Source of the DNA: Cetorhinus maximus
Lineage: Eukaryota
Direction of reading: 5' to 3'
DNA length: 64,000 nt
Assembly: GCF_964194155.1 (NCBI RefSeq)
Contig: NC_135893.1
Coordinates: forward strand, 19,778,001-19,842,000
The number at the start of each line of letters is the position of its first letter. Within the stretch, counting starts at the first letter, position 1. Shown one piece after another: positions 1 to 64,000 of the stretch. Made by a program: the position numbers and the translations under genes. A model generated the notes under the pieces. The model did not search any database. It had not been told where the DNA came from and saw nothing but the letters and a program-made list of their open reading frames with translations.

Positions 1-195
1 CCTCCCCTACCCCCCACACCCCTCTCCCCTACCCTCTCCTGTCCCCTACCCCCTCCTATCCCCTACCCCCTCCTGTCCCCATCTCCCCTACCCTCTCCCC
101 CTTTCCCCATCCTCTCCCCTACACTCTCCCTTCCTCCTCCACTCTCCCCTTCCTCTATCACCTCCTCGTCTCACCCTTCTACTCCACACCCCCCG
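1..195. repeat. C/T-rich low-complexity tract (CCCTACCC/CCTCT-like), intronic to the PLOD-like gene
   Basis: Near-pure pyrimidine sequence with recurring ccctaccccc/ctctcccct words; G-rich on the - strand. Confidence 0.85.
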
Positions 196-233
196 AGTGT
201 TTCCTTCTATCCCTCCCCAAAGTCGTGGATTAC

Positions 234-351
234 CTTTCGGGACCGGATTTTTCCGAATTTCACTTCTACAATCAGAAAATTGGGACAATAAAATCAGCGT
301 CAGGATCGGCAGGACCAGAAACAGCGAACAAACTCTTGGAGTGCAATCCAT
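234..351 (-). CDS. First coding exon of a secreted/ER protein, probably a PLOD-family procollagen lysyl hydroxylase; gene continues out of the window
   Basis: Strong Kozak GCTGCCATGG at 351. Encodes MDCTPRVCSLFLVLPILTLILLSQFSDCRSEIRKNPVPK, a signal-peptide-like hydrophobic core. Ends in a phase-1 donor AAAG|GTAATC at 234/233. PLOD1/2/3 exon 1 is likewise a signal peptide ending phase 1 (e.g. PLOD3 RDPVNP-E), and PLOD1 is head-to-head with KIAA2013 in human. Paralog not resolvable. Confidence 0.55.
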
Positions 352-454
352 GGCAGCCTCCGCCCTTGCTTCTGCATTCACTCCCTCAGTCCTTTCTTCC
401 CACTTTCCTTGTCAGAACTTAAACTGGGCCCAGAGATACAGCATCGCCTTCTCA

Positions 455-530
455 TAGGGCGACGCGTCACTTTAAACAGACCAGCCTCTCTTCCTAGGCT
501 CATTCCGTTACTGCTCCCAATCACGTACAC
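455..530 (-). promoter_or_regulatory. Candidate proximal promoter motifs of the PLOD-like gene
   Basis: GACGCGTC/TGACGC palindrome ~461-470, CCAAT 517-521, TACGTG (HRE-like, - strand) 522-527, all within ~180 bp of the ATG. Motif match only. Confidence 0.3.
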
Positions 531-589
531 AGACTGAACGGCACACTCTGCACACATGTCGGAAGAGTCCTAATCCTCCGTTCAGTCAA

Positions 590-1960
590 GTGTTGTTGCT
601 CCCGTCACTATCCAGTAATCCCCGGATCAGAGGGAAGCAAAACCAGCTAGTTTTCCTGCTCCTGGTCGTTGTCCGGTGATCCATATGTTAGAGCGAGTGG
701 AAATCAGCCAGGGTTCCTGCTCCCGATTGCTGTCCAATGATCCCTGGACTAATGAGAAAGTCGGACAGACTCCCTGACCCTATTGTCCAGTGACCCTGGG
801 TTAGAGAGAGGGGAAATCAGCCAGGCTTCCTGCTCCTGATCACTGTCTAGTGACCACTGGGTTAGAGAGAGGAGAGAAATCGGTCAGGAATCCTGCTCCT
901 AATCACTGCAGACCAGTGAGCAGATGTAAACTCCCTCTAACCCAGTGGTCACTGGGCAGTGATCAGGGGCCCTGGTTTCCCCTCTGTCTAACTCAGTGGT
1001 CACTGGACAATAATCAGGAGCCCTGGTTTCCCCTCCCTCTAACCCAGTGGTCACTGGACAGTGATCAGGAACCCTGTTTGGTTTCCTCTCTCCCTCTCTA
1101 ACCCAGTGGTCACTGGACAGTGATCAGGAACCTTGGTTTCCCCTCCCTCTAACCCAGTGGTCACTGGACAATGATCAGGAACCCTGGTTTCCCCTCCCTC
1201 TAACCCAGTGGTCACTGGACAGTGGTTTCTCCTTTCTCCTAACTATGCTTCAGTTCTGCCGAAGGGCCGTGAAGGCTCAAAACGTTAACTGATTTCTTCT
1301 CCACCGATGCTGCCAGACCTGCTGAGTTTTTCCAGGTAATTCTGTTTTTGTTTTGGATTTCCAGCATCCGCAGTAGCTTTTAGCTTTTTGTTTTTATCAG
1401 GAGCCTTGGTTGTTTCCACTCTCTCTAACCGAGTGGTCACTGTACAGTGATCAGGAGCCCTGGTTTCCCCTCTCTCTAACTCAGTGGTCACTGAACAGTG
1501 ATCAGAAGCCCTGATTGGTTTCCTCCCTCTAACCCAGTGGTCACTGGACAGTGATCAGGAGCCCTGGTTTCCTCTCCCTCAAACCCAGTGGTCACTGGAC
1601 AGTGATGAGGGGCCCTGGTTTCCCCTCCCTCTAACCCAGTGGTCACTGGACAGTGATAAGGAGCCCTGGTTTCCCCTCCCTCTAACCCAGTGGTCACTGG
1701 ACAGTGATAAGGAGCCCTGGTTGGTTTCCCCTCTGTCTAACCCAGTGGTCACTGGACAGTGATCAGGAGCCCCGGTTTCCCCTCCCTCTAACCCAGTGGT
1801 TACTGGACAGTGATCTAGAGCCCTGGTTTCTCCTCCCTCTAACCGAGTGGTCACTGTACAGTGATCAGGATCCCTGCTTAACTTCCCCTCTGTCTAACCC
1901 TGGAGTCATTGGAAGTGGGAAATCAGCCAGGATTCGTGCTCCTGATCACTGCCCATTGAA
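590..1960. repeat. 51-bp minisatellite (CCCTGGTTTCCCCTCCCTCTAACCCAGTGGTCACTGGACAGTGATCAGGAG) with opposite-orientation diverged units at ~590-915 and ~1915-1955
   Basis: About 15 near-identical head-to-tail units at 931-1905, interrupted at ~1225-1395; reverse-complement-oriented, more diverged units upstream. Confidence 0.9.
1225..1395 (+). mobile_element. Penelope-like element terminal fragment inserted in the minisatellite, with degenerate hammerhead motif (1251-1291)
   Basis: Matches the tail of the Penelope element at 5690-5765 (gatgctgccagacctgctgagtttttccag). CAGTT-CTGCCGA-AGGGCC...GGCTC-AAAAC-GTT-AACTG is a mutated HHR core. Confidence 0.75.
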
Positions 1961-2057
1961 TGAGCAGAATTGCCTTTAGAAATGTACAGTACAAGAGTCA
2001 ACACCCTCAAGAAAGACAACAGCCAAAAGAACCAGTGTCAATGTGGCTCTGAATATA

Positions 2058-5000
2058 AAAGCAAAATACTGTGGATGCTGGAAATCTGAAACAAAAACAA
2101 AAATGCTGGAAAAACTCAGCAGCATCTGTGGAGAAAAAGACAGAGTTAACGTTTCAAATCTGTATGACTCTTCTTCAGAGCTAAAGAGGAGTAAAATTGT
2201 GGTGAAATATATACTGTTTAAGGGGGGGGGGTCGAACAGGTGAAGTTGGATGGAAGGTCAACGATAGGTGGAGGCAAAGGAGAGATTGCCAAAGATGTCA
2301 TAAAGAAAAGGTCAAAGGGGTGGTAGTACTGGCTAAAGGAGATGCTAATGGTGACATTAAGAGTAGAAAGCAGAATGTAATAATAGCCAGACCAGAATAA
2401 GCACTCTGAAAAGAACAACATGAGCAAATGACGGATGGCCCTAGTGGGGGGAGGGGATGGTGGTGGGAAAAAAGATTGAAAATAGGCTTAAAGGTGGGGA
2501 TAAAATAATGAATAAAAATGGAAGTAAAGTTTTAAAATAATAATAAGAATAAAAAAATAAGTAGGAAAAAAATGAGTATTGAAGAAAAGGGGCATAAAAA
2601 AGGGGTGAGGATGGAGGAGAGAGTTCATGATCTGAAGTTGTTGAACTCAATGTTAAGTCCAGAAGGCTGTAAGGTGCCTAATTGGAAGATGAGGTGCTGT
2701 TCTTCCAGTTTGAGTTGAGCTTCACAGGAACATTGCAGCAGGCCAAGGACGGACATGTGGGCATGAGAGCAGGGTGGTGTGTTGAAATGGCAAGTGACAG
2801 GAAGGTTTGGGTCATACTTGCGGATAGACTGAAGGTGTTCCGCAGAACGGTCACCCAATCTGCGTTTGGTCTCTCCAATGTAGAGGAAACCGCATTGGGA
2901 GCAGTGAATGCAGTGAGAGCAGAAAATGCAGTGAGAGAGGAAACTTTGTCTCTTTCTTTCAGGTGCTAAGGAACACAAGCTCCAACAACTCATTGATACC
3001 AACGCCCATCCAGGACCCTTCCCATCTCACTGACCCCATCCTGTTTTATAATCCCAGCCCTTGCCGTGTATTCACCATACCACCTGACCCTCCCTTCTCT
3101 GATGCTGAATGTTCAGTGCTTAGCAAAGGACTCAGTTTCATACCCTTATGCCCTCACCTCAATGAATTCTGGGCTCGGTATGATGCTGAACTTTTCTTCC
3201 GCTGCCTTTGTTTCCGTGCTCACTTCTTTGGACAGGAGTGCTCCCCCTGTTCAAAGGATCCTTTCACCCACCTCCAGTATTCTCCCTCCACCTGGACCCC
3301 TCCCTCTGGCCTCTTACCTGCCCTTGATCTTTTCATTGAGAACTGTCAGCGTGACATCGGCCATCTCAATTTCTCTGTTCCTCTCACCCACTTTAACCTG
3401 TCTCCTTCAGAACTTGCTGCACTCTGTTCTCTCAGGTCCAACTCTGACTTTGTTACCAAACCTGCCGACAAGGGTGGTGCTGTTGTTGTCTGGCGTACTG
3501 ACCTCTACCTCACAGGGGCTGAGCGGCAACTCTCAGACACTTCCTCCTACCTCCCCCTGGACCATGACCCCGCCACCGAACATCAAGCCATTGTTTCCAG
3601 GACTGTCACTGACCTCATCTCCTCTGGAGATCTTCCCTCCACAGCTTCCAACCTCATAGTCTCCCAAACCCGGACAGCCTGCTTCTACCTCCTCCCCAAA
3701 ATCCACGAACAGGACTGTCCTGGTAGACCAATTGTGTCAGCCTGTTCCTGCCCCATGGAACTCATTTCTTCCTATCTTGACTCAGTTCTCTCTCCCCTTG
3801 TCCAGTCTCTTCCCACCTACATCTGCGATTCCTCTACATCATATCAACAATTTCCAGTTCCCTGGCCCTAAACACCTCCTCTTCACCATGGATGTGCAAT
3901 CCCTCAACACCTCCATCCCTTACCAGGATGGTCTGAGGGCTCTCCGTTTCTTCCTTGAACAGAGGCCCGAACAATCCTCATCCACCACCATTCTCCTCCG
4001 TCTGGCTGAACTTGTTCTCTCACTGAACAATTTCTCCTTAAACTTGTCTCTTCCTTCAAATAAAAGGTATGGCTATGGGTACCCATATGGGCCCCAGTTA
4101 TGCCTGTCTCTTTGTGGGGTATGTGGAACATTCCTTGTTCCAGTCCTACTCAGGCCCCTACCCACAACTCTTTTTTCGGTACATCGATGACTGTTTCGGT
4201 GTCGCTTCACGCTCTCATCTGGACCTGGGAAAATTTATCAATTTTGCTTCCAATTTCCACCCCTCCATCACTTTCACATGGTCCATCTCTGACACTTCCC
4301 TTCCCTTCCTTGACGTTTCTGTTTCAATTTCTGGCGATAGACTGTCCGCCAAATTAATTACAAGCCCACCGACTCCCACAGCTACCTCGATTGCAGCTCC
4401 TCACACCCTGCTTCCTGTAAGGATTCCATCCCATTCTCTCAGTTCCTTCGCCTCCGTCGTATCTGTTCTGATGATGCCACTTTCTAAAACAGTGCTTTTG
4501 ACATGTCTTCCTTCATCCTTATCCGAGATTTCCCATCCATGGTGGTTGACAGGGCCCTCAACCGTGTCTGACCCATCTCCCGTGCCTCTGCCCTCACACC
4601 TTCCTCTCCCTCCCAGAACTATGGTAGGGTCCCCCCGTGTCCTCACTTTTCACCCCACCAGCCTCCGCATTCAAAGGATCATTCGCCGCCATTTCCACCA
4701 ACTCCAGCATGATCCCACCACCAGACACAGCTTCCCTTCACCCCCCCTGTCGGCATTCCGTAGGGACCCTTCCCTTCGGGACACCCTAGTCCACTCCTCC
4801 ATCACCCCCAACACCTCAAACCCCTCCCACCACACCTTCCCATGCAATCACAGAAGGTGCAATACCTGCCCCTTTATTTCCCCCCTCCTCACCATCCAAG
4901 GGCCCAAACACTCCTTTCAAGTGAAGCAGCTCTTCACTTGCATTTCCCTCAATTTGGTCTACTGCATTCGCTGCTCCCAATGCGGTCTCCTCTACACTGG

Positions 5001-5767
5001 AGAGACCAAACGCAGACTGGGTGACCGCTTTGCGGAACACCTTCGGTCTGTCTGCAAGCATGACCCAGATCTTCCTGTCGCTTGCCATTTCAACACACCG
5101 TCCTGCTCTCATGCCCACATGTCCGTCCTTGGCCCGCTGCAATGTTCCAGTGAAGCTCAACGCAAACTGGAGGAGCATCACCTCATCTTCCGATTGGACA
5201 CCTTACAGCCTTCCAGACTTAACACTGAGTTCAACAACTTCAAACCATGAACTCTCCTCTCCATCCTTACCCCTTTTTGATCCCCTTTTCTCAACATTCA
5301 TTTTTATTTTTTTTCCACTTATTTTTATTATTATTATTTTAAAAATTTATTTCCATTTTTATTCATTGTTTTATCCCCACCTTTTAGCCTATTTTCGATC
5401 TTTTTTCCCATCACCATCCTCTCCCCCCCCACCCCCACTAGGGCTATCTGTCACTTGCTCCTTGTTCTTTCCAGAGTGCTTACCCTTGTCCGGCTATTAT
5501 CACATTCTGCTTTCTATTCTTAATGTCACCATTAGCACCTCCTTTAGCCAGTAACCATTAACATCTCTTTGATCTTTTGTTTATGACACCCTTTTGCGAT
5601 CTCTCCTTTGTCTCTACCTATAGCTGCCTTCACCTGTTCCAACCCCCTCCCCCTTAAACAGTATAAATTTCACCACATTTTTACTTCTCGAAACGTTAAC
5701 TGTGTCTTTCTTTCCACAAGTGCCATCAGACCTGCAGAGTTTTTCCAGCATTTTTTTGTTTGTGTTT
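2058..5767 (+). mobile_element. Penelope-like retroelement (Neptune-type; RT + GIY-YIG endonuclease), frameshifted, with an inverted copy of its 3' part at the 5' side (2058-2914)
   Basis: RT motifs LSKGLSF, KPADKGGAVVV, FYLLPKIH, GRPIVS, MDVQSL, AMGTHMGPSYA, RYIDD, LPFLDV spread over three frames. CxxxxCxxC knuckle (CNHRRCNTC), then VYCIRCSQCGLLYTGETKRRLGDRFAEH (GIY-YIG). 2058-2914 is the reverse complement of ~4961-5765. Flanks TGGCTCTGAATATA (2044-2057) and TGGCACTGATTATA (5768-5781) form a degenerate 14-bp TSD. Confidence 0.92.
2144..2182 (-). ncRNA. Penelope-type minimal hammerhead ribozyme motif (short stem III)
   Basis: - strand reads AGCT-CTGAAGA-A-GAGTC-ATACA-GATTT-GAAAC-GTT-AACT: CUGANGA and GAAA cores, weakened stem II, palindromic AACGTT. 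Activity untested. Confidence 0.55.
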
Positions 5768-5781
5768 TGGCACTGATTATA

Positions 5782-6060
5782 TTCCGCGGCTGCCCCGGGG
5801 GCCAAGCTCCAAAGCACCACCGCCTCACTTCAATCCCGAACCTGGCCTCACTTCGGATCGTCCCCCGGGGGTGTGGCCATGAGGGGGCGGGGCCGTGTCC
5901 ACGAAGGGTGTGGTCAGTGCCGTGGCAGGGTTGAGGGGGAGGCCCAGCGCTCGGCTGTTTCCGGCTTCTTCGCCGATCCGATGTGTCGCAAAGTAGGCTG
6001 GAAATATAACGACACTTCCGGGTAAATCTCACTGATGACAGCAAATCCAACAGATGGTAG
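5782..6060 (+). promoter_or_regulatory. CpG-rich promoter / probable non-coding first exon of the KIAA2013-like gene
   Basis: Local CpG enrichment, GC box GGGGGCGGGGC ~5883, ETS-like ACTTCCGG ~6015, candidate donors (CGG|GTAAAT ~6021). Pyrimidine tract plus AG at ~7090-7130 upstream of the ATG. Confidence 0.55.
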
Positions 6061-6149
6061 TGTCTTGTGAGGGTGACAGGGGCAGAAATAACATAAGTAA
6101 AATTAGATACAGACCGGAATAGGACTGGGTTACTGAGTCAGGTCATACT

Positions 6150-6845
6150 AATACTGAAAACCAGAGTTAAGAAAGAGAACGCGGATATTGGAAGTACTGA
6201 GCGATGAGAAAGATTGAGAGCAGATCAAGAGAGAAATGCTGGAGAAACAGATAGAAACAGTGAAACATTGATGGCAACAGAGATGGAGATAAATTGAAAG
6301 AAGGAGACAGAGGGGGAAGAGAGTGAGAGAGGGACAGATAGAGAGAGGGACAGATAGTGGGGGGAGAGAGAGAGACAGGGACAGTAAGAGGGACAGATAG
6401 GGGGAAGAGAAAGAGAGGGGGGCAGACAGAGGGGGAGAGAAAGAGAGGGGGACATAGAGGGGGTAAGAGTGAGGGAGGGACAGGCAGTGGGGGTGAGAGT
6501 GAGGGAGGGACAAGCAGAAGGGACAAGAGTGAGGAGGGGACAGATAGAAGGGGTGAGAGTCAGGGAGGGAGTGACAGACAGAGGAAGAGGGAGGGAGGAA
6601 GGGACAGACAGGAGGAGAGAGGGAGTGAAGGAGGGACAGAGGGAGAGAGTGAGTGAAGGAGGGACAGACGGGAAGACAGGGAGGGACAGACGGGGTGGAG
6701 CAAGATAGTGAGGGAAAGAGAGGAAAACTGACAAAGACAGGGAGGGACAGAGATAGAGGAAGGGAGAGTCAGACAGACAGAAGGGAGAAGAGAGTGAGAG
6801 GGGGGCGAAGAGAGTGAGAGCAGAACAGAGAATGACAGAGAGACT
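6150..6845. repeat. Purine-rich (GA/GGGACAGA) low-complexity tract
   Basis: Almost only G/A with recurring gagggacaga/gagagtgagg words; gives spurious SLP-rich and REG-rich ORFs. Confidence 0.85.
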
Positions 6846-7235
6846 GCAGTTATTGGGAAGAGGGTGATAGATCAGGACTTAAAATCACTGAGTGTAGGTG
6901 ATGGAAAGCTTGTCGTCTTGTAACTACTAGTCCAGAAAAACAATTACTTTGAATTAAACAGTTTAAAAGAGAATAAAGGGGCACTGAAGGTAAAATTATA
7001 GGGTTGCCCTTGTAAATAGTACAATTGGCATATTGTGGAGTGAGGGTACAATTAGAATTTAAGATAGAAAGACAAAGTTTTGTTGATGTGTTTTTCTCCT
7101 GTGCTGTTGCCCTCTCCCGAGAGCTGACAGAAAGGGAAGTACTAGACAGAAACTGAGAAGCACTGCAGGACCAATTGACATTTTAATTAGAAGCTGGAAG
7201 AGAAAGAACGAAGAGAAGGAGCCAGTGCCCAGAGG

Positions 7236-8205
7236 ATGTGGCTGCAGCAGCGTTTGAAGGGGTTACCAATGCTGCTGTCCAGCAGCTGGGCCAGGAGAAT
7301 GCTGGCAGGCCTGGGTATCCTGCTGATCTTTTACTGGTACCTGGCATCAGAAGGCGGGTTCAGGCTGTTCCCTGGCTCTGAGGACCCCAGGACAGTGACA
7401 GATGGTTGTCTTCAGGTAGAGACCCAACGATGGAAGCTAGCTATAGAAAACAGCAATGGCCTAATGAGTCAGATTGGTGGAGACAGCTCAGGTCAGTTAT
7501 CTGGCCCAGCTGTGGTTGGCAATGGTCATCTGGTCGTGGACGCTCTCTCCAATCAGCTTTGGGTGGCATCATCTCCTGCCTCGGGCCTCGCTGCCATTCA
7601 CCTGACAGACTATGTGCCACTGGTAGCTCTGAAATCACTCAGTGTTCGTTCAGTGTCTAGAGCTGCTCTCATCCACTTCCAGGAGGGTTTGGTTCGGTTG
7701 TTCCAGTGTATACAGGTCGGATTGTCCCACAAGTCCCGGGAGTGTGTCACTCTTCGTGAAGATGTGATCGTGCATCGGAGCAGGCCCCACCTCATACTGC
7801 AGAGGATTCACATCTCCAACCCCAGTGATAGGGCGACAGTCTTCGAAGTCAACAGCAAGCCGTCCATTGTTGGAAGCAAATTCTCCTCCAGTCTGGAGAA
7901 ACACAATGACCAGGAATTTCTTCTCTTATCGGGGAGAGTTCTGACAGAGAAAAGGGAGACCATTCTAGTAGTGGTAGCCACTGAGAAAATGGCAACCAGG
8001 CTGCACTTAGCCGCGAAGTCTGAATTCACTGAACATGTGGTGTCAGTGGTTTATACACTCGAACTATTGGACTTAACAAAGTTAGAAGAATCTTTCAGTA
8101 AGCTGAGAGATGTGGCAAAAGCAGAAATGTCCGAACTGCTGAGGATGGGAGCAGAAGAACTGTACCGTGAACATCAGAAGGTGTGGGGTGATTTAATAGT
8201 CTCAG
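7236..8205 (+). CDS. KIAA2013: KIAA2013-family (DUF2152) membrane protein, coding exon 1; join(7236..8205,9612..10471) = 609 aa
   Basis: N-terminus MWLQQRLKGLPMLLSSSWARR is near-identical to vertebrate KIAA2013. N-terminal TM, VVGNGHL and HRSRPHL motifs. Phase-1 donor TCAG|GTAAGC at 8205. Confidence 0.92.
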
Positions 8206-9224
8206 GTAAGCAACAAAGTGTGGATAAGATTGGGCTTCACTGTGACCTTTCTAATTCAATAACCTGCTGACAAGTGCTGTCTAGTCTTGTGTAGACCAGC
8301 TATTGTGCCCCTAGAAAAGAGGGTCAATGCTCGTGAGAAAAGGGCCAGAGACACCAGTATGTGACACCAGCTTTCCTCCTTCTGTAATCTGATTTATATT
8401 TATTTTCTGCAGAAATATGGTTCATTTAGGTATTATAATAACAGAAAGGTGACCTGAAGCATTAACTCTTTTTCTCTTTCTACAGATGCTGCTTGATCTG
8501 CTGAGTGTTTCCAGTGTTTTCTGTTTTTATTTCAGATTTCTAGCATCTATAGCATTTTGTTTTTGTTTCATATTGTTTTGTTTGAAGGTGAGTTGAAATT
8601 GGGGTTTTGCTCAACTTCTGCTGAATGTTGTATCCATCCTCCAGTAACAAGTTGGAATAATATGCAATATTTAGTGCTCTGACATTTTGTGGTGAACCGA
8701 CACATGGGGCCTGAGCTGGGATCAGTTAAATGAGCCAAAGACATGTTTGGTGTAGAGGCTTGGTGCTAGTCAGGGAACTTGCTTCTGAGACTCTGGAAAA
8801 GAGTTACTCTCAACACCCCACCAGCCCCCAAGACAGCTTCCAACACCATCTGCAGCTGCTCCTTCCCTGAGGTGCTGTTATGTGGTTTGTAATTGTTCCC
8901 CCTTTTTGATGCTTGACCATTTCCATTTGGTAAGAGGCTGAGTCTTTCCCAGTGAGTAAATGTCCCTTCAGTTACATTCACAGGCTGGGGGGCTTGGCCA
9001 TTCACCTCCTGCTCTGTGTTGACCCAGGCTCCCAGCTGCCATGCAGGGTGTTGAGATAATTCCACTGCTCTAAGTATCCATGTCAGTATTACTGTGGTGC
9101 CTGTGCAGTTAAATAGCTCCCTCCACTTGAGCACTGATTGTGGGGAGGGGAGAACAGGAACTGACGTGAAACCTGAATAGCTGCCCAATGCCATGCAGTA
9201 GTAGAACTCGTGATCGTGGCATCT

Positions 9225-9490
9225 TCCAGCAACCTCCCTCCCATTCTCTTCCTCTCAGCCCACCCCCCTCTTACTCCTGCCTTTCTCCTACCCCTTCATC
9301 CACTCCTGCCCTCCTTTTGCTTCTGCCTCCCTCTTGCTCACCACTTGCTCTTGATGCCTTCATCCCTCTGTTCAACCCCACCCTCCTGTCACACCCCACT
9401 CCCCCTCCTTTCACTTGCACTCCCCTCTGACTCCTGTATTCCTTTCTCACTTCCCTCTTCCTCTTCTCTTGCTACCTCCCTTGCTTGGTC
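9225..9490. repeat. CT-rich low-complexity intronic tract
   Basis: Pyrimidine-dominated sequence in the KIAA2013-like intron. Confidence 0.7.
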
Positions 9491-9611
9491 TGGGCTATAC
9501 CGACCAGAGGCACTATTCCTGTGTGTTGGTTCCTCATGTGGCGTGGGGCTGGTGGGATGAGAGTGAAGCTTGCTTAATGTCCCTGCTGTGAGCTGCCTCT
9601 TTCTGTTCCAG

Positions 9612-10471
9612 GTGTGGAGATGAAGAAGATCACAGATTCGCACACCCCTTCCAGCGTGACAGTGAACAGAACACTCTTCTACGTTCTTTCCATATCAGCG
9701 GCTCCTCTCCTGGATCTGCAGAGTGGGCCTGAAGAACGAGAGAAGCTGGAGGCCAACCTGAATTATGTGGATCATTGTTTCAGTGGTCACGCCACGATGC
9801 ATGCAGAGAACCTATGGCCCGAGCAGATTTCTGATGTTGCTCACTTGCTACAGCTCTCCAATCTTTGGAGACTCACACTGCAGAAACGAGGCTGCAAAAG
9901 CTTGGTGGCAGCTGGATCACACGGTATGCTCCAAGGGATGGTGATGAGTTTTGGTGGCCTCCAGTTTACTGAAAACCACCTACAGTTCCAGGCTGATCCC
10001 TCTGTCCTGCACAACAGCTACTTGCTGCGAGGGATTCATTACAACAAGGATCTCATCAACCTGGCAGTGTTACTGGATGAAGAAAACAAGCCTTTTCTCC
10101 ATGTCTCCGTCAAACCTCAGGACAAACCGGTCAAACTCTATGGCTGTGAGGCAGGTTGCATGAATGACCCGGTGGAACTGACCTCCGAACCTAAAGGTCA
10201 CACGTTTCCTGTCATGGTGACACGGCCCATTACCCCCTTGCTCTACATCTCGACTGACCTGACTCACCTGCAGGCACTGCGGCACACACTCCACCTGAAG
10301 GCAATCCTTGCTCACGAGGATCACATGGCTGAACAGTACCCTGGCCTCCCCTTCCTCTTCTGGTTCAGTGTGGCATCACTCATCACCTTGTTCCATCTCT
10401 TCCTATTCAAACTCATCTACAATGAATACTGCGGTCCGGGTGCCAAGCCCATATTTAGGAGTAAGGTATAA
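9612..10471 (+). CDS. KIAA2013: KIAA2013-family protein, coding exon 2
   Basis: Acceptor ttctgttccag|GT restores G-VEMKKITDSHTPS. Conserved DHCFSGHATMHAENLWP, SFGGLQFTENHLQF and LPFLFWFSVASLITLFHLFLFKLIYNEYCGPGAKP (C-terminal TM). Stop TAA at 10469-10471. Confidence 0.93.
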
Positions 10472-12934
10472 ATCTTCCGTGGGATCCCTGCCTCTGCTTG
10501 CTAGCTGGGAGCCATGCTAAGTTCTGACTCTTATTATCTTTCTCTGAGATGGGGACACTTGAGTCTGTGGTGCTAAGATGGATTTGTCTTTCTTTCTGGT
10601 GAGACCTTTTAACCCTTTTGCCAGCACAAAGACCCTGATTCAAACTTGGAACAGGATGTTTCCTGAGTGACTTAATTCAATTTCGTAGTTTGCACTACAA
10701 ATTTTAGATTGAGTAAAATCAAAGCTTGTGTTTGTGCGTGTCTGGCTCAATTATAACCCACTGAAAAATGAACAACACTAGTTCCCAGCTCGTTGTTCTG
10801 AGTGTTTTTGGTGTCCACACAAAGTGTATGTGAAGGGGATACTTTCTGCTCTGTAGACTTGACATTTTGGAGGAATGTGATGTAAGGGGGGGGGAGGTCA
10901 AATGAGATATATAATTTCCAAATGATTTGGGGAAATGCCCAAATTGATACCAGCCAGTTTCAATGAGACTGAGTCTGAGGGTGAACAGCAGGATTTTCAG
11001 TGGGATTGGAGATAAGGGTGCGGAATGGGATCTGAGTGTGTGTAGTGTGAGTCCATGACTGACTGACCCAGCACAGTTGCATGTTCCTTCAGCCTGACCT
11101 GATGGGATCCTGCTTTCTGCTGAGTTGAGATTCAGTCAAATTTCTCCAAACTCGACAATTCCAGACTCTGAAAGTATTTCCTGAAGCAAAACTTTGCTGG
11201 AAATTCTTTACAGAATGCAGTGGATGATCAGTTTAAGGTTTGATATAAACTGGGAAAGTAAACTCGTGCAGTTAACACGATGTCAACACAATCCCCAAGA
11301 CACATTTTGGTCTGTTCTCTGTAATGTGGATGAGCAGAGATTAGGAGCAGTGGGATATTACTCCAATTATTTTCTGCAGTAGGGAGTATTATGGACGCTG
11401 CGACCAATCATGCTCTTTAAATAGAGCATTGTGGGCCATAGATTAGAGATTTTTGACTGTGTTACAGGGAGAGTGGACCTTGTGTATATCCTTATGAAAG
11501 AATCAGACATAGAAAATCTAAAACATTGCACTTTGCCTTTTACTGAAAAAAAAATTGTGCTGTGAAATGGGTCAATAATTTGACAGAGTAGAAGGACTGT
11601 GTCAATGAGTTTACCAAGTGAGCTACCAAGACATACAGAGCAGCAGGTACCCACATTCAGGCTCCATCCCCTGGGATTCCTGTTCATGATTACCGATGCC
11701 TGAATAACAGAAGGTAACAGACTATGTCTCTGCATGTGATGCCCCAAAAGCTGAATAGCCCATCTTGCTACTGCCTCTTTTGATGCCTGAGCCTCATGTC
11801 ATTCACAAATGAATGGGCACTTGGATGAGTACCAGAGAGCAGCTGATGTTCATGTGGTGATATGGAACTATAATCTATCAATACCACTCCCTCCTCCCTG
11901 CCACAGCTTCACCCATATTGGAGAATCACTGTCTCTTTATACTCCTTTTGGTCAGTTTGCTGGGGGCTCTTGGGCTTGTTGTGAGTGTTTTTACCTGCTG
12001 TAGTCAGCTGTGAGTGAGTTTTTACTGATTTATTTATGGTGTGTGCTTGTGTGTGAATGTTCTGTGCGTCATATTCCCTGTATTTCACAGAGGTTTTCTC
12101 TGAGTGTCCAAGAAACGCAACTTGTGGCAAGAAGTTGTAAATAATCAGACAGACGAACGTGACATCCTAAACTCTCCATTACTGCACTAGTAAACCTTGC
12201 TCTAAAGTTGCTGTTGTTCTAGGGTGCAAATGGAGCTTTGTGGCTTTATAACCAGCCTCTTCTTTCACTTCTTAGTGAACCATGGAATAAAAGGCAATGT
12301 GTTTGCCCAAGAGCAGCTAATGGTTTCTGCCCAGCAGGTACATAGGGAAGTGCCATTGTGTTACTGGAAGGGCACCTTGAACTCTGTGAAATACAGATAC
12401 TTAATATTCACACTTCAGATCAGACTGGTTTAAACAAAATGTTTTATATTGCTGACCCTGTTTATTTAGCAGCAGCTGGTTAGATAGAAACAAACTAACC
12501 ATCAAACCAGCCTTGGGAATCATTTACAGGAGGGATGTTATTTTCACTTTTATTGTCTTCCACTTTAATGCCTAAGGATTGTTTACGATCAAGAATGGTG
12601 TTGGATCTTCATTCTGCCCAGCAGTATGTGGGCCTTGGTCCTCACATTGCCCACTCCTAGAGGCTCTAGTCCCAGGCTCCCTCTCTCCAGACCCTCGGCC
12701 TGTTTAGGCAGCTGCCAAGGGCAAATAACGCATGTCCCCCATCTTAAGGAAGAATCAGGTGGACAATTTCTTGCTCTCCTCCCTCTACTGTGCTCACTTG
12801 CACCAGTTTACAAAGCAGCATCCATGGAACCTGGGATCAGCTTGGCTAAACAATTCCTGGTTGTGGAATTGTGTGTGTTGGAAAATAACTTCCAATTAGA
12901 GTACAAAAGCAGACTGGAAATAATTGTTCATTTT

Positions 12935-13210
12935 TACTCCCCCGATTATTAATATCCAGTGTTACTTCCCTGATTATTACTGCCAAATGTTTAATCCCCT
13001 GATTGTTACCTTTTATTGTAATTTCCCTAAATATTGCTATCATATTTTGTTACTCTTCTGATTGCCCCGATTGTTAGTGCTATCCACTTTTACTGCCCTG
13101 ATGGTTTTTACCATTGACTGTTGCTGCTCTGAGTATTAGTACCAGCTATTATTGCTACCCTAATAATGTCATCCTTTGTTACTGCCCTGTTTTATTACTA
13201 CTTTGATCAT
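12935..13210. repeat. Degenerate AT-rich minisatellite (~14-15-bp units like TTACTGCCCTGATTA)
   Basis: Recurrent ttact..cctgatta/ttg words in tandem. Confidence 0.6.
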
Positions 13211-13376
13211 TTTTGCTGAGGGCTACAGTCAGGATAGTAAATGTTCCCTTGTCTGGTCTGATCTATTTTCTTGTTGGATCCCAGCTTGTGGCTTGGGTGA
13301 GTTGTTTTTTGCAGTCTGATAGTTTCACAAGTTTTCAAGTCTGTTGGTTACAGTTTTTTCTTTGTCAATTAAACAG

Positions 13377-13394
13377 GACATCATAAGAATTTGA
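13377..13394 (+). CDS. Possible alternative terminal micro-exon of the KIAA2013-like gene (DIIRI*)
   Basis: Donor AAG|GTATAA at 10465 overlaps the stop. Pyrimidine tract plus acceptor aaacag| at 13376 gives in-frame GAC ATC ATA AGA ATT TGA. AATAAA at 13530. Human KIAA2013 has an analogous short spliced C-terminus. Confidence 0.35.
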   Translation, partial: DIIRI

Positions 13395-14339
13395 TGAAAT
13401 GATTCTTGTCCCTTTTCATCATCATCTCGTGCGGCTGTTAACATCTGTAGGTTTAGAGGATTAGAAGGTGATGTGGCTATCAGCATCGGGTGAGACTGCA
13501 TCTACAAACAAATCCCTTTCCTTTTTTTTAATAAATAAAGGGCACTGCATTAATTTATTTGCTTTTAAAAAATGTGAAATTGAATTAGACACTGGATGTT
13601 AGACAACCTGCAGCAAAGCTCTTGCTTGTAGCCTTCGTATGGCTTTAATTGATCATAGCTGACATTGAACTGGGATTCCAGACAGAAATCTACCTGAAAA
13701 TCTTCAATGTTATCTCCAGTGAAAGTCGCTTCACGTTTTCCAGCATGATATGGGCTGTGCAGTTTCTTGCGATGAGTGAAAGAATCATTTTCTGAATTGG
13801 TCGTCTGACCTTTTCATTGCTAGATTCAAATTTGTCCTTCTTGGGAGAAAACTGTGGGAAATAGTTCTGATCAGAAGTGAATGTTATGGGGTGAAATTGC
13901 TGGGTGATTTTCTGTTAACAGTTTGAAATAAACACCATCATTGTGACAAATGACTCCTTCAGTTATAGATTCATTGAGAACTGGTGGCATAGCCTATGTT
14001 TGTGGCTTTTTTTGCAAATTTTCATGAACGGGATTACCAGCAATGGTAGCTTTTAAATATGATATCTTGTACTTTTCAGTGTTAAATACATATTTCAGTG
14101 AGTGATGCTGGAGAAAGTTTCCAGGTGCTATTTTCTGTTGTCACATCCCAACTGAATCTGTGGCTCTCAGTTTAGTGTCTGTGTGAGAATTTCTCAAGCA
14201 CAATGACCAAAGCTACCTGCACTATTTCTATAACCTCAAAATATTGGTTTAAACTCACTATCCTATTTCATTTTAACCACTATTGTGGCATTGCTACCAT
14301 TTATGAACATTGAAAGGGCCACTCCTGGTTCCTCAATAG

Positions 14340-14680
14340 CTGAAGCCATTAATCAAAGGTGCTGGGTTCAATCCCCAGTCCACCCTGAGTCAGCTTACCT
14401 TGGTTAGGGTACTTGCTCAGAGGCAGCTGGAGTTGGGTTTTGTATCCTTGGGTTAGGGAGGAGAGAATGAGCCAAGGTCTCTGCTCCTGATTAGTACTGA
14501 GTACCTCCTGTCAGACAACATTAGTATTTGGATGTTGGGTAAGGTCAGGATCAGCTGTGAATAAACTTGTCAACACTCAACGTAAACTCATTGTGAATAA
14601 TGGCACATGTGTGAGGTAACAGAGGATGTCCAACTCTCATTGTCCTGTAACCCAGTGATTTAGTCAGCACCCATGGATCT
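14340..14680 (+). mobile_element. Old tRNA-headed SINE-like element; internal segment homologous to the 51-bp minisatellite unit
   Basis: B-box-like GGTTCAATCCC ~14365. ggttagggaggagagaatgagccaaggtctctgctcctgat (14451-14491) aligns with ggttagagagaggggaaatcagccaggcttcctgctcctgat (799-840). Confidence 0.5.
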
Positions 14681-14894
14681 GCACACCAGTGAAGAGTCAG
14701 CAAGATGGGAGAGAGGCAGATTTACTCGATTTATCCTGTAATAACCTGGGAGAATTTGAGAGATATAGCACAGATTCACTGAATGATGCCTGGTATACAT
14801 GTGTGTCTTGTTCTTGCGTTCTCTGTTCAAAGGCAGGTCCTTGGCGATTATTCACCAAACCAGACAAAGTGCTGTGATTTTTTTTACTACGGAT

Positions 14895-15000
14895 AGGGCG
14901 AGGAAGAAGGCCCTGAGTCTGCTTCAGCCGGAACAGGGATCGAACCCCATGATGTTGGCGTTAATCTGATCCAGACGCCAGCCATCTAGCTAACTGGCCC
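14895..15000 (-). mobile_element. tRNA-derived SINE head fragment
   Basis: - strand GGCCAGTTAGCTAGATGG (A-box-like) ... GGGTTCGATCCC (B box); no complete cloverleaf. Confidence 0.5.
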
Positions 15001-15989
15001 TCCGTATAACATATATGCATAAATCTAAACTCTCAACATCTTTCCTATAGTGTGGAGTCCAAAACATCTCTGTCTCCAACTGGTTTTACTGAGGTTTTAT
15101 ATGGAATCATTATTACATCCTGTCTTTTACATTCTATACCACTTACCATTAAACCTAATATTGCATTAGCTTTTCATGACCTTATCCACTTGTGCCATTT
15201 TTAATGCTATGAACCTGAATCCTCGAATCCATCTGCACTTCCATATCATCCAACCTTTCCCCAAAGTATAATTGTTACTTTTATTTTAACCAAAATATAC
15301 CACCTTACATTTACTGCTATCAAATTCCGAATGCCACAGTTTTTGCCCATTTCAACATCTGACCTGTTACAGATAATTTTCAAACCTGATGGGCTGTGTG
15401 AGACAGGATTAAAACTGTCACCACAAAACATTAAAAGCATTAAACACAGTGAGTTAGGAGTGGGTTAAGAATGAAGGTTATCTGAAGCTGGGTTACATGA
15501 TTTTCTTTGACTCTATTATCTATCTCTTTGTAATGAAAGCTAAATCAAGTCTAATGAATAATTAAAAGTACCAGAATTGAGAGGAAGGTACGTAATGTGA
15601 TGAAACGCCTGGGAGAGTGGGAGATTTTATAAACGCAAAATTGAATCAAAAAATCATTCACACAAACATGTTCCTGAGAAACTAGTTCAACGTGCTGTGG
15701 TTTTGAGAGCAGACGGTACAGAATGAGAAGAACGTGTCAGAATCCGAGTGCACAGACTACAGCCTTGTTGAGACCACCAGCAGGCAGGATCGCTCTGCGC
15801 TGACCAAATGACACTCCGACTCCATGCTGGCTCGACACCTGTTGCACGCTGGTTCTGTGACAGCTCCACATCGATTGGAACTGTCACATTTTAAACAGTT
15901 GTCAGTAATGACCATGCCACAGCATTTCTCCCTGGACTCACAACTGAAAGAAACTCTTATACAAAGAATAAATGTTAAAAATAATCCGA

Positions 15990-16322
15990 GCAGTCTGGAC
16001 AGAGTAGTTTGGGAAAAACTGTTTCATTTGCTGGAAGGATCGAGAACAAGAGGGCACAGATTTAAGGCAATTGGCAAAAGAAGCAGAGACATGAGGAAAA
16101 TCATTTTCACGCTGTGCGTGGTTTGCATCTGGGATGCACTGCTTGACTGTGCTGGAGGAAGGTTCAATTGAGGCATTTAAGAGGGAATTATATTGTTATC
16201 TGAAGAGGAAGAATGTGAGTGTTATAGAAAGAAGGCCAGAGAGTGGCTCTGGGTAAATGGCTCCAGATAGCTGGCACAGACACGATGGGCTGAATGGCCT
16301 CCTCTGCTGTAACCATTCTGTG
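15990..16322 (+). mobile_element. CR1 LINE 3' end fragment
   Basis: RTRGHRFK-type RT C-terminus and CR1 tail gatgggctgaatggcctcct...attctgtga. Confidence 0.8.
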
Positions 16323-17821
16323 ACACTCCTTTTTCACATTTGAGCAGCAGGGATTTATCCTGCCCTGTTTCCATAAAATTCATACACAAAACCTCATGAG
16401 CAAGGTTAGCAGGTTTGTGCTGAGTGTGAACTGGGAACCAGGAATCGTACAAAGCATATATGCAGGAGGAAGCAGCCCACTGTCAGCGTGAGGCACAACT
16501 GTCAGGGTCAGAGCGACTGTCACCGTGTGAAGGTTCACCATTGCAGTGTCACTGTGTCCCCATGTGACCAGCCGTAAAGGAAGCCTGGGTTGAACTGTTA
16601 GGTAATGGGCTTTTACAAATTTTATGAATAAAGTATATTTTGTGGGAGAGACAGCCAATCCAATATCAGCCTATTTCATGTTACTCGGGTAATCTATTTC
16701 ATTTCCATGAATGTGACCATAAAGCAACAGTGTCTCCATTGGTTTCTTTCATATGAATCACACAGTTAATCCATTCTCCTGCTCTCTCCCTGAACCCTTT
16801 AATATTCCTTATTGTCAGGCAACAATCCTATTCCCATTTAAAGGAATTTATGGACTCTGCTTTAACAAGGATTTGTGGCAAAGAATCCCACATTCTAACC
16901 ACCCTCTGTGCTTTTTAATTTCCTCTTTAATTCTTTCAATTTCTGTTCCCTCGTTATCATCTCACCAATCGGTGGAAATAATCTCTTGCTGTTCTCTTGA
17001 TAACCCTCACTCAGATCACACCTAAACAAACTTCTCAAGCTTCACTTTATTACTGTGACTCCCCATCCCTGGCAATATCCCAGTAACTCTCCACTGCTCC
17101 TTGTCTTTACATCCTGCCTCTAATGTGAGCCCAAAGTGAGTACAATATTCTAGCTGGGCTGCAACTGAGGTCATACAAATTGTAGGGGGATTTTTGGCTG
17201 TCTCAGTGGCAGGGGAGCTGCTTAACTGAGTACTCAGGTGTTGTGTATAAGAGCAACTGATGGAATTAGGCAATTGGACTCCATTAGATTTCCCTGTGCT
17301 GCAGCACATTGCCTAGTCTGAATATGAGTAGGTCTCAGCTGGGCTATCTCTTCCCCAACCTCTCCATTTCCGAACATCAAAAGGGCCTCTAGTAAAGTAC
17401 TGCATCGTTAGAACAAACAAGCTGATCTCCAATTGCACAGCAGTATGAATATTCAATTCCAATTACAAACAGATCGGGAATGAGGCAGTGGATGGGTCAC
17501 TGCATAAAACAGAATTAATTAAGTGGTCCACTTTGTGGATTTAATCGATAAGAGCACAAGTTCAGCAAAGAACCTTGCTGTGTTTAGTACACACAGCTGA
17601 AAGGACAAACTACTCCCATATTCCAAGTTTTTGCTGTAACAAGCAGCTCCTTCCCACCACTTGTTGAAAACTGGGTGCATTTGCAGTACAGAGCTAGGAT
17701 TGGTGTTTCAATCCCAATTTCAAGTTTGGCTCCTATTACAGGTTAACACTTAACTTTAGAATAGTTATGAATGCTCTCTCAACTGGCCTCTCACCATGCA
17801 CCCTCCATAAACTTGCATACG

Positions 17822-18088
17822 AGGTAGGCCATTTAGGATCAAGTTGAGGATGAATTTCTTCAGTCAGAGGGTGGTGAATCTTTGGAATTCTCTATCCCAG
17901 ACTGTAGAGGCTCCATCATTGAGTATGTTCAAAGCAGAGGTTGATAAAGTTCTAGATACCAATGACATCAAGGGATACAGAGAGTGTGGGAAGATGGCAT
18001 GAGGTAGAAGATCAGCCATAATCCAGTTAAATGACACAGCAGGCTCGAGGGGTTGAATTACCTATTCCTGCTCCTATGTCTTTATGTT
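17822..18088 (+). mobile_element. CR1 LINE 3' end nested in a short L2 fragment
   Basis: ttcttcagtcagagggtggtgaatctttggaattctct ... cctattcctgctcctatgtctttatgttc tail. Confidence 0.8.
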
Positions 18089-19117
18089 CATCCAAAACTG
18101 CCGACTGTATCTTATATTTTACCTAAGGTAGTTTGAGATGTTCCATGTGATAGGCATTCCATAAATAGAAGCATTATTTATAACATATGTATATTAAGTT
18201 AATTGTGTTACCTCCTGATAATTAGCTATTGTCAGTCCTTAAAATTGCATGAATTGTAAAACACCTGTTAACCATTCTCCACTGAAATAATCGGAATTGT
18301 TCAGGTGTGTTGCATCTCAGTCTTTGCTGTTCCCTTGATAACCCTCACTCAGATCATTCCTAACTAAACTTCTCAAGCGTCATTTTATTACTGTGACTCC
18401 CCATCTCTGGCAATATCCCAGTAGATCTCCACTGCTCCTTGTCTTTACTAAAATAATTCCAGAAGTGAATATAATAATTGCATAGGATTCAACATATGTT
18501 TGTATGTATGCATCTTACAAGTATGTAACTTATTTCTAGGATTTAGATTGCTGTGACAAGATAGTGTTTTGCCAATAGCATATTATCCTTTACCTATCTT
18601 ATTATGGTACCTCAAGGGTTAAAAGTAAGTTCATTTTAATAAAAAAGCAGAATCTGTTCAATAACCAACAGTCCAAGCAACACATCCCATGTCAGTGAGG
18701 ATTATTAATCTGTAACAACTTCAACTATTTACCTGCTGGAATTTTTCACTGATTTTATTCCAAAAAGACAATTGGATGGTTTCGCTAACCATTAAATAAC
18801 TTTTTGATCAGGTGCACCTAATGATATATTTTCCCAGTGGAATGTTCACTTGCAGTCTTTAGAATTTAGGCAGTGTCCTAAGTTACTCAGGCTGCCAGCA
18901 CCTCTGGTACCTTGTTGGCATCTGTCATCTTGACGGAGTCTGTAGAAATACATGTCAAATTTTCTTTGTTCTCTAGTTGAACATCAAAGGAGTTAGAAAG
19001 TATATCTCAAGTATGCTTGTCTTAACGTAGGTGTCATGACAGACAGTGCCGCATGCCATTAATTGCCTGGATGGAGAAAATCATTGGCCATTGTGTTACT
19101 GAGGAAGAGATTAGGGA

Positions 19118-19776
19118 ACATAGAATTTAGGAGCAGGAATAGGCCATTCAGCCCTTTGAGCCTGCTCTGCCATTTAATAAGATCATGCTGATCTTATAGT
19201 GGATCATGGCTGATCTGATAGTGGTCTCAACTCCACTTTCCTGTCTATCCCCCCCATAACCCTTGACTCCTTTGTCTATAAAATATCTGTATAACTCTGC
19301 CTTGAATAAATTCAATGACCCAGCCTCCATTGCTCTCTGGGCAAGAGAATTCCACAGACTAACAACACTGAGAGAAAAAAATTCTCCTCATCTCCATCTT
19401 AAAAGGGGGACTACTTATTTTAAAACTGTCCCTGAGTTCTAGACTCCCCTGCAACAGGAAACATCTTCCTCATATCCGCCTTATCAAGTCCCCTCAGGAT
19501 CTAATATGTTTCAATAAGATCACCTCTCATTCTTCTAAACTCCAAAGGGTACAGGCCCAACCAGTTTAACCTTTCTTCATAAGATAAGTCCCTCATTACA
19601 TGAATGAGTCTGGTGAACCTTCTCTGAACTGCTTCTAAAGCAATTATATCCTTTTTCAAAGGAGACCAAACCTGTACAAGGTATTCCAGAAGTGGTCTCA
19701 CCAAGATCCTGTACAGCTGCAGTAAAACTTCCCTACTTTTGTATTCCATTCCCCTTGCAACAAACAACATTCCATC
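19118..19776 (-). mobile_element. CR1 LINE 3' fragment (RT C-terminus)
   Basis: ORF text YKSREVLLQLYRILVRPLLEY..VWSP..LEAVQRRFTRLI..LSYEERL..LGL..LEFRRMRGDLIETY plus CR1 tail. Confidence 0.9.
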
Positions 19777-19829
19777 CCAGGGTGTATTTACAGCATGGAG
19801 ACAGGGAATACACATTAAAGCCCCCCACA

Positions 19830-20107
19830 ATTCTCGGGGCAGTGGCACAAAACAGGCGGTATCGATCGGCCGCCCGTTTTACGCACCGCCTGAAATTCTG
19901 TTCCATTGCAGTCAACGGAATGAAATATCAGGCGCTGCGTTTAACAGGTGACCGAACAGATACCAACCTGAAGGGTCATGAGGACTCGAAACGTCAACTC
20001 TTTTCTTCTCCGCCGATGCTGCCAGACCTGCTGAGTTTTTCCAGATAATTCTGTTTTTGTTACCGAACAGATACCGCTCGTTTCGCGCCATCGCCCGAGA
20101 CCAATTT
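19830..20107. mobile_element. Palindromic (foldback) MITE-like element interrupted by a Penelope mini-insertion
   Basis: Left arm ctcggggcagtggcacaaaacaggcggtatc...cgcaccgcctga is the reverse complement of right arm tcaggcgctgcg...gataccgctcgtttcgcgccatcgcccgag. Central TTCCATTGcagTCAACGGAA. Confidence 0.6.
19965..20061 (+). mobile_element. ~97-bp Penelope terminal insertion with hammerhead-like motif and perfect 14-bp TSD
   Basis: TSD ACCGAACAGATACC at 19951-19964 and 20062-20075. Insert contains GA-A-GGGTC-ATGAG-GACTC-GAAAC-GTC-AACT (stem II, GAAA, GUC triplet; the 5' CUGANGA is truncated). Confidence 0.85.
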
Positions 20108-20319
20108 CTTAGAAAACGACCAATGGATTTCTCTTGGGGTTCTCTTCCTAGGCTGCTAGCAAAACCCAGAGACAGATCACCGATAAAATTAGACTGGACC
20201 GGCACACATGGGACTAAACACAAGGATATCCCGGGTAAGAGGTAACTAGTTTCAGGACCTGGGCCAGTTATCATTTACTGAAAAGAACAGAAATAGTTTT
20301 CTTACCAAAACAATAGTTG

Positions 20320-20809
20320 AGTGAGCAAATCACGTCACGTAGCAGTTTCTAGACGAATATTGGTTTACATTCGCTGGGATTCTCCGAAGCTGGGGAATGA
20401 GAGGGGGTCGAGTGGGGGGAGTAAGAGACTGGAGGTTGGTTTGTGAAAACTGCTGCACCGGAAGGGTTGCAGAATGAAGATGTTTCCATCTCTCCCTTTC
20501 TTGATGACTTCATTGTCGTTCTCTTTAATTTCTCTGCCTTGAATATCCTTCCATTCTCACCGTCTCCACATCCTCTTCGCTGACCCGCCTTATTTAAGTA
20601 TCCAGGACCCCTGGCTTTCCGCCACACACCCGCCACAGAGCCAGGTTTTCCCTGTGGCTGTTCCAAGTTCCCGCGGCCGTCCTGCTATCAGATTCCCTTC
20701 CCGGGATTTGACGGAGCGGAAGAGAATCGGACGGGGCTGTCGGTGGATTTTGGGGTTGGATAAAGCCTCCTCTCTTTATGGGTTGAGTCTCTCTCTCTGT
20801 GCTTTGCTG
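20320..20809 (+). promoter_or_regulatory. CpG-rich promoter/5'UTR of the guanylyl cyclase gene
   Basis: CACGTCACGT ~20331, TATTTAA ~20591, CpG-rich sequence leading to the ATG at 20810. Minimal uORF ATGGGTTGA at 20778-20786. Confidence 0.45.
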
Positions 20810-20982
20810 ATGTCTGCAGCCGGCGAGAGGAATAAGGATGGTTTCTCCTCGGGAGTTCAACCCTCCTCCTCGAATAAAGGAAAGTTCATCACCATCCGTG
20901 GTCGGAAAGTGAAACGGCCGCAAAAGCCGGGAGAAGCAGACTGGAAGGATTCGGCCTCGGACTCGCTCTGTGACATTTACAG
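20810..20982 (+). CDS. NIT-domain-type transmembrane guanylyl cyclase, exon 1; full model join(20810..20982,23679..24822,29868..30002,34804..34978,40460..40558,41178..41269,42100..42237,44392..44751) = 771 aa
   Basis: MSAAGERNKDG...SLCDIY then TAC AG|GTAAAC (phase 2), which joins ttgcag|G TGT at 23679 in frame with the large exon-2 ORF. Basic cytoplasmic N-terminus, no signal peptide. Confidence 0.7.
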
Positions 20983-22471
20983 GTAAACAGATCCAGTTCC
21001 ATAGGCTGTGATACAGCACCGCACTGTCCCAGTACAGGCCACGCCAATCTATAACCGGTGCCTATGGTCAGAACTGATGAGTTTTAACGGAAATTTAAAA
21101 AAGAAAATGCTGGAAGTACTCAGCAGGTCGGGCTTCTGATGTAAGGTCATCGAGCTGAAAGGTTAACTTTCCTTCTCCGCAGATGCTTCCTGACCTGTGG
21201 AGTGTTTGCAACATTTTCTCTTTTTTATTTCAGGTTTCCAGTTGTATTTTGATTATGTTTCAGTTTTAACTAAATCTCGATATCCACGGTTCCGAACACT
21301 AACGAGCAGAGCAGAGGCAACAGTTAAACTTTTACAACATTTAATGGGATTGTATCAATTCACTGGAACACTCCAGTGCGATCACAAATCGAAATTAGTG
21401 TATAAATCTGGGAGCACCGGGAACGAAATGAGAAGCGGAGTGACATGTCGACGGCTTCGGTTACCGACACAGAGCGAGCATCGGTGTGAAATCGGATCAA
21501 CGCCCAGAAACGGGCACCGAGGACCGAGGCTTCTGGTGGGGACAATGTGTGTTGTACCGAACACCCCCAGAGAATCTACCTGCACAGATTCCGTTCATTA
21601 ACGGACTAAACCGACCCGGGCCTGGGGCCCGCTAGAAATAAACCCGGCAGCAACCAGTATTGGCCAGATAACAGATTACATCGCGTCACTCAATCAAACC
21701 GAATATAAAATATCGAAATCTGCAAATGTCAAACTAGGGATTGTAGAAATTGGCGGAAAGACTAAAGAGATGAAAGGGCTGAGGGAGAGACGGTCTATGT
21801 GAAAATCTTGAATGCACGAAACCGTTCCTGGGTATTTCAATACTTCAGAGAGAATTACTTCTTTCCAGTTGAAATAAAAACAATTTGTCAGCGCCATAAA
21901 AAAACCGGTAAGGTGTAGTTTTAAACAGCACCGAGAACGATCGGGGTAATGAGGGCAATTCATTACAATTTGGTCCCAGGTCTGAGAGAGAGGAAAAAAC
22001 CCAAAATATTCAATTACAGGTCAATTTTATTCACAGGGTTCTGAAATGAACGAACGAGTCCACAATTCCCCTGTGAAACCTAACGGAACCGGAGTGAGTG
22101 CCACTCTCCCGCCGAATCTTCGCTTAATCCAAATCAGAAACTGCAATGGGATTCTTGTTTTGAAAAAAAATACCAGAAATCATTTAAAACGATCTCGGTT
22201 CTGTTTATATATAGACAGACACAAAGAGAGACCCGCGCAGGTAGATCTTGACTTCACCCAATTGTGTAAAACGGGTCAACAGTGAGTCGGCAGCCCGCTT
22301 TATATCCCATCTATTTTTCTATTGAAGTCGATGAGAGAGGTGAAGTGGGCTTCGAACTCGCTCTGACACCTTGTCCACTAGCCCTCAAAGTCAAAACTTC
22401 CCTGTAACAATGAGAGCGAGACGTAGATGCACAATAATTCAGAGAGAGCAGTTAGTATGATGCAGATACAT

Positions 22472-23220
22472 TGGAACAAGAGTAGGCCATTTCGGCCCTC
22501 GAATCTGTTCCATTCAATGAGATGGTGGCTGATCTGGGAGCTATACCCGCCTTTGCTCCCTTGATATCTTTGGTTAACAAAAATCTATTAATCTCAGATT
22601 TAAAATGAATAATTGATTTAGCATCTATTGTTGTTAGTTGAGGAGGGTTTAAAACTTCTACCCTCCTTTGTATGTGGAAGTGTTTCCTAATTTCACTCCT
22701 GACAGGTCTGGTGTTAATTTTAGATTATGGCCTTAGTCCCAGATTTACCAAACAACGGAATAAGCTTCTAACTACTCAGTCTTTTCACCATAATATTTTG
22801 AAAACTTTGATCATATTACCCATTAACCGTCTAAATTCGGTTGTAAATACAACTTTGATTTGTGTAATCTCTCCTTGCAATATAACCTTTAATTCCAGAT
22901 ATAATTTTGATAAATCTATACTGCACTCCCTCCAAGACCTGTATATCCTTCCTAAAGCGTGGTGCCCAAAAATGCCGCAGGACGCTAGGGCTAACCAGGG
23001 TTGTGTATAGTGGAACATACTTCTTCCCCATTCCAATCCACTAAGTGTAAAAGTCAACATTCCATTAGCCCTTTTAAAATGATTTTCTGTACCTGTTGAT
23101 GGTATCTTAATGCTCTATGTACATGGGCCCACCGCACCACCCCCCCCCCCCCCCCCCGCCCCCCTCTCCAAAAGGTTTATTTGGACCTCTGCTGATCTAG
23201 CCTTTCACCATTTAGAAAGT
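22472..23220 (-). mobile_element. CR1 LINE 3' fragment
   Basis: LYTTLVSP...FWAPRFRKDIQVLEGVQYRF and FRRLMGNMIKVFKI RT C-terminal text plus CR1 tail. Confidence 0.85.
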
Positions 23221-23678
23221 ACTCTGTTCTATCCTTTTTAACACAAAGTGATGGCACTGTGTGTGTCAGAGACACGTAGAGTGACAGAGTCACAGTGTGT
23301 AACAGGAGCACATACAGGCAAAGGACAGAGAGAGGTGGAGACAAACATAGTGATGCAGAAACTTAGAAAGATGCGCTTCCTGCGCCCATTTCAGACGAGG
23401 GGGCGGGGCGGGGGTATACCAGGGTTTCTGGAACAGCCAATGGCTTTACTCTGATTCCGACCTTTCAATCCCTTCTTGCCCCTGGCATCAGATATCTCAA
23501 TAATTTTTTGAAGTTCAATTTAAGCTAGATACATGGTCTACATTTCTGTCAGTGACGTTTGCAGGGTGGCCGGGTGAAGGTTCAGTGCAACCCAAAGCCC
23601 CTCTGGTTGTGCGCGGTAAGAGCGGGGAGAGCTCGGTGTAAATGGCAGCATTTGATGATCTTGTTCACTGTGTTGCAG

Positions 23679-24822
23679 GTGTGCAGCCCCTCCTGAAGCT
23701 CGAGGAAGCCGCACTGTCCGCCGAATTGGAGCCGCTTGTCTTCTGTCCTTGGCTGCCTTGCTGGGGTCGATCTCCCTTGACCTGAATAGCAGCCTGAAAG
23801 CGTGGAGAGAAACGGAAAATGCGCTCCAGGCTCTGGCCTCCTGCAGAAACATTCTTCTCTTCCACCTGATCAGCCGGCTGCAAGAAGAACGCAGCTCCAT
23901 CTGGTGGGATCAGAACAAATCCTCGGTGACCACCGGCAACCTCTCCCACACTGTCCATGTTATGAAGCGGATCCACGCTATCTGTCATGAGCTGGCATTC
24001 GACATGCAGAGTGGCCAGTACGGGTGTTTGAAAGGAGAATTCACTTGTCATCAGTTTGTAAATGAAAGCACGGAGAGTCTGACTGCAGAATGGCCGGTTA
24101 ATGAAGATGAGGTGGACACTCTAATCTCATCTACTGTCTCCAGCCTGCTGGACGCCCTCCGGGACCCAGAGAGAGACATGAGCCCAGCCAAGTCTAACCA
24201 GGACTGGGCAGATGTGCTGTCACTCAGGTTGATACTTAGGGTCAAGGAAGCCATCTTCATGATTCACAGGTCACAGGTCACAGCATCCTCTTCTAGACAA
24301 GGTGACCAGCAGAGAACTTGGCATCAGATAATAACTAGCCTGAATCATGCCCTGTTCATGTCGGAAAACATGCAGAGATGTTGCAGAAAGAACATGAATC
24401 TCTCGCTACACTTTAGTCAGTACGAAGGAGTTTGTCTATTTAAACCTTCTACTTATTTTGTTTCTCAGACTGCTGACAGGGACGTGATACTTGGCGATAT
24501 TCAGCAGATCAGCGTTGTCCAGGATTGCTTGCTTCAGATGAGCAACCATTCAATGAGAAGGAAATCCAGGGATATTCTGTCGGCCGTGAGCTTTAGAATC
24601 ACCTTGCTGAGTACCGCCTGTCTCATTTACCCAATAGTGCTCCTGTCCTTCAAGCAGATGACAGAATGGATCCAGAACTATGCTCGGAGCCTGAAGGAGC
24701 GCACTGAAGACCTGAAGCGGCAGAGGCGCCTGGCTGAAGATCTCCTGCATCAGATGTTACCCAAGTCGGTGGCGAAACAGCTCCGAAGACACAAACACGT
24801 GGAAGCGGAGAGCTACGAACAG
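23679..24822 (+). CDS. Guanylyl cyclase exon 2 (1144 nt): TM1 - NIT-like sensor domain - TM2 - signalling coiled coil
   Basis: TM1 IGAACLLSLAALLGSISL (~23725-23778). NIT-like motif HLISRLQEERS (23863-23895). Second motif WADVLSLRLILRVKE. TM2 ITLLSTACLIYPIVLLSF (~24598-24651). YARSLKERTEDLKRQRRLAEDLLHQMLPKSVAKQL is the GC signalling helix. Donor CAG|GTAACG. Confidence 0.9.
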
Positions 24823-25924
24823 GTAACGTCAGTGGGTGGCTCGGCGACATTGCTCTGAGCATTCAGTTCAAAACTCTCTTATAAACGGCTCTCAAGCAGC
24901 AGAAACATTCAGAAACTTCCTCCGGAAGTAAAGTTTCAGTTGGTAAATTGCGGGTTTCCTCGCAGGGATATTCCACCTGTGGTCTTGCTTGGAGTAACAC
25001 GTTACTGTAAACAGGTTGGATCCCAGTGAGGCAAGTTTCAATCCGACTACCACACGACCCAGGCCGGTGAGGCGCACTGAAATTCCTCGTGAATAACGCG
25101 CGAAGGAAAATAACGCTCGCCCTCCAGACTGTCCCACACTCGGGATGGCCGGAGCAAGGTGAGCAGCCCCGCAGCAACCCTCCGGCTCCGACATCTCCTG
25201 GGGGAGGCAGACCCCTGGCTTTCTGGGCTACAGACCGAGACAAGTTTGGCCCTAACCCTGTTCTCTGGCTGCGGGACGGAGGTGACCCCAGGGTTCAGAT
25301 TTTGGTTTAAATTTGACCTGAATGCAGTGTCAAATGGCGATTTGATCGTAGACTCCTTGGAGTCGGTTTTGGGCTCAATCTCAGTACACGAACCCTCTCC
25401 TGCAGCCCATCTCTGGGCGTACAGAGTTCCGAGAAGAGTCCGGAGCCGCTCCCACAGCCTCATTGAAGTTCAGGGTGGCTTTCCTGCTTTGCCCGCTGAA
25501 ATTGGGGGCTGTGTGCATGGTTGAGATGTCGGCCTCATCCTCTGAGCGCGGGCACACACTGTTAATGTTCCAATGAGCAATAGATTGAATCAGCCCAGGA
25601 ATATTTGACAGCAAAACAACAGCAACGTCACTTTTCTAAAACTGCCCCAAAACAGAGGGAGGCACTGGAGACGAAACCCTGGTTAAAGAGTTGGGATTGA
25701 GAAGGTTTTTACTGATGGAGACAGAAAGGGGTTTAGGAAGCGAGTCTATGGTCCTCAGTACAAAGAGGGATAGACTGGAGTTATACCGTTTTTTGCACAG
25801 CGAGTGTTGGCACTTTCGAAGCCATTGTTTGCTTCATGAATATTCATAGCAGGTATTCACCAGTTAGTCCTGGCTCACACACCTCACTATTTCTGCAGCA
25901 ATATAGCCCAGTCGAAATCAGTTT

Positions 25925-27700
25925 GCTCACCCCCAACTAGTGAGAAGGATACAAAGGAACAAGTTTGCAGGGAAATTCCAGAGAGATGCAAGAATTATCG
26001 GAGAGTTATAATGGGAGACTTTAATTATCTCGATATAGACTGTAATAGTAATAGTGGAAAGGGCGGAGAGGGGGAAGAGTTTCTAAAGTATGTTCAGGAT
26101 AATTTTCTACATCTGTATTTTTCCAGTCCAATGAGAAAGGAGGCATTGCCGGATCGGGTTCTGGGGAATGAGTGAATCAAGTGTCAATCGGGGCAGTGGG
26201 CCAGTGACCATAGCACCATAAAGTTTAGGTTGGCTATGAAAAAGAATAACAAAGTAAAAAACTTAATTGGAGGGTCGCCAACTTCAGTGGGGCGATAACA
26301 GATCTGGCCCATGTAAATTGGAATCAAACAGTACCAAGCAAAACTGTAACAGAACAAACAGAAATAGTTTGGATACATCAAGGTACATTCCCACAAGGGA
26401 GAAAGGTATAGAGAGTAAAATGAAGCAGAAAAAGGGTGCATATGACAGATGTCAGGTGGATAATAAATCAAAAACCAGACTAAATAGAGAAGGTTCAGAG
26501 GGGGAATGAAAAAACACTGCCCGAATTCTAAAGATGGAGGATGAGAAGAGAGTGGAGCTAACATAAAAGGGAATCCAAAAGTCTTCTATAGGCATAGAGT
26601 ATATGTAGTAAAAGGTAAAATGATGAGTGGGTCCAATTAGGGACCTAAAAGGGAACTCATACATGGAGGTAGGGGCATTGCTGAGATACTGAATGAGTAT
26701 TTTGCATCTGTCTTTAGAAGAAGGTACTGCCTAAGTCAAAGTGAAAGAAGAGGTAATTGATACAATGGATGGGCTAAAAATTGATAAAGATGAAGTATTA
26801 GATCGCTGGCTGTACTTAAAGTTGCAAATGTTCAAGTAAGGGTGTAAGTATAAGCCCAGCAATTACAGCACAGTCAGTTTAATTTTGGTGGTGGGAAAGC
26901 TTTTAGAAATGATAATCTAGGTCAAAATTCACAGTCATTTGGACAAATCTGGATTAATTAAGGAATTCCAGCACAGATTTGTTAAGTGGCGGTTAACTAA
27001 CTTGATTGAGTTTTTTGATGAGGTAACAGAGTAGATTAATGAGGGTAATGTGGTATATATGGACTTCCAAAAGACATTTGATAAAGTGCCACATAAGAGG
27101 CTTGTCAGCAAAGTTAGAGCCCATTGAATAAAAGGGACAATGCAAGCATGGATGCAAAATTGGCTAAGTGACAGGAAAGGGGGAGTAATGATGAAAGTTT
27201 GTTTTTTGGACTGAAGGAAGGTATGTAGTGGGGTTCCACAGTTGTTGGTGTTCAGATCCTTGCTTTTCTTGATATTTATTAATGACATAGACTTGGGTGT
27301 ACAGAGCACAATTTGTAGATGATAGAAAACTTAAAAGTATTGTGAACTGAAAGGAGGGTAGTGTTGGACTTTAAGAGGACCATTAACAGGCTGGTGGAAT
27401 GGACAGACACATAAAGACATTTAATGCAGATAAGTGCGAAGTGATTCATTTTGGTAAGAAGAACGAGAAGAGGAAATTTAAGTAAAGGGCATAATTCTAA
27501 AGGGGGTGCAGGAGCAGAGAAACCATGTGCACAAATCATTGAAGATGGCAAGGCAGGTTGAGGATTACGGGATGCTGGGCTTTAAAAATAGGGACATGGA
27601 GCACAAGAGCAAGGAAGTTATGATAAACCTGTATGAAGCACTGGGTCGGATTCAGCTGGAGTAGTGTGTCTAGTCCACAACTGGGAAGGATGTGGACTAG
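25925..27700 (+). mobile_element. Degraded CR1 LINE (APE to RT region) in GC intron 2
   Basis: IMGDFNY, YMDFQKTFDKVPHKRL and GVPQ..FLIFIND-type remnants with stops and frameshifts. Confidence 0.85.
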
Positions 27701-28809
27701 TATGCCTGCCCTATCCAGTAGGATAATTTGGTAGAATCTGAATTTAACCTAAGTATCTGAATTCCTTGGAGGAGACATATTCAGGAATCTTGACCCATAC
27801 TGGGGTTGTTGTTTTTCAGGATCCAGCTTTACTTTCATTTCTGTGTTCTTATGAAGAGGTTTCCAGTGAACGCGGCAGGTCACAACCTCATGCAATTTAA
27901 CTCCAACTTTGGTGATATCTGGACAAAGCCTGGACATACACCTCAACCAAAACACCATTAGCATTTGCAACAAATTACATGTAAACGTTTCATGACGAGT
28001 ACATAAATTTCTAAAAGTGTTTGTAAATTCTGGTTATTTTTATAAATTAATTTGGCATTTTAAAACCCCTCCCAGAGGCTGCAGAGTAAAACATGATTCA
28101 GCGGGACAAGAAAGGTCTCAATTCAGGAACACGGTCCGAAACAAGCTCAGTTTTGAAGAATGCAGGATTCGTGCAGAGTAAGTGAGCTGGAGAAGCTCTT
28201 TCTAATTGCAGGCCCAAACCTTTTCAGGGCAGTAAATTACTGTCAGGTGTGGCCAAACAGGCGCGTTTATTTGCATCTGAAAGCTGCTCATCGGTATCAT
28301 TCCTGCAAAATAATTACAAATAATTAGCCAATTATCAATCAATTTAAAAAGAAAAAAATATCGAGTATGGAGTGAAAAATAAGCGGCTACCTCCACGTAG
28401 TCCAAAAGCAGGATGCTAGGTCATTTGAAAAGACGTGCATTTTGTGTCCATAGCTATTAACGATGCCCCATATTTGTATGCCTCATTGTATGCCAGGTGG
28501 GGCACGGAGAATTTCAGGTATTTTTCTGGCGACACAACACAAAAGATGCTGCTCTTACAGCTCAGCTAGTGACATCTACATATATAAGTGCACTGGAAAC
28601 CCTTCAAATCTCAATCTCTAGTGCCATTGTACATCGTTGCCCTCAGATCCTAAGCTCTATCGCACGGACAATGCTCGAGGCAACACTGAGAGTACAGTCG
28701 AAGGAAATCGGTGCAGCCCCATAGGCTATCAGTGTAGTAGTGAACCCGCTCTTTTCACTGGATTAAGTGACTTAAAATTCAGTAACGGAAAGCCAAAGAT
28801 GAACCATAT

Positions 28810-29482
28810 TCACATACATACATCAGGACAAGTTGTTAAGGCTGTTTAAAATAAATTGGATACTTGGATTTATAAATAGAGGCATGGATACAAAAGAAGA
28901 GTACTGTGGTAAAACTTTATAACTCACTTGTTAGGACTCAGTTAGAGTAGTGTGTGCAATTCTAGGCACTGCTCTTTAGGAAGACTATCAAGACCTTTGG
29001 AGGGGGTGGTGAATGCAGAGATGATTTACTAGAATGGTACCACGGATGAGGGACCTCAGTTATCTGGATAGAATGGAGCAGTTGGCATTATTCTCCTTAC
29101 AGCAGAGGTTAAATAGAAGATTTGAAAGAGGTGTTCAAAATTATGAAGGGTACTGGGAGTGCCCAGAGAGAAACCATTTCAGCTGGAAAGTGGGTCGGTA
29201 ACCAGAGGACACAAATTTAAGAGAACTGGCAAAAGAATCGGAGGGATGATGATTTTTTTTAACGTGGTGAATTGTTAAAGATTTGAAATGCACTGCTGAG
29301 AAGGTGTTGTAAGCAGACTCGATGTAACTTTCAAAAGGGAATCGAGTCTATACATGAAAATGAGAAAATCATTGCAGGGCTATGGGGAAAGAGTCGGAAG
29401 TGGGACGGATTGGACAGCTCTTTCAAAGAGACAACACAGGCACGATGGCCGAATGACCTCCATTTGTGCAATCATTCTATGA
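28810..29482 (+). mobile_element. CR1 LINE 3' fragment
   Basis: ggatttataaatagaggcat..., accagaggacacaaatttaa, and tail gatggccgaatgacctcc...attctatga. Confidence 0.8.
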
Positions 29483-29867
29483 TATCGGCCTTGAAATCAT
29501 ACCTCGGGATAACTGATCTGGGAAAGTTTTTAAAAATTCGTCTAAATCTTCTCTGCATTACACGTCGGAATGTAAGGTCACTGTGTTCAAAGATTAAAAA
29601 GAGATAAGTAAATCCAGTTGTATTAACGCACCGCGCACCTGAAGCTGGTATTCTGGGTAGTAAATCTAGCAGGGAATTGCACCTTTACACTTCTCACTAT
29701 GCAGGCATTGCTAATCATGTAAATATAGGTCGGCCTGTTACCCATGTTCAGGCTAAGCTCAAGACCATTGTTTCACAGCGTATGTGCAACGTTGAACTGG
29801 GGAACAGGTACAGTCTTCTTAATTTAGCATCTGTACAAATTTATATTTTGTTTTAAATTATTGGCAG

Positions 29868-30002
29868 GTGTCAATTTATTTCTCGGACATTGTAGGATTC
29901 ACCACCATCGCTGCCTCGTGTACACCTCTGCAGGTAGTGGAGATGTTGAACAATCTGTACATGTGTTTTGATACCAGGATCGAATCATACGACGTATACA
30001 AG
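29868..30002 (+). CDS. Guanylyl cyclase exon 3 (start of catalytic domain)
   Basis: ttggcag|[45 protein letters not shown]|GTACAA; first metal-binding Asp present. Confidence 0.95.
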
Positions 30003-30655
30003 GTACAAAGTCAACATGAGTTGGTAACTAATCCCAGGATCAGTAATATCAAGACAGTTAAGACAATGATCTGTGGTCAGACCATTGATAGTTTTTACAC
30101 TGTACAATATGTTTCATGGGCATTCATGAGGCACGATGACTATCTCCATTCACGGGGCTGACCATAACCTACTCCTGACTTTGTGAAGATCTAGGACTTC
30201 AGTCACAAGGGTGAGGTGAGATGGGGTCTGGTCTGATTTTAGGGAATTGACATCCAGGTTTCTTGACACAAACTCCCAATGTGCCACAGATATGATGAAA
30301 AATTAGAGGAAGAACGATAAAAAATTAACGAGTCCATACGTCTTTTTTTGTTATTAGCTTAAAAACGATGACAACTGGGATTACGTATGTTTACTTAAAA
30401 TGAGAGGGGCTATCAGTTAGCCAGTGAGTACGTGATAGTTGTATATAAATCTCAGTTGCAAATCATCAATATGTTATATGATATTATTAGTCATGTGACC
30501 ATAGAATGACTAAAATGGCCAAACTTGTTCCTGGGTCAGTGCAGAGCAAGTCTGCAGCCAGGGCCAGCAGAATCACAAAATGGATCCAGCAGAGCAGTAG
30601 GCCATTCGACCCTTTGTGTCTGTGCTGGCTCACTAAAGGAACAATTCACCTAATG

Positions 30656-31961
30656 TAGTGGTTCCCAGTGGTTCACTAGTAGCACTAGTTTCAGGGGTAT
30701 GCGGGAAAAATCCCTAATGGCAGAAGCAGAAGTGTTTGTACACCAACATTATAGGAAAATTACATCTATTGGTTTGGCGCCCACCAAATGATCGGGGCCT
30801 GGGCTCTCGTTGGCTGAGTGACCTGTCATTCAGGATGGTCACTGTCCACAGGAGCCAATCTGCTATGTAGACCATCCTGATTAACAGGCTACAACAAAAA
30901 CAGAAAATGCTGGAAAAACTCAGCAGATCTAGCAGCATCTGTGGAGAGAGAAACAGAGTTAACGTTTCAAGTCCGTATGACCCTTCTTCAGAGCTGATTA
31001 ACAGGCTGCTTGGCTGATGTTGCTGACAACAGCAATCATTGGCCCAGCAGAACGCGCCTTGACTCGCACTTCATGACTGAACTTGAAGCTGGAGAGTCTT
31101 CTGCTTGGTCTCTGGAGTCGTGTGCCCCGCACTTGCAAAGGCCGGTTCCCCCACGCCTGACCTCATCTGTAAATCCTTGCCACTTCGATGATGTTTTCTG
31201 TGGCCCTGGCCTGGGCACTGCTCTCCCAGCCTCTCTAAATCCTGAAGGAGGACTTCAGCATTTAGAGAAAATGCCAGGAGGGGAAGGGTCCTGGGCCACA
31301 AACAGACACCATGTCTGTGGTCCATGGCCCTTCCCCTCCCAATCTCTTCCAAGTCTGGAAGTTGTCCCCCAGTCCAGTCCCTCAATGATGGGTCTGTGCC
31401 CCAGGGCCCTTACGTCTTCTCTGGGATCTTTTCTGCGTCCTCCCTCAGTCCCTGCACACATTGTCGAAGGATTGGGGGAGGACTTTTGTCCATCAGAATG
31501 GTAAGGTGCTGCTTCTCTTGCTAGTAGAAAATCGAATATGCCTTTACTGCATCTCTATAGAGATGTGCCCTCACACCCAATATTAAAGGCTCCATTTAGT
31601 GGTGACTGGCGGCATAATCTGGCCAGAATGAAAATGATTGGGCCACTCCCCCATCAATCACACCTGGAGTCTAGCAATTCTGTAAGTAACTAGGTTTGAT
31701 TTTATGCATCCAATTTGTATTAAGTAGCTATCCTTCATTTATTGCATTTTGCTGAATAATGATAATGTAATTACTAATAGTGTGCAATAAAGTGTGTCAA
31801 TAAACATGTCAATAAACAAATATTATATTTCCAAGATCACTGGTTTTATAATTCTTACTCAGGTAAGGGTGAAAATTCCAGGAAAATATTTATTTTTAGG
31901 AGGGGGTTCATGAAATTTGGCATTTTGATGAAAGGCAGGATGTTAAAGTTGGGAACCACTA
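30656..31961. mobile_element. Non-autonomous hAT (Charlie-type) DNA transposon nested in a CR1 3' end
   Basis: TIR TAGTGGTTCCCA ... TGGGAACCACTA. 8-bp TSD ACCTAATG (30648-30655) / ACCTAGTG (31962-31969). Flanks rejoin as one CR1 tail (~30570-32230). Confidence 0.8.
30891..30993 (-). mobile_element. ~103-bp Penelope terminal insertion with hammerhead motif (30956-30993) and perfect 14-bp TSD
   Basis: TSD CTGATTAACAGGCT at 30877-30890 and 30994-31007. - strand CTGAAGA-A-GGGTC-ATACG-GACTT-GAAAC-GTT-AACT. Confidence 0.85.
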
Positions 31962-32269
31962 ACCTAGTGCCATTCCCCCACTTTCTCCCTGTAGCCCTGT
32001 ATGTTCTTCCTTTTCAGCTAATAATCCAATTCCCTCTTGAATGTCTCAGTTGAACCTGCCTCCACCACAGTCTTAGGCAGTGCATTCCAGATCCCAACCA
32101 CTCGCTGCCTGAAAAAGTTTTTCCTCATTTAATCATTGTTTCTTTTGCCAGTTACCTTAAATTTGTGCCCTCTGGTTTTCGATCCTTCCACCAATGGGAA
32201 CAGTTTCTCCCTATTTATTCTGTCCAGAAGGTGCTTTTTATTTATGGGATTATTATTCTAGTGCTTACC

Positions 32270-32700
32270 TGGCCAGCCTTTTCCCTTTCACTCTCTGTAG
32301 ACTACAGTTCTAAAACTCTGCTGTGCGTATCTTGACTCACACCAAGTCCTGTTCACCCATCACCCCTGTGGTTGCTGACATACACTGACTCCCAGTCCAG
32401 CAATGCTGGATTTTAAAATTCTCATTCTTGTGTTCAAATCTTTCCATGCCCTTACCCCTCCCTATCTCTGTGACCTGCAGCCCCACAACCCTGTGCCTCC
32501 AGCTGCCTAGGCACTAAGCTCTGGAATTTCCTCCCTCTACCTCTCTGTCTCTTTCTCCTTTAAAACCTTCTTTACAATCTACCTGTTTGACTAAGCTTTC
32601 AGTCACATGTCAAAATATCTCCTTAATGGCAGAGTGTCAAAACTACTTCTGATAGTGTTCCTGTGAATACTAAAGGTGCTATATGAATTTAAATTCTTGT
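32270..32700 (+). mobile_element. L2 LINE 3' fragment
   Basis: aaactctgctg...cccatcacccctgt...ttttaaaattctcattcttgtgttcaaatc...ctctggaatt...tttgactaagcttt...taaaggtgctatat (typical L2 end). Confidence 0.75.
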
Positions 32701-33599
32701 TGGATGAATCTTAGATAGTCAACAAGAGACCATCTGAAATATTCAGAAATGGCATTTAAACAAAAAAAAAAATCAACATTTGTGATGGATTCACTTTCTT
32801 TCAACATGAACTGTGGCTCTCCTTGCTGTTTATCAACAGAATGTGCCTGTGCTCTTCCCTCATTGCTGACTAACCAAGAATCTGTATAACGTCAGAGGTT
32901 GGTGTTGTGCATTCCCAGTTATAATCACTCCACCATTAGTGGCCAAGCCTTCAGTTGCCTAGGCCCAAGCTCCGGAATTCCTTTCCTACACCCCTCTGCC
33001 TCGCTACTTTTTCTTTCCTTCTTTAAGGTAATCTTTAAAACATATTTTAAAAATTTATTTGTTCATGAGATGTGGGCATTGCTGGCTAGCAATTATTGCC
33101 CATCCTTAATTGCTCTTGAGAAGATGGTGGTGAGTCATTATCTTGAAACGCTGTAGTGGTGTGGTAACACCCACAGTGCTGTTATGATCAATGATCATAA
33201 TCATCTATGGTCAAGTTTTTGGTCATCTAACCTAATATCTACTTACATGGTTCGGTGTCATACTTGGATCTGTGAAACACCTGAGATGTTTATGTTAAAG
33301 TTATTATATAAATGTAAGTTTTTGTGGTTATTGTACATTGAATGGTTCTATGAATGCAACCCAATACCCTTCCTTGTGGCTACAACTTCTCTGCTTTGGC
33401 CATGAACGTTGATAAGTCCTTACAAAATAACACCTGGATCCTTTTTCTCTCACCACCAATGTCGGCAGTCCTCCATGTAAATGCTGAAATTTATTGATGC
33501 CCTCTATTCGACCCCTCATCAATGTTTACCCACATGCCCTCTCCTTATTATAATTTCCTTGCTACCTACTCTGGTGCTGTCTCCCTGGTCCATTTCCAT

Positions 33600-34140
33600 G
33601 AATGCAACAATCATCCTTGCCATTTTCACCTCTAGACTTGATCATTCCAATGGTCGCCCGACTATCCTCCCATTCTCCATCAACATTACCTCATTCAAAA
33701 CTCTGCTGTCCATGTCCCATTCTGCACAAAATCCTGTTTGCTCATTATCCCCTGGCTTCACTAATGTAAATTAGCTCAAGGTCCTCCAGTAACTCAAATT
33801 TACAATTTTCATCTTCACGTTTAACACAATTTATGGCCTTACCCCTCCTGATCTCTATAACCTTCTCTAGTCTTATAACTCCACTCCCCGATAGTCTGTT
33901 CCCCGAATCTGGCCTCTTGTTCAAAAAAACCTCCTAATCAATTGGGAGCTGCTCCTTCAGTTGCCTAAACACCACAATCTGGAATTTCATTCCTAAACCC
34001 ACCTACTTCTCTATCTCTACCTTTTTTTTTAAAACTTTCCTTAAAATCCAACTCTTTGACCAAGCTTTTGGTCATCTCTCCTAATATCTCCTTCTTTGGC
34101 TAGGCATCCAATTTTTGATTACACCTCTGTGCAGTGACTT
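33600..34140 (+). mobile_element. L2 LINE 3' fragment
   Basis: acctctagacttgatcattccaat (TSRLDHSN, cf. SRLDYCN), caaaactctgctg, ctctttgaccaagcttttggtca. Confidence 0.75.
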
Positions 34141-34159
34141 AAGATGATTTTCCAAACTT

Positions 34160-34590
34160 TTTTTAAAAAAAGGAAAGAGAGGCTTTCATTGAGATATCCA
34201 AGGTTATCAAAGGTGATATATGAAAGTGTTTTACAGCCAATAAAGTACTTTTTAAGTGTAGTCACTGTTGTAATGTGGCAAATGCAGTGGCCAATTTGCA
34301 CACAGCAAGGTTCCACAAACCAAATTTGTTTTAGTTATGTTGAGTGAGGAAACAAAGGAAAATTTTCTTTGAAATAGTGCCATGGGATCATTTGCATACA
34401 CTTGAGAAGGCAGATGGAGGCCACAGTTAAACATCTCATCTGAAAAACAGCACACTACCGGTGCAGCACTCTCAGTACTGCACTGGATGTGTCCGCCTGG
34501 CATATGTGCTCAAGTCCCTGGTGTGGAACTTACAGCCACAACCTTCTGAATCAAAGATAAGATTGCTGCCATTGAGCCATAGCTGACTAG
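34160..34590 (-). mobile_element. Deu-domain SINE (DeuSINE; AmnSINE1/SacSINE1-related)
   Basis: Deu core as + strand gaaatagtgccatgggatc...aaacatctcatctgaaa..cagcac...gcagcactctcagtactgcact. tRNA-like head near 34590, L2-like tail near 34160. Confidence 0.8.
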
Positions 34591-34803
34591 GGTATGGTGA
34601 CATTATATGAAAACAAGATGTTGTGGTGTCTGGCCATATGTGCATTTCTTAGTGTTTCCCAAACTGCCCTCACTCTGCTCTCTGCCCAGGTGTTCTCCCC
34701 TTTGTGTTATCCCATGTGTTCTCTGTGGTTTCCAGCATTATACTAAAAGCTCAATTTATTTTATAACCTAATCTGCATTTACTTCATTTTTTTCCTGATC
34801 AAG

Positions 34804-34978
34804 GTGGAGACAATTGGAGATGCTTACATGGTGGTAAGTGGCCTCCCTGAACGGAAAGGGACCAAACATGCTGATGAGATTGCAAAGATGGCCCTGGATC
34901 TAGTAGCAGCTGTAAGACAAGTGCCAATTCCTCATATGCCAACAGAAAGACTGCAGCTGCGGGTTGGCATTCACACAG
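34804..34978 (+). CDS. Guanylyl cyclase exon 4 (175 nt)
   Basis: [33 protein letters not shown]...[10 protein letters not shown]; guanine-specifying Glu and second metal Asp. Phase-1 donor G|GTCTGC. Confidence 0.95.
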
Positions 34979-35006
34979 GTCTGCAACTCTGACAGTGATC
35001 CTAGAG

Positions 35007-35352
35007 CAGGGATGGGGAACCTTTTTCTTATTATGGGTCATTCACACATAGACAAAATCAGTCACGGACCCCACACACACCAAAATCAACTTAATTTAGT
35101 TTTTTTTAGAGAGAATATAGAAACATTCAACTCACCCGCTGTTTTAATGCGATGGCTGAATTTAATATTTAACATTCATTATAGTAATTTAGATGACGTT
35201 TTTATCCAAAGCATATTTGTTACAATGATGATAAATATTATTTTGAAGGTGCTATTGTCATTGGTTTACATTTTTAGAAATCTTGCTGCGGGCCGGATGA
35301 AATTGAGCAATGGACTGGATCTGGCCCATGGGCCATAGGTTCCCTACCCCTG
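35007..35352. mobile_element. hAT-Charlie-type MITE 28 bp downstream of GC exon 4
   Basis: TIR CAGGGATGGGGAACCT / AGGTTCCCTACCCCTG; TSD TCCTAGAG / CCCTAGAG. Confidence 0.85.
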
Positions 35353-35649
35353 CCCTAGAGAATGTGCCTTTGTGTCTATTTCTCTCATTTAATATCCAAT
35401 AGATCATGTCTTGGAGTCTAACCCATCATTCCCCATAGATTGTGTCTTTGGTTCTATTTCTATTATTCCCTGTAGATTGTGGCTTTGACTAATTGTTTCA
35501 AATGGATTGTAGCCCTAATACCTTCAGATGTGTGCAGTGCAGTTTCTGGAGGGTAATATTAGATAGCAAATATTACCTTTTACATTGAGTATAACTGACA
35601 CCTACCACATTAAAAATAATCCCAAAGCACTTCACATAACAAATTCAAT

Positions 35650-36249
35650 GGGCAGAATTTTGCCCTTGGTGGGTGGGCTCGGTGGGAGCGGTCGGGAAGC
35701 CGACCTCCGCCCACAATCAGCACTGCACTGCAATTTGACGCTGGCAGACCAATTAAGGTCCGCCCAATTAGAAACGTGAGTGACAGCGGTGAGCACTGCC
35801 TGGGGGGGGGGGGGGGGGTGCTGCGAGTGGGCCGAGCACGAACTTCGCGGATAAACGCTGCATAATCTGCCTGAGGCACGGTGTTGCTCAGGGAGATGAA
35901 GAGATATTTTTTAAAATTCAGAAAATAAAAATGTAATGAAACATGTCCCCTCATGTAACTCTGTCACATGAGCAGGGACATGTTATTAATGAAAAAGTAA
36001 AGTTTTCATTTTATTTTTATTTGCTTTTGGAAACCTCATCCCACCCACTTGGCCTTTTGCCTGCCTGCCAACCATTAGGTTGGACGGGCAGTGAAAATTT
36101 TAAGTTAATTGATAACTTAATGGCCTTAATAGGCCTTTTAATTGTCGGTGGGCACGCTGCCGGCTCCAGCTCGGCCAACATCAATGCGCATCATTTCACG
36201 CTTGAGTGGGTCAGGCGCGCGCCCACCCGCCGACCGAAAATTTCTGCTC
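35650..36249 (-). mobile_element. PIF/Harbinger-type MITE (opposite orientation to the 37039 copy)
   Basis: TIR GGGCAGAATTT / AAATTTCTGCTC, 3-bp flanks AAT/AAC. Internal hairpins acatgtcccc...gggacatgt and cctgaggc...ctcaggga are shared with 37039-37727 and 58188-58899. Confidence 0.75.
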
Positions 36250-37038
36250 AACATGTTAAAGTGCTTTATAAATGAAAATATCATTTTTTTTCTGTAGGAA
36301 GGGTGTTTGAGTTACTTATCTCTCAGAATACATTGCCTGATCTTCTTTTCATAGTAAACTAATGGGTGATCCATGACATTTTTTAAGTGAGGTTGCGGGC
36401 GCCAATTTGTCTTTTACCTTTGACTGTCTTTCTTCGTGACAGTTGCAGGATGCTGGTTGGATTTTTACCTGGCAGGCGAGGGAAAGGATACAGCCTGGGG
36501 TTTTTATTAAGTACAGTAGCAGTTATGGTACTAGACTAGCCGCCCATGAATTCAAATCCTAACATCACATTTCGTGTCACTGAATTTCATACAATTTGAT
36601 GGCCTGGTAGTGGAAAAACAGATGGCTAAAGCTGTCAGATTGAAGTAAATACCCACCTGGTTCACTAAATTCCTTCAGGGAAGGAAACAGTGTGAAAGAG
36701 TCAGGGCCTAGAGCTGGCAGGCAGCGAGTGCATCATCCCTTCCAATGGTGATGAGCTTAACAAGCTGGCAAGAAGGGCAGGCAGATGTTCTGGAGTTCCT
36801 GGGAGACCAGAGGCAGTAGGTCTGATGTTACAGGAGTGCAAACTGTTTGTTAGAGACAGAGAAAGAGACTGGAACCAATCTTACATCTTTTTATTGATGA
36901 AGTTGGTAAGATGTTAATTTTAATTTGTAGTGGGAGATAGGAAATAAGCAGGATGGTAAAGAATGAGACTGTGTGGAGCTGCTGCAGGTTAAATAGTGCT
37001 TTTATAGTTAATGTGGGATTGGTTAATATTAAAACAAT

Positions 37039-37727
37039 GGGGAGAATTTTCATGTCGGCGTGCGGAGGCGGGCCCTACATGCCGATGCGTAAAATGACGC
37101 GTGGTGACGTTGGGCATGCGTCCCGACGTCACCGCGCGTCATTCCAATCTTTCGTTCGGCGGGCGTGCGCCGGAGTCAGCTGCGCGCCCACCGAACTATC
37201 AAAGGCCTGTTAAGGCCATTAAGTAAACCAATTAAACTAATTCTCAACGCTGCCCGGCCGACGTTAAGGTTGGCGGGCAGGCGAAGAGCCCAAATGATCT
37301 TCGTGTTTTGCACGAAACCTCATTCATGGGCAGGATGAGGTTTCATGAAAGTTTTGTTAAACTAATAAATATTTTTCACACAATTCACAAACATGTCCCA
37401 GCTCATGTGACACTGTCACACGAGGGGACATGTCTAAATAATTTTATTCTTTCTTTATTTGAAACTTTCATTTTGAACTTAATGTCCCCTCTGAGGCAGC
37501 TCTGTGCCTCAGGGAGATTTCCGCATGCACGCGAAAGAGTGCAGGCCCTGACTCTCCATTCTCCCCCCGCCCGCACAGGTAGCGCTGAGCGCTACTGGGC
37601 GCGTGTCAAGCTGGGTGGGTCTTAATTAGCCCGCTCGCGTAAAATGGCAGCGAGCAGCCGATCACAGGTGGCAATCGGCTCCATACCCACTCTGACCGGC
37701 CTGCCCGACAGGGAGAAAATTCTCCCC
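37039..37727 (+). mobile_element. PIF/Harbinger-type MITE
   Basis: Perfect 13-bp TIR GGGGAGAATTTTC / GAAAATTCTCCCC; flanks AAT/AGT; several internal palindromes. Confidence 0.85.
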
Positions 37728-38207
37728 AGTGAGCCTGATATAAGTGACTATATGCGATAAGTAGTGGGGACTATGCTCCAGTCCAGTATTTTGTGGTTGA
37801 CTCTTCATAACTTCTGAAGTAGCCTAGCAAGCCACTCAGTTCTTTATGTAGTCTGCCTGAAATGTTACAATCTGAAAACACATTTAGAACAGTATAAGTA
37901 AGTAGGCTATGTGGTGACAAAGTGTTAGGGTGAGCTGTGGACTGCAGATGTCAGGAGGTATGTATGGGGAAGGACAGTTAGCATAGATTAGAAATTGTCT
38001 TTTGTGGTGTTGGTATAGGTGGTGGCAACAGTTGCAGTAGATTGGAGTCTTTAAGGAGAGGAATTGGTGACTGTGCAGGATGGTACCAGAGACAAAGGAC
38101 AAGTGAGTGGCAGTTTAATGCCCTGTTGCACATTTGTTTCCTGAAGTTTTTTTCACTTGTTCATGGGGTATAGGAATCACTGGCTAGGTCAGCGTTTATT
38201 GCCCATC

Positions 38208-38582
38208 CCTGGAGGCATGGCTCCTGTTGTACTGCTACTCTTGGGTGGCGGAGTGGCGTCATAAGCCACCTTTTGAAGGGATAGCCCTCGTCACCCAGCA
38301 GCCATTCATCCAGTCGGGCTGGAGCACTGAAGAGCCTTGGCAGCTAGGAGTGTCTGAGGATGTAAGTGTCATGGGAACTGCTAGGGTACCGTGCACAGAC
38401 TTGCAGAATCTGCATCCCGTGGTCACACACTGTCTGCATGTTCATGGAGTGGAATCCTTTCCTGTTGACAAAGGCACACAGCTCACCCGCTGGTGCCTTG
38501 ATGGCCACATGTGTGCAGTCAATTGCACCTGGACACGGGGGAACCCCGCGATCGCTGCAAAGCCTTTGGCTTGCTCTGCCAA
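38208..38582 (-). pseudogene. PIF/Harbinger (HARBI1-like, DDE_Tnp_4) transposase fragment
   Basis: GAIDCTHVAIKAP...FVNRKGFHSMNMQTVCD...VCARYPSSSHD..ILRHS, then WLLGDEGYPFKRWLMTP and QYNRSHAS; truncated with stops. Confidence 0.88.
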
Positions 38583-38589
38583 TATTAAT

Positions 38590-38928
38590 ATTCATATTCA
38601 TTCAGGAAGTGTGGGTGTCACTGGCTAGGCCAGCATTTATTGCCCATCCCTAATTGCCCTTGTTAAAAGAGAATTTTAAGAGTCAACCACATTGTTGTGG
38701 GTTTTGTGTCACATGTAGGCCAGACCTGGTAAGGGCAGCAGATTTCCTTCCCTAAAGGGGATTAGTGAACCAGATGGTTTTTACAACAATTGACAATGGT
38801 TTTGTGGTCATCATCAGACTTATAATTCCAGATTTTTATTGGGATTTGAACCCAGGTCCCCAGAGCATTACCCTGAGTCTCTGGAATACTAGTCCAGTGA
38901 CAATACCATTACGCCACCAACTCCCCCT
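38590..38928 (-). mobile_element. tRNA-headed SINE; bipartite, sharing both ends with the LINE at 60715-63925
   Basis: A box TGGCGTAATGG, B box GGTTCAAATCC. Body matches 63670-63925; tail gggatgggcaataaatgctggcc matches ~60720-60790. Confidence 0.85.
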
Positions 38929-39394
38929 AACTACATTCCTTCCTTTTCTTTTCTATCCATTGTTCACTAGGCCTCTTTATGATCCATCCCTTCACCACTT
39001 CTGTCCTACTTTCCCCTCTATTCTTCTGAATAGGACTTTGTATGGGCAAGAATACGGGCACCAGATGATATTTACAGAGGTTGAAAGGTGGGAGTGAGTT
39101 GCTGATCCTCCAGAACTGACTTGGAGTCTCCAGGGAATTTGCAGATTAATCTCAAAGATACTGCTGTGAGCAACCCATGAGAAAAAAATCATAGGGGGAT
39201 AAAATTTTAAAATTTTCTTTGAAGACTTCTGTTTATTAGTTGTAAAAATATTGGAGATGCAAGGAGAAAAGGCTGTTTGATTAACAGAAAAAAAACAGAC
39301 AATGAAGTCTTTTCCCTTGCCAATTGGCTGGGATGGCAGGACACTGTGGACGATCAATGGTAAGAATTGAAGGCACGAGGTCAGGTGTTGAAAG

Positions 39395-39905
39395 TTCTAG
39401 GAACGTATTTAACCAGAATTGGACATCCTAGGCGGGAGGCTGGTCAGTTCAGCATATTTGAGAAACAGGTGAGGATTTCAGCTGCAGATGGGCTTAGGCA
39501 TTGGTTGGCTGGATGGTGGTGCAGAGAAAGGCCACATTATGGAGATAGAAGTAGGGGGTCTTTACAATGGCTGAGGGCAAAAGGTTTTGGTAGGGATGAA
39601 GGCATTGGTTTTGGTCTTCCCAATGTTTGTGTGGAACAATTTGCAGCTGTTCCAGGACTTGATATCAGGAAGCAGGCTCACAAAAGGGAGGCAGTGAGGG
39701 TTCGGTAGAAGTAATGGTGAGGCCATCCTGGTTGTCATCAGCATACATATGAAAGTTAACCCCATCTCTGTGGATAATATTGCTAGTTGACAGCATGCAG
39801 TTGAGGAAGAGGAGAGGCCAAGAATAGGCTGCAGGCATTGATTGGAGAATGGAAGAGAAGCCATTGTTAGAGATGTCTTGACTCCAGGTAAGCGTGGAAC
39901 CAAGT
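39395..39905 (-). mobile_element. L2 LINE RT fragment
   Basis: ILG..LF.., HGVNFHMYADD, DIKSW..LF.TNIGKT motifs on the - strand. Confidence 0.75.
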
Positions 39906-40459
39906 GAAGGTAATCCCACTGAGTTGGACAATGTAACGACAGGAAGTACAGCTTGTAGACAAGGAATGAGCGATTTCCATAAGATTTTTAGTATCATAAG
40001 GATTAATTGTGATCCATCAGAATATAAGGATGCATGAATTAGTTGTGTCAAGTGTTATGTATCAACTTCTGCAATCTGGGCTCTGTGAATCTAGACTCTA
40101 GGCTTAGTAAGGCTAACTACATTTACCTCCACATGTAACTGAATATAACAACAAAAAATTATTATACCCCTTTAAATACAAGTTCTTTTAAACTATCTTT
40201 TGACATTTCCAGTATGTTTTTCGGTATTATGGTCTGCAATATTTTCACTATAAACATAATTATTTTGTAATACTTATTTCTTAAAAGCAGCATAATTGCA
40301 GTATCAAACAGACAGGTACTAATATTGAAGGGATACCAGAAAGGATCAAGGCACAACCATGAAAAGGAAAGACTTACATGTATATAGCATCTGGCTGTCC
40401 CTGGGGTAGCTGAATGAATAACACCGAAGTTGAGATGTGGGTATCACTGTGTATTCTAG

Positions 40460-40558
40460 GTCCCTGTGTGGCTGGAGTTGTGGGACATAAGATGCCTCGT
40501 TATTGTCTATTTGGAGATACGGTGAATACTGCATCTCGCATGGAATCCACCAGTCTGC
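40460..40558 (+). CDS. Guanylyl cyclase exon 5 (99 nt)
   Basis: (G)[32 protein letters not shown]; RYC guanine-specific Cys and catalytic N/R. tag| and C|GTAAGT boundaries. Confidence 0.95.
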
Positions 40559-40626
40559 GTAAGTCACCACTGCTTGTGGGCAGTATTGCACACATTAGTC
40601 ATAGTGTTACCCAAACCAGTAACATT

Positions 40627-40925
40627 TACGAACATACGCACATATGAATTAGGAGCAGGAGTAGGCCATTTGGCCTCTTGAGCCTGTTCAGCCATTCAAT
40701 AAGGTTATAGCTGACCTGATTGTAGCTTCAACTCCACGTTTTGCCAACCTCTGATAATCTTTGATTCCTTGTTAGTCAACAATCTACTTCTGCCTTAAAA
40801 TGTTCATTAACTCTGCCTCCATTGCTCTCCTAGGAAGAGAGTTCTAAAGATTCACAACTCTCTGAGAGAAAAAATTTCTTCTCATGTCCGTCTTAAATGG
40901 GAGACCCCTTATTTTTAAACTGTGA
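40627..40925 (-). mobile_element. CR1 LINE 3' end
   Basis: gaattaggagcaggagtaggccatt...ctctgagagaaaaaatttctt...cttaaatgggagacccctt. Confidence 0.8.
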
Positions 40926-41177
40926 TTTCCAAGACAGTTTTATATCTTTTAGTTGGGTTCCTGGGCTCCATTGAGGATTTGAAACGGAGAATAACTGTAA
41001 GCAAACCTTACACTGTGCTCCACTGACCCCCAGCCCCACCACATTCCTCCCACCCCGAGTAAAGCTCTTCACTGAGACCTGGTTTCATCTGTTATTGTCC
41101 AATGAACTGCTATCTGTACCCAGTAGTTTATGCAGCTGTACGGTGCATCATGTAATGTGCTGTTTCCTCTCTTGCAG

Positions 41178-41269
41178 CTCAGAAAATTCACATTAGTTCA
41201 GTTACATTTGCTGCCCTGGCACAGGATGATGCCTATGAAATTGAACTGCGAGGTGAAACTGAACTTAAG
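41178..41269 (+). CDS. Guanylyl cyclase exon 6 (92 nt; not in the ORF track)
   Basis: cttgcag|CT CAG AAA ATT CAC ATT AGT... = (P)QKIHISSVTFAALAQDDAYEIELRGETELK|GTAAAA. Confidence 0.92.
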
Positions 41270-42099
41270 GTAAAATCCAACAGCTTTGCTTCAAGTGAAA
41301 AGATCTGGGGGTTTGTTGTCACATTTACTCCAAATGTTCCTTTTTCAGTCATGTCATTTTAATTTGCTGAAACCACCAATGCATTCCACATACCAATTCT
41401 CAAAGGACTGAGGATAAATATCATACAATGGCACAATGGGATTGTATGGTCACTCAAAGCTCACAGTACAGTGAGCATAGCAACTCATACGTACTGACTC
41501 AAGCTGTCAGTATGAGAGAGTAAAAATATGACAGACTGTACAGGTGACAGACACGCTGTAGCTTTAGTTGGTTTTTAAATGATAATCAGGAAGTGTATTA
41601 AGCCATGTAAAAGAAAGAGGTAAAGTTCTTTCCTCATCTTTATTTGACCTTGAAGCCCAGGATTGTCCCCATAGTATTACGAAATCCAGGACTGTACCAG
41701 AGGAGCTTAACTCCATTTCCTTAACCCTTGTTAACAGCATTAGACCAAGTTAAGTAATTACTATGTAGAGTCTGCTGCTGGAAATAGGACAAGAATGGGA
41801 AGTCCCTTGGTTATGATGCTTTCCACATTCAAATAAACCAACATTCAGTGGCGAGTTTTGAGGAAGAAAAATTTCCACTTGGATGAGACAAAATACTGAG
41901 TGATAGTGAGATTTTCAGACTAAGCTATCAACAAAATTGCCAGAGGAGAGAACTCTGCCATAAAAACAGAAGTATATAAAATATCCTCCAGTATCTTACA
42001 CTGGAATAGGAGTAGAATATTGGTAAGGTTATTCATATGAGCTTCAAATTGTTTTCTTGCAGCTTCTTTTTGATAAGCTTCAGTCTGCTTCTCTGACAG

Positions 42100-42237
42100 G
42101 GAAAGGGGAAAATGAAAACCTATTGGCTGATTGGGAACAAGAATTACAGTGTTCAGAATGACAGCCTTGTCTGTCACTGGAATCCGCGTATCAAGAAGAA
42201 AAATGAGAATGGAGACAGTTTGTCATCAGTACAACAG
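42100..42237 (+). CDS. Guanylyl cyclase exon 7
   Basis: gacag|GKGKMKTYWLIGNKNYSVQNDSLVCHWNPRIKKKNENGDSLSSVQQ|GTGAGA; KGKG.M.TYWL closes the cyclase domain. Confidence 0.92.
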
Positions 42238-42559
42238 GTGAGAGCGAGTAAAGGTAAATCCAACTATAAAAACAAATCATTTAACTCCCTATATCAGGTA
42301 ACATTTCAATATTGGATTCACCATCTGCAAAAATTAAACAGCAAGCATTTCATTCAGTTGGTGGCATAATTATAACACCATGAACATTACCAAAATAAAA
42401 ACAGAGAAGACTGGAAATACTCAGCAGGTCAGTGAACTATCAAGTGACAAGTTAATGTTTCAGGTGTGGAGTCTCCTAATGAAACATTCTGAAATGTTAA
42501 CTTGTCTCTTCTCTCCACAGATGCTGACCGACATGTTCAGTGAGTCCAGCATTTTCTAA

Positions 42560-42988
42560 GAACATAAGAAATAGGAGCACGACTAGGCTATATGGCCCAA
42601 TAAGCCAGTTTTGCCATTCAATATGATTGTGACTGAGCTTCTACATTCACTGTTACTTCTCACCCTAACCCCATTTTCGTTGATTCCCTTAATGGTAAAG
42701 AACAATCAATCTCAGTCTTGAAAAAAGGCATTGACTGAACCTTCACAGTGTCTAGGGAGAGAATTCCAAAAGATTCACAACACTCTGAGTGAAGAAATTC
42801 TTCCTCATTTCAGCCTTAAATGATTAGCCCCTTATCCTGACGTTATGGTCCCCGAGTTCTAAATTCCTCAGCCAGGGGAAACAGCTTCACAGCATTCACT
42901 CTATAAAGCTAAGAATTTTATATATTTCAATAAAATCACCTCTTATTCTTCTAAACTCCATTAAATTTAGGCCCATTCTACTTAATCT
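42560..42988 (-). mobile_element. CR1 LINE 3' fragment nested in a degenerate Penelope terminal remnant (~42395-43020)
   Basis: aagaacataagaaataggagca...attcttctaaactcca. Flanked by gatgctgaccgac...cagcattttct and gtttttatttcagatt. Confidence 0.75.
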
Positions 42989-43569
42989 GTTTTTATTTCA
43001 GATTCCTGGCATTTGCCATTTTTTGCTACCCTCACATTACCAGTTTAGCCAGAGCCTGATGATACCTGGAGTCCTCCAAAAGCAAGGCAGGAGTAAGTGC
43101 AATAAGACACCTTGCAAAAATGATTTATCTCCAGCCGCCAGTGAAAGAAACCCCTCTAAATTGTTCCAGATAATTCCAGCAGATGGCAGTGCTGGCCTAT
43201 ATTAGAACTCCTGTCATGGTGTGATGTATGAGATACAGGCTCAGATTTCTTGCTCTCAGAATTGGGGCTCATCATCTAGTACACTTTCAACTGCCACAGA
43301 TATGGGTCCTTGAACCTGACTCATTTCCATCCCAGGGTCACTACCATATTTGAGGCAGACCACCTCTCCCCTACCTGTTTGTGGAGCAGTCCTGCTGAAA
43401 TGAGGAAGAGGAAGCTTAGAAGGAACTGGCCTTGGAGATTGCCTCTGCCTCTGTTTAGGTGCATTCTGTGACCCCCTTCAACCTGTGTGAGGCCAGGGTC
43501 TGTGAATGCTTGCTCGGGCTCCAGGAGATTCAAGCTCCCACTGCCCCCTGGAGCCAAACAACAAAAAAG

Positions 43570-43970
43570 GTGTATTTATCTAACACTTCTCACAGCCAAA
43601 GGATATTCCAAATTGCTTTCTAGCCAATGAAGTGTTTCCGAAGTGTAATCATTGTAGCAAATTTGTATATAGCAAGCTTCCACAAACAGCAATGAATAAT
43701 GACCAGATAATCTTGGCCAGCGCACCAAGAATAATTCCCCTGTTCCTCTTCAAAGTTGTGCCATGGCATCTTTTACATCTACCTGATGGAGGCAGACTGG
43801 GCCCAGGTTTAATATCACATCTGAAACTCATTCATTCCAACAATACAGCACTCCCTCAATACTGCACTGAAGCATTAGTTTTGATTTATGTGCTTAAGTC
43901 TTGGACTGGGAGTTAAACCCACAATCTACTGACTCAAAGGTGGGAATGCTACCAGCTGAGCCACAGCTGA
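43570..43970 (-). mobile_element. Deu-domain SINE, second copy
   Basis: gtgccatggcatcttttacatctacctga...cagcactccctcaatactgcactg...tgtgcttaagtc...ctgagccacagctga, homologous to 34160-34590. Confidence 0.8.
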
Positions 43971-44391
43971 AACTACAGGGCATAAAGCCTGGGAAACTGC
44001 GAGAGGCAGCCTAAAGATCTAATTATAGGGGATGAAGGGACCCCAGAATTTGAGTCTTTTTGTACTATGTTGAATATATATTTTCAGTATCCATCTTGTG
44101 TTCCTTAAACAAATGAGTAAGAATTTTTAGTGTTAGAATAAATAACCTGATTCCTGCTAAGAATGTTACCAAAATCCAGTTGAGGTCTTAGAAAGGAGAT
44201 TTAAAAGATGTCTCTGACCAATCTACAAATACTCCCCTCCAATGTCTAAAACTTCCCATTTCCAAATCTGAGCTAAGATAGACCGTAATGGTTATACTGG
44301 GCCTAAAGAAAATACAGGAAGGTGATGGGAACCTGAAAAGAAATGGGGAACTACAGTTCTCGGTGCTTTAATCGTAATTTTTTTTTTACAG

Positions 44392-44751
44392 TCAGGTGCA
44401 AGTTCCTTTGTGCAGACACCAAGCAACAGAACCACACCACTTTCCATTATGGAGGTCAGTGCCAATGGGCATGCAGGAGCTAAGAGTGACTGTCTGCAGA
44501 AAGCTGACAGCCAGTTAGCTTTATCATCACTACAATCCAGTGAACATTCACAACCTTACAGTCCGAATTCTGAGAATGGACTTGCGCTGCATGGCAGAAA
44601 CTCAGACCAGGAACAAGAACTCTACCTCAAAAATACATCTTTGATTGAATCAGAACTTTCCACCACCAAACATGATGTGACACAAACTGAGCATGAAAAC
44701 AGACACCTAGAGAAATCAGAACTCCTCCCTGGGTTTGTAAACTTAAGTTAA
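44392..44751 (+). CDS. Guanylyl cyclase terminal exon 8 (Ser/Glu-rich C-terminal tail)
   Basis: Poly-T tract + acag|TCA GGT GCA..., phase 0, in frame with exon 7. Open to TAA at 44749-44751. AATAAA follows at 44920. Confidence 0.75.
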   Translation, partial: SGASSFVQTPSNRTTPLSIMEVSANGHAGAKSDCLQKADSQLALSSLQSSEHSQPYSPNSENGLALHGRNSDQEQELYLKNTSLIESELSTTKHDVTQTEHENRHLEKSELLPGFVNLS

Positions 44752-44919
44752 TGAAGGAAAACAGCCACAATTACAATCTCTGCCATAGCGTTTTTAGATT
44801 TTATTGACGCTGAATTGTACTTGGTATGTGGATGAAGTGGTATCTATTGACTGGCTGTAGTTGCCCTGAGGGAATTAATATTCACTTTGGGTTGGGGGAG
44901 TTTTTATTTTCCACATTAG

Positions 44920-44925
44920 AATAAA
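44920..44925 (+). terminator. Polyadenylation signal of the GC gene
   Basis: AATAAA ~170 nt after the predicted stop. Confidence 0.45.
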
Positions 44926-46488
44926 GTGGATAATAGCTAATCAGCTGCCTGTTATATAGCACTGACTTCATTGGAGATTAAAAACAGGAGGATGCATAAC
45001 ATGCGGCTGAATCAATATCACTCGTTTCATACTATTTCCCAGAGTCAAAATGACCCCAGTAAAATGGGACTGGCGTTACATGTAGGCTAGACTGAGTAGA
45101 GGCTGTAGGTTCCATTTCTTGAAGAACATCAATTAATCAGTTGGGTTTTTATAACAATCTGGCAGCTTCAGAGGTCACTTTTCTGATTTATTGAATTCAA
45201 TTTCACAACATATCACAGTGGGATTTGAACTCATGATGTCTGGGTTGACAGTCCAGTACCAGGTTATCAAATACTACCACGCTATTACCTGTGTCAACAC
45301 ACACCTTCCACCATCAGTACACTTTGTTGATACTTGTATTATATATAATTGATAGATTTTACCATCTCACATGGACCATGTTATAAGTACATGTTACTAA
45401 CATACCATGTAGCTGAATGTTTCCTACATTGGGCTAACTCATTTTTTTGCAAGAACAAATTTAGTCTGGTGCAATAACATTTTATTCCTGATCTATTAAG
45501 CTCATTTTGCAATGTGAGAGGTGGAAGGGATTTGAACTAATGTTGATGTGAAGAGAGCTGTGGAATAGTGTACAGGTATAGCAGGATACATTTACTCATA
45601 GTGGATTATGTTTGTCTTTTAGCTTAACTTTGTTTACACTGCACCTTCAGTTTTGCTATAAGTAGGAGCTATGAATACCTGCAGGAGTTCTCACTCAGTC
45701 TGTGTCTGATTCCTCATGGAGTATTACCCCAATGCAGTGACACCCAAGCATGTTTCTGTAAATCTGTTTGGAACTAGATTAAATGTTCAGACAGAGGTTG
45801 GGGGGCATCCATGGTGTTTAATCATTTAGGAGAGAATGTTTGTGTGAGACTCTCACTTCACCATCCCACAACTACAACTGAAGAGATACAGAAACCCTGG
45901 AACAACAATGTAAATGACGTTTAATCTAGGGTATTCACAGCTCTTCTGCTGAATTTAAGGCAGTTGAGGGAGAGAACCTGGTGGACATTCATTGCTTAGT
46001 GCAAGTGTAGCTATAGGACAATAATTCAAGACAAATATTAATAGGGTAAGGCTAGGGTCAAACCTATCCTGGATTAAATGTTGAAGGCTCAAACCCAACT
46101 TGGAGCAAGCCTTCACTATAACTACTTTAAAACCAGGGGCTACATAATAAACACAGTGTGGCTATTTTCAGATCAACATTTTTCCCACGTAAAGGTCAAT
46201 TAGCAATGCACCTTGGTCATAGAATTAACAAATCATTTAGCACAGAAAGAGGCCATTTGATCCATCATGCCTGTGCCAGGTCATTTCAGGCAATGGATTC
46301 CAGATCATAATTTATGCACAAAGATATTCTCATCTTCCCTCTGGTTCTTTTCCAATTATCGTAAATCTGTGTCCTCTGGTTACTGAACCTTCTGCTGGTA
46401 GAAATAACCTCTCCTCATTTAGCAGTCTCTTGCTTTGGTACTCTATGTTTATGAAGTCAGGGATCCCACATGCTTTTTAATTGACTTT

Positions 46489-46629
46489 GGCCGGAATTTT
46501 CCAGCCACCTTCCCCCTGCCCCACACACACCACCCCCACCCCACTGGGGCTAGCAAGCCATTGACATCTCCATTCCCATTGACAGGACCAAAAGATCCCT
46601 CTGGCATGAGGGGCTAGAAAATTCTGGCC
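46489..46629. mobile_element. 141-bp Harbinger-like MITE in a CR1 remnant
   Basis: TIR GGCCGGAATTTTC / GAAAATTCTGGCC, flanked by TTT on both sides. Confidence 0.7.
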
Positions 46630-49354
46630 TTTATCGATTTGACCTGCCAACTTTTAAAGATTTTGTGTGCGTAAGTACCCACCTCTCTTCCTAGATCTCC
46701 TTTAAAATTGTAGCATTTAAGTATATTGTCTGTCTCATTTAATATTGAGTTAATCACTGGATGAAAAGCAGGACATAACACATCAGGTGTGAACTGGACT
46801 GTAGGTGGCAGTGCTAATTTCTGCTGTCTGGAATGAGTATAATAGGCTGCAGATTTAAGCAAAAAAAATGACAAAGTTGCTAAGCGGATTGTTTATTCAA
46901 AGTACTTCTCCATTTGATGGAACAAAATTTGAGTTGAGAAGTCTTCTGTAAACTATAGTCAAATGACCAGATATGGTTTCCATGAATTAAAAAATCCTAC
47001 ACTTGGATTGCTTTCTCCTAATTTCTTTACACCAATAATTAAGCAGGGAAGACAAGAATTGAACATCTCAAAGGTTAAGACTTAAATTTTAGTCACTAAC
47101 TTATAATTTGTCCCATTCTATAATCTGTCTAACACCAGCAAAGTCTGCATTAGAATTCTTTATAGTTCACTTGTGAAAACAGATGCTTTCAATTAGAAAA
47201 GGGATTATAAAGGCAATTATCTTTGTAAGTGAACAGCTGATTATACAGTTATTTAATATGAAACCACATATTTTGTGAAGCTGAACTAAATTCTGTTCTA
47301 TCTGTTCTGTGTTCAGTAAGTCTCTTGTGTTTACACTCGCCCTTTTACTTGGAGATATTTGATACTCAGCATGTGCCATGATTATATTGTTCAGATTTAT
47401 TGTGTTTCATTTTCAAAACTAATTTTTTTCCTTTTCTATAAACCCTCTGGTTATGTATGTGGTATCTCACTGAGTACTGAATAATGTGAAATTCCCACTC
47501 AGTACTGCTTTTGTTTGATAATTGCTGACAATCATGTTGTAACTGTGTTAATTTTTTATGTGTTCGCATTGACTTTCTTCAAACGTATTTAATTTGTTTA
47601 AACAAAATAAAAGAAAGCAACTTTGCAAATAGAATTCTGGGTTATTTTGGAATTGACAGTGACTGCATACCTCTCAAGTGGCACTAAACTGCATGGTCTA
47701 TACAGTATGTACAAGTTGTGCCTTGAATGCTAAGTAAGCACAGCCCACAAACTGAGCAGTGAGTACCCTCAGCCATCACAGTGAAAGCTCTGTACGTACT
47801 GTCTGTAATCAGCACTAATCTAAACATTTCACAGCAAGTCTCAGCCATCTCTTTGTCCATGTTACATGATTGCAGGAATTCTAGCATAGCTTTACTCAGA
47901 AATCATCCACAGATACGCATTCTCTCATGGAGAATAGCTCTGAATTCTCAATTACTGGTTCAATTATCTCTGATTTGCCCAGAACAGACTCTATTGGAAG
48001 AGACTGTGTAGTCAGATACATGGTGACCTTACAGGGAGAGAGTACTCTGGTGCATAGAGACTCTAATAGTGGGAATGGGTTACCCATGAGCTTGATCTGG
48101 TGACTGTTAAACACAGTGATGGGCTTCTAATCATTCAGACATTGACTGTCCATAAAAAAATCTGTTCGATTAGGATCAGCTGCTGCTTGAACTAGACATC
48201 CAATGGTAGAGGAAGCAGTTGTCGTGGTTACTCAGTTACATGAACTGTTAATAATAAATAATTCTGTTTGTAAATACACAGCTCTGATCTAATCTGAGAT
48301 GGGTTTATTCTCTGGGCAGTAATTGCTGTAATCATGGAGATAGGACAATTTTATATAATTTTCCAAATTAAAATTTATCTTGATGCACCATATTCTCTGA
48401 AGAGGCATACATCAGAACAGGATGAATTATCCATGCAAATAACATGTTTTCTAATCTTGTTGCTGAAGCAGCTTGCTCATTTTCATAACAATAAGAGGCT
48501 GTTAGAGGGACAAAACCATTGCACTCGATTCATTCCTCAAACCAGCATTTTACTTTCACATCCTTCAGCCAGCTTTTGCTAAGAAGCAAACAGAGAAATT
48601 AAAGAAACATTTGCTTTTTATTTGCACCTGGGGCACGATGACTAATTTTTGTACATTTATGTATCGAAAATAATGAGAGCAATTGGAAGAAGCTGCAACT
48701 AACAATGCTCGACTCAAAAATTAATGATTTGTTGCAGCCACTATTATCATTTCTGAAGTAATGTCATGTATGAGGATTGAGATTATCCTGTGGTATCAAA
48801 TAAATATCAGGGTCAGGTATTAGAGAAGCAGCCCCATTCATACTGAATCATTGAATCCTTTAGTGAAACCATATTATTTTGATGTCTATGATTGTGAGGG
48901 GAGTGTAGTTACACTGGAGATTGCATAGCAATCAATCTTAGATCTAATTCAAACTGCTTTGAAATGAGAGCATAAATTTGTTCCAATCTAATTTCTCCTG
49001 AAAACAAATTAACTCTTTTGATCTCATGTTACATTTATGCATGGGAAATCCACTGAAAACTTAAGTGGAGCAGACAGTTTTGTGTTACTCTGGTTTATTG
49101 AGGATGAATGATTTAGGTGCTCCCTCCCAATTGGACCCTGAAGAAGAAAGGATGGAATTCAGTGGTATTCCAGATGAAACCAATCACTGGCACATCCTGA
49201 CCTCATATTATCAAAGTAAACTTTGAAACAAGAAAGGGAAAAAAATGTCAACATTGTCTTCTATGAATCAGAATTGCATAGATCATGAGTGTTTTACACT
49301 TGATAATGTTTCCATCTCCTACATTTACTTTTCTTCAATAAGCCTAATTGAAGG

Positions 49355-50602
49355 ACCATAGAATTTTACAGTGCCAAAGGAGGCATCATGCCTGTGTTGG
49401 GTCTTAAGACCTATCTAATTAATCCCATACCCCTGTTCTTTCTCAATAGACCTATAAATCTTTCCTTTTCAACTATTTATGCAATGTTCTTTTGAAAGTT
49501 AGAACTGAAATGCTTCCATCATCCTTCAGGTAGTGCATTCCAGATCACAACAACTTACTGTTTAGAAAAAATTCTCATTTCCCCTCTGGTTCTTTTGCCA
49601 ATTATCTTAAATGTGTGTCTTCTGGTTGTCAAACTATCTGCTGCCGGAAACAGTTTCTCTCCTTAACCTTCTCTGCTCTGAGGAGAACAATCCCAGTTTT
49701 TCTAACCTCTGCATATAACTGAAGCCGTTAACCCCTGGTACCATTCTAGTAAATCTCTACTGCACCCTGTACAAGGGGTGGTGTGGTGTATTGCTCAAAA
49801 TTAGACACAATACTTCAGCTGGGGCCTAACCAGTGTTTTATAGAGATTTAACATAAATTCCTTGCTTTTGTACTCTGTGCCTCTATTTATAAAGCCATGC
49901 ATGCCTTTTTAAGAGCCCTCTCAACTTGATCTGCCACCTTCAAAGACTTGTGTACATAAACCCCCAGGGGTCTCTGTTCCTGTATCTTCTGAAAACTTGT
50001 ACCATTTAGTTTATATTGCTTCTCCTCATTCTTCCTACTGAAAAGAATCACTTTACACAGCTCTGCATTAAATTTTGTCTGTCCATTTCAGCAGTCCTCC
50101 TATGTCCTTCTGGAATCTGGTACTATTCCCCTCAACTGTTTACTAAGTTTAGTGCCATTGCAAACTTTGAAATTATGCCTTGTATATCCAAGTCCAGGTC
50201 ATAAGTATAAATTAAAAAGAGCAGTCGTCCCAACAATGACTTTTGGAGGACGCCACTGTATACTTACCTCTGAAAAACAATCATCCAACGGTACTCTTTG
50301 CTTTCTGTCCATATCCATATCCATGCAGCTACTGCTCCTTTAAATCTGTGAACTTCAATTTTGCTAGCAAGTATACTATGTGGCACTTTATCAAATGTCT
50401 TTTCAAAGTCCATAACAGAACACCAACCCCACTACCTCATAAACACTCTCCAAACTTCATCAAATAACTCAATCAAGTTAGTCAAACATGTTTTGCCTTT
50501 TACAAATCAGTGTTGGCTTTCATTTCTAAGTGCTGGTGTTATCCTAGATTATTGTCTGTAAAAGTTTCCCCCACTGACCTTAGGCTAACTTGCCTGTAGT
50601 TT
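49355..50602 (-). mobile_element. Degraded CR1 LINE (RT to 3' end)
   Basis: gtggcactttatcaaatgtcttttcaaagtccat (DFEKTFDKVPH on -), cttgcttttgtactctgtgcctctatttataaagcc, and CR1 tail at ~49360. Confidence 0.85.
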
Positions 50603-50611
50603 TTTAAAAAT

Positions 50612-52252
50612 TCATTTACAAGATACGGATGTCACTGGCAAGTTTATTGTACATCTCCAATTGCCCTTGAAAAGGTGGTGGTGAACCGCTGCAAACTGTG
50701 TAGTGGAGGCCCTCCAACATTGCTGTTAGATAGGGAGTCCAGGATTTTGACCCAGAGATGATGAAGGAATGTCGATATAGTTCAAAGTAAGGATCATACG
50801 TAACTTTGAAGGGAACTTGAAGGTGGTGCTGTTCCAACGCGCCTCCTGCCCTTGACCTTTGAGGTGGTAGAAGTCATGAATTTGGAAGGTACTGTTGAAG
50901 AAGTCCTGGCAAGTTGCTACAGAGCATTTTGTAGATCGTACACACTGCAGCCATGGTTTTTAAAAATAATTTCACAGGATGTGGGCATAGCTGGATAGGC
51001 CAGCGTTTATTGCCCATCCCTAATTGCCCTTTGCGAGGATGTTGGTGAACTGCCTTCTTGAACTGCTGCAGTCCATGTGATGTGGGTATGTCCACAGTGT
51101 TGTTAGGGAGGGAGTCCAGGATTTTGACCCAGCGACAGAATGGCAATATAGTTCCAAGTTAGGATGGTGTGTGGCTTTGAGGGGAATTGGCAGGTAGTGG
51201 TGTTCCCATGCATCTGCTGCTCTTGTCCTTCTAGGTGACAGAGGTCAAGGGTTTGGAAGATGCTGTTGAAGGAGCCTTTGTGAGTTCCTGCAGTGCATCT
51301 TGTAGATGATACACACTGCTGCTATTGTGCTTTGGTGGTGGAGGGAGTGAAAGTTGAAGCTGGTGGATGGGGTGCCAATCAAGCGGGCTGCTTTGTCCTG
51401 GGTGGTGTTGAGCTTCTTGAGTGCTGTTGGAGCTATACTCATCCAGGCAAGTGACAGTATTCAATCACTTGTAGATGATGGACAGGCTTTTGAGTGTCAG
51501 GAGGTGAGTTACTCACCACAGAATTTCCAGCCTCTGACCTATTCTTGTAGCCACAGTATTTATATGGCTGGCCCAGTTCAGTTTTTGGTCAATGGTAATG
51601 CCAGGATGTTGATAGTGGGGGATTCAGTGATAGTAATGTCATTGAATGTCAAGGGGAGATGGTTGGATTCTCTCTTGTTGGAGATGGTCATTGCCTGGCA
51701 CTTGTGTGGCACGAATGTTACTTGCCACTTATCAGCCCAAGCCTGAATGTTGTCCAGTTCTTGCTACCTATGGGCACAGGCTGCTTCAGTATCTGAGGAG
51801 TCATGAAACGTGCTGAACATTGTGCAATCAGGTAGATTAATGAGGACAGGGTCAAGTGGGTTTTTCACTCTTGTTGGTTACCTCACTACCTGCTACAGAT
51901 CCAGTCCAGCAACTATTTCCTTTAGGACTCGGCCAGCCCAGTCAGCAGTGGTGCTACTGAGCCACTCTTGGTGATGGGCATTGAAATCCCCCACTGAGAC
52001 TACATTCTGTGCCCTTGCCACCCTCAGTTCTTCCTCCAAGTGGTATTCAAAATGGAGGAGTACTGATTTGGCAGCTGAGAGGGAGTTGGTAGGTGGTAAT
52101 CAGCAGGAGGTTTCCTTGCCCATGTTTGACCTGATGCCATGAGACTTCGTGGGGTCCAGAGTCGAACTCCCAGGGCAACTCCCTCCCAACTGTATACCAC
52201 TGTGCTGCCACCTCTGGTGGGTCTGTCCTGTCGGTGGGACAGGACATACTGT
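50612..52252 (-). mobile_element. Stacked and internally deleted fragments of the same LINE family as 60715-63925
   Basis: Two tandem 3' ends (~50612, ~50965) plus APE text (VLSHRQDRPTRGGSTVVY, HQVKHGQGNLLLITTY). Confidence 0.85.
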
Positions 52253-55200
52253 TCACACTTCTGGCCTACCAAAATCCCACTTTAGTGGAGGCAGCTGGTG
52301 ATTTAAATGGCCAGCTGCCTCTGTAAACCATGCATGCATGAACCCTGACTTAACTCCAGTCCCACCCCGCAAAAATAGGAAGTGCCGTGTTCAGGGCAGT
52401 ACTTAGGATTTCCAGGCTCATCTGCCATTTTCGCCATGAGGACCATGGTCCTGTGTTTAGAGTCCCCAAGCTCCTCCCAGCTTTAACAGGATCTATTCTC
52501 CTTGCCCCAGTAGGGTGAATTTTCCAGTGACTTTGTAAACAAAGTCCCCTTCACTTAATCTTCTGAACATACTTGAATGGACTTCCTGTAGCAAGGCGCC
52601 AACCGATGACTCCTTGAAGTTTTGTTTCTTTGAACAGGGAATCCATCCTCACCTGCACTCTGCTTGGAGGTTAACCTGAAAACAGTTATTTTCTTCTGCC
52701 TGGCTTAGCAGCACCTGTTGAGGGTTTTCCTCCCCAAATCTCCCTGGATGACTCTGAGAGTCTGAGTCTGTATACAGCAAGAACAGCTGCCTCCTTTTTT
52801 GTGTCCAGGTGTTAAAACTTTCAATCATTTTTGACCTGGGTCCCTGTCCCCATGGCAACCAGGTCAATTGGGCTTGTCCCTAGGCAGATTTAGTATGAGG
52901 TCACATGGATTTTTCTCCAAGCAAATTTCATTGGCGATCCCACCCTCCTCACCAAACTACTTTATTTTATATCGTAACAATCGAATACTTCAGTTTCTGA
53001 GGAGTTGCAAATGGAGCTAAACACTGTGCAGCCATCAGTGAACAGCCCCATTTTTGATGTTCTGATGGAGGGAAGATCATTAATGAAACAGTTAAAGATG
53101 ACGGGACCTATTTCCCTTTGGTATTCCTGCATCGATGTCCTGGTGCTGAAATGATGGGCCCCTCACAATATTTTTGACTTGAACTGGCTGGGGTGTGTGT
53201 CATGTGCTGTGTGTCATTGACACTCTGCCCAGTATCAAAAGGTCATCCTACTGAAGAGGATCACTAAGGTACACTCCCCTTTTATTGGTGGTGGCAGGAG
53301 AAGTAATCTATATGTCTCTAGACTCTGCAAATCCACTGCCCTCACAAAAAACACTGAGGGGCCCCCCACAATAGTACTATGTTCTCCAGCCCAAGGCTGG
53401 TCTCCGGGTACTCCGACTCAGGCTGCAGCACTCAAAATGAACCGGGCCTCTGCCATGACGATGAGGTGGTGGCCGCCAACCTGCCTAGAGTCTGCTCGCC
53501 CATCACTACCAGAATTCTTTCATAGTATCAAAAATAAAAAGTATTAAGTGCAGAGGCCCAAGAAATGGACATTTGCATTCAACTGTTGGAATCAGTAAAC
53601 GTCACTTAAAGTCATTAATATAATTCTACACACACAGGGTAGCCATATGTTGTGAGAATAATGAAAATATCATCACATAAATCCTACATACTGGAGGGAA
53701 TGATCATGCTACATACTACAGAAAACACTGGCTGGGAAAATTATCCACCTTCCCACTGTAAGTTTGTCAGGATCCCACCAATAGAGCTGAAAACAAGATC
53801 AGCACCTGGATATCCTGGGCCCCTGCCTTGGGCTGCAGATTTCCTAATGGCTTGTTGGGATTTGAGTTTCTTACCATCAGAAACATGGGCATGATGTTGG
53901 AAAAAGATGGCCCCCTACACCAGGAGCTCCCATGCACCCATTCTTCAGTGGAACCTGCCAAATAATCCCCAATCCCACCTTTTCACAACCCGGGCGAAGT
54001 GGGATCTGTATTGTGGCCTGAGCCCATCATCATTTTATGGGGGAACCCTTACAAAGTGAGCTGCTACAACGGTTATGGTGGGGGAAAATGGAACTGAAAT
54101 TTCAGTTGGATTTTACAACTTTTTAAAATGGGGGCAGGGGCACCCCAGGTGTACCATGAGGATGCCAACAGCATTTAAGTTGGGGGACCTCGCTGCAACC
54201 TTGACAGAGTCAAAGGATGTGGACTGACACATCTCAGCATTTAAGCTGGGGTTTGCTAACTCCCGCCACTGCAGATTTTCAGGACGACTGTTTGTGCCAT
54301 GATCCCATCCTGGGCTCCTGAAGATTCCAGGTCAATTTTAAATTATTTATTAACAGTCCACTTACAAGACGACCAGTCCTGTGGGACAAGGTAGGACTGA
54401 AGATGTAGCCCCAGTGATGTGGGTGCCTGCCGACTCTATGCTAATTAGGGTCTCGTCTCTCCCCCCCCTCCCCCCTCCCCGGCCCCCCCGCCAAGTACTC
54501 TGGCAGGGTCAGGTCTGGAGATCTCAGGCAGGCGTGATTCCCAGCATTGGGACCCATGGAATTTTTGGACCATCAGGTTCATTTGTACCACTCGCCAGAA
54601 AGAACATTTAAGCTAAAACACTTTAAGAAATTAAAGCGTTTGAAATTGGTCTAAAATAAAAAATGAGAACCTAGGAGCAAGAGCTGGAGTAAAGAGCTCT
54701 TACAGCTCTGCACAATATCTCAAATACGGCTGAATGGTCTCCAGCATTGCCTGAACTGATCCTGCCACCCGGTGTCCGATTTCTCAAGCTGCACATATTG
54801 AAATGCTGACACAGTACGAAATAGATTTTAATTCCAACAAATGTGTGGAATGGGCTGGTGATAAACATTCTTTCTTTATTAATCCACCAGCAGTAGATTT
54901 AAATTTATGAAGAAATAAAAATAGAAATACAAACTGAGATTAAAGATCCAAAAGAGTACCTGATCTCTCAAAAGGGGGTTCAATTTTATTTCTGCTGGAC
55001 TGTAAATGTAAAAGCACAAAGCAAATAAAGACTTTGGAAACTTAGCAGATCTTCTGAAGCACAATATGTCACACAATGAAACATCCTCCGGGAGCTGGAA
55101 ACAGAGATTGGGGCTGTTTCCAGGTCCTGAAGCCACCCTGGGGGAAAGTCACTCGATGTGATTTTCACAGGGGCGACCAATTAATGGCCAAAGCTCGGGC

Positions 55201-57647
55201 TCACCGTCCAATTGGTGGGCTGATTTCCAAAGCTGGAGGGCCAATCAGAGACCTTACAACTTGAAAAGAGCAGCATGTTGCAATGGAGGGTAAGTGAGGG
55301 ATAGGGTGTTACAAGATGGAGCTTTGCTTGTAAGAGATAAAAGCCTGGATTTTCATCACCGAGGCAGGTAGAAGGAGTCGGGAAAATTTCCAGCTCGGCC
55401 AGCCTGCCTCAGGACAAAGTTCCAACAAAGGCAGGAACTGCATTGCTGGGTGGAGGGTGTGGGCTGCAGTCAGGTCAGCTGACCAGGGAAAGAGGTTGGG
55501 GGCAGCCTCAGTGCTGTGGGAGTTTGTTCCAGTTATACTAAAAACAGAAAGGTCCTCCAGTCCTCATCTTCCACACAATCCCCATGCCCTATTCATGCCA
55601 CTTCATGCCCCCCACCCCCCAACACCCCACATGGCCCCTCATACCCCTATGCCACCCTATGCCCCTCCACCCACCATGCTACCTCATGCTCCCTATGCCA
55701 AGATATGGCACTTCCATGCTCAGTGACACACTATACACTGTATAGAACCAATGAACCATATGACAGTAGGATGTGAAATTAAGCTTTAAAAAAGTCATTA
55801 ATTCATTCATTACTTACCATTATGTTAAAAAAAATAATTTCACTGCAGGGCAATAAAAGTGTCAATCATCCAGACCCTTAAAAGTATCAATAACAGAAAC
55901 CACAAAACCTTGGAACCATTTAATCTTGTGTAAATAACCATTATGAAATTGACCACAGAGATCAGGGAGCCAGAGCTGTCAATCAAGCAATGTTTTCCCT
56001 GGGGCACAGCTGTTTCAATAGAAATAATGGATATCTGGGTTCTCAGCCAAGCTCTGTGGTTTGAACTATTCATTTCAAGGTGCAGTGTCTCCTTTATTGC
56101 TGCCACACACTGTCATGTTGGTTTCAATAAGCTATCAACCATTACCTCAGAGACCTTTCCTGTCCAGTCCTTTAGTGTGGAACTTAGTTAGTTTCTGTTC
56201 TCACCTAGGACCAGGAGTAAGCCATTCAGCCCCTTGAGCCTGCGCCACTATTTAACTAGATCATGGCTGATCTACCTCAATGCCATTTTCCTGCACTATC
56301 CCCATATCCCTTAATGTGGTTGGTATCTAGAAATCTATTGACTTCTGCTTTGAACATTCTCAGTGACTGAGCCTCCAAAGCCCTCTGGGGTAGAGAATTC
56401 CAAAGATTTACCACCCTCTCACTGAAGAAATTCTTCATTTTCTCGGTCTTAAATGGCCTGCCTCTTATTCTGAGACCATGTCCCCTTGGTTCTAGACCAC
56501 ACCACCCCCCGCGCCCCCCCCACCCCACCCCCACCCCTGCCACACCCCAAGCAGAGGAAACATCCTTCCTGTATCTATCCTGTCAAGCCCTGAAAGAATC
56601 TTGTACACTTCAATTAAATCACTTATCATTCTTCTTCTAAACTCTGGAAAATACAGGCCTAGTCTCCTCAATCTTTCCTCATAGGACAACCCTGCCATCT
56701 CCGGGATTAGTCTGGTGAACCTCACATTGCTACCTAGTTTTGCGTCATCAGCAAACTTGGAAATATTACATTTGGTCCCCATATCCAAATCATTGATACA
56801 GATTGTGAATAGCTGGGGCCCAAGCACTGATCCTTACGGTACCCCTCTGCCAACCTGAGAATGATCTCCTTTATCCCAGCTGTCTGTTTTCTGTCTGTTA
56901 ATCAATCCTCAATCCATGCCAGTACATTTCCCCAGTCCCATGAGCTCTAATTTTTCTTACTTACCTCCTGTGTGGCACATTATTGAAAGCCTTCTGAAAA
57001 TTCAAATAAACGACATCCACTGATTTTCGCTTAACTATTCTGCTAGTAACATCCTCAAAAAACTCCAACAGGTTTGCTAAACATGATTTCCCTTTCATAA
57101 ATACATGTTGACTCTGCTCAATCTCACCATTATTTTCTAAATGCCCAGCTATCAAATCCTTTAGAATAGATTCTAGCATTTTCCCTACTACTGATGTCAG
57201 GCTAACAGGTCTGAAGTTCCCTGTTTTCTCTCTCCCTCGTTTTTACATAATGGGGTCACATTTCCTACCTTCCAATTTGCAGACGCTGTTCCAGAATCTG
57301 TAGAATTTTGAAAGATGATCAACAATGCATCCACTATCTCTACAGCCACTTCTTTCAACACTCTGGGATGTAGATCATCAGGTCCAGGAGATTTATCGAC
57401 TTTCAGCCCCATTAATTTCTCCAACACTACTCTTTTACTAATACTAATTTCTTTCAGATTCTCAATCTCACTAGTCCCTTGGTTCCCCAATATTTCAGGG
57501 AGGTTTCTTGTATCTTCCTCTGTGAAGACAGACATAAAGCAATTGTTTAGTTTTTCTGCCATCTCCTTATTACCCATTATAAATTCTCCTGTCTCTGCTG
57601 TAATGGGTCCCCATTTGTCCTTAATAGCCTTTTCCCTTTTTACAAAC

Positions 57648-57968
57648 TTTTCCCCTTAGTGGAGGGGTCAGCAACCAAGGGGCATAGATTTAAGGTAAGG
57701 GGCAGGAGGTTTAGAGCAAATATGAGGAAAAATATTTTCACCCAGAGGGGGGTATCTGGAACTCACTGTCTGAAAGGGTAGTAGAGCCGGGAGCTCTCAC
57801 AACATTTAAGAAGTATGTAGATGAACACTTGAAACACCATAGCATCCAAGGCTATGGGCCAAATGCTGGAAAATGGGATTAGAATAGATAGGGGCTTGAT
57901 AGCCGGCGTGGACATGATGGGCCGAAGGGCCTCTTTCCGTGCTGTAATACTCTATGACTCTTTGACTC
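57648..57968 (+). mobile_element. CR1 3' end nested antisense in the long CR1
   Basis: aaccaaggggcatagatttaaggt...gatgggccgaagggcctctttccgtgctgtaatactctatgactc. Confidence 0.85.
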
Positions 57969-58187
57969 TACACCTATAAAAGCTTTAACAGTCTGTTTTG
58001 ATGTTCCTTGCTAGTTTAATTTCATATTCTATTCTCTCTATCAATTTCTTTGTTCTCTTTTGCTGAATTTTAAAAAGCTCCCAATCCCCAGATTTACTAC
58101 TTTTTTGGCAACTTTATGTGCTTCTTCCTTTGATTTGATATAATTCTCAAATTCTCTTGTTAGACATAGTTGGATCTCTTTTCCTAT

Positions 58188-58899
58188 AGGCAGGATCTTC
58201 CGGTTGGCGGGGCCCGCTCACCGACACGTAAAATGACGCGAGATGGCGTCAGCTGGAACTCCCGATATCACCCCACATCATTTTCATTTTCAGGTCGGCA
58301 GGGGCACAGCCGAGTCAGCTGCGCGCCCGCTGACCTGTCAACGGCCTTTTGAGGCTATTGAAAAACTAATTAAGGTCACTAATCGACCTGCCCATCCAAC
58401 CTTAAAGTTGGCGGGCAGGCCGGGAGCCCTGGCGGGCTTCGGAAAAAGCATGAAACCCCATCCATGGGCAGAATGAGGTTTCATGAGGGTATTTAAATTT
58501 TTATCCAATCTTTCAGTAAAAGTTATGGACATGTCCCAACTCATGTGACAGTGTCACATGAGGGGACATGTCAGGGAAATTTTTTTATCATTTATATTAA
58601 AAATTTTAATTCTAAGCTGATCTCCCTGACGCAGCACTTAGCCTCAGGGAGATCTGTGTGCTCTTTCGCGTGCATGTGCGAAAGAGCATACTCCCAGCTG
58701 AGGGAATCCACCGCCCCCCCCCCACCACCCCACCCCCCCGGCCGCACAGGGAGTGCATAGCGCTTCCGAGCGGACATAACGCTGGCTGGGCCTTAATTGG
58801 CCTGCCCACGTAAAATGGCAGCATGTCCCCGATTGGGGGCGCCAATCGGAGTCATGCCCGCTCCTGCACTTCCCCCCCAATGGGGGGAAAATTTTTCCC
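58188..58899 (+). mobile_element. PIF/Harbinger-type MITE nested in CR1 (same family as 37039-37727)
   Basis: Shared internals (cgtaaaatgacgcg, gagtcagctgcgcgccc, catgtccca.ctcatgtgaca.tgtcaca.gaggggacatg); degenerate TIR; flanks TAT/TGT. Confidence 0.8.
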
Positions 58900-60714
58900 T
58901 GTGGGTTTTTTGTATCTTAAAGGAATGCAAATCTGTTGTAAACCATGTATTAATTCTTTAAATGCTAGCCATTGTTGACCATCATACCTTTTAATGTAGT
59001 TCCCCAATCTACCTCAGCCAAATTGCCCCTCATACATTCGTAGTTTCCTTTGTTTACATTAAAGACCCAAGTTTCAGATTGAATCACATCACTTTCAAAC
59101 TTCACGTAAAATTCTTTCGTATTATGGTCACTCATCCCTAAAGGCTCCTTTACAATGAGATTATTAATTGGGTCTTTCACATTGCAAGATAATAGATCTA
59201 AAATAGCCTGTTCTCTAATTGGTTCCTCAACATACTGTTCTAGAAAACCATCGTGTATACATTCCAGGAATTCGTCCTCCTCAGCATTAGTGCTAATTTG
59301 GTTTACCCAGTCTATATGTGGAATGAAGTCCTCAGTGATCACTGTATTATCCTTGTTACATGCACCTATAATTTCTTGATTTATGCTGTGCCCTACATTA
59401 CCACAACTATTTTGTGGCCTATTAACAACTCCTACCAAAGTTTTCTCCCCCTTGCCACTTTTCAGTTCCACCCAAACTGATTTTACATCTTGGCTGTCCG
59501 ATCTAAGATCCTGATCACATTCTTTATTAACAGTGCGACTCCACCTCCTTTGCCTTTTTGCCTATCCTTTCTAAATGCTGAATACACTTGAACTTTCAGT
59601 TCCCAGCCTTGGTCACCCTGCAGCAAATCTCATAATGGGAATTACAACATACCTGTTTACTTCTTTTTGTGCTGTCAATTCATCTACCTTGATGCAAACG
59701 CTATGTGCATTCAGGTAGGGTGCCTTTAATTCTGACTTATTATTTTTGCAATCTCTAGCTTAACTGCTGCTGCACTGTTATGTTTGTTTCTCTGTCCCTT
59801 TCTGATGCACTTTGGTAACCATTTCCCTTATTGCTATCCTGCTCTATTACCTTTTTCTCTCTTTTTAGTTTATCACATCTTCTCTCACCCCCACTATTTA
59901 GTTTAAAGCCCTCTCTACTTCTCTATACGACTTGCCAGAACACTGGTCACAGCACAGTTGAGGTGAAGACTGTGCCAACGGTACAGTTCCCATTTCCTCC
60001 AATGATGCCAGTGCCTCAGGTATCAAAACCCTTTTCTCCCACACCAATCTTTAAGCCATGCATTTAACTCTCTCACTGCTTATTTCTTTTTCCAGTTTTG
60101 TTGTCTTGCATTTCTCCATATTAAATGCTTTTTTTCTACTCATCATCTTACTATTCAAATTATCCAGAAACATCCCCTGCCCACTGCCAACCCCCATCTA
60201 GCACCAAAGTAGGTGTTATCCTCAAATTTAGAGAACTTAGATCTGTCCTCAGCTACACACCATTTCCAAATGCTGTAAAGAGCAATGGCCCCAGCATTGA
60301 TCCTTAGTCACTAATGACACAGGCCCTGTTAAAAGAGTTTAATCCACAACCGCCCTTTGCATTCTCTGCTTTAGTCAATTTCTCAACCACTTTAGAAACT
60401 TGTCTTGTAGTCTATGTCATCCTACCTTAATCCTTAATGCGAATCAGTTTCAAAAGCCTGGCAGAAAACAAAATAGATTGAATCCACAGGCTTGTGGTTG
60501 TCCACATGGTCCCTCATTTCTTCCAGTAAATTTATTTAGCAAGAACACTTATCATGATGATTCCAGCTCACCATTCCATACCCACCAGAGTGTTTCCTTA
60601 GGCCCTGTTTTGTGACAACTCCTAATACCAAATTGACAACAGACGTAAGGCTCACTATTCTGATGTTCCTTACATTGTCCCCTGCCCTTTTAAAGATTGG
60701 CATTTATGTCACCT

Positions 60715-63700
60715 TTTTTTAATTCATTCATAGAATGTGGGCTTCGCTGACTGGGCCAGCATTTATTGCTCAACTCTAGTTGCCGTTGAGAATGTGGTGG
60801 TGAGCCATCTTCTTGAACCGCTGCAGTCCATGTGGAGTAGGTGTGTACCACAGTGCTGTTAGGAAGGGAGTTCCAGGATTTTGACCCAGCGACAGTGAAG
60901 AAACGGTGACATATTTCCAAGTCAGGATGGTGAGTGATTTGGAAGGGAACTTCCAGGTTGTGGTGTTCCAATCTATCTGCTGCCCTTGTCCTTCTAGATG
61001 GTAGTGGTTGTGGGTTTGGAAGATGCTGTCTAAGAAGCGTTGGTGAATTCCTGCAGTGCATCTTCTAGATGGTACACACTGCTACTACTGTGCGTTGGTG
61101 GTGGAGGGAGTGAATGTTTGTGGATGTGGTGCCAATCAAGTGGGCTGCTTTGTCCTGGATGGTGTCAAGCTTCTTGAGTGTTGTGGGAGCTGCACTCATC
61201 CAGGCAAGTGGGGATTATTCCATCTCACTCTTGACTTGTGCCTTGTAGATGGTGGACAGGCTTTGGGGAGTCAGGAGGTGAGTTACTTGTTGCAGGATTC
61301 CTAGTCTCTGACCTGCTTTTGTAGCCACAGTATTTATATGGCTAGTCCAGTTTAGTTTCTGTCAATGGTAACCTCCAGGATGTTAATATTGGGGGATTCA
61401 GTGATGGTAATGCCGTTGAATGTCAAGGGGTGGTGGTTAGATTCTCTATTGTTAGAGATAGTCATTGCCTGGCACTTGTGTGGCGCGAATGTTACTTGCC
61501 ACTTGTCATCTTAAGTCTGGATATTGTTCAGGTCTTGCTGCATTTGGACATCGACTGCTTCAGTATATGAGGAGTCACGAATGGTGCTGAACATTGTGCA
61601 ATCATCAGCAAACATCCCCACTTCTGACCTTACGATGGAAGGAAGGTTATTGATGAAGCAGCTGAAGATGGCTGGGCCTAGGACACTACCCTGAGGAACT
61701 CCTGCAGTGATGTCCTGGAGCTGAGATGACTGACCTCCAACAACCACAACCATTTTCCTTTATGCTGGGTATAACTCCAACCAGTGGAGAGTTTTCCCCC
61801 TGATACCCACTGACTCCAGTTTTGCTAGGGCTCCTTGATGCCCCACTCAGTCAAATGCTGCCTTGATGTCAAGGGCAGTCACTCTCACTTCACCTTGTGA
61901 GTTCAGCTGTTTTGTCCATGTTTGAACCAAGGCTGTAATGATGTCAGGAGCTGAGTACCCCTGGTGAAACCCAAACTGGGCGTCAGTGAGCAAGTTATTG
62001 TTAAGCAAGTGTCGCTTGATAGCACTGTTGATAATAACCCCTTCCATTACTTCACTGATGATCGAGAGTAGGCTGATGGGGCAATAATTGACCGGGTTGG
62101 ATTTGTCCTGCTTTTTGTGTACAGGACATAACTGGGCAATTTTCCACATAGCCAGGTAGATGTCAGTGTTGTAGCTGTACTGGAACAGCTTGGCTAAGGG
62201 CACGGCAAGTTCTGGAGCACAAGTCTTGAGTACTATTGCTGGAATATTGTCAGGACCCATCGCCTTTGCACTATCCAATGCCTTCAGCCATTTCTTGATA
62301 TCACATGGAGTGAATTGAATTGGCTGAAGACTAGCATCTATGATGCTGGGGACCTCTGGAGGAGGCCGAGATGGATCATACATTCTGCACTTCTAGCTGA
62401 AGATTTTAGCAAAATGCTTCAGCCTTGTCTTTTGCACTGATGTGCTGGACTCCTCCATCATTGAGGATGGGGATATTTGTGGAGCCTCCTCCCCCAGTGA
62501 GTTGTTTTATTGTCCAACATCATTCACAACTGGATGTGGCAGGACTGCAAAGCTTAGATCTGATCCATTGGTTGTGGAATCGCGTAGCTCTGTCTATCAC
62601 TTGCTGCTTAGGCTGTTTGGCATGCAAGTAGTCCTGTGTTAAAGCTTCACCAGGTTGACATCTCATTTTTAAGTATGCCTGGTGCTGCTCCTGGCATGCC
62701 CTCCTGTGCTCTTCATTGAACCAGGGTTGATCCCCTGGCTTGATGGTAATGGTAGAGTGGGGGATATGCCAGGCCATGAGGTTACAGGTTGTGTTCGAGT
62801 ACAATTCTACTGCTGCTGAAAGCCCACAGTGCTTCATGGATACCCAGTCTTGAGTTGTCCGAAATTGATCCCATTTAGCACAGTGGTAGTGCCACACAAC
62901 ACGATGGAGGGTATTCTCAATGTCTCCACAATGACTGTGCAGTGGTCACTCCTACCGATACTGTCATGGGCAGACACGTCAATGGCAGGCAGGTTGGTGA
63001 GGATGAGGTCAAGTATGTTTTTCCGTCTTGTTGGTTCCCTCACCATTTGCTACAGACCCAGTCTGGCAGTTATGTCCTTTAGGACTCGGCCAGCTCAGTC
63101 AGTAGTGGTGCTACCGAGCCACTCTTGGTGATGGACATTGAAGTCCCCCACCCAGAGAATATTCTGCACCCTTGCCACCCTCAGTGCTTAATACCACCCT
63201 CAATACCACCTGGGGGAGCACTGATTCATCAGCTGAGGGAGGGCGGTACGTGGTAATCAGCAGGAGGTTTCCTTGCCCATGTTTGACCTGATGCCATAAG
63301 ACTTCATGGGGTCCAGAGTTGATGTTGAGGACTCCCAGGGCAACTCCCTTCTGACTGTATACCACTCTGCCACTACCTCTGCTGGGTCTGCCCTGCCAAT
63401 GGGACAGGACATACCCAGGGATGGTGATGGTGGTGTCTGGGACATTATCGATAAGGTATGTAATGGTGACTATGTCAGGCTGTTGCTTGACTAGTCTGTG
63501 AGACGGGTCTCCCAATTTTGGCACTAGCCCCCAGATATTAGCAAGGAGGACTTTGCAGAGTCGACAGGGCTGAGTTTGCTGTTGTCATTTCCGGTGCTCA
63601 GGTCGATGCCAGGTGATCCGTCCGATTTCATTCCTTTGTAGTGTTTTGGTACAAATGAGTGGCTTTGGGCAGTTAAGAGTCAACCACATTGCTGCAGATC

Positions 63701-63925
63701 TGGAGTCACATGTAAGCCAGACCAGGTAAGGACGGCAGATTTCCTTCCCTAAAGGTGAATGAGATGGGTTTTTACAACAATCGACAATGGTTTCGTGGTC
63801 ATCATTAGACTTTAATTCCAGATTTTTATTGAACTCAAATTCCACCGTCTGCTGTCGCGGCTTTGATCCCTGGGTGTCTGGATTACTAGTCCAGTGTCAA
63901 TACCACTACGCCATCACCTCCCCCT
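60715..63925 (-). mobile_element. Near full-length ~3.2-kb CR1/L2-group LINE, single APE-RT ORF (degraded), no ORF1, tRNA-like 5' head
   Basis: APE KVLLANIWGL...PDIV...IPGY...LDLILTN...IGRSDH. RT KAMGPDNIP, YCPISLLS, QFGF, ALDIKAAFD, GVPQGSVLGP..F, FADD. 5' end GGGGAGGTGATGGCGTAGTGG (A box); 3' tail ending ATGAATGAATTAAAAAAA. Confidence 0.9.
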
Positions 63926-64000
63926 CCTTTCCAATCCCTAGACAGAACTCTCATTTCTAATAAACCACTAAGATTTTTGTCAAAAATGTGACTAATTTGC

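Follow-up and report, generated by a model that had tools for sequence, protein, structure and literature searches.

The 64,000-nucleotide stretch of the Cetorhinus maximus genome analysed here (the window) contains a gene whose product is probably best described as a single-copy, kinase-less guanylyl cyclase (GC) with two predicted membrane spans, belonging to an old bilaterian subfamily with a predicted NIT fold and likely sensing a small polar ligand rather than binding nitrate in the classical two-arginine manner. Vertebrate cGMP signalling is generally taught as the work of two types of enzyme, the haem-based soluble GCs and the single-pass, kinase-bearing receptors. Vertebrates have, moreover, been reported to be without NIT-GCs (PMC7400543; 10.1101/2023.08.02.551600). 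A literature search found no paper describing the vertebrate gene; Monteagudo-Cascales 2023, on eukaryotic NIT domains, or the source data of Jokura may list vertebrate entries.

Gene model and membrane layout

The gene is composed of eight exons (Table 1), all acceptors being AG and all donors GT, which join in frame to encode 771 amino acids followed by a stop codon, as an earlier note made from the sequence alone had described. The predicted product is identical to P0001 of NCBI LOC144691112 (Cetorhinus maximus), an uncharacterised database entry. An alternative exon-8 acceptor at 44396, giving a 692-aa form, was set aside in favour of the 771-aa form, which agrees with the database model. 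An AATAAA lies downstream of exon 8, at 44920, and the CpG observed/expected ratio is 0.75-0.97 in the five 500-base bins around exon 1, compared with 0.13 at 19001 and 0.41 at 22501. Rfam returned no match within the 64-kb window.

Table 1. Coordinates of the cyclase gene and its encoded features, in positions of the window
Feature	Position	Strand	Detail
CpG-rich stretch across exon 1, likely promoter	20001..22500		CpG observed/expected
Exon 1	20810..20982	+	residues 1-58: basic, cytoplasmic N-terminus, alignable with those of ray, sturgeon, turtle and teleost
Exon 2	23679..24822	+	residues 58-439: TM1, complete ectodomain, TM2, signalling helix, start of cyclase
Predicted TM1, signal anchor	23725..23778	+	residues 74-91; hydropathy peak 1.83, modest for a TM helix
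NIT-fold ectodomain (predicted)	23779..24585	+	residues 92-360; model pLDDT 82.5; NasR Z 13.3
First NIT half-site	23866..23895	+	L121-S130, with Q126, R129; register from profile alignments
Helix with W234, D236, R241, E248, place of second half-site	24205..24267	+	G-x-x-R absent there
Predicted TM2	24586..24648	+	residues 361-381; hydropathy peak 1.79, modest for a TM helix; Y375, P376 invariant
Signalling helix / coiled coil	24649..24783	+	residues 382-426; matches last 39 positions of PF07701
Exon 3	29868..30002	+	cyclase, SDIVGF (D446)
Exon 4	34804..34978	+	cyclase, ETIGD (E486, D490)
Exon 5	40460..40558	+	cyclase, RYC (C558) and NTASR (N565, R569)
Exon 6	41178..41269	+	cyclase
Exon 7	42100..42237	+	end of cyclase and subfamily post-cyclase motif (42118-42174)
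Exon 8	44392..44751	+	Ser-rich tail and stop codon

Transmembrane (TM) segments of the shark protein were called by Kyte-Doolittle hydropathy, which exceeds 1.5 over 19 residues in only two stretches (about 71-94 and 356-385), and domains by Pfam, whose matches are limited to the cyclase (432-617, E 1e-70) and to 39 residues at the signalling-helix end of HNOBA (profile positions 178-216). Pfam finds no kinase, ANF-receptor or HNOB domain in 35 vertebrate members. By these methods the layout is a sensor between two predicted TM segments followed by a guanylyl cyclase, with no kinase domain. It is neither that of the receptor GCs (ANF-receptor ectodomain, single TM, kinase-homology domain) nor that of the soluble GCs (H-NOX haem domain and PAS-like HNOBA), there being no HNOB and only the tail end of HNOBA. 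TM2 and the signalling helix, continuous as one helix in the structure model, share exon 2, so that no kinase exon could be spliced between them. The earlier note had proposed this order of segments and the absence of both kinase-homology and H-NOX domains, and hydropathy and Pfam agree on both; the extra kinase-homology exons that it had named as counter-evidence have no place in the gene model.

The catalytic motifs SDIVGF (445), ETIGD (486), RYCLFG (556) and NTASR (565) are all present and are kept in 98-100 of 101 relatives, upholding the claim that the class III GC residues are complete. Those of a homodimer-type enzyme are found in one chain, comprising the metal-binding Asp pair (D446, D490), the Glu and Cys of guanine specificity (E486, C558) and the Asn and Arg of the transition state (N565, R569). 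These residues and the signalling helix are shared with the natriuretic-peptide and GUCY2 receptors, from which the shark cyclase differs in lacking a signal peptide, an ANF-receptor ectodomain and a kinase-homology domain and in possessing two TMs. With the shark's other cyclases, identity in the best-matching cyclase exon is about 60%.

Subfamily and ectodomain fold

Relatives range from rays to birds, encompassing fish (zebrafish LOC110440024), frogs (Xenopus), reptiles and birds, with no mammal among the matches listed, and subfamily members also occur in molluscs, annelids, echinoderms and brachiopods. In a cyclase tree built without the tail motif, 18 family rows form one branch (97/92), in which the partners of the shark gene are echinoderm and lophotrochozoan two-TM cyclases, and 14 kinase-bearing rows form a separate one (93/99). 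Forced joining of six vertebrate members with three vertebrate NPR-type rows, the named GUCY2C/D/F rows lying outside the test, was rejected (p-AU 9.7e-8); the phylogenetic check that the earlier note had suggested thus places the cyclase outside the NPR-type receptors. A single clade of the family with six canonical NIT rows was not rejected (p-AU 0.365), the base of the tree being without resolution. A post-cyclase motif ending N-D-S-L-V-C is present in 102/102 vertebrate and 15/15 invertebrate members and is private to them, being found in none of nine canonical NIT-GCs and none of 75 kinase-bearing GCs. Tree and tail motif assign the gene to a bilaterian subfamily in its own right rather than marking it as a stray canonical NIT-GC. 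Likely orthologues of the shark gene are found in echinoderms, brachiopods, annelids and molluscs as unnamed cyclases with two TMs (for example Patiria LOC119744523 and Lingula LOC106174850), which share the branch, the tail motif and, where the model is complete, the layout.

When the ectodomain model (pLDDT 82.5) was compared with 48,161 chains, the NIT domain of NasR (PDB 4AKK) was the best match (Z 13.3, rmsd 5.1, 234/274 residues aligned, 8% identity) and the sole chain at Z of at least 8, the next reaching 7.8; a Z near 13 can occur for helical bundles. A longer model again placed NasR first (Z 12.7, next 8.6), as did Foldseek with the ectodomain (prob 0.95, TM 0.53, E 0.32), whose E-values for NasR, 0.08 and 0.32, are not significant. 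The predicted model accordingly resembles the double four-helix bundle of the NIT fold, and the TM-sensor-TM-helix layout is also that of the NIT chemoreceptors.

Even with E values up to 10 allowed, Pfam NIT (PF08376) matches none of the 35 vertebrate members; it also matches none of the 15 invertebrate members and nothing in the C. maximus genome. The vertebrate ectodomain does match NIT profiles of bacterial or mixed origin, most strongly in helices 4-5, with P from 5.6e-5 to 0.008 and no shuffle scoring as high among the 40-60 made for each comparison. It does not significantly match canonical animal NIT taken alone (P 0.24; 7/40 shuffles scored as high) or the echinoderm ectodomains taken alone (P 0.24; 3/40), nor does its C-terminal half match bacterial NIT (P 0.37). 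Four echinoderm ectodomains, by contrast, are plainly NIT by profile, both against canonical animal NIT (prob 95.7, P 9e-9, 239 columns, 0/40 shuffles) and against bacterial NIT (P 7.5e-8), and TM1 with the helix that follows it matches between the vertebrate and echinoderm relatives (P 0.0017, 0/60 shuffles). Among 1.84 billion protein representatives the ectodomain profile had 22 matches (four named vertebrate members and 18 that are vertebrate by name or family by eye), with no invertebrate or bacterial NIT among those inspected. No NIT match was found in PDB sequences, where a FADD match (E 0.012, 44 positions) was weak and was taken as chance. In a protein-cluster atlas the ectodomain alone gave no lead (best 0.78); for the whole protein, arthropod NIT-GC clusters came next after its own (0.98), which is weak support since kinase, ANF-receptor and HNOB clusters were skipped.

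The earlier note had read the gene as a TM-NIT-TM cyclase. Its proposed search against PF08376 found no match; the structural comparison of the TM1-TM2 segment with NasR and the position of the cyclase outside the kinase-bearing clade speak for it. Together, the NasR fold match, the tree branch, the NIT-like echinoderm members and the shared tail motif point to an old, NIT-derived, Pfam-invisible cyclase subfamily that jawed vertebrates appear to have retained. The described animal NIT-GCs (Moroz et al. 2020, PMC7400543; Platynereis NIT-GC1, 10.1101/2023.08.02.551600) have the same order of TM, NIT fold, TM, signalling helix and class III cyclase, likewise without a kinase, and carry their first motif, L-Q-x-E-R, at the same place after TM1; the vertebrate family differs from them in its lack of a PF08376 match and of the second arginine and in six near-invariant cysteines.

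Half-sites and candidate ligands

NasR employs both arginines for nitrate (PMC8199190; PMC7496416), and NIT domains without nitrate binding exist (PMC13343842). In profile alignments, from which the half-site register was taken rather than from coordinates, both NIT motifs are in register end to end, and L121-I-S-R-L-Q126-E-E-R129-S pairs with L-V-H-E-L-Q-K-E-R-G. The identification of HLISRLQEERS as the NIT motif thus holds for L125 (93/102), Q126 (96/102) and R129 (93/102), which are family-wide, but not for its histidine: in this register H120, present in 17/102 rows only, is not the NIT His. Q126 and R129 occur together, as the Q-x-x-R shared with NasR, in 92/102 vertebrate rows, and eight of the ten rows in which they are missing or shifted are squamates. 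The second half-site, G-x-E-R in NasR, has been lost; G-x-x-R is found in 0/102 vertebrate rows (R at that column in 8/102), compared with 66/73 bacterial NITs not selected for it. W234 (102/102) and E248 (92/102) are conserved on the helix at its place.

Six cysteines (113, 160, 174, 181, 292, 341) are kept in 99-102 of 102 rows. In all, a vertebrate ectodomain has 7.4 Cys on average, whereas NIT domains of bacteria and of canonical animal NIT-GCs have 0.25-0.29. N-glycosylation sequons occur in 102/102 ectodomains, at a mean of 4.3 each compared with 0.2 in a cytoplasmic stretch; we infer an outward-facing, disulfide-bonded and glycosylated domain. One anole and one goby model carry repeat insertions in the ectodomain.

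With half of the nitrate-binding site missing, the product likely detects another small molecule, and of the two options in the earlier note the loss of the second arginine makes 'small ligand' likelier than 'nitrogen oxide'. Most likely the gene encodes an orphan receptor cyclase whose ligand is small and polar. Continued sensing of NO, nitrite or nitrate, through the remaining half-site, through two Q-x-x-R motifs across the dimer or through a cysteine, is unlikely. In its favour, the NasR-type Q-x-x-R has persisted for some 400 million years in a domain otherwise 19-66% identical among relatives, and in Platynereis an NO donor causes NIT-GC1 to produce cGMP, for which the NIT domain is required (10.1101/2023.08.02.551600). 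In Pfam-positive mosquito NIT-GCs, whose first motif is nearly the same (LQQERS), the second arginine is likewise missing, so that a nitrogen-oxide response does not have to disappear along with it. Against this stand the absence of that arginine from the family, a single Arg-to-Ala change that reportedly abolished binding in the bacterial domain PscN, and the echinoderm relatives, which are without the first arginine (Patiria keeps the second), so that the pair is not kept in the subfamily. Nitrite or NO is the best named ligand candidate, though a doubtful one.

It is improbable that the ectodomain is a ligand-free scaffold on a cyclase that is constitutive or controlled from inside, by the post-cyclase Cys motif or calcium-binding partners: the ectodomain does change fast, to the extent of the anole and goby insertions, against a post-cyclase motif constant from annelids to birds, but roughly 90% of the 102 rows retain W234/D236/R241 as well as the polar Q126, R129 and E248 at bundle-interface positions, beyond the needs of a scaffold. 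A peptide receptor is decidedly improbable. Downstream, at distances of 115 and 123 kb, are two exons of natriuretic-peptide type, a fused bird model joins, in this order, KIAA2013, this cyclase and a natriuretic peptide, and a disulfide-rich, glycosylated ectodomain would suit a peptide. Such a neighbourhood is weak by itself, however, and the subfamily is also present in molluscs, annelids and echinoderms, which are not known to have natriuretic peptides, and the known natriuretic-peptide receptors have the unrelated ANF-receptor fold. When two ectodomains were modelled in complex with the neighbouring peptide, without an alignment, the score was 0.00, which speaks neither for nor against this reading. 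That an unrelated helical domain with no more than a resemblance to NIT replaced it in vertebrates is hardly credible, since the missing Pfam/HMM link, the low structural identity and the non-significant direct match to echinoderm ectodomains are outweighed by the place of the domain between two TMs, which is also that of the clear NIT domain in orthologues, by the homology of TM1 and the first helix with those of echinoderm relatives and by the two motifs in register.

Proposed mechanism and implications

As a small-ligand receptor, the protein would be anchored by TM1 with both ends cytoplasmic and the ectodomain, with its disulfides and glycans, outside. Like other class III guanylyl cyclases, it would dimerise through its cyclase domains and the coiled coil of the signalling helix, and the ligand may be held between the two four-helix bundles, where Q126/R129 and E248 form a conserved face. 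In the model, TM2 and the signalling helix continue the last ectodomain helix without a break, so that a piston movement or rotation could reach the catalytic dimer directly and switch the synthesis of cGMP from GTP; no ATP-sensing kinase-homology relay would stand in between.

The gene represents a third GC architecture in vertebrates, with catalytic motifs intact from sharks to birds, in an old bilaterian subfamily missed by domain searches in every member tested. On the predicted fold, a receptor type reported lost in vertebrates is retained by jawed vertebrates, against the two papers cited above. Its presence in zebrafish, Xenopus and birds makes knockout and deorphanisation feasible now, and the ligand, nitrogen oxide or other, would be a new cGMP input in vertebrates. 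A bolder and rather unlikely proposal is that this third kind of GC in non-mammalian jawed vertebrates, a chemoreceptor-built NIT-fold receptor, is a haem-free sensor of nitrite, nitrate or NO outside the cell. If true, fish, amphibians, reptiles and birds would possess a nitrogen-oxide-to-cGMP route independent of soluble GC, the gene for which mammals would have lost from beside the natriuretic-peptide cluster.

The gene and its vertebrate relatives

The cyclase gene is real and conserved. The eight exons that the earlier note had put forward are all in place, with AG/GT ends, and join into 771 aa with one stop; the product is identical to P0001, an uncharacterised database protein of Cetorhinus maximus. 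Exon 1 lies within a CpG-rich stretch and an AATAAA is found ~170 bases 3' of the stop codon. Hydropathy bears out the two-TM layout claimed previously, with a 270-residue domain between two hydrophobic stretches, and the claimed guanylyl cyclase (GC) residues are complete, all six catalytic and specificity residues occurring in one chain. Pfam matches in the shark protein comprise the cyclase and signalling helix only. Searched against the shark genome, the ectodomain matched its own locus and no second copy, and the cyclase exon gave 12 matches, the next best at 60% identity.

A search with exon 2, which encodes the ectodomain and both TM segments, matched 125 of 6,964 candidate proteins with lengths of 668-2,000 aa; 120 of these were listed, and an alignment with exon 2 was built from 101 of the 120. 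The listed members come from sharks, rays, sturgeons, bichir, gar, teleosts, frogs, turtles, an alligator, lizards, snakes and birds, and carry generic or wrong database names; zebrafish LOC110440024 and pigeon and duck members are also among the search matches. No mammalian member occurs among the matches listed (the best 120 rows of each length-filtered search), and the gene was likely lost in mammals. KIAA2013 adjoins the cyclase gene in a turtle, a catfish and a bird too (fused models), and the fused bird model P0112 has the same order of KIAA2013, cyclase and natriuretic peptide, the two shark natriuretic-peptide exons standing in tandem. In human, KIAA2013 has NPPB and NPPA as neighbours and no cyclase is known between them, an order that fits a deletion in mammals.

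Features in and downstream of the window (L001 and L002, downstream loci)
Feature	Position	Strand	Remark
KIAA2013 (DUF2152) coding exons	window 7191-10468		upstream of cyclase gene
Post-cyclase motif	window 42118-42174	+	ends N-D-S-L-V-C, then basic patch; kept annelids to birds
Natriuretic-peptide exon, CNP type	L002:1501-1593 = G000:C15:19937683	same strand	115 kb downstream
Natriuretic-peptide exon, CNP type	L001:1501-1593 = G000:C15:19946013	same strand	123 kb downstream
LINE-like remnants with broken reverse transcriptase and endonuclease	window 2828-5247 and 57200-63584		by eye, long open frames

Fold and descent of the ectodomain

With E allowed up to 10, Pfam NIT (PF08376) has no match in any of the 35 vertebrate members searched, and a 30-row ectodomain profile returned family members only from 1.84 billion proteins. 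Models of exon 2 (pLDDT 86.1) and of the ectodomain alone (pLDDT 82.5) are both all-helical. The NIT-like fold proposed in the earlier note emerged from a structure search of 48,161 chains, in which the ectodomain model matched the NasR NIT domain (PDB 4AKK) with Z 13.3, rmsd 5.1 and 8% identity over 234 of 274 residues, the next chain scoring 7.8; the exon 2 model gave Z 12.7, next 8.6. Foldseek placed NasR at rank 1 (ectodomain, E 0.32) and rank 4 (exon 2, E 0.08), with prob 0.95-0.98. Judged by its predicted structure, and not by Pfam, the ectodomain is NIT.

A bacterial NIT set was gathered with a pattern for the first NIT motif; of the 117 stretches cut out, 73 had sufficient length, and all ten members checked were PF08376. 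Against this profile the vertebrate ectodomain gave P 0.002-0.008, scoring above 60/60 column shuffles and 60/60 block shuffles, the best block shuffle being close (25.5 vs 26.1). The set was selected on the first motif, yet the best-scoring stretch, helices 4-5, lies outside it. Three mixed bacterial-animal profiles hit the same stretch (P 5.6e-5, 3.5e-4 and 4.7e-3; 0/40 shuffles each); canonical animal NIT alone gave no significant match (P 0.24).

A cyclase-region search among longer proteins, followed by one with a Lingula match, gave 15 kinase-less cyclases, a number of them incomplete models, from echinoderms, a brachiopod, annelids and molluscs. Pfam NIT matches 0/15, including orthologues P0258, P0259, P0263, P0269, P0172, P0255-P0257, P0175, P0176 and P0188. 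The post-cyclase motif, whose pattern was drawn after the family had been seen, occurs in 15/15 invertebrate and 102/102 vertebrate members, 0/9 canonical NIT-GCs and 0/75 kinase-bearing GCs; membrane contact, lipidation or a partner site are guesses at its role. A quick cyclase tree (71 rows) agrees with a careful one (40 of those rows, 228 columns, with the tail, near-identical copies and certain long branches taken out). In the latter, the 18 family rows group on a single branch (97/92), within which deuterostomes (86/77) and lophotrochozoans (93/90) group as expected for orthologues, and 14 kinase-bearing rows form a separate branch (93/99). Nesting with NPR, named beforehand as contrary evidence, was not found: joining vertebrate members to vertebrate NPR-type rows was rejected (p-AU 9.7e-8). 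A clade of the family with canonical NIT-GCs was not recovered, and a constraint enforcing it was not rejected (p 0.365).

By profile, the four echinoderm ectodomains are clearly NIT, matching the animal NIT profile (prob 95.7, P 9e-9, 239 columns) and the bacterial one (P 7.5e-8). TM1 and the first helix match between echinoderms and vertebrates (P 0.0017, 0/60 shuffles); the remaining ectodomain gave no significant match (P 0.24). Descent from NIT is argued by three things together: the fold, a sequence trace that is weak but in register, and orthologues whose NIT domain, in the same slot, can still be recognised. The cyclase and tail of amphioxus XP_019614800 ('ANPR2-like'; PMC7400543 supplement 4, sheet 4, row 24) resemble the subfamily by eye, and this protein is likely a bridge between echinoderm and vertebrate forms.

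Ligand pocket and proposed mechanism

Nitrate in NasR is described as held by two arginines, in G-x-x-R and Q-x-x-R half-sites (PMC8199190), with E175 and R176 on helix 5 (PMC7496416); both half-site motifs were located on the 4AKK sequence. Mapped by profile alignments rather than model coordinates, Q126 and R129 occur together in 92/102 vertebrate rows, whereas the second half-site, G-x-x-R, occurs in 0/102 vs 66/73 bacterial domains; in the K-E just ahead of that second site, the Glu (E248) is retained in 92/102. The Q-x-x-R half-site is lost or shifted in squamates P0013, P0014, P0017, P0019, P0025, P0036, P0038 and P0075, which suggests a change of function in these eight lizard and snake members. 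Bivalve NIT-GC units keep both arginines, dipteran units the first only, and echinoderm relatives lack the first. The second is absent from Pfam-recognised dipteran NIT-GCs P0146-P0150, P0163, P0168 and P0171, so nitrate sensing is not to be assumed there either; PMC13343842 notes NIT domains without nitrate binding.

Six near-invariant cysteines and a mean of 4.3 sequons point to an extracellular, disulfide-bonded vertebrate ectodomain. The protein is probably an orphan receptor cyclase for a small polar ligand. It would sit N-in, dimerise with itself through the signalling helix and cyclase, and bind ligand between the bundles. In the exon 2 model a single unbroken helix runs from the end of the ectodomain through TM2 into the signalling helix; it would relay a movement caused by the ligand directly to the catalytic dimer, as bacterial two-TM sensors do. 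That the ligand is NO, nitrite or nitrate seems rather unlikely, the vertebrate pocket having one half-site of the pair; NIT-GC1 is activated by an NO donor (Jokura et al., 10.1101/2023.08.02.551600). A ligand-free scaffold, set beside the widely kept Q126, R129 and E248, is improbable, and a peptide ligand slightly more so, the linkage to natriuretic-peptide exons being taken as no guide to function. A mere look-alike of the NIT fold, which the Pfam result would allow, is very improbable given the evidence for descent.

Standing among guanylyl cyclases

Moroz 2020 (PMC7400543) takes a PF08376 domain flanked by two TMs as the definition of a NIT-GC and describes NIT domains as lost in vertebrates; in the rows covered of its supplement for six taxon names, vertebrate guanylyl cyclases are human only (16 of the 20 'Homo' places covered). 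Jokura et al. report NIT-GCs across most phyla, the exceptions being sponges, ctenophores, urochordates and chordates. The sections available of PMC7674705, PMC10832524 and PMC12358799 hold nothing on the vertebrate gene, and no description of it was found among the open-access papers searched. Although alike in build to canonical NIT-GCs, the vertebrate gene fails two defining tests, the Pfam match and the arginine pair, and is therefore filed as a variant rather than as canonical. On this reading it is a cryptic receptor cyclase of NIT descent that jawed vertebrates other than mammals have kept, and its sequences are already in databases. The gene contradicts the published loss of NIT in vertebrates and adds a third guanylyl cyclase architecture to them, for which zebrafish is a tractable test system.
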